A stretch of 64,000 bases of DNA from Azolla caroliniana (taxonomy: Eukaryota; Plantae; Polypodiophyta): contig JBHGNT010000015.1 in the NCBI GenBank assembly GCA_043228905.1, positions 12,524,001 to 12,588,000 on the forward strand. Reading direction: 5' to 3'. The notes below the pieces were generated by a model. The model was not told the origin of the DNA, did no database searches, and was given only the letters and a program-made list of their open reading frames with translations. The position numbers and the translations under genes were made by a program. Positions 1 through 64,000 of the stretch are shown here, piece after piece. The number at the start of each line of letters is the position of its first letter. The first letter of the stretch is position 1.

Positions 1-19
1 CATGTCGTTGTTTAACTGG

Positions 20-2523
20 TCATATGAACCCCGCCCTCAGCAGCTTGTCAATTTCTTCTTTCACACGGGTCGCGTAATTGGGGTTCATGCGGTAGCGGCT
101 CTGCTGGACAGGTTTCGCGTCCGTTGCTAAATTGACCTTATGCTGATAGAACTTGGGATCTAACCCCTTCATGTCCTCGCGAGCCCAAGCGAACAAATCT
201 TTATATTCCGTGAGTAGTGCGATCATTGTGATTCTCTAGTCCGGCCTCAATTCCTTTGCTATGGAGAGGAACCGGGGTTCTGATTCCATACCCACATTCA
301 CTTCGTTGAGAGCGGAAGCGGTGACTCGTTGTGAAATCTCCATTTCCCTTTCGAATGTCGCCCGTGCTCTGCTGAGTTCCAATATGGACTCTAGGTTTGG
401 TTCATACGGCTCTTCGTGCGGAACAATGGTCGTAGTATATTCTGCCGCTGTTGCGATGACATCAAGGTACGCTTCCAATTCGGCATCCTCCACCCCAGCC
501 AGCATATTTATGTCTTCCGCGTATAACGGTGTTATACCCTTAGCTTGTGGCGTGTTGCCTTCCGTAGGTACACGAACCTTGGTGCGTCCATGCCGGAAAC
601 TGATAGACTCGTGTTGCCAGCTCTGCTTGATATTTGCTGTCTGAAGCCATGGTCTGCCCAGAAGCACTGGGTACGCTCCTGGGGCGTCCAAAGCGAGGAC
701 GACCGCCGATATGTCGAAGCAGTGTCTGCCCACGATGATGCCTATTTTGCGAATTAGCCCCAACGGTCGCTCTGATCGGGTATCTGCCATGCGGAACCAG
801 AATGGACACGCCTCCCATTCGGAAATGCCTAACTGTTCGGAAGTTTTCGCGCTAATCACATTGACGCCTGAGCCGCCGTCGATTACGCATCCAGGAACTT
901 CTTGTCCATGCCATAATACTGTAATAGCCGGTTTGTTCTGGTCCACCAACGGTGGTCCATCGCTGACGTCTGTCAGGTTTCTGGCAACGCTCGCCCCGAT
1001 CATGCCCGCCACATGTGCTTCCATGGTCTGGCGGAAACGTGGAACTAGCTGTAACCGTTTTTCCATAGTTAACGTGATTTCACAGCCTGCTAACACCTGC
1101 CAAATGGGGTCCAGCCCCGGTCTTTCGTTCTCTGTTCGCTCCATTGTGTTCGCAGACTCCTGCCGCATACGTTCCGTATTGGTCGCGTTTGCTTTTTCCA
1201 CCCAAGCTTGGGCTTGTCGTCGTACCTCGTCCTGCGCAGCCCAATCTGTCGTTTTTGTTTGCTGGCGTGCTGTGACTTGTTGCACCTCCGCCGTAATCGT
1301 ATTGACGGCGGGGCCCTTTCCCTTGCGTGCTGGGCATTGCGTGTCATAGTGTCCGGGTTGCTGACAAATAAAACAATGGATGCTTGATTCTCCCTTCTCA
1401 GCCCCAGGTGGAGTGTGCCGCTCTCTGGGCGTTACTTGCTCTTCGCAGTCCGGCCTCGTTTGTCGGAATGTACGCGGTGGCTGTTGTTGGTCCCGTCGTT
1501 GTTCCTGGTGCCGCTCATCCCCCGATCTTTCATCGTAACGCCGATGATCCCTATATTGTCGAGGCTTACCCCGATAGCCATTGAAGCCGCCCCGTTTGTT
1601 TGTCGGGCGTTGATGTTCGTATCGCCGACCCCCTTTGGCGTAACTCGGATGTCCACGATAATCCTCGTCCTCCGGGTCGTCCTCCTCGGACTTGTTGTGA
1701 TTCCGGCGATTCCAGTTGTACCGGTCCTCCTGCAGGTTGCAATCCTTATACCCGGGTCGGTTTTCTTGCCTCCTTTGTTCCGCCCGGTGCGGTTGACGCT
1801 GTGGACCGCGGGAGTAGCTCTGTTTAACATATTGTACTCGTATTGGTCGACTGTGTGAACCTTCAAGTGGCAGATTGGGCAGTGGATTCACATATTGCAC
1901 TCCACCGCGGAATGCCCCGAGTTTAAGCAAATCGTGCACTGGATTCCTTGACGAAATTGGCGTTCCTCATCCTGAGGTAATGCTTATTGTAAGGATGACA
2001 TCGGAAACCTCTCCTCCTCGTCATCCAACTCGAGCTGTAATGCTCGTTCAATCACCATATCCGCCGTTTCCCCTTTCACGCTATTGTTGTTGAGCGTTGC
2101 CTGAATGGGCCGGCATAACGCTGCCAGAAATGTCCCCTGAGCCTCCTCCTCCGCGGGGCTTCGATCCAGTTTCCGTCGTAAATTTTGGAAACGTAAGCTG
2201 AAGTCTGCTATCGTCTCGGTCGGTAGTTGCTTAATTGTATATAACTGCCCGATAATCTCGCGTTGTGGAACACTCCTGTGGAAGAATCGCAAGAAGGCGG
2301 ACTGCAGCTGATCGAAGGTTTTTATGGCTGGTAAGTCCATCTGTGAATGCCAGAACGTCACACACCCATCTAATGTTAATTCGAACTCCGTCATTTTCGA
2401 CTGGTGTGCCACCATCTCGGAGAGATTCTGCGCCATGTGGTTTGCATTCCAAACATTCAAGAACATGCGAATATGAGTTGCGGCGTCGGTTTCGCCGTTA
2501 AAGCGGGGGTAGGCAAAGGCCAT
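20..2523 (-). pseudogene. Degenerate gag-protease-RT(N-term) of A1
   Basis: ORFs 1984-2523 (gag core), 236-1939 (CFICQQPGHYDTQC zinc knuckle, VIDGGSGVN protease) and 20-226 (RT N-terminus), separated by stops or frameshifts. Confidence 0.85.
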
Positions 2524-2773
2524 CGTGGGAGCTACGGCGGATCAGAAAAGGTCACCGGGTATTTGGGGAGCAAAGAATCCCCTTTGAACTCCTGGCAGGT
2601 AGTACTGAGGTCGCTGATGCGCGGCTTTTGCCGGGCGCGTTCTTCTGCCTGGCGTGTGACAACCTTGTTATTGGTCGGTCTTGTCTTGTTGGTTCTCTGG
2701 GTCGTCTGCGGCTAAACATCCATTCGTTGTTGCTCGTCTGTGAGGAAACACAGATCACCAAGTGTGCCAAAAG

Positions 2774-3214
2774 GGTTGCCTCTTAGGAACACAGTCCGTG
2801 GTCAGTCCTTTGACCTAGACCCCAAGGTGGGTGTGGAACAACGAATAGGGTTTAAGCGTACTGCGTAAGGAGAAAACCTCTGTAATTCCTCCGCGTATAA
2901 GGGAAGATGGCTACAACCGAATCCTTATCATAGGTTACACTTACGTACTACTATGCTTACGTATCCAAGACACAAACACTGAATTAGCCGCCGCTATACA
3001 CAGAAACTCAGAGAAGATAGAATTCTATTATCAGGCGTTCATTACATTTTCCCAAAATTTACACGCACCTCTATAAGAGGTTTTCTGCCCTTTATATATG
3101 CAGGGTCTAATTAGCCGTTCATGCTTCCCGCGTGAACCGTTACATACGTTATGCTCTTATATAGTTTCTTATTCCTACGCTTTTTGCCGTCGATTACTAT
3201 TCTGGCAGACAACA
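2774..3214 (-). repeat. 5' LTR of A1 (441 bp)
   Basis: Matches 42366-42804 and 51190-51630; TATATAAAGGG on the minus strand; one terminal base mutated. Confidence 0.9.
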
Positions 3215-3251
3215 CCCACTTGCGTAGGCGAGCTTGAGTACTCCCCGACTG

Positions 3252-3859
3252 GCGGCTTGGCAACAAAAGATTGTTGTTCCGGAAGAGGAGTGCCCTGCAC
3301 GAGACTCCAGTCTCGCTGGCGAGCCCGTGAGCTCCCGACTGGTTCTAGGATGTAGGCGCCACGCCCTCTTTGTCTCTGTGGTTATTTGGCGTTGCAACGA
3401 GCTATGTACATTCACATATCTATGTCTATATATATAAGGGTGTGTTTTGGGAGTTAGCTTAGGGGTCTTCGGTGCCTAAGTACGGATGTCTGTGCTAGTT
3501 GTAATCGGTGTGTGCATATATGTGTGTGTTCGTTTCCGGTTAGCATAGGGTTTGAGCGGCTTGGCAACAAAAGATTCTTGTTCCGGAAGAGGCATGCCCT
3601 GCATGAGAGTCCAGTCTCGCTGGCGAGCCCGTGAGCTCCCAATTGGTTCTAGGATGTAGGCGCCACGCCCTCTTTGTCTCTGTGGTTATTTGGCGTTGCA
3701 ATGAGCTATGTACATTCACATATCTATGTCTATATATATAATGGTGTGTTTTGGGAGTTAGCTTAGGGGTCTTCGGTGCCTAAGTACGGATGTCTATGCT
3801 GGTTGTAATCGGTGTGTGCATATATGTGTGTGTTCGTTTCCGGTTAGCATAGGGTTTGA
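3252..3859 (+). repeat. 304-bp tandem duplication inside the 5' LTR of B
   Basis: 3252-3555 is repeated at 3556-3859; the 3' LTR has a single copy (~17045-17355). Confidence 0.9.
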
Positions 3860-4743
3860 GTGCGGGTGGGTGCGTGGTTTCCGGGGTAGGTGTGCCGACA
3901 GTAACTAGGTGTATATGTGTATGTGTGTGTGCGCGGGCACAACTAACCGGGCTGTGACCCGCACCTCTTTTGAGGCCCTTGTACATACCGACGTGAACGA
4001 CGGTAGGAATGAGGGTGAGCTCTCTCACTTCCCATGCGATTACCGTTCGTGACCGGAAAATTTCCGGAACCGGCCGGCAAGGTCCGAACTGGAGACTATT
4101 GGGGACCGTACCGGCTGACAATGCGGCAACCTCTAGAGGATACGGGTTTCCAGCAACTCCTCCCCTCCTGGTCCATGACCCCGGTGGTCCCGCCTGGATC
4201 CGACATGCAAGCACGGATTTCCGCGACATCTTTGGTGAATCCAACGTGAAGGGCACATCGAGATGGGCGAGGTCGAAGAAGTTTACCGTTACAGCAGGGA
4301 CCAAGTCTCGCGAGTTTCACCGAAGGAACCAAGTCTCGCGTGTTTCACCGAAGGATCGACCGTCCAACATAAAGAGGAGTTCCGAGCAGCTCATAGAGCA
4401 TGGTCACCTAGAAGCGAAGCGAAGGTGACGTGCGATGGCACAACATCATGGCAAGAAGGGGGCGCGCGGACAAGACGGAAGTGGTCAAGCCGGAGGCCAT
4501 GCGGGGAACGACGGTGCCGACACGGAAGAGGGTGCGGGACGAGCCGCCCTCTTTTACATAGGGAGAAAGACCAACCGGGTGAAGGTCGGAATTCGGGAAG
4601 AAGATGATCGACGGTACGGAACTAACAGGAGATGCACGCTCCCTATACGCAACGCTCGGCCACAACCAAGCTTAGAATCATACACAGAAAACGGGAAATA
4701 ATGAACGACACGAAGAAGAGACGAGTACGCAGGATGTTTACGT

Positions 4744-5576
4744 TGTCGTGCCTTTCGGCTCCGGATCGTTGCGTGAGTCGGGTGGGAACCACAGAGGTCT
4801 TGGACTAGGAGAAAGAAGTTCGTGAGATAGAGATTAATTATGAGTAAATAGCAAAGAGAAAGATAAGAAACTCGTGAATCACACGAGTATACTATATTAA
4901 TTGGTACTTAGGGTGTTAAGAGAGAAGTAGATGTATAAATCGTGAATCCCACGAATAATTTTTGTATTGATTAATACTTAATCCAAATAATCAACAACCC
5001 TTTATATATTTCTCTCCTCCTTATATAAGGAAGGAAGAGCTAAGCATGGCTTCATGCTTTTTTTACAAAAAGTGTTCATGTCCACTAAATGTGCATGTGA
5101 TGCTTTTTTATTTCCTAAGTATAGGGCTCATGCACGCTAGATGTGCATGAGTTATTTTTAGTGTCTCGTGTTTTTTTTTTTTTTTTTTTCTTTTTCATAT
5201 ATTAAAAAAATACACGATTTACCTTTTAATAAAGGTATGCATAAATAAAGGTATGCATAAATAAAGGTCTTATATGTATTAAATCTATATTTAAAACACT
5301 TAAGATAAGTTAATGTAATGGTAAGGTTGGGGTTTGTCAACGTGGAGGTGTAGAGTTCGAATCACGCCCTGCGCAGTAGTGAGTATTTCCTTTTTTTTAC
5401 AATTATGTCTCTTTATCCGGCTCTTCCTTGCTGGTATGCCGTTTTCTTCCTTGCCGGTATGCCGTTTTCCTCCTTGCCGGTATGCCGTTTTCTTCCGGTT
5501 CTCACCGAGCACTCCATTCTCTATCCGGAGGGACAAAAATATAATTTCCACATAGTGTGCAACCTACACTACGACA
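4744..5576 (-). repeat. 3' LTR of C1 (833 bp)
   Basis: TGTCGT...ACGACA termini; three further copies in the window; contains three 23-bp tandem units (CTTCCTTGCCGGTATGCCGTTTT). Confidence 0.95.
5304..5398 (+). promoter_or_regulatory. tRNA-like Pol III cassette (A box, B box, oligo-T) in C LTR, antisense to the element
   Basis: A box TAATGTAATGG 5311-5321; B box AGTTCGAATCA 5354-5364 (32-nt spacing); T-run 5391-5398. Repeated at 11800-11853, 23259-23312 and 29699-29752. Does not fold into a full cloverleaf. Confidence 0.55.
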
Positions 5577-8500
5577 CTCGCCCCCTCCAAACCCGCACAT
5601 CCTCCGGTATGTGCCGAAGTTCTTGATTCTTCGTATCCGTCTTCATCCGAAGCTTCCTCCGATTCTCCCCTTATGTCGACTATGAGTTGTAATCCACTTT
5701 CTTCGCTTCCCGCATCATTGTGGTCTTCGTCCGATTGCTCCTCGTTGTCGGCCTCGACTTGGATCACATAAGGTTTGTCGTCGGTCCGCTTCTTGAAAAT
5801 CTTCACCCGCTTCCCGACTATAGGCACTCGTAGTATTGTTCCATCCAACTCGGACAGTCGGTACGTCCCGTTGTCGAAGACCTTCCGAACCTCGTACGGC
5901 CCGAACCACCTTTTCGCGAATTTCCGCATCGTTGTATGTTGATGGTCCAAGCTACTATCATACACGATCACCCAATCTCCTTCTTCAATCCTCCTCGGTC
6001 GTAGTCGGTGCTTTGTGTCGAACCGACTTTTGTTCCGGAACCGTGCTGCTTGTTGTCGGCGTGACGCTTCCGCTACATCTTTCGGTCTTCCCTCCAGTTG
6101 TCGTATCCGGACCGCTAGTAGTTCTTCCCGGCTCATCTCTTCCTTCCACGGTAGTATTGTCCATGTCGCGATTGCGGTTTCCGTTGGCATTACCGGTGCT
6201 TGTCCGGTCATGAGTTCTGCCGGCATGTAACCGGTCACGGAGCTATGCGTCGTCCGATCCGCCCATAGTGCATACGGAAGCATTTGTGGCCAATCCTTCA
6301 CCCTTCCGTCGCATGCCTTCGCAAGTGCTTTCACGATCGGACTATGTCCTCGTTCGATCTTCCCGTTGGCCTCCGGATTGTAGGCTGTTGTCAACGTTAA
6401 CCGAACTCCATGTTTGGCGAAGAATCCCCTAGCTTTGTCCGAGTCGAGTTCTCCCCGGTCCGCAATCACTTGTCCTACGCAGCCGTACCTACAAAACACT
6501 TCTTCCAAAAGAAATTGGCACACCGCGGCACACGTTTTCCTCCGAAGCGCTCGACCTTCAACTTGGTTTGTGAGATCTTCTCGAGCTAACACCAAGTATT
6601 TCTTTTGTCCAATCCCGGTCGGCATAGCTACAATGTCGACCATCCACTTGAAGTTGATTGTCGGTGAGAATGTCGGATGCAGCTCATCTCGGTGTCGGAC
6701 CCCGGAGTAGACTTGACATTTCTCGCAGCTTCCTGTGAACTCCGCGACATCTTTATACATGTTCTTCCACCAATATCTTTGCTTGATTTTCACAAAAGTT
6801 GCCCATGTTCCTCGATGTCCAGCCCAATCGGATTCGTGGAACTCGGACATTATCCGGTTTCGTTGCTCTTTCGTCCCGACTACTCGAAGTGGTATCCCAT
6901 CCGGTCTTTTCGGCGTCCTCCATATTAAACCGTTTTCCAAGAAGAACTTTTGGACTTGCCTCTTCTTCCTTCGGATCTCGGCTCTCCTTTCTTTATCATT
7001 GGTTGAATCCTCGACCTCTTGTAGCATCTTCCCGATCATCAAGGTTTCCCCCTCGTATTCTTCTTCCCGGAATTCTCGGATCACGTTCACTCGGCATATG
7101 TGTTCTGACGTGAAGTAGTCTTCGGAAACTTCTTCATTATCTGATTCGGTTATGTCGTCTTCAAACCGCGCCCTCGATAACATGTCCGCTCCCGCGTTGT
7201 CCTTCCCCGAGATGTGTCGAACCTCCAGATTAAGTGACTTGACATATGCAATCCACCTTAGCATAGCCACATCCGGTATCGTACAACACCGCATCATCCC
7301 GAGTATCGGAAGACAATCCGTCTCGATCACCACTTCAGCTCCGATCAAATAATCCCGATCCGATTTTATCGCCGACACGACTCCCCACAATTCTCTTTTG
7401 ACTTGTGCATATCCGCGTTGCCTTTCGTTGAGGACCTTTGATCCAAATCGGATCGGATACCGCGAACCATCCGAGTCGGCTTGATTGATGACCCACCCGA
7501 TACCGGTTGGACTTGTATCAACCGTTACTATGATTGGCCGCTCGTAGCTTGGCTTCTTAAGTGATTCCGCCCTCCATAGTGTCTTCTTGAGCTTCCTCAT
7601 GGCTTTAGTGTGTTCCGGTTTCCACTCGAATTTCTTACCTTTCCGCAACAAGTGATAGAGTGGGTCCGCTATATGTGCATAGTGCGGAATCCATATGTGA
7701 TAGAATGCACACGCACCCAGAAACCTTCGGACTTCCGATGTTGACTCACATACTTCCTTCATAGCTTGAATCGCATCGATCTTTGTTGGTGACGGTCTTC
7801 GGCCGTAGGGTCCACATAGATGTCCGACCACCAATATTTCTTCTTGCCCGAATGCCGATTTCTCCCCGGAAAGTGTTAGGTGCACATCTTCTAGCTTTCG
7901 CAACACTTTCTCGCAATCATGAATATGGTCGACCACGAACTTTCGGCATCCCTGATCATCCACAGTCTCATCTTTTTCTTCCACCGCGCATCCTTTCATC
8001 GGAATGTCATCTAGAAACGGCATCGTTATCTCCGGGATGCAATCTCGAAGCACCTTGTTCATCGCGTTCATCATATGTGCAACCGAGTTTGTCGCTCCTT
8101 GTGGTAGTGTGCACATTTGAACTAGTCCTATCGGTGTCCGCATGGTAGTGATGTCTCGGCTCTCCACGGCTAGTTGGAATTGGTCATACCCCGAGTATAG
8201 GTCCCCGATGGAGTATATCGCACGTCCGGCAAAAGCTTCCGCGAATTCGTCCACTATCGGACCGACTCCCGAGTTCCGGATCGTGACCTTGTTCACCGGT
8301 TGCAAGTCTTGGATGAATCGGAGTGACCCATTCTTCTTCGGAACCGTAAACCATCGATTTGAGTACGGAGCACTTGATGGCTCTAGAATCCCCATCGCCA
8401 CCTTCTCCTTGAGCAAGTCGATGACTTTCGGAATATGCGCCCGTGGCACCGGAATCGGCTTCAGGTTCCACGGTACATGATCAATCGTGAAAATCACCAT

Positions 8501-9031
8501 CGGCTCCACTATCTTTGGATCAATGCATCCGATCTCCCTCGATGTGAACGCGAATGCTTTGCCATGTTGCTCCAACATCTCTCGAAACCGTTTTTCTTCT
8601 TCTTGTAAGAGGAACCCACCTCCACCGATCCGAAGTTTCTTCTGGGTCTCATCTGTGAAGGCATGTCCGATATCCACGGACTTCCGAAGTGTCGGATCTC
8701 CCGAGACTTCTTTCTTCTTTTGTTCGCTATCGGCGGGTAGTGGTCCCGCGGCCGGTTTCACCTTCTTCTCCACGGTCTTGTATTTCGTACTTACCATTGC
8801 TTCTTCTTTGCGGAGCGCATCCGGCCCCATTTTCGCAACGATCTCGTACATCTCGACCGATTCCACCGGGACTACCCGGTTCCCTTGGCTTTTATCTTCC
8901 GCAAGCTCTTCAAGCCGTTGTAGTGTATTCCCATAGAACACTTCCTCGATCACTCCCACGATTTCTTCGTCTTCTTTTATTATTGATGCCGACCGTAACT
9001 TATCCTCCACTTGTCGGTATTGTTTCTTCAT
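5564..9031 (-). CDS. pol: C1 Pol (RT, RNase H, integrase), intact 1155-aa ORF, probably entered by a -1 frameshift near 9170
   Basis: RT motifs DLYSGYDQ, LPQGATNS, PFLDD; RNase H VTVDTS...ELWG...ETDC; integrase HHCC zinc finger, D-D-E core and GPY motif; no chromodomain. Confidence 0.93.
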   Translation of the reverse strand: MKKQYRQVEDKLRSASIIKEDEEIVGVIEEVFYGNTLQRLEELAEDKSQGNRVVPVESVEMYEIVAKMGPDALRKEEAMVSTKYKTVEKKVKPAAGPLPADSEQKKKEVSGDPTLRKSVDIGHAFTDETQKKLRIGGGGFLLQEEEKRFREMLEQHGKAFAFTSREIGCIDPKIVEPMVIFTIDHVPWNLKPIPVPRAHIPKVIDLLKEKVAMGILEPSSAPYSNRWFTVPKKNGSLRFIQDLQPVNKVTIRNSGVGPIVDEFAEAFAGRAIYSIGDLYSGYDQFQLAVESRDITTMRTPIGLVQMCTLPQGATNSVAHMMNAMNKVLRDCIPEITMPFLDDIPMKGCAVEEKDETVDDQGCRKFVVDHIHDCEKVLRKLEDVHLTLSGEKSAFGQEEILVVGHLCGPYGRRPSPTKIDAIQAMKEVCESTSEVRRFLGACAFYHIWIPHYAHIADPLYHLLRKGKKFEWKPEHTKAMRKLKKTLWRAESLKKPSYERPIIVTVDTSPTGIGWVINQADSDGSRYPIRFGSKVLNERQRGYAQVKRELWGVVSAIKSDRDYLIGAEVVIETDCLPILGMMRCCTIPDVAMLRWIAYVKSLNLEVRHISGKDNAGADMLSRARFEDDITESDNEEVSEDYFTSEHICRVNVIREFREEEYEGETLMIGKMLQEVEDSTNDKERRAEIRRKKRQVQKFFLENGLIWRTPKRPDGIPLRVVGTKEQRNRIMSEFHESDWAGHRGTWATFVKIKQRYWWKNMYKDVAEFTGSCEKCQVYSGVRHRDELHPTFSPTINFKWMVDIVAMPTGIGQKKYLVLAREDLTNQVEGRALRRKTCAAVCQFLLEEVFCRYGCVGQVIADRGELDSDKARGFFAKHGVRLTLTTAYNPEANGKIERGHSPIVKALAKACDGRVKDWPQMLPYALWADRTTHSSVTGYMPAELMTGQAPVMPTETAIATWTILPWKEEMSREELLAVRIRQLEGRPKDVAEASRRQQAARFRNKSRFDTKHRLRPRRIEEGDWVIVYDSSLDHQHTTMRKFAKRWFGPYEVRKVFDNGTYRLSELDGTILRVPIVGKRVKIFKKRTDDKPYVIQVEADNEEQSDEDHNDAGSEESGLQLIVDIRGESEEASDEDGYEESRTSAHTGGCAGLEGASVVV

Positions 9032-9084
9032 TCCTCCGGTTACGGCCGTGTACGTAGACGCCCCATCCGGGCCGATTCGTACTT

Positions 9085-9175
9085 GTTTTGCTCCGAGAGT
9101 TTTCTTCCTGTGTGGGGTATCAGGGCTTCTCGGACTATCACTTCCCCACTCCGCAACAGTCCGCTTTAAAAATCC
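9085..9175 (-). promoter_or_regulatory. Putative -1 ribosomal frameshift signal (slippery heptamer plus pseudoknot)
   Basis: G GAT TTT directly before the gag-pro stop; 5-nt spacer; stem CGGACTGTTGC/GTGATAGTCCG; loop TGGGG can pair with downstream CCCCA; the -1 frame is open to the pol ATG (9175-9031 = 144 nt). Confidence 0.7.
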
Positions 9176-11292
9176 ATTCTCACTTGGGACAAGAGTTCCC
9201 TCTTGTTCCTTTCGTGATTTGCCGGCACCATTAGGAATTGGACGGATTTCCCTCCGTTTTGGCTCCGAATTCGCGCAAAAGCCGCACCACTATCGAGCAC
9301 CTTCGTCTCCATCCGTGAAGCCGTGATAAAGGGTTGGCCGAGGATGACAGAATGTGAAACCTCATCCTGCACAAAGAAATTTTGGTCAATTTCGACATCC
9401 CCGATCTTTACCGTCACATCCGGACAAGCCGCAAATAGGTCTTCTGTCGTTTTCGTGGCTGCCCGAATCTTCCATCCATGGTTGGTGTTTATAGGCCACT
9501 TCCCCTTTCGGTAGAACTCCTTGGACATCAAGTTGATCTCCGATCCGTGATCAATCAATGCTAGCACGGGTTCTTTGATGTTGCCGATTCGGACCGGAGT
9601 CTCCGTAGTCGCACGTGCCCAGTGTGGCCTTGTATAGTGGGAGTTCGGAATTTCGCCTTCCACTTCGGTGTCGTTCATTGAAACGGTATTTGCATTCACC
9701 CTTGGAGCATTTTCCTCCGTACTTTGTCTCTTCCTTTTCACGAGATCCACAAGAAGATCGTGAAACTCCTTCTTCGCTATTCCGAGTAGTTCCCGCAGCG
9801 AAAAATCTACCCGGCTATCCAAGATTCTTTCCTCGAACACTCTTTTCAAGTCGGTTTGTTGTTCTATGTCCGAGGCGAGCTTGAATGCCGGAGTCGCCTT
9901 TTCTTTTCCCTTACCTCCGGAGTTCCAGCTTTCCGGTATCTTCGATGGTCCGGCCGCATCCTCCGTGCGCCGTCGTTTCTCGTCCACATACACCTCATGT
10001 AATTGACACAGGGCGTATATGCTATTCTTGTCGACAGGGCACTCCCATCCCGTAGCTTCCCGGACGCCTTCCGCGGTGTTTCGGATATCGTTGGAGTCGG
10101 TTTTCTCGGTGTTTCCTAGCACCTCCGGCCAGAAAGACGCCTTCGCTCCCGATGACTCCCCGACACATATTCCTGCGGTTGTCGCATAGTTGCTTCTTGC
10201 CGCTAACTCCTCCTCGAGCACCTTCTTCATGCCGCCTTTCCGGAAGTTCGGTCGGAGTGGCTTCCGAGAGTCCATCGAATGAATCCGGTTTCTCTCGTAG
10301 TAGATGAGATCCCGTCGTAGCGCCTCCTTATGGTCGTCGCAATCCCTCCGATCGTGTTCGGCGCTATCGCACCATATGCACCGTCGATCCGTATATTTGG
10401 AGCTTGTGGGGCGGTCATCCGACTTCTTCACCATCGCGATCTTTAGATTCTCCATCTCCTTCAGCAGCTGCTCCACCGTAGACGCGTCGACTCCCTTCTC
10501 GGCCGTAATCTCCCGAGCCCTCGGTTGATGGTCTTCCAATCCCGTTCTCGGTTTCGGAATCGGTTCCGAAACCCTCTTTTCTTCGTTGGCAAGCCATTGC
10601 CCCCTCTTCGTGTACCGCGCGACGATATCCCGCACGCTTTCCCATGTTTCGGTGAGGCCGCTTTCGGTGGTCGTGTCCTCAAGAAGCACTCCGAGATCTT
10701 TCCGGTCCCGGACGTCCACAACTCGCAAAAACATGATGACTTTGTCCGGTGCAAGAATAGTTTGATCTCTCGCGGACAACCTCCCGAACCGACTTTCGAA
10801 TGTCGAAAACACTTCGAGGACCTTCAACCCCTTACCTGACGTTTCCACCCAATCCTCGAATCCCCTCCGCGTTGCCTTGGAGGAGTCCTCGATGGCAAAC
10901 GTGGTCTTTAACGCCTCTTCGAATGCTTCCCACGTCGGATTTTGTTGTTGCAACCCGTGGATACTCCCTTGAAGCCCGTCGGTCGCCACCTGGTTAAAGG
11001 ATGTCACTTGCAGTCCTTCCGAAGCTCGGCACCGGAGCATCTCCGCCTTGTAGTCCTGCAAATATCGCGACACATCCTTACCATTAAATTGCCCGTTGCG
11101 TTGCACGAGCCGCTCTACTGATGCCGAAATCTCCGACATCGTGCGTTGTTCTTGAAGCATCCGTTCGAACATCGCCATCATATTGTTAGCTTGTTGAGCC
11201 TCCATCTCCTTGCCACCCGTCTTCACGTCGGGTTCACCAACTGCGTCGTGCCTTTCGGCTCCGGATCGTTGCGTGAGTCGGGTGGGAACCAC
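9166..11292 (-). CDS. gag: C1 Gag-protease, intact ORF (likely start MEAQQ near 11205)
   Basis: Gag core FNGKDVSRYL, zinc knuckle CIWCDSAEHDRRDC, aspartic protease ALIDHGSEIN...VILGQPF. Confidence 0.9.
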   Translation of the reverse strand: MVPTRLTQRSGAERHDAVGEPDVKTGGKEMEAQQANNMMAMFERMLQEQRTMSEISASVERLVQRNGQFNGKDVSRYLQDYKAEMLRCRASEGLQVTSFNQVATDGLQGSIHGLQQQNPTWEAFEEALKTTFAIEDSSKATRRGFEDWVETSGKGLKVLEVFSTFESRFGRLSARDQTILAPDKVIMFLRVVDVRDRKDLGVLLEDTTTESGLTETWESVRDIVARYTKRGQWLANEEKRVSEPIPKPRTGLEDHQPRAREITAEKGVDASTVEQLLKEMENLKIAMVKKSDDRPTSSKYTDRRCIWCDSAEHDRRDCDDHKEALRRDLIYYERNRIHSMDSRKPLRPNFRKGGMKKVLEEELAARSNYATTAGICVGESSGAKASFWPEVLGNTEKTDSNDIRNTAEGVREATGWECPVDKNSIYALCQLHEVYVDEKRRRTEDAAGPSKIPESWNSGGKGKEKATPAFKLASDIEQQTDLKRVFEERILDSRVDFSLRELLGIAKKEFHDLLVDLVKRKRQSTEENAPRVNANTVSMNDTEVEGEIPNSHYTRPHWARATTETPVRIGNIKEPVLALIDHGSEINLMSKEFYRKGKWPINTNHGWKIRAATKTTEDLFAACPDVTVKIGDVEIDQNFFVQDEVSHSVILGQPFITASRMETKVLDSGAAFARIRSQNGGKSVQFLMVPANHERNKRELLSQVRMDF
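11223..11239 (-). promoter_or_regulatory. Primer-binding site complementary to the tRNA-Trp 3' end
   Basis: Minus strand TGGTGAACCCGACGTGA, the complement of the plant tRNA-Trp end TCACGTCGGGTTCACCA. Same site at 12704-12720 and 29125-29141; variants at 4233-4249 and 30618-30634. Confidence 0.85.
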
Positions 11293-12052
11293 AGAGGTCT
11301 TGGACTAGGAGAAAGAAGTTCGTGAGATAGAGATTAATTATGAGTAAATAGCAAAGAGAAAGATAAGAAACTCGTGAATCACACGAGTATACTATATTAA
11401 TTGGTACTTAGGGTGTTAAGAGAGAAGTAGATGTATAAATCGTGAATCCCACGAATAATTTTTGTATTGATTAATACTTAATCCAAATAATCAACAACCC
11501 TTTATATATTTCTCTCCTCCTTATATAAGGAAGGAAGAGCTAAGCATGGCTTCATGCTTTTTTTTACAAAAAGTGTTCATGTCCACTAAATGTGCATGTG
11601 ATGCTTTTTTATTTCCTAAGTATAGGGCTCATGCACGCTAGATGTGCATGAGTTATTTTTAGTGTCTCGTGTTTTTTTTTTTTTTTTTTTTTTTCTTTTT
11701 CATATATTAAAAAAAAACACGATTTACCTTTTAATAAAGGTATGCATAAATAAAGGTCTTATACGTATTAAATCTATATTTAAAATACTTGAGATAAGTT
11801 AATGTAATGGTAAGGTTGGGGTTTGTCAACGTGGAGGTGCAGAGTTCGAATCACGCCCTGCGCAGTAGTGAGTATTTCCTTTTTTTTACTTTTATGTCTC
11901 TTTATCCGGCTCTTCCTTGCCGGTATGCCGTTTTCTTCCTTGCCGGTATGCCGTTTTCCTCCTTGCCGGTGTCGTAGTGTATTTTGTACACTACGTGAAA
12001 AATGTATATAGTATTAGATTCAATAAAAAATGAAGAAATAGAAGAAAATAGC

Positions 12053-12139
12053 AAAATAAATGGAACATGCATAGGGCAAGATTCGAACCTTGCACCTCCA
12101 TGTTAATAATGTAATGTCTTACCATTACACTAGCATTTC
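12053..12139 (-). promoter_or_regulatory. tRNA-like Pol III cassette in D LTR, antisense to the element
   Basis: Minus strand A box TAGTGTAATGG (12132-12122); B box GGTTCGAATCT (12089-12079) inside a GCAAG/CTTGC hairpin; 32-nt spacing; TTTT shortly downstream. Second copy 14870-14923. Confidence 0.65.
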
Positions 12140-12716
12140 ATTAATGTTAAAGCATAGATGTCCCACATAGAAAGGTAAATTCACGCTAGGATAAACATTA
12201 CAAAAACGCATAACAAAAGAAAAAGCTACATATACACATCTAGCGTGCATGATAAAAAACGCACAAGTTAGAAAAAAGCATGATCACTTTAGATAAAGCA
12301 TATAGTTTATCTATAGGAAAAGCATGGGGTCTATAGTTAGAGAAAAAGCATGGATTACTAAGACTTCCTCATCACTACATAAGGATGGGGAGCACAATGT
12401 AATTGTGTGTGAAAAATATTTGGAAACTAGATATGTTTCTAAAAAACACCAATTAATAAACTATACTCGTGGGATTCACGAGAATTCTAAATCATTCTCT
12501 TTCAACCGAAGTTTATATTCTTATATTCATATTGATTAATCTAATACAATACACTCGTGGGATTCACGAGTTTGCTATAACTCTTTCTTACAACATATTT
12601 ATATTCTTATTAGCCTTAAAACTCTCCTCTTCCTAGTCCAAAACCCCAGCGGTTCCCACCCGACTCACGCAAACGATCCGGAGCCGAAAGGCACGACACA
12701 AGTTGGTGAACCCGAC

Positions 12717-14759
12717 GTGAAGGCGGGTGGCAAGGAGATGGAGAATCAACAAGAGGCAATGAGCATAACGATGATGATGATGTTCGAGCGGATGCTACAA
12801 GAACAACGAGTGATGTCGGAGATCACGGGGGCAGTAAAGCGGCTCGTACAACGAAACGGACAATTCAACGGAAACGATGTGTCACGCTATCTACGTGACT
12901 ACAAGGCGGAGATGATACGATGTGGGATACCGGAAGGATTGCAAGTGACATCCTTCAATCGGGTGGCCACGGATGAGCTACAAGAGAGAATCCACAAGAT
13001 ACGGCAACAAAACTCGACATGGGGGTCCTTTGAAGGAGCTTTACAAGAGGCATATGATTACGATAGACCGAAGGGACGAGATCGGCGAGAGTTCGATGAA
13101 TGGGTGGCATCGGAGAAGACCCACCGAAGTGCAACACAAGCATTCCTAGAGTTCGAGCATCGTCTTGCCCAACTCTCGGAGCGGGAACAACGATTGGTGG
13201 GGGAGGATAAAGTCCTAATGTTCGTAAAATCGATCGATCGAAAAGAAAGGATGGACATCGGGATCGAACTCGAAGACGATGAAGGTACGAATGGTCTTAC
13301 CGAAGATTGGGCCGAAGTCCAAAGGGTATGCCGGAGACATGATGAGAGGAAGATGAGAATCTTGTCAACGACATGGCCGATGAAGGATGGTCGATTGAAG
13401 ACAAACGATGGAGCCGATATGAAGGCCGAAATACAACATGATGGTGCAATGGAAGAGGGTGTAAAACAAGCTACCCTCTTGTCTTGCGAAAGAACAACGA
13501 CAAAGGATAAGGCCGATAACCCAAGTGTAGAAGAAGATTTCAGGATACAAGTGCCCGAGACATCGGGTCAAAAAGGGGTAAGCATAATAGATGTTTGCAT
13601 AATTGATGCAGATAAAGAGTGTGAAGCGGATGTGATTAAGGAGGTAGCCACAAAAGACGAAATCGAATCGGAGGTGGCTATGGACGAATCAATGGCGGAT
13701 TGCCATATCGAGACTTCCCCACCACTGATTCCAGAGACTCCGGCGGTTGCGATCGAAAGGCAACGTGAGACCGAAGAGACGGAAGGTGGCGGAGAGAAAA
13801 CGAATGTCGAAGCCGACGAATACGATGAAGAGATAGCCGAGAAGAATGCTAAGGGTGAAACTACGAAAGAAGGTAATACCGAGGATTCATGCCAACAATA
13901 TCTAGAGACTTCGGCGGTTGTGTCCGAGAACCAACGTGAGACCGGAGAGACGGGAGATGGCGGCGAGGAAGGTAAAGTCGGAAGTCGGTTCGGATGGAAA
14001 ATGATCCATCCGAAATTCCAATCTAAAAGAAAGTGCGACAATGCGGAGGTCGGGTCTACGACGGGAGAAGCGCGTAATACAGAGCACGCTCTACGGCGAA
14101 TAAAGAAACGCGTGTTATGGCGAATAAAGAAGCACGCGCTACGGCGAGAAAAGAAGCATGCATTACAACCACACGAGGACCGAACAACGAGCACATATCG
14201 GAGGACCTACGTAGCGAACAACGGAAAGAAGTGCCGAAAGTCGAACCGGACAAGGCAGGTGAAAACGAAGAAAAGAAAGCAAATCCGGACGAAAAGAAAA
14301 GAAAAGAAACCGACCCGAAAGAGCACTGAATCGGTAAAAACCGATCAACCGAGTCCGGATCGACCGAATACAAATCGGAAAGGAAGCCGAACTAAACGAA
14401 AGACGATCCGACGAGACCGAATCGGAAGTAAGCTAATCCGACTAAACCGAAAATCCGAAAAGAAGTCGAGATTGATGAAGAAAAGAAAGAGGGCAAGAAA
14501 AGATACTACCGCGGATGACAAGGACCAAGCGGGCCATGCAAAAAGCGAACGAAGACTATGGTGGATCGGATGTCGACAATGGTTCGGGTGGAAAGAATGG
14601 ATGTGCTCCAAATGGAGAGACAAAGTCAACATAACAAGAGAAGTCGAGGGTACTACGAGCCGGCAACGAAACCAATCGGGTAGAGACCGGACGGAGGAGA
14701 CTAACAAACACCAACAACTTCGGCACATACCGGAGGATGTGCGGGTTTGGAGGGGGTGA
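12717..14759 (+). CDS. Gag-derived 680-aa protein: Gag capsid-like N-terminus, acidic middle, Lys/Arg-rich C-terminus
   Basis: First ~210 aa align by eye with C Gag (MFERMLQEQR, RLVQRNGQFNG.DVSRYL, DKV.MF, GLTE.W); no zinc knuckle, protease, RT or integrase. Confidence 0.85.
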   Translation: MKAGGKEMENQQEAMSITMMMMFERMLQEQRVMSEITGAVKRLVQRNGQFNGNDVSRYLRDYKAEMIRCGIPEGLQVTSFNRVATDELQERIHKIRQQNSTWGSFEGALQEAYDYDRPKGRDRREFDEWVASEKTHRSATQAFLEFEHRLAQLSEREQRLVGEDKVLMFVKSIDRKERMDIGIELEDDEGTNGLTEDWAEVQRVCRRHDERKMRILSTTWPMKDGRLKTNDGADMKAEIQHDGAMEEGVKQATLLSCERTTTKDKADNPSVEEDFRIQVPETSGQKGVSIIDVCIIDADKECEADVIKEVATKDEIESEVAMDESMADCHIETSPPLIPETPAVAIERQRETEETEGGGEKTNVEADEYDEEIAEKNAKGETTKEGNTEDSCQQYLETSAVVSENQRETGETGDGGEEGKVGSRFGWKMIHPKFQSKRKCDNAEVGSTTGEARNTEHALRRIKKRVLWRIKKHALRREKKHALQPHEDRTTSTYRRTYVANNGKKCRKSNRTRQVKTKKRKQIRTKRKEKKPTRKSTESVKTDQPSPDRPNTNRKGSRTKRKTIRRDRIGSKLIRLNRKSEKKSRLMKKRKRARKDTTADDKDQAGHAKSERRLWWIGCRQWFGWKEWMCSKWRDKVNITREVEGTTSRQRNQSGRDRTEETNKHQQLRHIPEDVRVWRG

Positions 14760-15943
14760 GTGTCGTAGTGTATTTTGTACACTACGTGAAAAATGTATAT
14801 AGTATTAGATTCAATAAAAAATGAAGAAATAGAAGAAAATAGCAAAATAAATGGAACATGCATAGGGCAAGATTCGAACCTTGCACCTCCATGTTAATAA
14901 TGTAATGTCTTACCATTACACTAGCATTTCATTAATGTTAAAGCATAGATGTCCCACATAGAAAGGTAAATTCACGCTAGGATAAACATTAGAAAAACGC
15001 ATAACAAAAGAAAAAGCTACATATACACATCTAGCGTGCATGATAAAAAACGCACAAGTTAGAAAAAAGCATGATCACTTTAGATAAAGCATATAGTCTA
15101 TCTATAGGAAAAGCATGGGGTCTATAGTTAGAGAAAAAGCATGGATTACTAAGACTTCCTCATCACTACATAAGGATGGGGAGCACAATGTAATTGTGTG
15201 TGAAAAATATTTGGAAACTAGATATGTTTCTAAAAAACACCAATTAATAAACTATACTCGTGGGATTCACGAGAATTCTAAATCATTCTCTTTCAACCGA
15301 AGTTTATATTCTTATATTCATATTGATTAATCTAATACAATACACTCGTGGGATTCACGAGTTTGCTATAACTCTTTCTTACAACATATTTATATTCTTA
15401 TTAGCCTTAAAACTCTCCTCTTCCTAGTCCAAAACCCCAGCGGTTCCCACCCGACTCACGCAAACGATCCGGAGCCGAAAGGCACGACACCGGTATGCCG
15501 TTTTCTTCCGGTTCTCACCGAGCACTCCATTCTCTATCCGGAGGGACAAAAATATAATTTCCACATAGTGTGCAACCTACACTACGACAACGTGGAAAAA
15601 CCCAAACTAAGGGAAAAAACCACGGCAGCCCACAGGCTGCAAACTATCACTATGTTAGAATGTACAACATGAGTTCACGGAGGCAATGACCTCATGCTCA
15701 CGATCCTCGCCACAGGCGGCGGTTACAACAAAGGCAACGACCTCTTTCTCTCTCTCTCTCTCTCTGTATACAGTTACGCGCTCTCTCTCTCCTTGCACCA
15801 ACAAGAATGACAACAACTATCAAAAAAAGGTTTGCCCTAAGTCATATTTATACTAATATGACTTTTCGGCTATTTACAAATATAGCCACGATGGACTCTC
15901 AGAGACATATTTACGACTATGTCTCTTCATCCGGAGAGCACTC

Positions 15944-16264
15944 CTCACTGGGTCTTCACCATCCGGCTCTCCGTAGCCGGGTACTCCTCATCCGGTTCTC
16001 ACTGGGTCTGCACCATCCGGTCCTCCGTAGCTGGGTACTCCTCATCCGGTTCTCACCGGGTCTGTACCATCCGGCTCTCCGTAGCCGGGTACTCCTCATC
16101 CGGTTCTCACCGGGTCTGTACCATCCGGCTCTCCGTAGCTGGGTACTCATCATCCGGTTCTCACCGGGTCTATACCATCCGGCTCTCCGTAGCTGGGTAC
16201 TCCTCATCCGGTTCTCACCGGGTCTGCACCATCCGGCTCTCCGTAGCCGGGTACTCCTCATCCG
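15944..16264. repeat. 54-bp minisatellite, about 6 copies, in U3 of solo LTR E
   Basis: Unit CCGGTTCTCACCGGGTCTGTACCATCCGGCTCTCCGTAGCTGGGTACTCCTCAT; 18-aa periodicity in the ORF track. Confidence 0.92.
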
Positions 16265-16782
16265 AGTTTGTTCATCGGCACTGTTCTTCTCCCTTCCCAT
16301 CCGGAGGGACCTGTCTCCAACAAGAACGTGTCTGGTGGGATCGGCATCGGAGCCAAAACTCCAGACATTGGAGAATCAAGCCTAGGCGGGGCTTGATCGA
16401 TCATAGAGGAAATGCTTTCCAACGAAACTATTAAAGGAGTTGCTGGCCTCGGACGAGTCAACGGGAGTCGTTTCAGAATCGGAAACCCCACATCTCATCC
16501 AGAGACTCTGGCAGCCGACAACGAGTGCCGGCGTGAAACCTAGAGAGATGGGAGATGGAGGCGGCGCACTACGGGATCGCGGCGAATGACCTACCGACAA
16601 GTCGAACGAGCCTACAGAGAGGCAAGCGCAGAGAAGGAACCGGAGCCAACAGTTCGAACCGGCGAGGCCAACACGGTAGCCGGAATGCGGATTACAGAAG
16701 ACTGGTTCCTCACGGACCGGAATATCTCACCCTTCTCCGAACTTGGCACGTACCGGTGGACGTGCGGTTTCCTGGGGGCGGA

Positions 16783-17724
16783 TGTCGTGAAGATTCCGGG
16801 CCATGGTGAGAAACCGGGGAATATCAGAAGAATCGGCGGGGTGGAGCATGTGCACTCACCCTTGTACAAATACTGGAGGTGAATGGGGCGCCTTTATGGC
16901 ACCGAGTAGGAGCTAAGTCGGGACATAGAATACCATATTTATCCCACATTGTTACACATCCCTCTCCTTGTTCTATAAAAGGAAGGGAGTATCCCTTGTA
17001 AAGGGGTTCCCACTCGGGTAGGCGAGCTCGAGTGCTCCTCGACTGGCGGCTTGGCGACAAAAGACTGTTGTTCCGGAAGAGGCGTGCCCTACACGAGACT
17101 CCAGTCTCGCTGGCGAGCCCGTGAGCTCCCGACTGGTTCTAGGATGTAGGCGCCCTCTTTGTCTCTGTGGTTAGCCGGCGTTGCAACGTCCTATGTACAT
17201 TCACATATCTATGTCTATATATATAAGGGTGTGTTTCGGGAGTTAGCTTAGGGGTCTCCGGTACCTAAGTATGGATGTTTGTGCTGGTTTGGTGTGCTAA
17301 TTGTAATCGGTGTGTGGATATACGTGTGTGCATTTCCGGTTAGCATAGGGTTCGAGTGCAGGTGTGTGCGTGGTTGCCGGGGTAGGTGTGCCGGCAGTAA
17401 CCGGGTGTATATGTGTGTGAGTGTGTGCACAGGCACAACTAACCGGGTTTTGACCCGCACCTCTTTTGAGGCCCTTGTACATACCAACGTGAAGGGCAGT
17501 AGGGATGAGGGCGCGCTCTCTCACTTCCCATGTGATTACCGGTCGCGTCCAGAGAGTTTCCAAAACCGGCCAGCAAGGTCCAACCCGGAGACCATCAGGG
17601 ACCGAACCGGCCGGCAATGCGGTAAGCTCTAGAGGATTCGGGTTTTTGGCAACTCCTCCCCTCCTGGTTCATGACCCCGGTGGTTCCACCCAGATCCGAC
17701 ATGCAAGTGCGGATTTCCGTGAAA
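16783..17724 (+). repeat. 3' LTR of B (942 bp)
   Basis: Starts TGTCGTGAAG after a purine tract; matches 3215-4228; terminal CA mutated (CCGTGAAA). Confidence 0.85.
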
Positions 17725-20700
17725 ATGTGATTTCGGTTAACTTCGTCAAGATGTATGTTATCATCGATGAATACCATCAACGCATCTTGATGAAGGAAGC
17801 TGAAGTCAACACAAAATATAAAACGGTGGATAGAAAGATCAAGCCAGTTGCGGTTCCGCTACCAAAAGATAGCTGGCAAAAGATGAAGGAAGTCACTAAT
17901 GATCCAAGCCTAAGGGATCCGCGAGCAATAGGTCATGTATTCACCGAAGAGACGAAAAGAAAACTACGAGTTGGGAAGGTGGATTTCCTCCTCCCTGAAG
18001 AGGAGCGAATGTTCCACGGAATGCTTGAAAGACATGGGAAGGCTTTCGCATTTTTCCCACAAGAAATCAGATGTGTTGATCCAAGGATGATAGAACCGAT
18101 GGTGATCTTCACGGTGCCGCACGTGCCTTGGAATTTGAAACCGATACCGGTTCTGAGAGCACACCTACCGAAGCTGATCGAGCTCTTAAAGGAGAAGGTG
18201 GATATGAGAAATTTGGAACCGTCGAATGCTCCCTATTCTAATAGGTGGTTCACGGTGCCGAAGAAGAATGGATCATTGTGATTCATCCAAGATCTTCAAC
18301 CTGTCAACAAGGTGACAATTCGGAATGCTGGAATCGGTCCTAGTGTGGATGAATTTGCCGAAGCGTTTGCGACCTGGTGTATCTACTCCATTGGCGATCT
18401 CTACTCTGGATACGATCAATTCCAGTTGGCAGTCAACAGTCGTAACATTACAACTATGAGGACTCCGATCGGGCTTGTGCAGATGTGTACCTTACCTCAA
18501 GGTGCAACGAACTCGGTGGCTCATATAGTGAATGCCATGGACAAGGTCTTGAAGGATTGCATCCCGAGCATCACAATGCCATTCTTGGATGATATTCCGA
18601 TAAAAGGATGTTTGGATGACGAGAAGGATGAATCGAAAGATAAGGAAGGATGTAGAAAGTTTGTCGTGGATCATATGAAAGATTGCAAGAAGGTGCTCCA
18701 AAGACTCGAAGATGCGAATTTGACATTTGCGGGAGAAAAAACCGCATTCGGGCAACTAGAGATCTTGGTGGTAGGTCACTTGTGTGGAGAATAGGCTGGA
18801 AGCCTTCACCATCCAAGGTGAACACGGTCCAGGACATGAAAGAAGAATGTGTAACCCAAACGGAGGTTCGAAGGTTCCTTGGAGCATGCGCGTTTTATCA
18901 TATCTGGATTGCGCACTACGCTCATGTTGTCGAGCCATTATATGGATTTCTAAAGAAAAGAATGAAGTTCGAATGGCGAGACGAGCATACAAACGCAATG
19001 CGAAGATTGAAGAAACTACTTCTTGAAGCCCCAGCACTAAGGAAGGCTGACAATACCGAAGGGAAGCTGATTTATGTGATTGTAGATACGAGCCCAACCG
19101 GAATCGGGTGGGTCATCAACCAAGAAGGAGAAGGTAATGCGCAGTATGCCATCCAGTTCGGAGCAAAGGTTATCAGCGAGCGACAACAAAGATACGCCCA
19201 AGTCAAGCGGGAACTTTGGGGTATTGTGTCTACAATAAAGATGGTCAAAGACTACCTGATCGGGTCATAAGTGATAATTGAGACAGATTTTCTCCCAATT
19301 CTCGGGATGATCTCAGGATGTGCGACACCAAATCTAGCTACGCTAAGGTCGATCGCCTATATCAATTCTTTAAACCCAGAGATTCGCCACATTGCAGGAA
19401 AGAAGAACGCCATGGTTGACATGTTGTCGAGGGCAAGATTTGAGAATGAAAGTGGCATGGTTTCAGAAGATGAAGACATCACCCTCGACTTCTTCAAGAT
19501 GGCCCGACTATCGGCGGAAGACAAGGACACGCTAACCCTCCACGCCTTCAACAAGGACGAGTATGAAGGAGAGTGGTTACTGATCGGCATATTCTTAAGA
19601 ACAATGACGACGGATGTTTTGTTGACGAAAGAGGAGGCTCTATGAATCCGGAAGAATGCTTACCAATACTTCCTGAAGGGAGGGTTCCTCTAGCTACACC
19701 CAAAAAGAAGGACAGGAATGCCACGTCGAGTGGTGGTGAAGAAAGAAGAGCAAGTGACACTAATGACCGAATTCCACGAGAGTCCTTGGGCGGGTCATAG
19801 AGGAACATGGACGACATTCGAAAACTTGAAGGAAAAGTACTGGTGGCCAAGCATGTACAAAGATGTACTCCATTTCGTGTCCACATGCGAAACTTGCCAA
19901 GTACATTCAAACATACGTCATCGTGATGAGTTACGGCCGACATACCCGCTCACCATACACTTCAAATGGATGGTGGATCTGGTCTCGATGCCAATGGGAG
20001 TGGGACAAATGAAGTACTTAGTACTGGCAAGAGAAGACCTGACAAATCAAGTGGAAGGACGGGCCTTGGCAAATAAGACGACGTCAGCTATTTGCAAATT
20101 TCTACTCGAAGAGGTTATTTGCCGATATGGATGTGTGGGAAAGATAGTGGCTGATCGAGGGGAGTTGGATGCACACGAAGCAACAGAGCTCTTCAATCGT
20201 CTAGGCATAAAGCTCTCCCTCACCTACAATCCAGAAGCGAATGGGAAGATCGAGCGACGGCATGGACCAATCGTCAAAGCCATTGTACGAGCATGCAACG
20301 GTCGAGTCGGGAACTGGCCATGACTATTGCCCTATGCCTTGTGGGCCAACAAAACTATACATAGTTCAGTGACAAGGTATATACCAACAGAGCTTATATA
20401 TGGACAGAAGCCGGTAATGCCCATCGAAAGGACAATCGCCTCATGGGTAGCGATACCATGGGAGAAAGAGATGAGCCAAGAAGAATTATTAGCGGCACGG
20501 ATAAGGCAACTTGAAAGGAGACCTGAAGATCTAGAAAAAGCACGAAACATGATGGAGGCAACCCGAGTGAAGAATAAAATTTGGTTTGACAAGACGCATC
20601 GACTGCATCCTGAGAAGATCGAAGAAGGAGATTGGGTATTGGTCTACGATAGTAGCCTTCACAATCAACACAGGGCAACAAGGAAGTTCGGAAGAAGATG

Positions 20701-20923
20701 GTTCGGACCATATGTGGTGACAAGTGCCAACGACAATGCCACATACCACCTTGCGGAGCTAGACGGATCAAGGTTGGCCGTGCCGAATGCGGGAAAAAGA
20801 GTAAAGATTTTCAAGAAAAGACAAGACGACGATCCTAACCTCGACCACCTCGACGATGAAGATAGTAGGACTGAACCTATAGACTTGAGTTATGTGAACG
20901 AGGACATGGAGGAATCTGATTGA
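17725..20923 (+). pseudogene. Degenerate pol (RT, RNase H, integrase) of G
   Basis: ORF fragments up to 18281, 18312-18794, 18683-19270, 19271-19645, 19718-20323 and 20327-20923 are colinear with C pol, with stops and frameshifts. Confidence 0.92.
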
Positions 20924-21943
20924 TCAACGTAGCCAAAATCTCACACTCTCTCCTCTTGGCACATATCGGAGGACGTGTGGTTTGGTGGGGGTGGATGTCG
21001 TTAAGATTTTTGGCAACGGTGTGAAAATTGCATGGAATGTACAAAAGTTAGTGTGGTTCTTCACACACAATATGAAACAATAATAGTGAAGATATTATTT
21101 TATATTAGTTTAATATCTTGGTACGAAAAGATGGATGTCTTCAAGAGCTTCCAAATTCATTTTACTACATGTGAAACGGACAACTTAGTGTCAAGTTATG
21201 TGAGTGTGAAGTTTGAGAAGAAGAAGAGGAAAACAAAATTGTGGGATATCCCACATATATAGGACAACATCAGGATTCAAGAGTATATAAGTAGAGTCAT
21301 ATCTCTTTATATTTTATCTATGTGCTAGGAGCACAAAAAGGTTGGGTTGTATAACTTGGATGATCGGATGCGGACCAGATAGACGGGTCGGTTGGATAGG
21401 TTGATCGCGAAGCACGATGTCTTAAAGATTTTCGGCGTGAAACAAAAAAACGAAGTCATTTCTTTAAGTTATATTTTATCATTATACTTTCACATGTAAA
21501 TTCTCATACATGAGAGCTTGAATGAGTGACACGGTTATCATGCAACACATGTAACGCATGAGCACCAAATGACAAACATACATCTCATGTAGTTTATGCG
21601 TTACATGCATGTCTTGCACCCTCACATGCATCATATGCATGTGGACATCTATAAAAGAGTGGATGGAGAAGAAAAACGAGCTATGTATTAATCAAGAAAT
21701 TAAGAAAAAGAAAATTCATTATCCATTTGATGATGTATTAATCTTGTCTCTCAAATCTAAAGTCAAGGGTTCAATCTTTATCTCCCTCTCTCTCCATCTC
21801 AATCTTTCTCTTGCCATATCAATCTCTCTCAATATATCTTAAATACTTTCGCGCTAAAGCTAGTACAAACTTCGAATCCTTCCAGTCTAGGACCCTAGCG
21901 GTTCCGCCTCATGATCCGCACATAGTGACGGATTTTCACAACA
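17725..21943 (+). mobile_element. Element G: 3' half of an older gypsy element of the C lineage
   Basis: Degenerate pol homologous to C pol; same pre-PPT motif; LTR region 20996-21943 ending GGATTTTCACAACA. Confidence 0.85.
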
Positions 21944-23465
21944 ACATGACAAAGGTACTCCAAAGGTTCAACATGTTGGAGGCGAAACCAGTCGGATCGA
22001 CACTTCCGGCAAACTGTAAGCTATTCGGAAAACAAAGCCCGAGGACAAAGGCGGAGAAGACGGATATGATGAAGATACCATATCCCTCTACCGTCGGGAG
22101 CTTGATGTACACAATGGTATGTACCCGACCGGATATTGGATATGCAGTCGAAGTGGTGAGCCGGTTCATGAGCAATCACGAAAGAGAGCATTGGAACGTT
22201 GTCAAGTGGATACTCCGGTATTTGAAAGACACCTCGAGTATGTGCCTCCGATTTGGCTCTGATAAACCCCTCGTGGAAGGCTTTACCGATTGGGATATGT
22301 CGACTGATGCAGATACCAATCGGTCTACATCGAGATATGTCATGACTTATGCAGGGGGAGTTGTTTCATGGCAGTCGAGGTTGTAGAAGACGGTTGCGTT
22401 GTCAATTGTGGAAGCAAAGTACATGGTAGCTGTGGAAGCCGACAAGGAGATAATCTGGATGAAGGAATTCATCGGAGAGCTAGGGATCCAACAGGAGTAA
22501 TACCGGAACTACTGCGGCAGTGGAAGTGCCATCCACCTTGCAAAGAACGTGGCCTCCCATTCCCGGACGAAACATATCCAACAGAGGTACCACTGGATCT
22601 GGGAGAGAGTAAAAGATCAAGAGTTCGTGCTGACGAAGATCCACACGGAGGAGAACGGGTCGGATATGCTGACCAAGGTGTTGACGACCGACAAGCTAGA
22701 CGCGTTGTCGTGCCTTTCGGCTCCGGATCGTTGCGTGAGTCGGGTGGGAACCACAGAGGTCTTGGACTAGGAGAAAGAAGTTCGTGAGATAGAGATTAAT
22801 TATGAGTAAATAGCAAAGAGAAAGATAAGAAACTCGTGAATCACACGAGTATACTATATTAATTGGTACTTAGGGTGTTAAGAGAGAAGTAGATGTATAA
22901 ATCGTGAATCCCACGAATAATTTTTGTATTGATTAATACTTAATCCAAATAATCAACAACCCTTTATATATTTCTCTCCTCCTTATATAAGGAAGGAAGA
23001 GCTAAGCATGGCTTCATGCTTTTTTTTACAAAAAGTGTTCATGTCCACTAAATGTGCATGTGATGCTTTTTTATTTCCTAAGTATAGGGCTCATGCACGC
23101 TAGATGTGCATGAGTTATTTTTAGTGTCTCGTGTTTTTTTTCTTTTTCTTTTTCTTTTTCATATATTAAAAAAATACACGATTTACCTTTTAATAAAGGT
23201 ATGCATAAATAAAGGTCTTATACGTATTAAATCTATATTTAAAACACTTAAGATAAGTTAATGTAATGGTAAGGTTGGGGTTTGTGAACGTGGAGGTGTA
23301 GAGTTCGAATCACGCCCTGCGTAGTAGTGAGTATTTCCTTTTTTTTACAATTATGTCTCTTTATCCGGCTCTTCCTTGCCGGTATGCCGTTTTCTTCCGG
23401 TTCTCACCGAGCACTCCATTCTCTATCCGGAGGGACAAAAATATAATTTCCACATAGTGTGCAAC

Positions 23466-26400
23466 CTACACTACGACACTCGCCCCCTCCAAACCCGCAC
23501 ATCCTCCGGTATGTGCCGAAGTTCTTGATTCTTCGTATCCGTCTTCATCCGAAGCTTCCTCCGATTCTCCCCTTATGTCGACTATGAGTTGTAATCCACT
23601 TTCTTCGCTTCCCGCATCATTGTGGTCTTCGTCCGATTGCTCCTCGTTGTCGGCCTCGACTTGGATCACATAAGGTTTGTCGTCGGTCCGCTTCTTGAAA
23701 ATCTTCACCCGCTTCCCGACTATAGGCACTCGTAGTATTGTTCCATCCAACTCGGACAGTCGGTACGTCCCGTTGTCGAAGACCTTCCGAACCTCGTACG
23801 GCCCGAACCACCTTTTCGCGAATTTCCGCATCGTTGTATGTTGATGGTCCAAGCTACTATCATACACGATCACCCAATCTCCTTCTTCAATCCTCCTCGG
23901 TCGTAGTCGGTGCTTTGTGTCGAACCGACTTTTGTTCCGGAACCGTGCTGCTTGTTGTCGGCGTGACGCTTCCGCTACATCTTTCGGTCTTCCCTCCAGT
24001 TGTCGTATCCGGACCGCTAGTAGTTCTTCCCGGCTCATCTCTTCCTTCCACGGTAGTATTGTCCATGTCGCGATTGCGGTTTCCGTTGGCATTACCGGTG
24101 CTTGTCCGGTCATGAGTTCTGCCGGCATGTAACCGGTCACGGAGCTATGCGTCGTCCGATCCGCCCATAGTGCATACGGAAGCATTTGTGGCCAATCCTT
24201 CACCCTTCCGTCGCATGCCTTCGCAAGTGCTTTCACGATCGGACTATGTCCTCGTTCGATCTTCCCGTTGGCCTCCGGATTGTAGGCCGTTGTCAACGTT
24301 AACCGAACTCCATGTTTGGCGAAGAATCCCCTAGCTTTGTCCGAGTCGAGTTCTCCCCGGTCCGCAATCACTTGTCCTACGCAGCCGTACCTACAAAACA
24401 CTTCTTCCAAAAGAAATTGGCACACCGCGGCACACGTTTTCCTCCGAAGCGCTCGACCTTCAACTTGGTTTGTGAGATCTTCTCGAGCTAACACCAAGTA
24501 TTTCTTTTGTCCAATCCCGGTCGGCATAGCTACAATGTCGACCATCCACTTGAAGTTGATTGTCGGTGAGAATGTCGGATGCAGCTCATCTCGGTGTCGG
24601 ACCCCGGAGTAGACTTGACATTTCTCGCAGCTTCCTGTGAACTCCGCGACATCTTTATACATGTTCTTCCACCAATATCTTTGCTTGATTTTCACAAAAG
24701 TTGCCCATGTTCCTCGATGTCCAGCCCAATCGGATTCGTGGAACTCGGACATTATCCGGTTTCGTTGCTCTTTCGTCCCGACTACTCGAAGTGGTATCCC
24801 ATCCGGTCTTTTCGGCGTCCTTCATATTAAACCGTTTTCCAAGAAGAACTTTTGGACTTGCCTCTTCTTCCTTCGGATCTCGGCTCTCCTTTCTTTATCA
24901 TTGGTTGAATCCTCGACCTCTTGTAGCATCTTCCCGATCATCAAGGTTTCCCCCTCGTATTCTTCTTCCCGGAATTCTCGGATCACGTTCACTCGGCATA
25001 TGTGTTCTGACGTGAAGTAGTCTTCGGAAACTTCTTCATTATCTGATTCGGTTATGTCGTCTTCAAACCGCGCCCTCGATAACATGTCCGCTCCCGCGTT
25101 GTCCTTCCCCGAGATGTGTCGAACCTCCAGATTAAGTGACTTGACATATGCAATCCACCTTAGCATAGCCACATCCGGTATCGTACAACACCGCATCATC
25201 CCGAGTATCGGAAGACAATCCGTCTCGATCACCACTTCAGCTCCGATCAAATAATCCCGATCCGATTTTATCGCCGACACGACTCCCCACAATTCTCTTT
25301 TGACTTGTGCATATCCGCGTTGCCTTTCGTTGAGGACCTTTGATCCAAATCGGATCGGATACCGCGAACCATCCGAGTCGGCTTGATTGATGACCCACCC
25401 GATACCGGTTGGACTTGTATCAACCGTTACTATGATTGGCCGCTCGTAGCTTGGCTTCTTAAGTGATTCCGCCCTCCATAGTGTCTTCTTGAGCTTCCTC
25501 ATGGCTTTAGTGTGTTCCGGTTTCCACTCGAATTTCTTACCTTTCCGCAACAAGTGATAGAGCGGGTCCGCTATATGTGCATAGTGCGGAATCCATATGT
25601 GATAGAATGCACACGCACCCAGAAACCTTCGGACTTCCGATGTTGACTCACATACTTCCTTCATAGCTTGAATCGCATCGATCTTTGTTGGTGACGGTCT
25701 TCGGCCGTAGGGTCCACATAGATGTCCGACCACCAATATTTCTTCTTGCCCGAATGCCGATTTCTCCCCGGAAAGTGTTAGGTGCACATCTTCTAGCTTT
25801 CGCAACACTTTCTCGCAATCATGAATATGGTCGACCACGAACTTTCGGCATCCCCGATCATCCATAGTCTCATCTTTTTCTTCCACCGCGCATCCTTTCA
25901 TCGGAATGTCATCTAAAAATGGCATCGTTATCTCCGGGATGCAATCTCGAAGCACCTTGTTCATCGCGTTCATCATATGTGCAACCGAGTTTGTCGCTCC
26001 TTGTGGTAGTGTGCACATTCGAACTAGTCCTATCGGTGTCCGCATGGTAGTGATGTCTCGGCTCTCCACGGCTAGTTGGAATTGGTCATACCCCGAGTAT
26101 AGGTCCCCGATGGAGTATATCGCACGTCCGGCAAAAGCTTCCGCGAATTCGTCCACTATCGGACCGACTCCCGAGTTCCGGATCATGACTTTGTTCACCG
26201 GTTGCAAGTCTTGGATGAATCGGAGTGACCCATTCTTCTTCGGAACCGTAAACCATCGATTTGAGTACGGAGCACTCGATGGCTCTAGAATCCCCATCGC
26301 CACCTTCTCCTTGAGCAAGTCGATGACTTTCGGAATATGCGCCCGTGGCACCGGAATCGGCTTCAGGTTCCACGGTACATGATCAATCGTGAAAATCACC

Positions 26401-26933
26401 ATCGGCTCCACTATCTTTGGATCAATGCATCCGATCTCCCTCGATGTGAACGCGAATGCTTTGCCATGTTGCTCCAACATCTCTCGAAACCGTTTTTCTT
26501 CTTCTTGTAAGAGGAACCCACCTCCACCGATCCGAAGTTTCTTCTGGGTCTCATCTGTGAAGGCATGTCCGATATCCACGGACTTCCGAAGTGTCGGATC
26601 TCCCGAGACTTCTTTCTTCTTTTGTTCGCTATCGGCGGGTAGTGGTCCCGCGGCCGGTTTCACCTTCTTCTCCACGGTCTTGTATTTCGTACTTACCATT
26701 GCTTCTTCTTTGCGGAGCGCATCCGGCCCCATTTTCGCAACGATCTCGTACATCTCGACCGATTCCACCGGGACTACCCGGTTCCCTTGGCTTTTATCTT
26801 CCGCAAGCTCTTCAAGCCGTTGTAGTGTATTCCCATAGAACACTTCCTCGATCACTCCCACGATTTCTTCGTCTTCTTTTATTATTGATGCCGACCGTAA
26901 CTTATCCTCCACTTGTCGGTATTGTTTCTTCAT
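23466..26933 (-). pseudogene. pol: C2 pol with one nonsense mutation (TGG>TGA at 24822-24824) upstream of integrase
   Basis: ORFs 24822-26933 and 23466-24752 are in the same frame and together match C1 Pol. Confidence 0.92.
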
Positions 26934-27067
26934 TCCTCCGGTTACGGCCGTGTACGTAGACGCCCCATCCGGGCTGATTCGTACTTGTTTTGCTCCGAGA
27001 GTTTTCTTCCTGTGTGGGGTATCAGGGCTTCTCGGACTATCACTTCCCCACTCCGCAACAGTCCGCT

Positions 27068-29194
27068 TTAAAAATCCATTCTCACTTGGGACAAGAGTTC
27101 CCTCTTGTTCCTTTCGTGATTTGCCGGCACCATTAGGAATTGGACGGATTTCCCTCCGTTTTGGCTCCGAATTCGCGCAAAAGCCGCACCACTATCGAGC
27201 ACCTTCGTCTCCATCCGTGAAGCCGTGATAAAGGGTTGGCCGAGGATGACAGAATGTGAAACCTCATCCTGCACAAAGAAATTTTGGTCAATTTCGACAT
27301 CCCCGATCTTTACCGTCACATCCGGACAAGCCGCAAATAGGTCTTCTGTCGTTTTCGTGGCTGCCCGAATCTTCCATCCATGGTTGGTGTTTATAGGCCA
27401 CTTCCCCTTTCGGTAGAACTCCTTGGACATCAAGTTGATCTCCGATCCGTGATCAATCAATGCTAGCACGGGTTCTTTGATGTTGCCGATTCGGACCGGA
27501 GTCTCCGTAGTCGCACGTGCCCAGTGTGGCCTTGTATAGTGGGAGTTCGGAATTTCGCCTTCCACTTCGGTGTCGTTCATTGAAACGGTATTTGCATTCA
27601 CCCTTGGAGCATTTTCCTCCGTACTTTGTCTCTTCCTTTTCACGAGATCCACGAGAAGATCGTGAAACTCCTTCTTCGCTATTCCGAGTAGTTCCCGCAG
27701 TGAAAAATCTACCCGGCTATCCAAGATTCTTTCCTCGAACACTCTTTTCAAGTCGGTTTGTTGTTCTATGTCCGAGGCGAGCTTGAATGCCGGAGTCGCC
27801 TTTTCTTTTCCCTTACCTCCGGAGTTCCAGCTTTCCGGTATCTTCGATGGTCCGGCCGCATCCTCCGTGCGCCGTCGTTTCTCGTCCACATACACCTCAT
27901 GTAATTGACACAGGGCGTATATGCTATTCTTGTCGACAGGGCACTCCCATCCCGTAGCTTCCCGGACGCCTTCCGCGGTGTTTCGGATATCGTTGGAGTC
28001 GGTTTTCTCGGTGTTTCCTAGCACCTCCGGCCAGAAAGACGCCTTCGCTCCCGATGACTCCCCGACACATATTCCTGCGGTTGTCGCATAGTTGCTTCTT
28101 GCCGCTAACTCCTCCTCGAGCACCTTCTTCATGCCGCCTTTCCGGAAGTTCGGTCGGAGTGGCTTCCGAGAGTCCATCGAATGAATCCGGTTTCCCTCGT
28201 AGTAGATGAGATCCCGTCGTAGCGCCTCCTTATGGTCGTCGCAATCCCTCCGATCGTGTTCGGCGCTATCGCACCATATGCACCGTCGATCCGTATATTT
28301 GGAGCTTGTGGGGCGGTCATCCGACTTCTTCACCATCGCGATCTTTAGATTCTCCATCTCCTTCAGCAGCTGCTCCACCGTAGACGCGTCGACTCCCTTC
28401 TCGGCCGTAATCTCCCGAGCCCTCGGTTGATGGTCTTCCAATCCCGTTCTCGGTTTCGGAATCGGTTCCGAAACCCTCTTTTCTTCGTTGGCAAGCCATT
28501 GCCCCCTCTTCGTGTACCGCGCGACGATATCCCGCACGCTTTCCCATGTTTCGGTGAGGCCGCTTTCGGTGGTCGTGTCCTCAAGAAGCACTCCGAGATC
28601 TTTCCGGTCCCGGACGTCCACAGCTCGCAAAAACATGATGACTTTGTCCGGTGCAAGAATAGTTTGATCTCTCGCGGACAACCTCCCGAACCGACTTTCG
28701 AATGTCGAAAACACTTCGAGGACCTTCAGCCCCTTACCTGACGTTTCCACCCAATCCTCGAATCCCCTCCGTGTTGCCTTGGAGGAGTCCTCGATGGCAA
28801 ACGTGGTCTTTAACGCCTCTTCGAATGCTTCCCACGTCGGATTTTGTTGTTGCAACCCGTGGATACTCCCTTCAAGCCCGTCGGTCGCCACCCGGTTAAA
28901 GGATGTCACTTGCAGTCCTTCCGAAGCCCGGCACCGGAGCATCTCCGCCTTGTAGTCCTGCAAATATCGCGACACATCCTTACCATTAAATTGCCCGTTG
29001 CGTTGCACGAGCCGCTCTACTGATGCCGAAATCTCCGACATCGTGCGTTGTTCTTGAAGCATCCGTTCAAACATCGCCATCATATTGTTAGCTTGTTGAG
29101 CCTCCATCTCCTTGCCACCCGTCTTCACGTCGGGTTCACCAACTGTGTCGTGCCTTTCGGCTCCGGATCGTTGCGTGAGTCGAGTGGGAACCAC
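27068..29194 (-). CDS. gag: C2 Gag-protease, intact ORF
   Basis: 708 aa, a few substitutions relative to the C1 ORF. Confidence 0.9.
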   Translation of the reverse strand: MVPTRLTQRSGAERHDTVGEPDVKTGGKEMEAQQANNMMAMFERMLQEQRTMSEISASVERLVQRNGQFNGKDVSRYLQDYKAEMLRCRASEGLQVTSFNRVATDGLEGSIHGLQQQNPTWEAFEEALKTTFAIEDSSKATRRGFEDWVETSGKGLKVLEVFSTFESRFGRLSARDQTILAPDKVIMFLRAVDVRDRKDLGVLLEDTTTESGLTETWESVRDIVARYTKRGQWLANEEKRVSEPIPKPRTGLEDHQPRAREITAEKGVDASTVEQLLKEMENLKIAMVKKSDDRPTSSKYTDRRCIWCDSAEHDRRDCDDHKEALRRDLIYYEGNRIHSMDSRKPLRPNFRKGGMKKVLEEELAARSNYATTAGICVGESSGAKASFWPEVLGNTEKTDSNDIRNTAEGVREATGWECPVDKNSIYALCQLHEVYVDEKRRRTEDAAGPSKIPESWNSGGKGKEKATPAFKLASDIEQQTDLKRVFEERILDSRVDFSLRELLGIAKKEFHDLLVDLVKRKRQSTEENAPRVNANTVSMNDTEVEGEIPNSHYTRPHWARATTETPVRIGNIKEPVLALIDHGSEINLMSKEFYRKGKWPINTNHGWKIRAATKTTEDLFAACPDVTVKIGDVEIDQNFFVQDEVSHSVILGQPFITASRMETKVLDSGAAFARIRSQNGGKSVQFLMVPANHERNKRELLSQVRMDF

Positions 29195-30580
29195 AGAGGT
29201 CTTGGACTAGGAGAAAGAAGTTCGTGAGATAGAGATTAATTATGAGTAAATAGCAAAGAGAAAGATAAGAAACTCGTGAATCACACGAGTATACTATATT
29301 AATTGGTACTTAGGGTGTTAAGAGAGAAGTAGATGTATAAATCGTGAATCCCACGAATAATTTTTGTATTGATTAATACTTAATCCAAATAATCAACAAC
29401 CCTTTATATATTTCTCTCCTCCTTATATAAGGAAGGAAGAGCTAAGCATGGCTTCATGCTTTTTTTTACAAAAAGTGTTCATGTCCACTAAATGTGCATG
29501 TGATGCTTTTTTATTTCCTAAGTATAGGGCTCATGCACGCTAGATGTGCATGAGTTATTTTTAGTGTCTGGTGTTTATTTTCTTTTTCTTTTTCTTTTTC
29601 ATATATTAAAAAAATACACGATTTACCTTTTAATAAAGGTATGCATAAATAAAGGTCTTATACGTATTAAATCTATATTTAAAACACTTAAGATAAGTTA
29701 ATGTAATGGTAAGGTTCGGGTTTGTCAACGTGGAGGTGCAGAGTTCCAATCACGCCCTGCGCAGTAGTGAGTATTTCCTTTTTTTTACATTTATGTCTCT
29801 TTATCCGGCTCTTCCTTGCCGGTATGCCGTTTTCTTCCTTGCCGGTATGCCGTTTTCTTCCTTGCCGGTATGCCGTTTTCTTCCGGTTCTCACCGAGCAC
29901 TCCATTCTCTATCCGGAGGGACAAAAATATAATTTCCACATAGTGTGCAACCTACACTACGACAGCGTGTCGAAAGTAGATTGGGCTGACGAGACATCCC
30001 ATGCCGGAGTGAAGGGGGAGATTGTTGGGAAATCGGTCCCTCCGAATGGGATCCGGTTATGAACGAAGAGGACCCGGTGAGAACCAGAAGAGATCCGGAA
30101 ACCGGATCGGATGGACCCAGTGAGAACCGGAAGAGAATACATATTTGTAAATATGTTTTGAGTAAGCCTATAGAGGCTATATTTGTAAATAGCCCTAAAT
30201 TCATATAAGTATAAATATGACTTAGGACAATCACTTTAGGGAGTTGTCATATTGTTGTTGAGATAACTGTTGTATAGAGAGAGAGAGAGAGACAGAGAGC
30301 GATACTTTGTTGTAACCCTTGGCTAGCAAAGATACAGAGCTTGAGGTCGTTGCCTCTGAGTCTCTGTTTGTACCTTTCCTACATAGTAATAGTTTGGAGT
30401 GTGTGGGCTCCCATAGTTTTTCCCTATTTGGGTTTTCCACGTAAACATCATGTGTATCCTCTATCGTTCTTTGTGTGTGTAAATGCGCTCACTCCCTACT
30501 TCCCATTTCTGTGTTTGATTTTCATCCAAGTGATTCAAGACTCGGTTGTGGCCGAGCAATATTCCGCATTATTCTTCTCA

Positions 30581-31332
30581 CGTCCCCCTCATCTTCAAAC
30601 TCCTCTGCCGCCTTGTTTCACATCGGGTTCACCAACTTATGTCGCGTAATTACGCGTACATGTAAGGAACAAAGGCATGACCGTAGGGGTCCTGGATGTG
30701 AGAAAAGGGGAAAAGTGAAACAAAGAGCGCATGTCAGGCAAGCATTGGATGCCGACAAGCATAGAGCTCGACTGGCTCAATCGAGATCAGATCGCTGCAA
30801 GAGACAATTAGAAGAGAAAGAAACCCTCAATCGGTTAAGAATGGATTACAACCAGCTCGCCGGAAACTGAGCCTCTACTCTGTCAACAACACACACGCAC
30901 ACACCAAAGATGAGATACAATGTGGAGCCTTTATCGGGAGCACCCGAGCTTCCCACACGAACAGAAGCGTCCGACAAAAGAACTCCTGCAGAGAACACCG
31001 ATCAGAACGAGCGCTCAGTCCCCAGTCCGACAACACTCTGTTCTCCCCAAAAGGTGATCCCCCCTCTCAGTCCTCTCTCCCGACCTTTATAGGCCCCCGA
31101 GGGAGGAGTCGTCACATCCTGTAATAACATCATCTTTATTCTCTATCGCTTCGGACAGAGATTCGTTTCGATTTGTTAATCTATTTAATGTGTCTATATC
31201 AAAGTCTGTCCATATCACGCCGACCTATTCTTAGACTATGTACAAATAATTTACAACTGCATGCATCCGTGTATGTTGTGGTTCACACACTCAGGTCTTC
31301 ATTTCCGCTCGTAGCTAGTTTTCCTCACGACA
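30581..31332 (-). mobile_element. Element F: 5' LTR (30640-31332) and PBS-Trp of another C-lineage element
   Basis: TGTCG...CGACA termini; PBS TGGTGAACCCGATGTGA at 30618-30634 (minus); U5 motif TCCAGGACCCCTACGG resembles those of B, C, D and G. Confidence 0.75.
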
Positions 31333-34300
31333 ATGGGCAAGAGTGTAGAATCCCAGGGACCAGAGAGGTTCCCATTCGATTGCCCAATGGCAACATGATC
31401 ACCCTGCACCAAGTCAAGCACATACCCAATCTGAAAAGGATTCTGGTCTCCATCGGCATGTTAGTCGAAGAAAAATTGGACTGAAGTTGGAGTTCTGGGC
31501 TAAGGCATTGCAGTTGGCAGTATACTTGGTAAATCTATCACCGTCGAAAGCAATCAGGCTCAAAGTGCCACAGGCACTATGGTCAAGCAAACAACCAACC
31601 TACGATATGCTCCACGTATTCGGAAGTGAAGCCTACGCGTTCATCCCTAGGGAGAAAAGGACCAAGTTGGCACCCCATGCGAGGAAATGCATATTTCTCG
31701 GTTATGGAACCGATGGGGAATTTGGCTACCGGCTATGGAACCCTGAGAACTGGAAACTAATACGGAGCAGTGATGTAGTCTTCAATGAAGACTCTATCTT
31801 CTCTCAATGGAACCAACAGAAAATAGTTGGTAAAAAGGTGTCCTTCGAAGTCGTCTGAGATGTCGTAGAAGGACCATCCCACCTAGCCGAATCAGAGGTT
31901 CGAGAAACAGTCGAACTCGACCAAGCCGACAACATACCTAATGACTCCGAAATGGTAGGAGGTCCACTAGTTGATCTCGAAGACAGAGCTGATTCGACAA
32001 GAGTTGAACAAAGCATAGTCAACATGATGCGATTAAGAAACAGACCCGAGTCGACAAAGTTCACGAGCGAGAAAGCCATGATGCCACTGAAATCCCAACA
32101 TGGGGGTGGGTCACCTAACAAGACTCTTGAAACAAACAGTTCAACAAATACCGATCGACCGACAGAGCCGATTGAAAAATCTGAACCTCTTATCTCGGCA
32201 ACCACGAGATCTGGACGAGCTCGAAGGCAAACAGAGCTCTACCAACTTGACCTCGACTACATCAACTACACCGATGCAGGCAAACCAAGCACTTATGAAG
32301 ATGATATGGCCGCAACGGACGCCAAAACATGGCTACAAGCCATGAAATCCGAAATGAACTCGATTCACAAGAATCAGACATGGGAGATGGTCGAACTACC
32401 AGTTTGAAGAAAGTCGCTACCTTGCAAATGGGTTTTCCGAAATAAATATGTATCTAACTTAGAGAAACTCAAGTGCAAAGATCGGCTTGTTGTGAAAGGT
32501 TTCAAACAAGAACATGGGATCAACTACGTTGAGATATTCTCACCAGTAGTCGAGATGACCACCCTCCGACTCCTACTAGGAGCTGTAGCGACAGAAAACC
32601 TAGAGCTCGAGCAAATGGACATAAAGGCGACATTCCTACATGGAGATCTGGAAGAAGACATTTACATGTCTCAACCGGCAGGCTTCACAGCGACGGGGGA
32701 CGAAAATCACCTCGTATGTCGACAGAAGAAAAGTCTCTACAACTAGAAATAAGCGTCGAGGATGTGGTACCAGAAGTTTGACTCCTAGATCAAGAAACTT
32801 GGATACCACTGATCCGACTCCGACCCATGCACGTATATTCGAAAACTGGCCGACGAGTCTAGGATTTATCTGATCCTATATGTTGACGACATGCTGATTG
32901 CAAGAAGCAATCAAACAGAGATCGAAAACTGAAGCGGAGCCTTCACGACAAGTTCACGATGAAGGAACTCGGACAAGCCCATCACATGCTGGGCATGAGG
33001 ATCGAGCGAAATTGGACGACCAAAACTCTCCGACTCTCCCAATCCGACTATATCCGGAAGGTGCTCAGGCGCTTGAACATGCAAAATGCGAAGCCAGCAC
33101 CAACACCACCTCCGACGTCGATCTGACTATCGGACAGAGACTCTCCTTCAATGGACAAGGAGAGAGAGCTTAATGGAAAGTTTCCCTACGCATCGGCCGT
33201 AGGAAGTATCATGTACGCAATGGTGGCGACCTGATCCAACCCGACCTAGCCTATGTTGTAGGAGTGGTCAACCAGTACATGTCAAACCCAGGATGGAAGC
33301 ATTGGGATGCCGTCAAGCACATCTTCATGTACTAGAGAGGGACCAAAGATACACACTTGACTTTCGGTTTGACAACCTCAACCGAAGTCGAAGGCTACAC
33401 TAACTCCGACTATGCCGAAAATATGGACAAACGGAACTCAACGTCAGGCTATATTTTCACCTATGGTGGTAGTGCGATATCATGGAGATCGAAGCTTCAA
33501 GAATGCATGGACCTGTCGACTAGAGAGGCCGAATACATCGCAGCATCGGAAGCAACGAAGGAAGCGATCTGGCTACACCGACTATCTACCAACTTCTCAC
33601 CTACAAGCCAAATCGACCAACCAACGCCGACCATCTATTGCGACTCGCAGAACGCAATTCACCTCATTAACAATCCCATCTATCACGCAAAGACGAAGCA
33701 CATTGAGGTACGGTATCATCACATCCGAGAGCTCATAAGTGAGAAGAGGCTCGAAGTTCGGAAGATCGACACCCAGGTGAACATCGCTAATTGCCTGACA
33801 AAGCCACTCCCAGATCAACGCTTCGGAACACTAAGGACAAAGATGGGACTACAACAAGAGACCGAGTAGAAGAAAGCCGAACGAGGAGTAGAAGGTAAGA
33901 GTCGACCGAATCAATCATGATAATGAGCCATGCTAGGCTCGACACAGACCTCACTTATGCCGACTCGACTATATGCCGACTGACTTGTAACATAAATTTA
34001 GATTAGTGTTGTAATCTAGGTTTATGAGGGAGAACCCCAAACACATGTACATGTATGAAAGAGTAGTCCTTTTACAGGGGAGTTTGCTGGCATAAAAGGC
34101 CGACTCCTTCCACTTTGTATCCTGGTGTGAACTCGTCCATATAGTTAGGGCTTAGTATATAATCGATAACCTCATGTTGTAAAGGCGAGATCACTTGATC
34201 ATCCTGTACATCGAGTCTTAGAGAGAGAGAGAGAGTGAGAGAGAAAATAGAAATAAAGAGAGCTTCCATTAAAGCTTCATTTCTATGTGTCTATTATCTG

Positions 34301-34387
34301 TCTATATCTTCTTGCCTTCCCTCTGTGTTGTTTGCAAAGCATAACCGACAGGTCCTCACATACGTTTCTGTGCATATCTATCCTTCA
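31333..34387 (+). mobile_element. Element I: degenerate Ty1/copia (protease part, deleted integrase, RT, RNase H, probable 3' LTR)
   Basis: IPNLKRILVSIGML, KCIFLGYG, IFSPVV, LEQMDIK..FLHGDLEE, YHAKTKHIEVRYH; many stops; LTR-like segment ~33900-34387 with uncertain boundaries. Confidence 0.8.
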
Positions 34388-34448
34388 CTATATGTAGATG
34401 ATCTAGTCATCACCGAACCCGACCTCGCTGAAATCGGCCGAGTGAAGT
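34388..34448 (+). pseudogene. Element M: short copia RT remnant (LYVDDLVIT) between two insertions
   Basis: Reads LYVDDLVITEPDLAEIGRVK, similar to J RT LYVDDLVITGPKLDEISRVK. Confidence 0.65.
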
Positions 34449-36165
34449 TGTAAAAGTTAGCGTGCGGAAGGTTGACAAAACCGGTTTAGCCGGGCAACAA
34501 CAGAGAATAGAAAACACAGGAGAGATAGAGAGAATATTTAGCATATACAGGAGAGATAGAGAGAGAGAGAAAAAAATATATAAAATTCTATTCTAAAATA
34601 ATAATCCTCTATGTACATAGAATGTGCTCAGAGAGCACTTCTATACAAGTCCATAAAGTACTGACATGTACTTCAATGCTCATACGAGCGACTTTCACTG
34701 ACTCCCAAAAATATGCCTACGTACTAGGCTTGATCCGTAGGCCTCTAACGGCCTACCAATTTCAACCCAATCCGGCTCTCTAATCCAGCTCCTGGTTCCG
34801 GATTTCATCCGGACACCGATCTAGCTCTCCGTTCCGGATATCGATATGGCTCTATCTTATTTAGCCGATCCAGATCCGGTTGAGCTTGCTCGCTCAACAC
34901 TCCCCCTCAAGCTCAACTTGAGGTTAGATCGAGGTGTCAGTTTTTGTGGTAGCCATTTCTTCCGTTCGACTCCTTTTGCCGTCCTCCCGCCTCACTCGCG
35001 CTCCTCGTCCGGGCCGGTTCCGCTTCCCGCGACCCGTCTGGTTCTGCACTCCTCGACCTCCTTGGTTGGCTTGTCTGCTCAGGAGGCCCATCTCAGCTCC
35101 TTCGTTGCTATGACTCCTTCGCTTGTCGACCCATCAATTCCTCCATAACAATGTCGACTTCCGTTACCTTCTCGTCCGCTTGGCCTTTAGTTGATCCGGC
35201 TCTTCCGAATCCGCTTCCTCCGATTCGTTCTAGCTCTTGTCCAAGTTGGTAGTCTCCAACTCATCTTCTATTTTCAGGCCCTTCACCACATCGGACTACG
35301 TCCGGGTCTTGGCCTTTTTTCGGTCGGCTCTGTCTTTCTTGACTCAGCCACCGTTGCCGCTTGCTCCGACTTGTTCGGATGTGCTGACTCCTTTGGTCGG
35401 CTCAGCCTCCTTTTTTGCTCGTCTCCCCACTTGGTTCTCTCTTCCTCTCCAGTGCCATTCGTTCTCACCCTTAACTGCGGCACATCGAGATGGTGTAGAT
35501 CTAGCATTTCGGAAAACTGCTACAACTTGTCCGATCCGAGCGGCTTGGTGAAGATGTTGGCAACCTGCTAATCCGTATGAACATACCAAAGTTCAACTTC
35601 ACCGCTCATGACCCGCTCACAGACAAAGTGATAATGCACCTCTATGTGCTCTGTCCGAGCATGGAATATAGGGTTGTTGGCAAGCTGTATGTTGCTTACG
35701 TTGTCGCAGTAGATCAGGATCGGGGTTGGCCCCTCGATCCGGAGGTCTCACAGTAGTTGCTGAAGCCAAATGGCTTCATAGGTGGCAATGGTAGCACCCC
35801 GATACTCAACCTCAGTGCTCGACAGAGCCACTGTTGGCTCCTTTTTGTTGTTCCATGCAACACACACACTACCAAGAGAAAACATGCAACCGGAGGTGGA
35901 TCTGTGATTCGATGCATCACCAACCCAGTCGGCATAGGTATATCCAACTAGCTTCCCAGCTATATCGTGTCGGTATAAAAGTCCCCGGTACTTCGTGCCG
36001 CTCACATATCGCAATAGTCGATGCGTGCATTGAAGGTGCTCCACGGTCGGCTTCTGCATAAACTGGTTGAACACCCGACTAGATAATTGATGTCACGTAG
36101 GGTGATTGTCAAGTATATAAGGCTTTCGACAATTTGTCGGAACCGTTTCTCATCACATCCAACCG
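34449..36165 (-). mobile_element. Element K: 3' fragment of a copia element related to J
   Basis: 3' LTR 34449-34899; PPT GAGGGGGAG; RT/RNase H remnants (YADWVGD, TVALSSTEVEY); 5' part absent, abuts the LINE fragment. Confidence 0.8.
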
Positions 36166-36820
36166 GAACACAAGATTTTGCTTTTATGCATCTTTTGGAT
36201 CTTTTTGCTTGCTTCCCATGCAATTCTAGGAATTCGATGTGAGGGACTGTTTTGAACCTTAAGCATGTATTCAACAACCCTTTTCATGGCCATGACCTCA
36301 ATGGTAAGCGATCTTGTCTCAAGGAGGAGGAGGGTATAGGGCGTTTGTTTCTTAACTTGTAGAAACTTTGTAAAAGAATGTTTTTGGACATTTTCAAACT
36401 CTGTCCATTTAGATTTAGGGATGCTACCGCCCCATACTTCCACCCCATAGAGAAGAACCAATGTCACCAAAGTGTCGAAAAGATATTTCTTGAGGACCCA
36501 ACACTTACTATCTCCAAGATTGCATGTGTTCTCAAATGCATAGTATGCTCGCTTACCAGCCTCTAAGCGGCGTGTAGCACACTCATTCCATCTATGATTG
36601 GAAGGAACTTCAAGGCCAAGATGTTTGAAGCTTTCAACATATTCAAGTGGCTCATTGTTGTACGTAATGCATGGTTTATCTCTTTTTTGGCTCTTCACAA
36701 GCATAATCTTTGTTTTAGAATTATCGACTCTTAATTTAGTATGTATGCAAAAAATTTCTAATGCCTTCATAAGGTTTTGTGCATCTCCTAAAGTATTTGC
36801 AAAAAACGCCACATCATCCG
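36153..36820 (-). pseudogene. Non-LTR retrotransposon (LINE, RTE-like) RT C-terminal part
   Basis: DVAFFA...SKTKIM...VESFKHLG...VLLYGVEVWG; continues from 57525-57645 across insertion J. Confidence 0.85.
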
Positions 36821-37574
36821 TGTAAAAATGAAGGTGAGGAAGCGTTGGACAACAAGCTTAGCCGGATAGCAACAGTGAAAGAGATAGATTAACACACAGA
36901 AGGTATGTAGGAGAGACAGAGAAAGAGCAGAACAACTTAAATCTATTATCAACAACTCTGTAAAATTCTCTATACCTACAACGTGCTCAACAACACTATT
37001 TATACCTAAGAGGACTGACATAAGTACGGTGTACTTCAATGCTCACACGAGCGTCTAACACTAATTACGAGACATTAACTACCTCGTAGTTTAGGCTGCT
37101 ACTAGGCTTCTAGTTACTACTTGATCCGGCTAACCAACTCCCCAGCTCACTTGCTCACTAGCTTACCGATCCGGATCCGGTTGAGCTTGCCGCTCAACAC
37201 TCCCCCTCAAAGCTCAACTTGAGGTCAGATCATAGTGTCAGTCTCCATGGCAGCCAGTCCTTCCACCCAGCTCCTTCTGGCGTCACTCCGCCTCGCTCGC
37301 GCTCCTCGTCTAGTCCGGTCCGGCCCCGTTTCCCGCGATCCTTCTGATTCTGCGCACCTCGACCTCCTCGGTCGGCTTGTCTTCTGAACATGCCCAATTC
37401 AGCTCCCTTGCTACTGTGACTTCAGCGCTTGCCGATTCGCCGATTCTCGTCGACTTTCGCTGCCCTCTCGTCCTCTTGGCCTTGAATTGATCCGGTTCTT
37501 CCGAATCCATCTGTTGAATCGAATCGGTTGTCTCCAATTCGTTCCAGCTCTTGTCTGAATCAGTCGCTGTCATG

Positions 37575-37644
37575 ATATGGCAAGACTCAAACCCATGACC
37601 TTATGTTAGATGGGTCGAGCTCTTGACCATTATACCATCTATTG
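37575..37644 (-). promoter_or_regulatory. tRNA-like A/B-box cassette at the start of the L LTR, antisense to the element
   Basis: Minus strand A box TGGTATAATGG (37637-37627); B box GGTTTGAGTCT (37593-37583); the other LTR has GGATCGAGTCT (52065-52055), so the pair is consistent with an ancestral GGTTCGAGTC; 33-nt spacing. Confidence 0.6.
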
Positions 37645-38020
37645 TAATACGTAGGATATTATTTTCATTTAAGTTTTATTATAGGAAATTAATGTATATT
37701 CCAAATTTCTCTGGAACATTCTAGAAGCTTCAAGATTTCTCCTGAGAACACTATAAAAGAAGCACTAGGCATTATTCTGAACCAAATTGGTTCAACGCCA
37801 GTCGTAAGCCTCATAGCCATCTTGTACTTACTCTTCCTATAATATATCATCAGTTATCATTATCTCTCTCTCTCTCGTCCTCACACTATCTCTCTCTCTC
37901 TCTCTTCTCTTCTCTTTCCTCTCTCTCAGGGGTCCTACGCAATACCGTCCTGTAAGTACTAATAGTACTTCCCTTCTCTAGTACTAATTCTCTCTCTGTT
38001 TTAGTACTATTCCTGATAGT

Positions 38021-38032
38021 TTGAACCAATTT
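38021..38032 (+). promoter_or_regulatory. Putative self-priming PBS of L
   Basis: TTGAACCAATTT, 2 nt after the 5' LTR, is the exact reverse complement of AAATTGGTTCAA (37784-37795), which starts 32 nt after the start of TATAAAA (37752). Confidence 0.75.
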
Positions 38033-38086
38033 TCCCTCTCTAGTCTTTCTTTTGTTTCCCTCATCCTCTTATCCTTTTTCTATACA

Positions 38087-41000
38087 ATGGCTTCTATTAG
38101 CGCCCAAGAATACCAATCCGTTTTCTTCGAGCTACAGTGTCTAAAAGAAAATTTTATTGCCTTGGAACAAGAAAACCAACGGTTGTTAGGGGATCTTCAA
38201 CAAATCGCCCTAGAAAAACAGCAAACGCAGCAACAACATGGGGAGTTAGCATTACATGTGCAACAACTCGAAGTAGCGTTGCAACAACAAGGATCAAGTC
38301 CCCAAGGATTTCATAAAGAGCCCAAGATTGGACTTCATGTGAAATTTGATGGAACGCGATCGCAATTTAGGGGATTCCTCAATCAGGTACGCTTAGTCAT
38401 TCAAATGCATCCTTCTCGATACCCCATTGATGCATCCCGAGTCGGCCTAATTGGCACGTTGCTTAGCGGCTCAGCTTTGGCATGGTTTGCTCCGTTTCTA
38501 GTAAAACAATCGCCCTTACTTAATAACTTTCAAGTCTTTATTAGTGAGTTTAAAGCTTGTTTTGGAGATACAGACAGCATCCAGACGGCGATCAACAAAA
38601 TTCGACGATTGTGTCAAAGCGATCGTCCAGCCTCTGCCTACGCGGCGGATTTCCGTCTCCTTGCTTCAGATATCCCCTAGGATGATCAGGCACTAAGGGA
38701 GCAGTTTCGCTACGGCCTGCGAAACGATGTCAAAGATCTACTTCTAACCTTCCCCAAAGAACCAAAGTCTCTTACGGAGGCAATCAGTCGAGCGGTCCGA
38801 TGTGACAACAGCCTTTTCGAACGGCGTTCAGAACGTCAATTAAAAATACCACGCTCTAGGCCGGAGCCCACTTATGCCTCAGTCGCGGCTAAACCGTTTG
38901 CACGAGAAATACCTCAAGCAAATACTCTGACACCAATGGATATCGACACCATGCGTCGACGTGGCCCGTTATCGGAAGAAGAAAAGCAACGATGACATGC
39001 AAATCGATTATGTCTTTATTGCAGTGAACCAGGGCATATCACAATCAATTGTCCCCATAGGCCAAGAAGACAAGTAAATCAAATCGTAGCCTATACTAAA
39101 CCTGAGTCAATTCATCCCTTAGGAGTGCCTGATAGTATTAATAGTACTAATAGCCCAAGTATCTCAAACAAATTTGAAATCCTTAGTCGATTAGATGAAG
39201 AGTTAAACGATTGAGTCTAGCCAAAATAGGAGTCGTTTGGTTGGACAACCCTAGATCTGTATAGCCCATTAGTGGTTCCATTCCCTCCAAGCAAGTTAGC
39301 AATGTGTTCCTAACCCAAGTCATGGTTAGTACTAAAAGTACTCCCTAGTACACGTCCTAGCACTTCTAGATTCCGAAGTTAATTCCTGTTTCATGGATCG
39401 AAATTTTGCCCAAGCTTCTCAAATATCCTTAAGAAAACTTCCTTGCCCCGCATCTGTAATGTTCATTGATGGTCATCCCATTGCTTCCGGGAATATTGTA
39501 GAAGAGTTAGAACCCATTCAAGTTGTCCTAGGTAGTTTTGTGTGTGTAGTTGCATTTAATATAATTAGTAGTCCAGAGCATCCCATTGTCCTGGGATTAC
39601 CTTGGTTTAAATTACATAATCCAGACATAGATTGGAGAACAAGAGAATTCTGACATCGACAACCCCAAGAATCTACTCATCGAGTTTCGACCATTTCACT
39701 ACATCAATTACGTGAAGAAGGACACAAGGAGGCAATGTTCCTATTTGCAATATTAGTACATCCTTCCAACACTATTAAGGAGGAATCCTTAGTGCAACTT
39801 CCGGCAAAATATCATCCTTATACCGATGTATTTGACAAGGTAAAAGCTGGTACTCTTCCTCATCATCGTCCCTATGATTGTCCAATCGATTTACAACCAG
39901 GAGCAGTGCCACCATGGGGACCAATTTACAACTTTTCACCCACCGAGTTAGAAGTCCTTCGAGCCTACATAGAGGAGAACTTGGCAAACGGGTTTATTCG
40001 TCATTCGAAATCTCTAGCCGGTGCACCCATCTTCTTTGTCAAGAAGAAAGGTGGCTCACTTCGTCTCGTCGTTGATTACTGCGGCTTGAATAAAGTCACC
40101 ATCCGGAATAGGTATGCACTTCCTCTTATATCAAGTCTTTTAGAGCGAGTTAATGGTGTCAAGTTTTTTACAAAAATCGATCTACAAGGAGCGTATAACC
40201 TCATGCGGATCCGACCGGGAGATGAATGGAAGCCCGCCTTTCGCACGCGGTATGGGCATTTCGAATATATTGTTATGTCGTTCGGTCTAACCAATGCACC
40301 CGCAGTCTTCCAACACATGGCAAATGATATATTCAGAGACCTCTTGGATATCTATTTGATCATCTATCTGGATTATCTATTTGAAGACCTAGGAAGAGCA
40401 CAATTCTCATGTACTATTAGTACTAAAACGACTCCGCGAGAATGGTCTTTGTGCCAAGCTAGAAAAATGTAGCTTTGACTGCAAGCAAGTGGAATTTCTA
40501 GGCTACATCATCTCCTCAAAGGGCATCTCCATGGATCCAGCTAAAGTCCAAACTGTGCTAGAGTGGCAAATTCCACGGTTGGTACGAGATGTACAATGTT
40601 TTCTAGGTTTTGCTAACTTCTACCGTAAGTTTATAAAGGATTACTCGAAGATTATTTTACCTCTCACACAACTTACAAAGAAGGGACAAGCATTTCTTTG
40701 GTTCAATGAAGCGGACATGGCTTTTCGGCATCTTAAGGAAGCCTTTACATCAGCTCCTATTCTAGCTCATGTGGATACAAACAAACCATTCATCATGGAG
40801 GCCAACGCATCGGATTTCGCCCTCGGTAGCATCCTTTCTCAACAAGGAGATAAAGAAGAGTTACATCCTGTGGCTTTCCATTCGCGCAAACTCGATGCCG
40901 CGGAAATCAACTACAAAATACATGACAAGGAGTTATTAGCCATCGTGGATTCCTTTGTGAAATGGCAACATTTCTTAGAGGGCTCTCCACATCAGGTCAT

Positions 41001-42360
41001 TGTCTTTAGTGATCACAAGAATCTTGCTTCTTTCCAGAACGCTCGGGTGCTAAATCGACAGCAGGCTCGGTGGGCTCAATTCCTCACGCGTTTTGACTTC
41101 AAAATCACATATCGACCGGGGAAGCAACAAGGAAAAGCAGATGCGCTATCACAGCGTTCATATCTTGCACCTCGTCCTGGTGATTCAGTGTTTGATAATC
41201 AAAAGCAAGTAATCTTGGGACCAACACGATTGCACACAACGCGGATTTTTCACACCCCAATGGATTCCCAAATTATCGATGCCATACGTGAGAACTTGAA
41301 GACAGATAATTTTGCTCAAGACATTCTGGCGCACATTGATACCTCTTGGGCATCCTGTTCCCAATCTCAACAACCAGGTATGGACTACCGATAATTCGAA
41401 AATCATGATGGTTTGTTATTCTTTAAAAAGCTTGTATATTTCCCCGATTGCTCCTCTCGCCTTCAAATCGTCCAAAATTGTCACGACACCCATACAGCGG
41501 GACATTTCAGTGGCTCTAAGTCGTTGGATCTTGTTCAACGATCTTTTTGGTGGCCCCATATGCGACATTTTGTCGACGACTACATTCGGACTTGTGATGC
41601 TTGCTGCCGAGCAAAGATGCCCCAACACCATCCATATGGCTTGTTGGAACCCTTACCGATTCCAAGTAAGCCGTGGCAGTCTATTTGTCTTGATTTTATC
41701 ACAAATCTGCCGGTCTCGAAGGGGTTCGATGCTATCTTAACTGTCATCGATCGATATACTAAGATGGCACATTTTGTGCCATGTACTAAGGCCATCACTA
41801 GCGAGGAAACCGCCGCCCTTGTCATGCGTGAGGTATTTCGGCATCATGGCCTCCTAGATAGTATCATCAGTGACCGAGGACCTCAATTCGTCTCCAAATT
41901 TTGGCAACATCTTTTCAAGATGCTCAAGGTCTCTTGCAACCTCTCCTCCGGCTACCATCCCCAAATTGATAGGCAGGCAGAATGAACAAACCAAACATTG
42001 GAACAATATCTCCGGTGTTTCCTGAGTTATCAACATGACGATTGGGCTGAGATTCTCCACTTTGCGGAGTTTGCATATAATAATGTTGTTCAGTCCTCGA
42101 CTCGGGTCTCCCCATTTTACGCTTATACCAGTTCTCATCCTCATTGGTCGGTGATCGACACCCTGGAGCTACCTACCAATCCTCATGTCGAGGATCATTT
42201 GTAGAGGCTACGCAAGATCCAGATGGATCTCTCTACTCATTTTCGTCATGCTCAACACACACAGAAGACTTATGTGGATCATCATCGTCTTCCCTCCTCT
42301 TTTGCCATCGGAGATCGAGTATGGCTCTTACGTCGTCACATCAAGACTACTCGACCGTGC
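38087..42360 (+). pseudogene. Degenerate gag-pol of chromovirus L
   Basis: Gag KFDGTRSQFRGFLNQ; protease IVLGLPW; [26 protein letters not shown]; RNase H ASDFALG, HDKELLAI; integrase HHCC, SDRGPQF; several stops. Confidence 0.92.
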
Positions 42361-42806
42361 GACAATGTTGCCTCTTAGGAACACGGTCCGTGGTCAGTCC
42401 TTCGACCTAGACCCCAAGGTGGGTGTGGAACAACGAACAGAGCTTAAGTGTACTGCGTAGGGAGAGAACCTCTGTGATTCCTCTGTGCGTACGGGGAGAC
42501 GGCTACAACCGACTCCTTATCACAGGTTGCACTTACGTACTACTACGCTTACGTATCCAAGACACAAACAGTGAATTAGTCGCAGCTACACACAGAAACT
42601 CAGAGAAGATAGTATTTTATTATCAAACGTTCTTTTACATTTCCCAAAAATTACACGCACCTCCTTAAGAGGTTTTCTGCCCTTTATATATGCAGGGTCT
42701 AATTAGCCGTTCACGCTTCCCGCGTGAACCGTTACATACGTTACGCTTATATAGTTTCTTATTCCTACGCTTTTGGCCGTCGGTTACTATTCCAACGGAC
42801 AACACC

Positions 42807-42823
42807 TGGCACGCCTGTGGGAC
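42807..42823 (+). promoter_or_regulatory. Inverted PBS-like site at the expected PPT position of A2
   Basis: TGGCACGCCTGTGGGAC 2 nt inside the 3' LTR boundary; the element strand reads GTCCCACAGGCGTGCCA-GG-TGTT and is not purine-rich. Confidence 0.7.
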
Positions 42824-42886
42824 AGTGCCTTTGCACGTCGAACCCATCCCGTTAATCTTCTTCCAAAATGGCCCGGATGTTCGGCT

Positions 42887-45763
42887 CTATTGTGGTGTCC
42901 TCGTCCGGAGTTGATGTAGGTCCTGTAGGTGCATCGTGGTGCGGCTCCTTTGCTTCGTCGGCCTGGTTTTTCCCGGAGTCGCCTTCGTCGTGTGCGTGTG
43001 GTCGGTGGGCTCTTCTTGAGTTAGTGGGCTGGGCTCCGCCGGTAGCGTGCTTGCCATCGGCTGCAGCTCAGCTTCTATTGTTACGTCCTCCGCGGTGTTG
43101 GTCGTTTTTGTGTGTCCCTGGGCGTGGGGCGAGGATTCCGCCTGGTCCGCACTATTTTCCGCGTTTTCTGAAGATGGTGTGGGTTGGACCTCTTGTTGGT
43201 TAATGTTTTCGCTGTCTGGTCCTATGGGGAACTCTGCTCGTTCGTCCCCGCTATTCTCCCCCGTTGTCCTCCCTGGTGATCGGGCCTGAGGTTCCTCTTC
43301 TTCGGTTGTGACCGGAATTGGTGTCCCGCTGGGTTCCTCGTTCGTGTGCGTGTTGCCGGTTTGTGTGATCTGGTGAAATAGCTCCTCCTGACTTTCACCA
43401 AAATCATCAAGGAGTTGTGCGAGTTCTTCGGAGTGTTGATCTGCTAACGTGCGATAGTCTTGCACTAGGTCCTCCCGTACGGTCGCAATGCTCTCCTCGT
43501 TTAGCTTATAAAACCCTCAACCATCTTTCCGCCGGTTCTCCCAGTCCGCACGATACGAGTGCAATTCCGCTGCTTGGGTTGCCCATGCCATCCATCCTTT
43601 GTCCAGCACCGTTTCCAATTGCGCTGTGAACCTTTCCCGGTTGGTCTGGAGAAGGTCGCGCACGTTATCCGTGATAGCCTGACAGCGGTTGCGTGCGTCT
43701 TCCATTGACTTCTGGAGATTCACGATTTCCTGTTGTTTAACTGTTGCCACTTCCTCGTACGTGGCCTTTAGGCCCGCCTACAGCTCGGATTCCTTTTCAT
43801 GTTGTTCTTCTAATTTTCCCATTTCATTGTTTAGGCAGACTTCGAGTTGATGCCTTCTGTCTTGTTCGACTACCAACTGCTCATCGAACCATACCTTCTT
43901 TTTTTCTAATAAGGCCCGAAGTCCCGCTATTGCCGCCCTTGATTTCTTCGCGTCCTCTCGTAATTGGGCGTTGTCCTTTTGTGTCTGGATGTGTTGGGCT
44001 ACCTCCGTAGCTAGTTTCTCTTCAAGCGTTTTTACGACCTTTCGTCCGTTAGCCCGTATCTCCTTTTCTCTGTCGGAGGATTGGTGTAGTTCTGCTCGAA
44101 GACGGTCAATTTCGGATTCCGCTAGCTGCACGGCCCATTTTTCTTTTGAGGCGATGGCGATCTAAGCCTCGATTTCTTCTTTGCGAGCGTTGATAACGTG
44201 GTTCGGTGGCGGGGTTTCGTGTTGCACAGTAGTCGTGTGAGCTTCCAACTCCGCGATGTGTGCGTTGGCCTTTTGTAGTTCGGCTTCCGTCAGTTTCACC
44301 TTCTTCCAGACATTCTTATTTTTTATGGCCATCTCCTTGGCGCCCGTGCTGACCTTTGCCAGTTCCCGATGGACTTCGACTAGGGCCGTGTTTAAGGGTG
44401 GTATCTCCATCCCTACTCGTCGTACCCCGGCGTTCCTCTGTCTGTCGACCCTAGCTAGCCGGTCCTCATCGTCGCTCTCCGTTGTTTGCGTTAGGGCACG
44501 CTCTATCATCTGACGTTCCGCATGCTCCTGTTGTGTTGTCAGGAACTCCATGAGCTCGAAAGAGGTACCGAATTGCAAGAGGGCGCTGAATTCGTGGGCC
44601 GTATCCAGAATATCCGGATATGCCAAAACCTCGTTTTCCGGCGTCAATACGGCTTTCCCTTGTTGGGACTGAGTCGTAATAATCGGTCGCGGCTCCCGGA
44701 TGATTTCGAAGGTGGTATTCGGCTCTGCTGTTGCGGGGCCTTCGCCTGCGGTCGGTGCCTCCGGATCCGTGGGGGCGTTTTTTACCAACCCCCGCCCATC
44801 TTTTCTGTCCAATCTGCGCCGTTTTGGTCTAGGGATTTCCCGTCGTGTTTCGGTGTCTAGTTCTGGGGCTGCTTCCATGGGGTGTCTCGGTTGTTCCTCC
44901 TGCGTCGCCCGTGTGTCCGGTTGGTCGGTAGGAGGTGTTGTCCTTGGGCCTAGTTGGGCCGGTTGGGGTTCCTCATCCCACTCTAGGGCCGCTAACTCCG
45001 CTAACCTGCGTTTCGCGGAGCGGGGCGGGGCCGTGGGTTCGCTGGGTTGTGGTGTTGGCAAGCCTCGGGGTGGAAACAGTACCGTAAGGTATTGTTGGAT
45101 GATTGGCCTGAGCTTTTTGCCTTCTTGGTATGCATGCAAGCCTTCCCTTAATGTCGGCCCTATGATGACCCCCCAGTCGACTGTACGCCCTTCAAAGCTG
45201 TCGATAATGATGCCCGCCTTCTGTTTAGGCATCCCGTAAGCGTTGACATGGACGCAGCCGACTTCCAGTAGGAACTTGGCAACTTCACGGAGGAAGGGAT
45301 CCGGAATCTGTTTTGTTCTATAGGCCTTGGCGGAGGATGAATATGGGCCAAAATACCGTTGCAGCGCCTCTGTAGGAGGTATTTCGAAATTTGTTTTGCC
45401 TAGTGAGGATAGGTCTACCTTCTTCCGAATGTAAGAGTTAGTGACCGTGTCGATGTTAAGCCGCCTAGCGATGTCCATGGCGTCCGGGTGCAGAGGTGCT
45501 TCTGCGACCCGAATATAACCATCCAGGCGCTTCTCCACGAGCCATCGGCGTAGGGCAGTAGAGATGAAGATCGGCATCGCTAGAGTAGGTTCGTGGAGAG
45601 GAGACGTGTAGCAGTGATGAGTTGGAGCTCTGAGATATGATGGGGAAGAAGGTGAGGAGGAGCGATGGGAGCGCTGATAGCTAGACGATGTGTTTCTGCT
45701 TTGTGCAGAAAATCTTCTGTTTCCTTCTTTTTGTAGCTTAGGGTTCATTGGGCGGTGAGCCAT
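42887..45763 (-). pseudogene. Extra sense ORF of A2 (env-position), broken by stops and frameshifts; coiled-coil-rich
   Basis: ORFs 44162-45763, 43778-44131, 43517-43750 and 42887-43465 lie between integrase and the 3' LTR. Confidence 0.75.
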
Positions 45764-45922
45764 CGTGGTGCCGCGTGTTCTTGAACTCAGAGTTTGTGCA
45801 TGCCTTTAGTCGTTTTAATAGTCGCTATCTTCTCTCTCTTTTTTCTTTTTTCTTTTTCTTTTTTTTCGTAACGGTTAGTTACACCCTACTTTTACAATAT
45901 AGTACAAATGGGACTGTCCCTT

Positions 45923-48900
45923 TTACGCTGCTGGTTCTCTAGCTTCGTCCCGTTCGGCGGTGAAAGGGTTAGGTGGCGTAGGGCCCAGGTAAGGTTTCAG
46001 CCGAAACCCATTCACTTTTTGCCGTACTATTTCTCCAGCCAGCGTTCCTAGTTGGAACATGCCCTGTTCCGCTCCAATTATCCAGTATGGGCCGGTCCAG
46101 CGGAAATGTAACTTCCTTGGCATATGGCCCATGTGCATTTGAAACACTAGCACCGCTCGGCCCACGGCGAACTCCTTTTCCCTTGCGCTCCGATGTCGAT
46201 CGACAAACGCTTTACGCCGTCACTGTTCCTCTTCCAACACAGCCATGTTGTGGACGTGTTTTTCCCCTAGTTTGAGGAGTTGGTAGAGCCGTTCCTCCTC
46301 TGACTTGGCTTCTGATAATCGGTTCTGTACCTGAATGCGCAAACTAGATACCCGAAATTCGACCGGCATCACAGCTTCTAGTCCAAACGCTAGCCGGAAC
46401 GGTGTTGACTGTATGCTTGTTTTGTAACTAGTTTTATATGCCCATAACACACCCTGGAGTTTGGTATCCCAGTCCGTTCTATTTTCATTGACAGTTTTCT
46501 TCAAAATGGTCTGTAAAGTTTTGTTCGTGGATTCCGCTAATCCATTCGCCTGTGGGTAGTATTGCGTGCTCTTCTTGTGGTCTACTGCGTAATGTTGTGT
46601 TAGTTCCCGAACCACCGTATTGAGAAAGTGGCTCCCCTGGTCACTGATGAGCTCAATCAGGCTGCTGTTGGTGTGAAGGGCCCCACAAAATCCAATCCCC
46701 ACTTTTGGAAGGGGTCCAGTGGTAATACGGGCTGGTGTGGCATCCTTGCGTCCTCCGCGGGCTGACCCATCCGCTGGCACAAATCACACTTTCTACAATA
46801 CTCGGATGCGTCCTTCTGCGTTGTTGGCCACCATAAGCCCTCCTGCCATACTTTGCGGGTTGTCACGTTGCCCGCGTAATGGCCGTCGGCCGTGCCGTAG
46901 TGTGCCTCCCGTAAAACTGCTTCTTTTTCATCCTGACGGACTCCACGTCGCCAAATGTCGTCACTCCCTTTGTGATATAAATTCCCTTCGACCAGGCAGA
47001 AGTGACGGCTTCGGACGGCTAGTCGTTTCTTCTCGTATGTGTGTAATTGTGGTGGTGGTAGTCCTGTAGTTAAAAAGTACGTCATTTCCATAAGCCATCG
47101 ATCCGGAAAGGTGGATTCCGTTTTTTCTACAAATGTCGCTACTTGCTAGATGTTGGCGTCCGGAAAATCGTTGTCGTCTTTCTGTACTGTTTCTCCATTC
47201 TCAAGTCTGCTCAAAAAATCTGCCACTGCGTGTTGCGTCCTTGGCCGGTGTTGAAGTATGAACTCGAATTCCTGGAGCAGCAGCATCCACCGCGCCAATT
47301 TCCCTGTCAGGGCTTGTTTCTCCACCAAATACAATAATGCCGAATGATCCACGTGGAACGAGAATTTCCATCCTAGTAAATAATGTCGGAATTTATTGAT
47401 GTTATAGATCATCCCTAGCGCCTCCCGCTCTGTTGTGGAATAGTTACGCTCTTCTGCTGTCAATTTACGACTTGCGTAGTATACTGGCCTGTACCAGTTT
47501 GGTTCGGTGAGTTGCATTAGCGTGCTTCCTATTGCTATGTCTGAGGCGTCGACGAACACGTGGAATGGCTTCGCCCAAACTGGAGGTTGTACGACGGGGG
47601 CCTGTGTCAGCATTATCTTAAGTGCCTCATAGGCCTTATCCTCTATTGCAGTCCATTGGAAAGGAGTCCGATGTACGGCAACGTGTAGTGGCGTGGCGAA
47701 GTCCGCCTTATACCGTATCATCCGACTATGCCACCGTATTTGGCCCAGAAACCGGCTAAGTGATTTGGCATTTGTCGGAGTTTTAGCTTGCGTAATAGCG
47801 GAGATCTTGTTTGGGTCGACCGCTATTCCTTCCTTGCTTACGATGTGGCCTAGGAGAGTCCCGTTGGTCATGCCGAAGGCACATTTCGCGGGATTCAAGC
47901 TTAAGTGTGTGGTGCAGCAACGTTCCAGGCAGAGACGTAAGTGCGAGAAATGGTCTTTTGTTCGCCCATATACCGCAAAATCGTCTAAAAAGACTTGCAT
48001 GAACGCCGGAATGTATTCCCCAACGATCTCCGTAATCGTTCGTTGGAATGTTGCCGGCGCTGTCTTTAGCCCGAACATCATGACGACCGCCACATATACT
48101 CCCCAGTCCATGACAAATGTCGTCTTCTCCTGGTCCTCGGGGTGCATGCGTACTTGGTTATAACCACTGACGCCATCTAAGAAATTGTACATCTCATGGC
48201 CTGCGACGGCGTCCAGCACGCTATCGGTGAAGGGTAAGGGAAATGCGTCTGTAATGGTTACAGCGTTTAATTTCCGGTAATCCACGCATACCCGTATTTT
48301 GTTGTTTTTCTTTGGGACAACCACTATCGGGCTAAGCCATGTCGCTTGTTTCACTGGTCATATGAACCCCGCCCTCAGCAGCTTGTCAATTTCTTCTTTC
48401 ACGTGGGTCGCGTAATTGGGGTTCATGCGGTAGCGACGCTGCTGGACAGGTTTCACGTCCGTTACTAAATTGATCTTATGTTGATAGAACATGGGATCTA
48501 ACCCCTTCATGTCCTCGTGAGCCCACGCGAACACATCTTTATATTCCGTGAGTAGTGCGATCATTGTGGTTCTCTGGTCCGGCCTCAATTCCTTTGCTAT
48601 GGAGAGGAACCGGGGTTCCGATCCCGTACCCACATTCACTTCGTCGAGAGCGGAAGCGGTGACTCATCGTGAAATCTCCATTTCCCTTTCGAAGGCCGCT
48701 TGTGCTCTGCTGAGTTCCAATATGGACTCTAGGTTTGGTTCGTACGGCTCTTCGCTCGGAACAATGGTCGTAGTATATTATGCCGCTGTTGCGATGACAT
48801 CTATCTCAAACAACGAAATAATCCGAGGATGTTCGTCCAGGTACGCTTCCAATTCGGCATCCTCCACCCCAGCCAGCATATTGATGTCTTCGCATACAAC

Positions 48901-50901
48901 GGTGTTATCCCCTTAGGTTGTGGCGTGTTGCCTTCCGTCGATACACGAACCTTGATGCGTCCATGCTGGAAACTGATACACTCGTGTTGCCAGCTCTGCT
49001 TGATATTTGTTGTCCGAAGCCATGGTCTGCCTAGAAGCATTGGGTACGCTCCTGGGGCGTCCAAAGCGAGGACGACCACCGATATGCCGAAGCGGTGTCC
49101 GCCCACGATGATGCCTATTTTGTGAATTAGCTCCAACGGTCGCACTGATCGGGTATTTGCCATGCGAAGCCAGAATGGACACGCCTCCCATTCGGAAATG
49201 CCCAACTATTCGCAAGTTTTCGCGCTAATCACATTGACGCCTGAGCCGCCGTCAATTACACATCCAGGAACTTCCTGTCCGTGCAATATTACTGTAATGG
49301 CCGGGTTGTGCTGCTCCACCACTGGTGGTCCCTCGCTGACATCAGTTAGGTTTGTGGCAACGCTGGCCCCGGTCATGCCCGCCACCTGTGCTTCCATGGT
49401 CTGGCGAAAACGTGGAACTAGCTGTAGCAGTTTTTCCATAGTTAACGTGATTTCACAACCCGCTAACACCTGCCAAATGGGGTCTGGCCCCGGTTTTTCG
49501 TTCTCTGTTCGCTTCATTGCGTTCGCGGACTCCTGCCTCATACGTTCCGTATTGGTCGCGTTTGCTTTTTCCACCTAGGCTTGGGCTTGTCGTTGTACCT
49601 CGTCCTGCGCAGCCCAATCCGTCGTTTTTGTTTGCTGGCGTGTTGACTTGTTGCACCTCCGTCGTAATCGTGTTGACGGCGGGCCCCTTTCCCTTGCATG
49701 TTGGGCATTGTGTGGCATAATGTCCAAGTTGCTGACAAATAAAATAATGGATGCTTGATTCTCCCTTCTCAGCCCCAGGTGGAGTGTGCTGTTCTCCGGG
49801 CGCTACTTGCTCTTCGCGGTCCGGCCTCTTTTGTCAAGACGTACGCGGTGGCTGCTGTTGGTCCCGTCGTTGTTCCTGGTCCCGCTCATCCCCCGAGCTT
49901 TCTTTCGTCGTAATGCCGGTGATCCCTATATTGTCGAGGCTTACCCCAATAGCCATTGAAGCCGCCCCGTTTGTTTGTCGAGCGTTGATGTTCGTATCGC
50001 CGACCCCCTTTGGCGTAACTTGGATGTCCACGATAATCCTTGTCCTCCGGGTCGTCCTCCTCGGACTCTTTGTGATTTCGGCGATTCCGGTTGTACCTGT
50101 CCTCCCGCAAGTTGCGATCCTTATACCAGGGTTGGTCCTCTTGCCTCCTTTGTTCCGCCCGGTGCGGTTGCCACTGTGTGTCCATGCCGCTGTGTGTCTG
50201 TTTAACATATTGTACTCGCATTGGTCGATTGTGTGAACCTTCGAGTGGCAGATTGGGCAGTGGATTCGCATATTGCACTCCACTGCGGAATGCCCTGAGT
50301 TCAAGCAAATCGTGCACTGGATTGCCTGACGAAATTGGCGTTCCTCATCCTAAGGTAACGCTTGTCGTAAGGATGACATCGAAAACCTCTCCTCCTCATC
50401 ATCCAACTCGAGTTGTAACGCTCATTCAATCACCATATCCTTCGTTTCCCCTTTCATGCTATTGTTGTTGAGCGTTGCCCGGATGGGCCGGCGTAACGCT
50501 GCCAGAAATGTCTCCCGAGCCTCCTCCTCCGCGGGGCTTCGATCCAGTTTCGGTCGTAAATTTTGGAACCGTAAGCTGAAGTCTGCTATCGTCTCAGTCG
50601 GTAGTTGCTTAATTGTATAAAACTGCCCGAGAATCTCGCGTTGTGGAACCCTCCGGTGGAAGAAACGCAAGAAGGCGGACTGCAGCTGATTGAAGGTTGT
50701 TATGGCTAGTAAATCCATCTGTGAATGTCAGAACGCCGCACGCCCATCTAATGTTAATCTGAACTCCGTCATTTTCGACTGGTGTGCCACCGTCTCGGAA
50801 AGGTTCTGCGCCATGTGGTTCGCATTCCAAACGTTCAAGAACATGTGAATATGAGTTGCGGCGTCGGTTTCGCCGTTAAAGCGAGGGTAGGCAAAGGCCA
50901 T
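45923..50901 (-). pseudogene. Degenerate gag-pol of A2
   Basis: RT WLSPIVVVPKK, CVDYRKLN, VFLDD; RNase H VFVDAS, NYSTTERE; integrase ISDQGSHF, YYPQANGLAE, WTGPY; many frameshifts and a deletion in integrase. Confidence 0.92.
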
Positions 50902-51635
50902 CGTGGGAGCTACGGCGGATCGGAAAAGGTCACCGGGTGGCTGCGGTAAGCATGGTCCCCTCGCCTCGTCGAGGTATTTGGGGAGCAAGGAATCCCCTTT
51001 GCACTCCTGGCAGGTATTACTGAGGTCGCCGTTGCGCGGCTTTTGCCGGGCGCGTTCTTCTGCCTGGCGTGTGACGGACCTTGTTATTGGCCGGTCTTGT
51101 CTTGTTGGTTCTCTGGGTCGTCTGCGGCTAAACATCCATTCGTTGTTGCTCGTCTGTGAGGAAACACAGATCACCAAGCATGCCAAAAGTGTTGCCTCTT
51201 AGGAACACGGTCCGTGGTCAGTCCTTCGACCTAGACCCCAATGTGGGTGTGGAACAACGAACAGAGCTTAAGCGTACTGCGTAAGGAGAGAACCTCTGTG
51301 ATTCCTCCATGTGTACGGGGAGATGGCTACAACCGACTCCTTATCACAGGTTGCACTTACGTACTACTACGCTTACATATCCAAGAAACAGACACTGAAT
51401 TAGTCGCAGCTACACACAGAAACTCAAAGAAGATAGTATTTTATTATCAAGCGTTCTTTTACATTTCCCAAAAATTACACACACATCCTTAAGAGGTTTT
51501 CTGCCCTTTATATATGCAGGTTCTAATTAGCCGTTCACGCTTCCCGCGTGAACCATTACATACGTTACGCTTACATAGTTTCTTATTCCTACATGCTTTT
51601 GGCCGTCGGTTACTATTCCGGCGGACAACAGACAA

Positions 51636-52039
51636 GTTGGATTATCGACGACTCGGTCCTTTCCGTATTACTAGTAAGGTTAATGATGTCACGTTCTGCC
51701 TTGATCTTCCTCCGCATCTTCAGATACATCCGGTTTTCCATAGCTCTCTTCTTGAACCTTATAAAGCAAACACTATTCCCAATCGTGTTACACCACCACC
51801 GCCCCCGCTTGAGTTGGAAGTCGGCCCGGAGTATGAAGTTGTTGCTGTCCTCGATTCCAAACTTGTTCGCAACAAACTTTATTATTTGGTCGATTGGCTC
51901 GTTGAACGTACTTGGGAACCCATTGAGCATGTCGCCAATGCTCAAGATCTTCTTGCTAAGTTCCAGCGAAAGTATCCGAACAAACCCGGTCCGCAATCAA
52001 CGCCGACTCGTTCAACTCGTCGTCTTAAGGGGGAGATAG
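51636..52039 (+). pseudogene. Integrase C-terminus and chromodomain of L
   Basis: LGPFRI, IHPVFHSSLLEP, EYEVVAVLDSK...YYLVDW...TWEP. Confidence 0.9.
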
Positions 52040-52331
52040 TGTCATGATATGGCAAGACTCGATCCCAGGACCTTATGTTATATGGGTCGAGCTCTTGACC
52101 ATTATACCATCTATTGTAATACGTAGGATATTATTTTCATTTAAGTTTTATTATAGGAAATTAATGTATATTCCAGATTTCTCTAGAACATTCTAGAAGC
52201 TTCAGGATTTCTCCTGAGAACACTATAAAAGAAGGCACTAGGCATTATTCTGAACCAAATTGGTTCAACGCCAGTCTTAAGCCTCTTAGCCATCTTGTAC
52301 TTACTCTTCCTATAATATATCATCAGTTATC

Positions 52332-52379
<48 letters not shown>

Positions 52380-52492
52380 TCTCTTTCCTCTCTCTCGGCG
52401 GTCTTACGCAATCCCGTCCTCATAGTACTAATAGTACTTCCCTTCTCTAGTACTAATTCTCTCTCTGTTTTAGTATTATTCCTGATAGTCGC

Positions 52493-55400
52493 TCCCAATT
52501 CGTCTTCCGGTTCCAGGCCCTTCACCACACCGGACCATGTCCGAGTCTTGGCCTTCTTCTTCCGGTCGGCTCTGTCCTTCTTGACTCTGCCGCCGCTGCC
52601 GCTTGTTCCGACTTGTTCGGATGTGTCAACTTCCTTTGTCAACTCGGCTCCTTTCTTTTTCTTGTCTCTCCCTTTGTCGGTTCTTCCCTCATCGGTGCAA
52701 TCGGCATCTTCTTTGTCTTTGCCCGTTCCGGTGTCTTTGCCCGTTCTCCCCCTCAAGTGTGGCACGTCAAGATGTTGAACACCAAGCATTTCGGTGAAGT
52801 GTTGCAACTTGTCTGATCCGAGTGGTTTGGTGAAGATGTCGGCAACTTGCCGATCCGTATGAACATACCGAAGTTCAACTTCACCGCTCAGGACACGCTC
52901 ACGCACGAAGTGGTAGTGCACTTCTATGTGCTTTGTGCGAGCATGGAATACGGGGTTCTTGGTGATCTGTGTGCTGCTTATGTTGTCAAAGTAGATCAGG
53001 ATCAGGGTCGGCACCTCGATCCGCAGGTCTTGCAACAGTCGTCAAAGCCAAATGGCTTCACAGGTGGCAACAGTAGCGCGCCCCGGTATTCAGCCTCAGT
53101 GCTCGAAAGGGCCACTATTGGCTACTTTTTGCTGCTCCACGCAACATCTGCGCTACCAAGGGAAAACATATAGCCGGAGGTGGACCAGTCGGCATCGGTG
53201 TAGCTGACTAGCTCTTCGGTTATACCATGCCGATATAACAGTCCCCGTTCCTTCGTGCCGCTCACATATCGCAAAATTCGATGTGCGCACAGAAGGTGCT
53301 CCATGGTTGGCTTCTACATATATTGGTTGATCACGCTGACCGAATAACTTATGTCGGGTCGGGTTATTGTCAAATATATAAGGCTTCCGACGATTTGTCA
53401 GAACCGCTTCTCATCGCAGGCCGGTCTGGAGTCGGGACGGAGCTTCTGGTTCCAATCCCGGGGTGTGGAGATCGGTCGGCATTCCATCATGCTGAACTTG
53501 TACAGCATATTCAACACATAGTGTCTTTGTGAGAGCAATATGCCGTCGAGGGTTCGGATCACCTCGATCACAAGGAAATAGTGAAGGTCCCCCAGGTCCT
53601 TCATCTCAAATGCGTCTGATAGCTGGCACTTGACTCGGCTGATTTCATCGAGTTTGGGTCCGGTGATGACTAGATCATCAACATACAGCAAGATGCAAAC
53701 CGGACCGTCCGGAACTTGCCGAATGAACAACGAAGAGTCGGACTTGGAGGCCGCAAAACCCATCTTACGCAATCGATGTGTGATCTTCGCATTCCAAGCT
53801 CGGGGGGCTTGCTTCAGGCCATAAAGTGACTTCTTCAGCCGGCATACAGCCAACTTGTTCATCTCCAACTGGAAACCGGGGGCTTGGGTCATAAAGACTT
53901 CTTCTTCAAGATCGCCTTGAAGAAATGCATTCTTCACATCCATCTAGTGAAGATGCCACCCCCTTGCCGCAACAACCTCTAGCACCACACGAACCGTCGT
54001 CATCTTCGCTACCGGAGCGAAGGTCTCGTCGTAGTCGATTCTGTGGGTCTACGCTTATCCCTTCGCCACTAACTGGGCCTTGTACCGATTAATTGAACCG
54101 TCGGCATTGTACTTTACCTTGTACACCCATTTACATCCGATCAGTTTACAGTGTCGGGGAGGGACAACTAGGTTCCATGTGTCGTTGGCATCAAGTGCCC
54201 GCATTTCTTCCTCCATAGTGGCACGTCAATTTGCGTCCTTTGTTGCTTCTGCGTAGCTCTCTAGCTCATGCACTTCCGCCAATTTGGTCATGTACACATA
54301 ATGATGTGTCATGTACTCATTGTACCCGTACTGCTTCACGGGATTCTTCTAGCGGGAAGACCGTCGTAGCCTATCGTTACCCGGTTTGAGGCCCTTCTTG
54401 GCCGGTTCGGACTTCGTTCCCAAAGATCCGCCTTCAACCTTTCCGAAGTCGGTTTCGCTCCGATCTAACTCAACGTTACCGGTTTCGTATTGCGACATCT
54501 TCTTCTTCCCCTTCTCTTTGCGCGTGAACCATCTCCTCATTCCTTGCACGGGGATAGCACGGCAGGGTCTCCACTACTCGTCAGTTCCTCATCCAACTGG
54601 TCATCCTGACTCAACCGCTCATTCAGTCCTCTCAACCGAAGGGATTCTAGACTCACATCTAGAGTCTCAAACCCTTCGTCTTCTAATTGGAACGATTCAG
54701 GCTCACTAGCCTCATCCTCCGGTATCGGGTCAAGGTCGGAAGTCGGAGCCGGTAAGGCATACCATGATGTCGTCTCATCAAACTCAACATCCGGGCTAAC
54801 TCAGGCCTACTTCGTTCGGTATTATAACACTTATACCCCTTTTGATCATGCGAGTAACCGACTAGGATGCGTTTCTCCGACTTTGCATCCAACTTCCTCC
54901 GCTTCTCATCCGGCACATGCACATATGCAATGCTACCAAATATCCGAAGGTGTCTCAAATTCGGCTTGCGCCCGAAATACAGCTCATGCACGGACACCTT
55001 GTCACCGATCCGGTTTTGGATATAGAAAATCATACGGACCGCCTCAGCCCAGTAGAATTTGGGCATGCTCTTCTCCTCCAGCATCGCCCTTGCCGCGTTG
55101 ATAATCGACCGGTTCTTCCTCTCGGCCACACCATTTTGCTCCGGTGTGTATCTGCAGCTGAACTCTCTCCGAATTCCTTTTTGTTGCAGATAACTGTTGA
55201 ATTGGCCGGAAAAATATTCTTTTCCGCCATCCGACCGCAGGCACTTGATCTTCCTCTCCGTTTCCCGTTCAACCAGGCTTTGCAGGTTCCGGAAACACTC
55301 AAAGACTTCGTTGTTCTACTCAATGAGGTAGATCCATGTGTGTCAGTTGTAGTCATCAATGAAGGAGACGAAGTATCGACTCCCGCCAAGACTAACGTTT

Positions 55401-57029
55401 TGTGCCAGTCCCCATACATCTGAATGAATAAGGTCAAGCTTGTTACGGCTACGGTTTCGTTCGATGGAATGGAAGCCGGTGTTGCTTCCTGAGTTGGCAG
55501 GCCTCACATATTTGGACCTTCAGGCCACTGAACTTCGGCAAACCGAAAACAACTTGTTTCGTTTGCAGGTCTTGAAGCCTCTGGTAATTGACGTGGTCGA
55601 TCTGCTTGTGCCAAAGATCAATATCCAATTCAATCTTCTGTCCTTTGGCGAACAAAGCGGTGCCGACGTCATTGGTGTCGAGGATGAACATCCTCCCATC
55701 TCTACGCCCTTGCGCAATAATCTGGCCCTCTTCCTCAATGAAGCACCCAAGGTGCGTAAACCGCACTTGCATCCCCTGGTCAATGATCTGACTGACTGAC
55801 AGCAGGTTCTTCGTGATAGTCGGAACGTGTAATACGTTCATCAACTTCCCCCTTTTTCCGATTTGGATTAAAGGGACTTCTCCCACATGCACGATTGGGT
55901 GAGTGTCATCTCCGGTTTCGACGACTCCCGGTTGTTCCGGTTTCTCCAAGAAAGAGAACCACTCCTTGTGGCTTGTCATGTGATTCGACGCACCAGAATC
56001 AACGTACCACACTTCCTCCGATTTGGAAGTGGTCTTCTTCATTGAGTTAGCCTCGTGTTTCATCACCAAGGCTGGCCCTTTACCGGCTTTTCCGGTTTTG
56101 GATCCTCCCAATCCTTCTGCGTAGTGCGAGTATTACTGGTTCTCTTGGTCGGCCTTGCCGGATCCGGATATGTCCGAATCGGCGCACTTCTTCCAGCACT
56201 CGCTTTCTCTGTGGCCCTTTTTACCACAATACCAGCATTCCATGTCAACCTTTGCTTGCCAGCCTCCGGTGCCGCCTTGACTCCCCCTGCTTGTGGAGGG
56301 GCCGGAACTGCTATCGACACGTTCTCTGTGCCTCCGGTCCTGCTCTTGTCGGCCTCTACCATTGCGAGCCGACCCACCTCGTCCACCACGCCCATGGGGC
56401 CAATCCGCCTCCGTGTATAGCATTCGGCTATCGGTGGGTGCACTTGTTGACGCACCAGCGTGGTTCTCCTCTACAAGGAGCATCGACTATAAGTCAAAAA
56501 ATGACGGCGTATTCTCCCTTGTACATACTGTCATTCGGAACGCTCTGAACTTAGATGTTAGGCCTCCAAGACAAATCTGCACCATCTCATCTTCCTCTAT
56601 AGTGACGTTGATAGAGGCAAGTGAGTCACAGATCTCTTTGATTCGGGTCGTGTAATCGGCTACCGACATGTCCTTCTGTCGAACATTGCTCAACTCCTGT
56701 CGGAGTTGCAGCTTCCGGGCCATAGTGCTTGCCGCGAAAACCTTCTTCAGGTTTCCCCAAGCTTCTTTTGGCGTCTTGGCATCTCGGGCATGGCTCAGCA
56801 GCTGGTCTCCGACACTAGACGCAAAACATTACATCACTCTGCTTGCCGCTTGTTCCCACATTGGGAAGTCCTCATCTGCTGCATCAAGTGTTGTGTCGTT
56901 AGCTTCATCGACATAGCTCCAGTAACCATGCCCAAACAGGTACTGATGCATCTTGTATGACCAAGATGCGTAGTTGGATTTGTCAAGCTTCTCCACCGAG
57001 AGCGAGCTAGCCATTCCTCTATCCATCAC
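52493..57029 (-). pseudogene. Degenerate gag-pol of copia J
   Basis: KLDKSNYASW, CWYCGKKGHRESEC, WYVDSGASNHM, AERKNR, DVKNAFLQG, LYVDDL, HARTKHIEVHYH. Confidence 0.92.
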
Positions 57030-57524
57030 TTCTCTTTCTGTTCTTACCGGGTCTTAGGGTTTGTCTTCAGATGTTGTGTCGGCTGCAGAGGTTCTCAACC
57101 CTCTCGCTCTGATACCATGTAAAAAACAAAGGTGCGGAAGCGTTGGACAACAAGCTTAGCCGGATAGCAACAAAGAAAGAGATAGATTAACACACAGAAG
57201 GTACGGAGGAGAGACAGAGAAAGAGCAGAACAACTTAAATCTATTATCAACAACTCTGTAAAATTCTCTGTACCTACAACGTGCTCAACAGCATTATTTA
57301 TACAAGTCCTAAGAGGACTGACAGAAGTACGGTGTACTTCAATACTCACACGAGCGTCTAACACTAACTACGAGACATTAACTACCTAGTAGTCTAGGCT
57401 GCTACTAGGCTTCCGATTACTACTTGATCCGGCTAGCCAGCTCCCCAGCTCACCGGCTTACCGATCCGGCTCATCCTTCTAGATGCCGATCCGGATCCGG
57501 TTGAGCTTGCCGCTCAACAATCCG

Positions 57525-57639
57525 CATATAGCAAAAGTATAATCACAACATTCCCAATGGCGACTTCTTCAACACATTCTTCTTTTACAAACTTGGTAAC
57601 CATTTCTTCCAATTCATCAATGCATAGACCAAATAGTGT

Positions 57640-57685
<46 letters not shown>
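57525..57685 (-). pseudogene. Upstream part of the LINE RT (LSPTLFG...LLLYAD) abutting a (GA)n microsatellite
   Basis: Joins 36820 in frame to restore LLLYADDVAF once J and one TSD copy are removed. Confidence 0.85.
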
Positions 57686-57690
<5 letters not shown>

Positions 57691-57944
57691 TGAATTGATA
57701 AGTCTCATACAACCAACCACTCATACATAGAATAACTCAACGTTCTGGTGGTTATAGTGAATGAAAAGGCATCCTATTGATTGGGGTGGTCCTTTTCATG
57801 CCTATATTTTGCTTTTCCTTTTTCTTTCTTTTTACTTCACGTTTTAATTAATCTACTAATTAGTTTATTACAACAAAGCCTCAAGGGCATTTATGTGTTC
57901 CCAAATTGTGGAGTTCAATCTTTTCCTTGATGACAAAGTATGGG

Positions 57945-58512
57945 CACTATTTGTTGATTCACTTCCAGATCTTCAACAAGGGGCACAGAAATTTCTTCTA
58001 CATCTCCCCATTCAAGAAACAACTATCTCTTCTAAGCTATGGTGTCATCCTCACAATGATGACCTAAATAACATATTCCTCTCAGCCTTTCAAGAGCAAC
58101 TACAAATTATTCTTATTATCGTCAATTTCTCGACATCACCTTTTGTGACAATCATTCTTGTTCTCAATATGTACCAAATCAGCTAGATCAACCATACCCT
58201 GAACTTGATTAGGCTAGAACAAATAGTATCGCCACTATTTGTTGATCCACTTCCAGATCTTCAACAAGGAGCAAACAAATTTATGCCACATCTCCCCATT
58301 CAGGAAACAACTATCTCTTCTAAGCTACGGTGTCATCCTCACAATGACGACCTAAAGAACATATTCCTCTCAGCCCTTCAAGAGAAACTACAAATTATTC
58401 TTGTACTATCATCAATTTCTCGACATCTCCTTTTGTGACAGTCATTCTTGTTCTCAATATGTACCAAGTTAGCTATATCGACCATACCCTAAACACGACT
58501 AGGCTACAACAA
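57945..58512. repeat. ~290-bp diverged tandem duplication of unknown origin
   Basis: 57945-58232 is repeated from 58233. Confidence 0.85.
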
Positions 58513-60741
58513 GGACTCCATAATGTAGAGAATGAGCAATTTCGGAACATTGTTCATTGCACTGTCTACTTGAATGTTGGCTACCACCAACACAACATAT
58601 GTAAGTACCATATGCTCAATTAGACCCTTGGTCATGCAATGACTAACATCAACGACCACGACAACATGGAATAGCCAAAATTCTTGTAGAGACTATTGAG
58701 CATCCTCCATATGGAAATTTGGGTGTAACCATTGTATATGCTCATACAAAACTTAAGAAACAACTTTATGCAAGACATAGAATCAAACTTTCAAACTTCA
58801 CTCCGTAGATCCTAACATTACTAAAAAACTAGAATTATTCCTCTATTCACAAGATGGCCAATTACTACAACTTTATAATTTGTTGGGTAACTCAAAGAAT
58901 ATGTGGTGCCTAGATTATGGTATCCTAACCTAAAACATCTTGACTATTAATGGCAACATGGGCATGCATCAGTGCTAAGGTAATGTCGTGCCAAATAGAG
59001 ATGTTTTGTAAAAGTTAATGCTATTGTGATACATATGGATGACATAACGAAAAGTATTGGTAATGTAGAACACCAAAAATTTGTAACTATTAATAGGGTC
59101 TAGTATATGTGCATAGCCTTGGAGTACCTTTATTCCTTTATATCATGTGAATTATACCCTTATAAAAGGATACTATCATTTTCACTTTTTGTATTGTGGG
59201 AAAAATGTCAATGTCAATGTTGTAAAACAGTGTTTGCTTCGTCTAACAAAGAGTCGTCTTCCATAATGTTCTCATGATTCCATCACCAAAATCACATACA
59301 ATGCAAACTAGGACATTCATAGTATTTTAAAAGATGCAAAATATAAATATGTGGTTTTATAAGGGTTTGTTTCATTTTCTGTTTGGATGGGGACTTGGAT
59401 ACAGACCTTGAATTAGATGGTTCTACACAAAACTCAAGGCCATGTAGGCATACGATCTAATTGTTGATCCCCAAGCGCTAAAATAATATCATGAGAAATT
59501 GTTGTTATAATGCTACATATACACAGGATATGTTTGACAAAATATGTTTGGTGGGACATTAAATCTTGTTGCAAATAGCTTATTTAAAAAGGTGTTCATA
59601 GAAAACCTTGAGTTCTAATGTATTTTACACTTCTAATTATTTAAAACTATTAGATGAAAAACCTTCTCATTATTTTCCCTTCAAGCGTGTTTTAAATTAT
59701 AGATAGATACTTCTAACTTTTGGGGAAAAAAAGTTCTCTTGTCCCTAAATCTCATTCAAACATGCTCCCATCGTTTGTCTTTGCTTCATTAAATACATCT
59801 CTATCTTGGACACACATCACGATACTAATAATTCAATGTCATCTTAGATTGTACACACATTTTATCTTCAAGTCATTGACATGATATATGTTAAAAACGC
59901 AAACATTCAATAAGTGGGGAGGTTTCAACATAAGCTGCATGATTGGTATCCTTGTTATTTATTTATTTGCTTGTGCACGTGTTGAAGCGACATTTGCTTT
60001 GTTAGTATGTACTGAATTTTCAAGTTTACTATTAAGAACTTTGGAAACCAACATATTCGAAAATGAGATATTTCTCTTATGTATGTTAAAGAATAATTAA
60101 TATCACCTTTTATATGGAGCCTTAACCGATTATGTTTATAAACATATTATTATCAACGTAATTGAATTCCTTTATTACTTGGGGTTGCGTGTCGATAAAG
60201 TCGCTTATGATTGAGACTAGGTTCCCAACTTGTCAAATTTTAATCAATATGAAAAACGTTTCCATAAACAACAAGTTGAAGTTTAATTTTGTACATTGTG
60301 AAACCCGTTTATTGATTGTAAGGGGAATAGCCTACCACAATTGTTCATCAATTTATTTGAAGGAAATATACAGCTTAGAGATTGATTGTTGGCCAAACCT
60401 ACATGATGTTAAAGAAATATGTCCACCTAAAATGAAAACCAAGTATTAGATCAATCATCATCAAGGGAAATTTTGAGTTAAGGAATACATCCTGAAGGGA
60501 ATTTTCATTTGTAGCAAATCCCCAACTTTCATCAAACATTAGTAGAGCTCATGTTTTGATATGTAGACATCTCCATAGTATTATTACTAAGTTATCCACA
60601 TGATGGATAAATATTGTTAATCCTATTGTTATATATTGGCTAGAATCATTAGATCATGAACACGTTGATCAATGAAACAAAGAACAATATTGGCTTCCTT
60701 GCCTTGTATGCTTGTCCATATCTGAATCTATGAAATGTGGA

Positions 60742-61400
60742 TTTTTTATTTTTTATTTTTTTTATTTTTTTTATTTTTATTTTTCCAAAAAAAAACTCCT
60801 TCCATTAGTTATAAAATTTTACAAATGAGGCGATTATATACAAATCCCTAAAGGGACGCGATAGTTCCATCTAATGTGGAAGCCCACTGACTCAAGAAAG
60901 GGAGAGGACGACCATTGTTGAATGAAGGCTATGCATTGTCTTTCAACTCCCTCGGAGCCACCTTTAAGGCCAGCATATTGGCTCTTCAGAGTGGCTACAA
61001 TTTCACTCCATATCTCTTGCAGTAACCTTGTTGGATGGGTGGTTTGGTTGGAGAAGACTCGCCTACATCGTTGTTTCCATAGAATCCAAAGGGTTATTGG
61101 GTTGACCAATTCCAACACCTCTTGAGATTGGTCATTAAGAGGAAAATAGTGGACATTGTCGCTGGAGGAGAAAAGAACCTCTTGTGCTTTTATCACCAAA
61201 GTCATCCCCTCCTCCCGATGCTCGTATCGGCCAATTGCAGCCTGCCATGATAGCCAACATATATTTCCCCATTGCATTGCAATTGCTTCAAGATGCATCA
61301 ATATATTCCTCTGTAAAACTGGCTTTCTTAAAACACCAATTTCCCGTAGGTCGGGAAAGATGTTGCAATTCACATTTCTAAAATATATCACATATGTTGC
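60742..61400 (-). mobile_element. 5'-truncated L1-like LINE 3' end with an A-rich tail
   Basis: ORF 60834-61391 contains ITLWILWKQRCRRVF, typical of plant L1 ORF2 C-termini; minus-strand A-rich tail at 60742-60784. Confidence 0.75.
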
Positions 61401-63211
61401 ACCAAAATCTTAATCTTGGATACATTCTAGAGCCCAACTTTGTGTCAATCATCCCCGCCTTGCTTCATATAACTTTGTTACAATGTTGCACCTTTGATCA
61501 TGCATTATCAACTTGATCCAATCCTTAAACACATTTTGCTCTCAATCACAACGTGCAAACTCAATTGCAATGTTTATTTTGTAAAATCCTTGAACATCAA
61601 GAGTGACTCAACTCTCCCCATACTAGGTCATAGTTTAACTCTCACCCCATAATAGGTCAAATTTTAACTTTGGGGTGGTATCCATTTGAAATATATTGTA
61701 TAATGCATTACAATTACAATGAAGACATTGGTTTCCAACAAGACAATAGAATCAATTATGTTATCTAGACTAGTTTTAGCCATGTTGAATCAAGCCTTCA
61801 TCATAATTCTTCATCAACTACCCTTGTGTCTCTTAATACTATAATATTATGATTTTATGTAAACAAACATTAGTAATGAAGTCTTAAAAGGTAAAACTAT
61901 TTCCATAACATACAACTTTAGCTCTCTATTGAGGATGATAATATCCTTTTCTCATCCTAAATGACCTCAATATGACTCTCCTACACAAAAATGCATCAAA
62001 TGAAAAGGATACTGATAGGGTTAAGCTAGTAATTTGATGTGACCTTGACCTATCAAAGACTTGGTTCCATGTCATAAGTCGTCAATTACATATATTGATG
62101 CTTCTCATTGCATGTATTGTTTTTTCACATTCTCCTATCTCTAGTAAAGACTCATTACATTGAATGAACGATTGGGTTAAGGGCAGAATCTCCAAACTTT
62201 AATATTTTGTTTAAACCTTAGCACCCAAACAGAAAGGTAGAATCTTCAAAGTTTAATCTTTCATATAAACCTTAGCATCCAAAGAGACATATTTGCTATA
62301 AACACTTTGGAAAGTGGTATACATTGTGGAATCAGCTTTCCCCAAGAGTGATTAGTAGTATTGCTCACACTACACAAGAACATAAGCTTAGGTATTTTTT
62401 ATTCTTGCAATAAGAAGCTCCTACATGCACTACAAATAGTCTGAACTGTTGAGCTAGGAGCCTAGGACACTAAATTAAGACACTCAATAAAATTGAATAT
62501 ATGAATTTGGTGATTCAATTCATCTTAACCCAATAAGCAAAAAATTTATTGTTACTGAAGGATTGGCAATACCATCATGCAATGTCCATTAGGACACTAT
62601 ATTGCACTATCAATAACGAAGATTACATTTTCCAAGAAGTAGGTGCATATTTGTTAGAGCATCTAACAGAATTTAATAATGCTTTCTTTGTCCAAATAGT
62701 CATTCCGCTGATCTTTATGTTGAGCTGTTACCGAACAATTCGTATGAAGACTGTTTCTAATGATATTGAACATGTAGTCACTATTGCCGCTTTACCTCAT
62801 GCATATTCGTACATGGCTGAGGTGTCATGCCAAATGAACCTCTGCTTGCTGTATGTAGTCTTCTTTTTTCTCTTCAGAAATGTAAAAATATGTGTATGTC
62901 AGAGAAACACCTATATAAAAAGCTAGTGAACCTTGGCTATTCATAGTCTTTCTTTCTTTCCTTCTCTTGAGACAAGCACACATATATATATAAGAGAACC
63001 GTCTATGCAAACACATGAATCGGTTCCATTAATTGATAAGAAATACCAAAAATCAACTGGAAAAGAATATCTCTTACAGAACAACAGCATTTAAATCTCT
63101 CACGGACAACCCGGAAAACCGATATTTGTTTTGCAAGCTCCTGCCAAATAAATAACAAATTGATGCAAAGCCAATTTTAAATTAGGATTAATAAGCAAAC
63201 ACGGTTCACAG

Positions 63212-63361
63212 CTACATCAACATATGCTTTTCATGAGATGCCGAAGTATTCCCACATAAAAAGAACCAGAATTTTGTGTTCTTCTTCTTCTTCTCCTTAT
63301 GTACAACTTGTTTTCCTTTCTCCTTCTCGGCAACAGAGTCGACCATGAACTTTAGAACAGC
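63212..63361 (-). CDS. Last coding exon of a PIRL-like LRR protein (AVLKFMVDSV...HMLM*)
   Basis: AG acceptor at 63363-63362; 150 nt open to TAG; AVLKFM continues the PIRL-type PP..I...G..AV..(Y/F)M motif. Confidence 0.75.
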   Translation of the reverse strand, partial: AVLKFMVDSVAEKEKGKQVVHKEKKKKNTKFWFFLCGNTSASHEKHMLM

Positions 63362-63480
63362 CTACACAAAGTTTGTGCCCAATGATAAGTAGTGAGAAAA
63401 CACACATCATGCATCATTCATGTTGTAAAGAAAATAGACAAAAAGATAGCACCCAACGCGAAAATGGCCTCTTTGTGACA

Positions 63481-63650
63481 TGATGTTTTACCATTGGCAT
63501 ATAAAATGAAAAACTTTAAAACTAATCAATGATTTGATCTAAGCACAGTGAATTGGTTCGTCTTTTGATGTTTTACCATTGGCATATAAAATGAAAAACT
63601 TTAAAACTAATCAATGATTTGATCTAAGCACAGTGAATCGGTTCGTCTTT
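63481..63650. repeat. 85-bp tandem duplication in the intron
   Basis: 63481-63565 and 63566-63650 are nearly identical. Confidence 0.92.
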
Positions 63651-63804
63651 TCAAAATTTTGTATTAAAAATTTGCTGTTTATTTGTCCAAATTTCCTTTT
63701 TCCTAGATTAGACTTCTTTCTTTGTACGTGATATGACCAGTTTTATCTAAAACCTTTGCGTGGAGGATTTGATCTACATGTCAGGTTTTCTTTTGGAGCA
63801 TTAC

Positions 63805-64000
63805 CTCTTTCCCTTGATTGACGATATGTATTGGGGGAAACCGCCAATTGTTCTCACCCAAGTCGAGCTGCTCTAGATTCGTTAGAAAAGCAAACGAATC
63901 CGGTAAAACCTTAAGTTGGTTGCAACTCAGATTCAAGACCTTAAGCTTTCGTAAATTCCCGATAGATAGTGGCAGTTCTTGCAATTCATTGAAATTAGAT
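63805..64000 (-). CDS. Exon of a plant intracellular Ras-group-related LRR (PIRL-like) protein, continuing past the right edge
   Basis: LQELPLSIGNLRKLKVLNLSCNQLKVLPDSFAFLTNLEQLDL LRR repeats; phase-0 GT donor at 63804. Confidence 0.85.

Follow-up and report, generated by a model that had tools for sequence, protein, structure and literature searches.

A tRNA-like A/B-box cassette in the U3 region of two LTR retrotransposon lineages: a candidate TFIIIC/Pol III site

Introduction

How LTR retrotransposons remain active in the heterochromatin that they build is an open question. In the DNA studied here, a window of 64 kb (the whole stretch that was analysed), the U3 regions of all eight LTRs of families C, D and L carry an A box and a B box at tRNA spacing. 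A first-pass annotation, made from the sequence alone, had listed eight such antisense cassettes with 32-33 nt between the boxes, and all of them were found in place. The question is what this module may do in an LTR.

Results

The cassettes and their host elements

The positions of cassettes and elements are given in Table 1. The gap between the boxes is 32 nt in C and D and 33 nt in L, in C the B box is at nt 223 of the LTR, in D at nt 120 and in L at nt 26, and all eight cassettes are located 5' of the TATA box of their carrier and antisense to it (C on the minus strand with plus-strand cassettes, D and L on the plus strand with minus-strand cassettes). As the LTR pairs are 95-99.7% alike, the eight copies amount to three sequences. 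Seven of the eight are 0-3 mismatches away from the textbook A/B consensus of type 2 Pol III promoters, from which the T56 dominant in L departs. A scan with this consensus (up to 3 mismatches) yielded nine matches in the window, seven being cassettes of C, D or L. A profile scan yielded eight matches of at least 14 bits, exactly the eight LTRs (null 1.3 per Mb), the profile having been trained partly on D and L, themselves among these matches. The GGWTCGA type of B box, seen in the 3' LTR of L, is given for P. patens tRNAs in a passage of PMC12498455.

Table 1. Retrotransposon elements and A/B-box cassettes in the 64-kb window
Feature	Position	Strand	Remarks
Element C1, Phygy-type gypsy	4744..15589	-	LTRs 4744-5576 and 11244-15589 (latter split by D)
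Element D, 3.5-kb gag-only sister of C	11970..15489	+	LTRs 11970-12698 and 14761-15489, 99.7% alike
Element C2, second C copy	22706..29964	-	LTRs 22706-23478 and 29146-29964
Element L, Tcn1-type chromovirus (probable)	37568..52487	+	LTRs 37568-38018 and 52040-52487; broken by nested insertions
Element E LTR, Phygy lineage	20996..21944	+	CATG module present, cassette absent; internal negative control
Cassette, C1 3' LTR	5311..5398	+	A 5311-5321, variable-loop AGGT 5346-5349, B 5354-5364, T8 ~5391-5398; antisense to C1
Cassette, C1 5' LTR	11800..11887	+	A 11800-11810, B 11843-11853, T8 run
Cassette, C2 3' LTR	23259..23346	+	A 23259-23269, B 23302-23312
Cassette, C2 5' LTR	29699..29786	+	A from 29699, B 29742-29752; B box broken at position 57
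Cassette, D 5' LTR	12053..12132	-	A 12132-12122, B 12089-12079, first T4 22 nt beyond
Cassette, D 3' LTR	14844..14923	-	A 14923-14913, B 14880-14870
Cassette, L 5' LTR	37583..37637	-	A 37637-37627, B 37593-37583, T56 (position normally invariant)
Cassette, L 3' LTR	52055..52109	-	A 52109-52099, B 52065-52055, GGWTCGA-type

In C1 both gag (9166-11304) and pol (5564-9289) are open, and D, which sits head-to-head within U3 of the 5' LTR of C1, contains an ORF of 739 codons. C and D have homologous LTRs and Gag N-termini with 54% identity, and as sister families they form one lineage beside L. Of the earlier description as three families from two distant lineages the two lineages are retained, but only three sequences are involved and C and D are sisters. 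Both have a tRNA PBS, which we take to be that of tRNA-Trp as in Phygy-type elements, and 4-bp target duplications (ACGT, ACGC, CCGG); an NCGN rule is given for Phygy in the relevant passage of PMC6317226. By these features C and D are most probably Phygy members, i.e. short gypsy elements outside the chromoviruses. No relatives of the C pol were detected in viral contigs.

L possesses a TATA box at 37751, a 5-bp target duplication and remnants of gag-pol. Instead of a tRNA PBS, a 12-nt self-primer at 37784 is complementary to the sequence directly after the 5' LTR. The closest relatives (91% identity) carry the chromodomain PF00385, and the matches include Tf2, indicating kinship with Tf1/Sushi. 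L appears to be a self-priming Tcn1 chromovirus, with the chromodomain seen in these nearest relatives.

Enrichment and constraint

Matches with at most one mismatch numbered 16 in 57 LTR-bearing segments (51 kb) compared to none in each of 20 dinucleotide shuffles, so that the control for chance matches proposed in the annotation spoke for the cassettes; only one further match occurred in the other 401 kb. Although gaps of 15-70 nt were allowed, the distance between the starts of the two boxes was 43-44 nt in 17 of 24 matches. Furthermore, in 21 non-redundant seed matches the consensus of columns 44-47, which had not been selected on, was AGGT, each of the four letters being present in 85-90%.

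Pairwise identity among 27 cassettes was 0.66 in the A box, 0.75 in the B box and 0.93 in columns 44-47, but 0.33 in the spacer 24-37, 0.34 at positions 48-51 and 0.28-0.33 in the flanks. In five orthologous copies, sharing LTR position and 3' flank, the spacer was randomised at constant length (identity 0.41 vs 0.81-1.0 for 38-47, the B box and 63-72). CpG decay at the unscored columns 56-57 gave CA and TG in a ratio of 15 : 2 among 30 (naive p 0.001), and T4 was found once inside the cassettes where 5.3 were expected (p 0.012), both p-values counting related copies as independent. A4 was not reduced (3 vs 3.4), so that the depletion is confined to the cassette strand. The excess of CA represents decay toward a tolerated B-box variant and was counted for a selected Pol III-type promoter, although the same bias is also expected from G-U pairing with a tRNA. 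Taken together, the kept boxes and spacing, the CA bias and the scarce internal T4 point to a selected Pol III-type promoter, as far as sequence comparison can tell. Position 56 of L, a very abundant family, showed no variant at 5% or more, from which it follows that the dominant B box of L has the suboptimal T56; five of 12 variable sites lie within the A box, including a change of G10 to A in 15-24%.

tRNA, RNA fold and terminator

ARAGORN predicted no tRNA in the window, and a search of the whole window with Rfam gave no tRNA match. The D cassette aligned almost gap-free to positions 8-63 of the Rfam tRNA model, reaching 13.4 bits (cut-off 29). A conserved cloverleaf was rejected, as the stems pair at the level of permuted sequences (n=19; D 0.53/0.55, anticodon 0.40/0.43, acceptor 0.41/0.40, T 0.75/0.71), in agreement with the annotation, which had stated that the boxes are conserved and the cloverleaf is not. 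Covariation in the T stem was marginal (p 0.04-0.09). Likewise, a conserved RNA fold was rejected: 17 of 20 folded cassettes had z from -1.9 to +1.5 (C +1.5), and D and both L copies reached -3.0 to -3.2.

The oligo-T runs reported near C and D exist (T8 and T4, implying an RNA of about 90-96 nt), but T4 within 60 nt downstream is no commoner than in shuffled sequence (16 of 27 cassettes vs 15.4). No terminator lies within the LTRs of L, L031 and L074; the 15 nt of LTR that follow the cassette at 37583..37637 are terminator-free. An upstream CAA motif was detected in only three of 27 cassettes. Around the cassettes neither the body nor the tail of a SINE was seen, nor was a target duplication, and the 64-kb window holds no free copies outside LTRs.

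Distribution among relatives

The cassette is present in 16 of 35 Phygy LTR clusters, 11 with antisense copies, two with sense copies and three with both. Its antisense orientation thus holds for 8/8 copies in the window and for 14 of the 16 carrying clusters, but not for all relatives, since sense copies occur in five. Up to three copies were found among relatives, and two nested Tcn1-like LTRs bear the cassette, too. A TATA box was recognised by the pattern in 11 of 15 LTRs, at 147-284 nt (median 182) from the A-box start. The remaining 19 Phygy clusters have no canonical cassette; among them are element E of this window and near sisters of carriers. In the tree of relatives the row L070 is contaminated by a nested element. 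Cross-lineage matches of the row L036n_tcn, which is mostly Phygy LTR under a wrong label, were left out.

Among distant chromoviruses, 44 loci (L081-L124; 237 kb, 36-61% identity, mixed origin) were free of the cassette, and the sole strong match there is a true tRNA-Ile gene. The 5' LTR of L046 is a chimera comprising the 5' half of an L036/L037-type LTR including its cassette. Phygy and Tcn1-like LTRs also have a CATG-rich U3 module in common. Both observations support the earlier idea of exchange, here of U3 pieces, as the way in which the cassette spread. Degenerate copies exist in C (29742), L013 and L037, the latter keeping both boxes with a spacer 11 nt shorter, and T56 occurs in L and L074. 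One match (L080:1385) falls outside any recognised LTR. Contig coverage did not differ, the median being 25 with the cassette (n=14) and 26 without it (n=13) in samples that were not normalised.

Discussion

A candidate barrier in U3

We give about even odds (roughly 50%) to the explanation that the U3 module is a TFIIIC/Pol III assembly site which lies back-to-back with the Pol II promoter and acts as a barrier. Of the functions suggested in the annotation, an insulator is the best candidate. According to this model, a tRNA-derived A box, AGGT and B box, mostly pointing away from the TATA box of the carrier, would bind TFIIIC or assemble Pol III, and the Pol II promoter would stay open, shielded within nested clusters of silenced retrotransposons. 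The cassette may originate from a tRNA gene or the head of a tRNA-derived SINE and is probably under purifying selection. For a possible role as barrier or against read-through, tDNA/ETC sites and B2 SINEs serve as models: chromatin boundaries harbour TFIIIC sites, methylation is delimited by B2 SINEs (PMC8136502, in part), and tDNAs stop Pol II read-through (PMC4228148, in part). That the cassette can face either way and be present up to three times fits a site acting at the DNA level. The scarcity of internal T4 suggests some Pol III read-through, and any cassette RNA would likely be a by-product with ragged ends. Against a barrier we counted the patchy spread, the lack of a coverage gain, the unconserved terminators and folding, the T56 and the variable A-box sites of L, the broken B box of C and the spacer of L037. 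Moreover, the element's own genomic transcript would have to pass any strong Pol III complex that formed in the 3' LTR. In a wider scenario, which is conceivable although we would bet against it, autonomous LTR retrotransposons domesticated a tRNA-gene promoter as a portable insulator and traded it between Phygy and Tcn1 by LTR-in-LTR capture, so that transcription could persist in their own heterochromatic nests.

Alternatively, the cassette might be a Pol III gene whose antisense RNA of about 90 nt is itself functional, as small-RNA precursor, decoy or trans regulator of sister elements. The strand-specific depletion of internal T4, the T runs of C and D, the folding of D and both L copies and the precedent of SFV and BLV (excerpts of PMC6468702) argue for it, but with terminators not enriched and absent from three LTRs, most folds at z from -1.9 to +1.5, the spacer at chance identity and sense copies present, we hold it to be unlikely. 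The defined antisense small RNA proposed in the annotation finds little support for the same reasons, terminators not being enriched and the fold not being conserved. Slightly less probable still are neutral relics, i.e. SINE heads of several families captured and carried along by U3 shuffling, with the conservation of the boxes inherited from the donors. The patchy spread without coverage advantage, the degenerate copies, the match outside a recognised LTR and the agreement of the boxes with the plant SINE-Finder motifs RVTGG and GTTCRA (PMC7315354, in part) count in favour of relics; the orthologous copies which kept their boxes while the spacer 24-37 was randomised, the CA:TG bias and the lack of SINE remains and free copies speak against them.

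The antisense bias and the location in U3 would also suit a tRNA-like stretch in the 3' U3 of the sense genomic RNA that anneals to the D and T arms of the primer tRNA and aids initiation or strand transfer. The bipartite PBS of Ty3 (PMC5371799, in part) and the tRNA-like U3-R sequence of HIV-1 (cited in PMC6468702) are precedents, and the conserved AGGT and the CA bias are compatible with pairing. L, however, is self-priming without a tRNA PBS, and sense copies occur. Moreover, positions 48-51, which a continuous duplex requires, have an identity of 0.34, the A-box positions 9-13 vary freely, and 62-72 show only 0.29 identity to the primer derived from the PBS (n=14; the D and T loops of the primer lie outside this comparison), making such annealing improbable. 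We attach least credit to the boxes being landing pads for Ty3-like, Pol III-targeting integrases which steer insertions into other elements. D did insert into the cassette-bearing U3 of C1, but about 170 nt downstream, not upstream, of the A-box start and at a site agreeing with the NCGN preference of Phygy (PMC6317226, in part), and 0/8 window cassettes have an insertion just upstream of the A box, with few insertions in the sample.

Comparison with known systems and significance

The barrier model is directly testable, as the module is sequence-defined, mutable, only 55 nt long and present or absent among sister families. If TFIIIC is bound, an abundant family such as L would spread thousands of sites genome-wide. 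If the insulator reading is true, retrotransposons would possess thousands of copies of a device that counters silencing in cis, and Pol III-based boundaries in plants would become accessible for the first time. The observations carry the Pol III-type LTR promoter over from non-coding TRIMs to elements that are autonomous, and suggest a possible source of TRIMp3 elements. A literature search, with most subscription papers and Repbase notes outside its scope, did not turn up any account of A/B boxes in the LTRs of autonomous moss elements, and by word search Pol III is unmentioned in PMC7466625, PMC2864245 and PMC3601003. The novelty claimed in the annotation was nevertheless overstated, as excerpts of PMC10886601 and PMC6468702 describe A/B boxes in Helenus LTRs and Pol III miRNA cassettes in the LTR of SFV.

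The closest likeness is to Helenus (TRIMp3), where LTR sequence is tRNA-derived and the A and B boxes are conserved without a functional tRNA (Kojima 2024, PMC10886601). In the passages available from that paper, insertion of a SINE into an LTR is proposed as origin and one family is located in the lycophyte Selaginella; "not a few" Repbase LTRs are called tRNA-like, though only TRIMs were studied, and autonomous partners are expected to have no such LTR stretches in common. Helenus elements are non-coding TRIMs of 311-1263 bp with a genomic RNA thought to be made by Pol III. As in Helenus, both LTRs carry the boxes here, but the carriers are not short non-coding TRIMs: they encode gag or gag-pol, measure 3.5-7 kb, keep their TATA box and have the boxes mostly antisense, and the boxes are not placed for the genomic RNA. 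Cassandra and Ajax TRIMs also have an internal Pol III promoter in their LTRs, Cassandra being widespread in land plants with validated Pol III transcription, but theirs is of the 5S type (A, IE and C boxes), drives the element's own RNA and belongs to non-autonomous elements (PMC10886601, in part).

A Pol III unit within an autonomous retroelement is also known from SFV, where it is part of the LTR, and from BLV, but these yield defined miRNA hairpins, whereas neither fold nor terminator is conserved here (excerpts of PMC6468702 and PMC12498455). Ty3 shares a gypsy U3 sequence complementary to the D and T arms of a tRNA (PMC5371799, in part); its PBS is specific for the primer tRNA, whereas the cassette is not, is found in a self-priming element, too, and occurs in both orientations. 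In tDNA/ETC barriers and mouse B2 boundaries, A/B-box DNA acts via an effect on chromatin (PMC4228148 and PMC8136502, in part), and B2 resembles these LTRs in that its other strand bears a Pol II TATA box (PMC8136502, in part). Those are host genes or free SINEs, whereas the candidate site described here is built into the LTR and copied with it.

Cassettes in the window and their host elements

Nested LTR retrotransposons make up the window. The gypsy elements C and D, members of a Phygy-type lineage, have PBS, LTR ends and Gag N-terminus (54% identical) in common, and their target duplications of 4 bp are consistent with the NCGN rule stated for Phygy by Neumann et al. (PMC6317226). Pol relatives of C include sequences from the liverwort Riccia (~60%); others reach up to 98%. 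D is young (its two LTRs are 99.7% alike); its ORF of 739 codons matches C Gag in the first ~270 only, the remainder being without Pfam hit. L is assigned to the Tcn1 type, known from mosses and club-mosses (PMC6317226), because chromodomain-bearing relatives are up to 91% identical, its hits include Tf2, and a 12-nt self-primer at the predicted start is complementary to bases behind the 5' LTR. Together these affinities suggest a bryophyte host, probably a moss.

Coordinates of elements and sequence features (window numbering unless a locus of a relative is named)
Feature	Position	Strand	Description
C1	4744-15589	minus	gypsy, gag and pol open
C2	22706-29964	minus	gypsy, gag and pol open
D	11970-15489	plus	3.5 kb, gag only, head-to-head inside U3 of the C1 5' LTR
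L	37568-52487	plus	Tcn1-type chromovirus
Near-palindrome, 19 nt	D 12486-12625 and matching C LTR part		two copies 3' of TATA box; kept between C and D, surroundings not kept
Tandem repeat, 54 nt	15890-16318		six copies within a short ORF
L cassette spacer	37568-37649, 52040-52121	minus	inverted near-copy of own B-box region
CATG module	21460-21650; L019:1039, L031:3977, L036:7087, L041:6831, L046:7277, L074:1821		CATG-rich, palindromic, 5' of TATA box
Chimeric 5' LTR	L046:6922-7581		ends of L047 type

All eight tRNA-type cassettes listed by the first-pass annotation were recovered at its positions, antisense and within U3, their boxes separated by 32 nt in C and D and by 33 nt in L, as claimed. 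They represent three sequences from two lineages. A scan with a textbook A/B-box consensus (up to 3 mismatches) gave 9 matches in the window, 7 of them cassettes of C, D and L. A profile trained partly on these cassettes found exactly the eight, versus 1.3 matches/Mb in shuffles. No cassette was detected in the other scored window LTRs, including that of the Phygy-lineage element E. ARAGORN called no tRNA gene in the window, and the alignment of D with the Rfam tRNA model, which spans positions 8-63, scored 13.4 bits where the cut-off is 29.

Spread among relatives

The cassette is more widespread than the first reading indicated. An alignment of 20 pol proteins led to 80 loci from metagenomes. 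With at most 1 mismatch, the textbook scan found 16 matches in 51 kb of LTR-bearing sequence (57 segments with partial redundancy and some flank), against none in any of the 20 shuffles. The other 401 kb contained a single match, situated in a nested Tcn1-like LTR (L031). With gaps of 15-70 nt allowed, 17 of 24 matches had the tRNA distance; one locus (L037) has both boxes with a spacer of 21 nt. After removal of five false LTR starts and pieces below 350 nt, 16 of 35 LTR clusters carried a canonical cassette, some two or three. The antisense orientation of the window copies holds for 11 of these clusters; 2 are sense only and 3 have both. Carriers occur at 70-98% pol identity, interleaved with non-carriers in a tree of 38 rows, LTR-pol links being uncertain because contigs of repeats can be chimeric. 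The nested LTRs of L031 and L074 resemble L and have the cassette antisense, adjoining the 5' end. No cassette was found by profile scan in 44 distant chromovirus loci, the only strong match being a real tRNA gene. The eukaryotic chromovirus contigs L100-L123 come from genome records of bacteria and archaea, where they most probably reflect binning contamination. Good cassettes at L022:12026 and L080:1385, outside the LTRs assigned here, may be donors in free form or belong to LTRs of further families.

Conservation of the boxes

The cassette keeps exactly the register of a tRNA. Pairwise identity in 27 cassettes was 0.66 for the A box, 0.75 for the B box and 0.93 for columns 44-47, but only 0.33 at positions 24-37, close to the 0.28-0.33 of the flanks. 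The AGGT of columns 44-47, which played no part in selecting the matches, is present in 85-90% of the 21 seeds. Five copies are orthologous (C, D, L002, L063, L027); between them identity falls to 0.41 at positions 24-37, whose length is constant, against 0.81-1.0 for the stretch 38-47, for the B box and for the ten bases that follow. Pairing in the cloverleaf stems did not exceed that of permuted partners (n = 19 after removal of two probable chance matches), bearing out the statement that the boxes are kept and the cloverleaf is not.

CA is the CpG-decay form tolerated by B boxes. Among 30 B boxes, positions 56-57 being unscored, we counted CA 15 times and TG twice; internal T4 was seen once versus 5.3 expected, A4 3 times versus 3.4. 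The p-values of both comparisons are optimistic because relatives were treated as independent. In L-like contig pieces (thousands, from two DNA runs) a 111-nt stretch had 12 sites with variants of at least 5%: five in the A box, four in the spacer and three upstream. None fell within the initial 36 nt, which comprise terminus, B box and AGGT; this zone overlaps the integrase end, however, and the listing of variants close to contig ends may be incomplete. At 37589 no such variant occurred, so T56, a departure from the consensus, is the dominant form of the B box in L. This form counts against a maintained promoter, as does contig coverage, which did not differ between carriers and non-carriers.

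Possible role and spread

The cassette is a real feature, and its conservation pattern suggests a maintained Pol III-type promoter (probability about 0.75) that is probably under selection. A TATA pattern was found in 11 of 15 LTRs, and in these the A box starts 147-284 nt upstream of it (~115 nt in L), placing Pol III-type and Pol II promoters back to back. TFIIIC sites occur at chromatin boundaries, B2 SINEs with an antisense TATA box bound methylation (both PMC8136502), and tDNAs block Pol II read-through (PMC4228148). By analogy, a putative TFIIIC site might serve the element as barrier or promoter opener, to which we give even odds. Losses and weak variants may, speculatively, reflect what a roadblock in the 3' LTR costs the element.

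A DNA site for TFIIIC fits better than an RNA product because boxes and spacing are kept, the interior is free, and either orientation and multiple copies occur. A functional antisense RNA seems unlikely, the depletion of internal T4 notwithstanding. C and D have the oligo-T noted earlier; over 27 cassettes, T4 within 60 nt downstream was at shuffled level (16 of 27 versus 15.4). Among 20 folded cassettes only D and two L copies reached z <= -3. The L spacer and B-box region form one long hairpin (z about -3), absent in most other families. Neutral SINE relics, for which patchy spread and equal coverage speak, are slightly less probable again, given the boxes kept in the five orthologous copies. 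Annealing to primer tRNA as in Ty3 (PMC5371799) would fit the antisense bias and the U3 location, but L is self-priming and sense copies occur, and we consider it improbable. That cassettes are landing pads, as the insertion of D into a cassette-bearing U3 might hint, is the remotest of these readings.

For the promoter-like cassette, the repeated capture or exchange proposed earlier gains one example. Starting at nt 128, the L046 5' LTR carries a piece of another LTR: the 5' half of the L036/L037 type, cassette included (77-79% identity), the insert's own terminal sequence still being present. Phygy LTRs, like the Tcn1-like L031 and L074, have the CATG module between the cassette and the TATA box; element E has it without cassette. 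The module resembles RY/B3-factor sites. Exchange between Phygy and Tcn1, as against separate captures, is likely but short of proof because cross-lineage likeness outside boxes and module extends over 24-36 nt only. The inverted D in the C1 U3 would be a route for a second, opposite-facing cassette into an LTR. L041:7044 and L075:3717 are sense cassettes ~170 nt 3' of the TATA box, accompanied by two antisense ones in U3, and possibly could seed a Pol III-driven short derivative.

Comparison with known systems

Pol III miRNA units are present in the LTR of simian foamy virus (PMC6468702). In literature mostly outside subscription journals no description of such cassettes in autonomous elements of mosses turned up, and to that extent the first-pass remark that no description was known stands. 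It does not hold for LTR boxes as such: Helenus, with one family in Selaginella, also has tRNA-derived boxes in its LTRs, and the tRNA resemblance of many Repbase LTRs is remarked on, undescribed, in the same source (PMC10886601). Helenus is a short non-coding TRIM, unlike the window carriers.

Follow-up and report, generated by a model that had tools for sequence, protein, structure and literature searches.

An inverted, tRNA-like site next to the 3' LTR takes the place of the polypurine tract in a Ty3/gypsy element of Azolla caroliniana

In element A2, a Ty3/gypsy element of Azolla caroliniana, the sequence directly before the 3' LTR is not a polypurine tract (PPT) but an inverted primer-binding-like site that reads, on the element RNA, as the CCA-ended 3' end of a tRNA-Arg. 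This type of junction is genuine and conserved, and standard replication does not account for it. Its anatomy, the loss of the purine tract, its conservation both within the family and across lineages, and its independence from the 5' primer-binding site (PBS) are established here. To our knowledge, integrating LTR elements and retroviruses are regarded as relying almost universally on PPT priming, and the known variation in priming concerns the minus-strand primer. On balance, we favor the reading that the A2 lineage has swapped its PPT for an inverted two-box site of the tRNA-Arg type.

Anatomy and orientation of element A2

A2 occupies positions 42366-51630 (minus strand, 9265 nt) of the window, i.e., the 64-kb stretch of DNA that was analyzed, and is flanked by a perfect GACAA target-site duplication (plus-strand positions 42361-42365 and 51631-51635). 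Its insertion site is the integrase region of a chromovirus-type element on the plus strand, and the reading frame of that element carries on across the target duplication. Both LTRs lie on the minus strand, are 95.0% identical and have TG...CA ends. The 5' LTR (51190-51630, 441 nt) carries a TATA-like box at 51514-51507 and AATAAA at 51445-51440, and the 3' LTR (42366-42804, 439 nt) carries AATAAA at 42621-42616. In the minus-strand LTR, TATATAAA (position 117-124) precedes AATAAA (186-191) by about 70 nt, which identifies the minus strand as the A2 RNA. The sequence-only reading that preceded this analysis had proposed the same orientation, and it stands, as the TATA-like box, AATAAA and all coding parts are on the minus strand. 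A reversed polarity, in which the RNA would be the plus strand and the site at 42807 an ordinary PBS, was set aside on these grounds and because the plus strand has no purine tract at the other end either.

The coding parts follow the order gag-PR-RT-RH-INT (PR, protease; RH, RNase H; INT, integrase) and extend over 45926-51000 (minus strand; 5' bound approximate). CCHC knuckles mark gag, and the domains of RT, RNase H and the zinc-binding part of integrase were likewise recognized on this strand. In the window copy this region is disrupted by stops and frameshifts. All four catalytic acidic motifs of RNase H were found and look ordinary. A 3' extra ORF in sense orientation (42890-45805, minus strand) forms a 2.9-kb region in one frame with three internal stops; the two pieces scanned gave no Pfam match, and the region shows weak tblastx similarity (23-29%) to that of the relative L086 described below. 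The proteins closest to those of A2 are 74-79% identical, and the nearest named ones, from Riccia, Marchantia and Adiantum, 45-53%, which suggests a non-seed-plant host. Parts of the element occur in 12 public runs, none of which is on record as RNA.

The 5' PBS of A2 is a 14-nt site of the tRNA-Arg type, TGGCATGCTTGGTG (51172-51185, minus strand), separated from the 5' LTR by the 4-nt spacer CTTT (51186-51189, minus strand), for which no variant is listed family-wide. A second copy, A1, of which the 3' end lies outside the window, has TGGCACACTTGGTG at 2756-2769 (minus strand). The A2 site is found where the sequence-only reading had placed it. The family-majority PBS is TGGCACGCTTGGTG, which differs from the A2 copy at 51180 (A>G, 87-97% of depth), and a minor variant occurs at 51177 (A>G, 1-6% of depth).

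The 3' junction

Before its 3' LTR, the A2 RNA reads GTCCCACAGGCGTGCCA, then GG, then the TG of the LTR. The inverted site itself, box 1, is the 17-nt sequence TGGCACGCCTGTGGGAC on the plus strand (42807-42823). As a CCA-ended tRNA-Arg 3' end it is one base short of 18 nt, as had been suspected from the sequence; this holds against the 18-nt PBSs of the Tat elements L053 and L082, which share their first nine and last seven bases with box 1, as well as against two tRNA-Arg(TCT) genes called by ARAGORN. Box 1 is the only match to the 17-mer in the window with up to three mismatches allowed (0.13 expected). Since 12 of 100 shuffles also gave at least one match, its weight comes from its position rather than its mere presence. 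Between the CCA end and the LTR lies the 2-nt spacer GG (42805-42806, minus strand), which is AG in L086 and, through a variant at 42806, in 11-14% of the family depth. In this lineage both strands would start with the same pattern, CCA followed by a short purine spacer and TGTT.

Three further features were not part of the sequence-only reading. Box 1 is followed on the plus strand by a hairpin (42825-42836) with a 4-bp stem and a 4-nt loop in the A2 copy, and then by box 2, TCGAACCCA (42838-42846), the complement of the tRNA T-loop and the 5' strand of the T-stem. On the minus strand, a 9-nt purine run (42856-42864) lies 52-60 nt upstream of the 3' LTR and is a candidate displaced PPT; it is preceded by a T-run, and its one common family variant stays a purine. 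An Rfam scan of 42700-43000 gave nothing near threshold.

A PPT just before the 3' LTR is described as a feature of 'most' elements (PMC6317226) and is usual for Ty3/gypsy elements. In A2, purine runs in the 20 nt preceding the 3' LTR reach 3 at most, which bears out the earlier observation of a CCA-ended tRNA-3'-like site 2 nt from the LTR without a purine tract. By comparison, all nine control elements (five Athila-type, two Tat/Ogre, the distant relative L036 and the chromovirus of the window) carry a G tract within a purine run of 5-11 nt in these last 20 nt, while L086, like A2, reaches 3. The junction of L036 was inferred from a collapsed circular contig, and the count leaves out the control loci L026 and L045, in which the LTR start is cut off. 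Purine share alone separates the groups poorly, at 60% of the last 15 nt in A2 versus 67-80% in the controls.

Conservation within the family

The earlier reading had only one copy of this end in view. Contigs of four public runs were therefore aligned to 42690-42990, with 943-1653 contigs placed per run. The four runs represent three samples from three studies under two species labels, the best-matching run being possibly the source of the window itself, and depth in these contigs is not taken as copy number. The site is present in other family copies, and the purine tract is absent from them. Box 1 is near-invariant across the family: among the variants listed (40 of 69), no indel falls inside it, and its two substitutions, 42815 C>T (5-9% of depth) and 42817 G>A (4-10%), are of the kind that methylation decay produces. 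The missing base is thus a family trait rather than an error of the A2 copy.

Beyond box 1, the common family variants 42830 and 42832 sit in the hairpin loop (the data do not give the phase between them), and the family-majority hairpin is a 12-nt palindrome. In box 2, the majority of the family has 42841 A>G (72-88%), a change that would form a wobble pair with a U of the tRNA. Loose ends in the contigs point to subfamilies that share the LTR start and box 1 and diverge afterwards, yet still carry TCGAACCCACAA. Some of these extend the box 2 match (loose-end consensus TCGAACCCACAA...), and some diverge right after 42846.

Conservation in a distant relative

A scan with a 29-protein alignment gave 122 loci (1 viral, 80 metagenome, 41 genome), the metagenome part covering 6 of 64 parts. 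Among these, L086 is the only in-clade element with both ends, L007 has its 5' end only, and the other in-clade loci are short or decayed. L086 lies on a 79-kb contig that is filed in a Chloroflexia bin and is evidently of plant origin. L086 and A2 share a clade in the RT tree (100/99), with 62% identity between their RTs. L086 has an imperfect target duplication (CAATA/ATATA), and its 1.6-kb LTRs and 3' region gave no blastn match to A2 at E<2. Nonetheless, the motif anticipated from A2 is retained. Before the 3' LTR of L086, a 7-bp hairpin of another sequence occupies the same place as that of A2 and is followed by CTCCACCAGGTGTGCCA, AG and TG, so that the 2-nt spacer is kept as well; both strand starts of L086 read CCA-AG-TGTT. 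Over the 13 bases next to the LTR, 11 are identical to A2 and in register, a level of identity reached by 5 of 322,624 position pairs in the preceding 580 nt. The 3' site differs from that of A2 by one mismatch and is accompanied by a weak box 2, and the 9-nt purine run has no counterpart in L086.

The 5' PBSs behave differently. That of L086 starts TGGCGACTCC and that of L007 (RT 77%) starts TGGCGACCAC, which we take to be types for other Arg isoacceptors. Three 5' PBS types are thus represented among A2, L007 and L086. By contrast, A2 and L086, the two elements in which the 3' site is visible, have the same 3' site despite their different PBS types; it has thus been kept independently of the PBS. 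The sequence-only reading had counted a lack of covariation between the two sites, combined with the lack of a host tRNA match, against itself. No covariation is seen, but we read this as support for a partner outside the element rather than as a refutation. Separately, 90 viral stretches that match the junction pattern were rejected as chance, since none has an RT relative.

Classification and relation to known elements

Judged by its sequence, A2 is a non-chromovirus Ty3/gypsy element of a non-seed-plant lineage near Athila. Its RT groups on the Athila/Tat side, and no chromodomain was found in Pfam scans of the related proteins P0001 and P0004 and of L086. An extra archaeal-type RNase H was also absent from these scans, which were run without a positive control for it; the gap from RNase H to integrase is about 100-115 aa in the same three. 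The RT frame is intact in L086 and in P0001. In the RT tree, A2 belongs to a separate 12-row clade (100/99) and the eight Athila-type rows form a clade of their own, the Athila labels being based on PBS type and host names rather than on REXdb references.

A2 resembles Athila in its neighboring RT clade, 5-bp duplication and lack of an extra RNase H, and also in its T-rich spacer before the PBS and its extra 3' ORF (PMC6317226 and its supplementary file 3). It differs in lying outside the Athila rows, in its Arg-type PBS versus mainly Asp, Asn or Ala in Athila (PMC6317226), and in having no PPT, whereas the Athila loci examined carry G-rich ones. With Tat elements (TatIII, Ogre, Retand) it shares PBSs of the tRNA-Arg type, and the 18-nt PBS of L053 and L082 resembles the inverted site; yet Tat elements have an extra RNase H and a PPT (PMC6317226), and their RT is only 35-38% identical to that of A2. 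Phygy and Selgy are likewise non-chromoviruses without an extra RNase H, and the length of Phygy (7.7-10.0 kb) is similar to that of A2, but their described features are 4-bp duplications, Trp/Thr or Ala PBSs and no extra ORF (PMC6317226). The 5-bp duplication, Arg-type PBS and 2.9-kb 3' ORF region set A2 apart from both; of the traits given for Phygy (4-bp NCGN duplication, tRNA-Trp PBS, no extra ORF; PMC6317226), A2 has none.

More distant systems offer partial parallels. Ty3 and HIV-1 share with A2 the TG...CA LTRs, 5' tRNA PBS, RT-RNase H-integrase and short spacer between primer and LTR, but use an RNase H-resistant PPT where A2 has a CCA-ended tRNA-like stretch (PMC5371799, PMC13332604). 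Two-segment pairing with a tRNA that includes the T arm, or a tRNA-related site near the 3' end, is described for Ty1, Ty3 and Drosophila Gypsy (PMC5371799, PMC1635307); in Ty1, the two PBS segments are separated by a small loop (PMC5371799). In those elements the second site is complementary to tRNA at the level of the genomic RNA, takes part in priming the minus strand and is found alongside a PPT (PMC5371799, PMC1635307), whereas the complement in A2 is on the minus-strand DNA, covers the CCA end of the tRNA and replaces the PPT. The self-priming of Tf1 and Tcn1 also departs from the standard scheme but concerns the minus strand, and Helenus TRIMs hold a tRNA-like sequence within an LTR element, but inside the LTR, as a promoter, with PBS and PPT kept (PMC6317226, PMC10886601).

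Which tRNA could pair with the site

The candidate label Arg(UCU) is drawn from phage tRNAs, the PBSs of Tat elements and general background. Ogre, TatIII and part of Retand are given tRNA-Arg PBSs in supplementary file 3 of PMC6317226. No tRNA gene was found inside the 64-kb window, the 19 tRNA genes called on 18 tRNA-bearing stretches of a Stigonema bin include no Arg(TCT), and a pattern search of 5 + 5 contaminated genomes and of viral contigs gave no plant tRNA-Arg. The published supplementary files searched contained no matching host tRNA-Arg sequence. A two-box pattern built from A2 matched four viral stretches, two of which ARAGORN calls as tRNA-Arg(TCT), the other two being uncalled.

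The two phage tRNA-Arg(TCT) genes were used as stand-ins for the host tRNA in a pairing test based on RNA-RNA energies. They pair in two blocks separated by a loop of 14 nt on A2 and 16 nt on L086, and in both elements the pairing breaks after the 18th base from the tRNA end (the 58/59 step). Eukaryotic tRNAs carry m1A58. The fit to A2 is circular, as these tRNAs were found by a pattern built from its site. For L086, 20 of 500 and 15 of 500 shuffles do equally well as the two phage tRNAs, versus 110-400 of 500 for three other tRNAs.

A second tRNA as the probable plus-strand primer

The A2 family integrates with exact ends, which implies precise priming at the LTR edge, and the conserved item at that edge is the CCA-ended tRNA-like stretch. 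We lean towards the explanation that a host tRNA-Arg, or a 3' fragment of it, anneals to the minus-strand DNA and primes the plus strand. Minus-strand synthesis would begin conventionally, from a first tRNA at the 5' PBS, and RNase H would then clear the genomic RNA and leave the site single-stranded on the minus-strand DNA. There, tRNA-Arg(UCU) or its 3' fragment would pair through its 3' 17-18 nt with box 1 and through its T-loop side with box 2, the hairpin being left as a loop at the 58/59 step. RT would extend the CCA end across the 2-nt spacer into U3, after which RNase H would remove the tRNA and integrase would trim 2 nt to give the exact TG end. A 2-nt overhang is what integrase removes in HIV-1 (PMC13332604). 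It seems somewhat probable that the whole non-seed-plant clade uses two host tRNA primers, one on the RNA and one on the minus-strand DNA, has lost the PPT and may use different tRNAs for the two strands.

Several observations count against tRNA priming. RNase H, the motifs of which look ordinary here, could destroy an RNA primer paired to DNA; box 1 is one base short family-wide and box 2 is weak in L086; the purine share before the LTR is not far below that of the controls; and L086, with its imperfect target duplication, is the one relative with both ends. Speculatively, protection from RNase H may come from the one-base bulge, which lies 12-15 nt from the end of the primer.

Since the genomic RNA at the site is itself tRNA-end sequence and already in place, the element's own RNA is by sequence also a possible primer. 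In this alternative, which we consider a serious but lesser possibility, RNase H spares the tRNA-like stretch and the hairpin but cuts the RNA after CCA, as at a tRNA-DNA junction; the site would then be a non-purine PPT derived from a captured tRNA end. It accounts for the same position and spacer, makes a second tRNA unnecessary and tolerates the missing base. Moreover, the RNase H of Ty3 responds to the shape of the hybrid and cleaves PPT substrates at one and the same junction, whether they are all-RNA or RNA-DNA (PMC5371799). However, it leaves unexplained why box 2, the complement of the tRNA T-loop, is retained, why two elements whose hairpins differ both lose pairing at the 58/59 step, and why the majority change at 42841 is one that a tRNA U on the minus-strand DNA would tolerate. 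The second box with its break position, the wobble-compatible change, and the persistence of the site while LTRs and PBS turned over are our reasons for favoring a tRNA over the element's own RNA.

It is rather unlikely that the site has another job, such as tRNA capture by the cDNA or a packaging or dimer signal, with the plus strand starting at a cryptic purine run or an internal site. In its favor, the family-majority hairpin is palindromic, a T-run and a purine run lie at 42856-42864, with the one common variant keeping a purine, and Ty1 and retroviruses have T-rich sequence ahead of their PPT (bioRxiv 2022.12.06.519325). Yet the purine run is missing in L086 and some subfamilies diverge right after 42846. 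A start 52-60 nt upstream would also give long ends, and ends made by priming away from the LTR edge fail to integrate: in HIV-1, 3'-PPT mutants yield 1-LTR circles and undetectable integration (PMC13332604). The TG...CA ends of A2, by contrast, are exact and its target duplication is perfect.

The sequence-only reading had alternatively proposed pairing between the two sites within the RNA, for circularization or self-priming, the latter here taken as that of the minus strand. The two A2 sites do pair at -27.5 kcal/mol, a value reached by 2 of 1000 shuffles, but those of L086 pair at -19.9, reached by 75 of 1000, with only six contiguous pairs. The 3' site of L086 is unchanged although its PBS is of another type, and plus-strand priming is left unexplained, so this proposal is weakened to a very improbable one. 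Least probable of all is a neutral relic, i.e., an inverted LTR end and PBS left by an old rearrangement (a plausible origin, since LTR ends are short inverted repeats), or an assembly quirk, as both are largely refuted by the presence of the site family-wide in independent runs and by its in-register retention in L086 while the neighboring non-coding DNA lost all similarity.

Significance

Among the titles and abstract openings searched, mostly of papers outside subscription journals, no description was found of an inverted PBS replacing the PPT. Plus-strand priming by a tRNA would, if true, be a new route for LTR elements, and it would place both strands under the control of host tRNA or tRNA-fragment pools. 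Priming by the element's own RNA would also involve a tRNA-mimic primer, a kind of plus-strand primer unreported in the literature searched. A successful high-copy lineage without a PPT indicates that the plus-strand priming step can be rewired, making the A2 lineage a natural system for how RT and RNase H pick and spare the plus-strand primer. On a practical note, annotation tools that score the PPT may miss or mis-orient elements of the A2 type.

Point of PPT Loss

The point at which the polypurine tract (PPT) was lost is bracketed by L036 (6560-7595; RT 48%), a more distant relative that groups with a Riccia protein, because this element retains a normal PPT; its Athila-type primer-binding site is kept as well. 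A same-genome control is provided by the chromovirus-type element in which A2 is nested (37568-52489, plus strand; LTRs at 37568-38020 and 52040-52489, 94% alike), which carries an ordinary G-rich PPT.

At the LTR inner ends, the second family copy A1 reads GG (window 2774-2775) and A2 reads TG at the corresponding position, so that the 5' LTR of A1 no longer has its terminal CA. Loose ends of placed contigs also show a subfamily with the same LTR body and a differing inner end, TGTTACCGA (plus strand), at window 51199.

Extra Coding Regions and Plant DNA in GTDB Genomes and Bins

A2 carries a 3' extra ORF (45805-42890, minus strand) of about 970 codons with three stops and a coiled-coil-like middle; the two pieces scanned gave no Pfam match, and similarity to the in-clade relative L086 is weak. 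The pol frame of L086 (L086 9323-16654) is open for 2444 codons, of which about 1200 lie beyond the integrase core, a downstream region devoid of Pfam matches. Plant retrotransposon DNA turns up across many GTDB genomes and bins, at L086 (G001:C10), L087-L089 and L091-L126. The 79-kb contig that carries L086 was binned with Chloroflexia and almost certainly represents contamination.

Other Repeats in the Window

Another minus-strand Ty3/gypsy family is present in two copies (4741-11970 and 22703-29869; 98.5% identical), with an RT just 27% identical to that of A2 and a weak DUF4100 match in the gag ORF. Inverted pieces related to this family lie at 12542-20817, and 54-nt units form a tandem array within open frames at 15890-16318 (plus strand).
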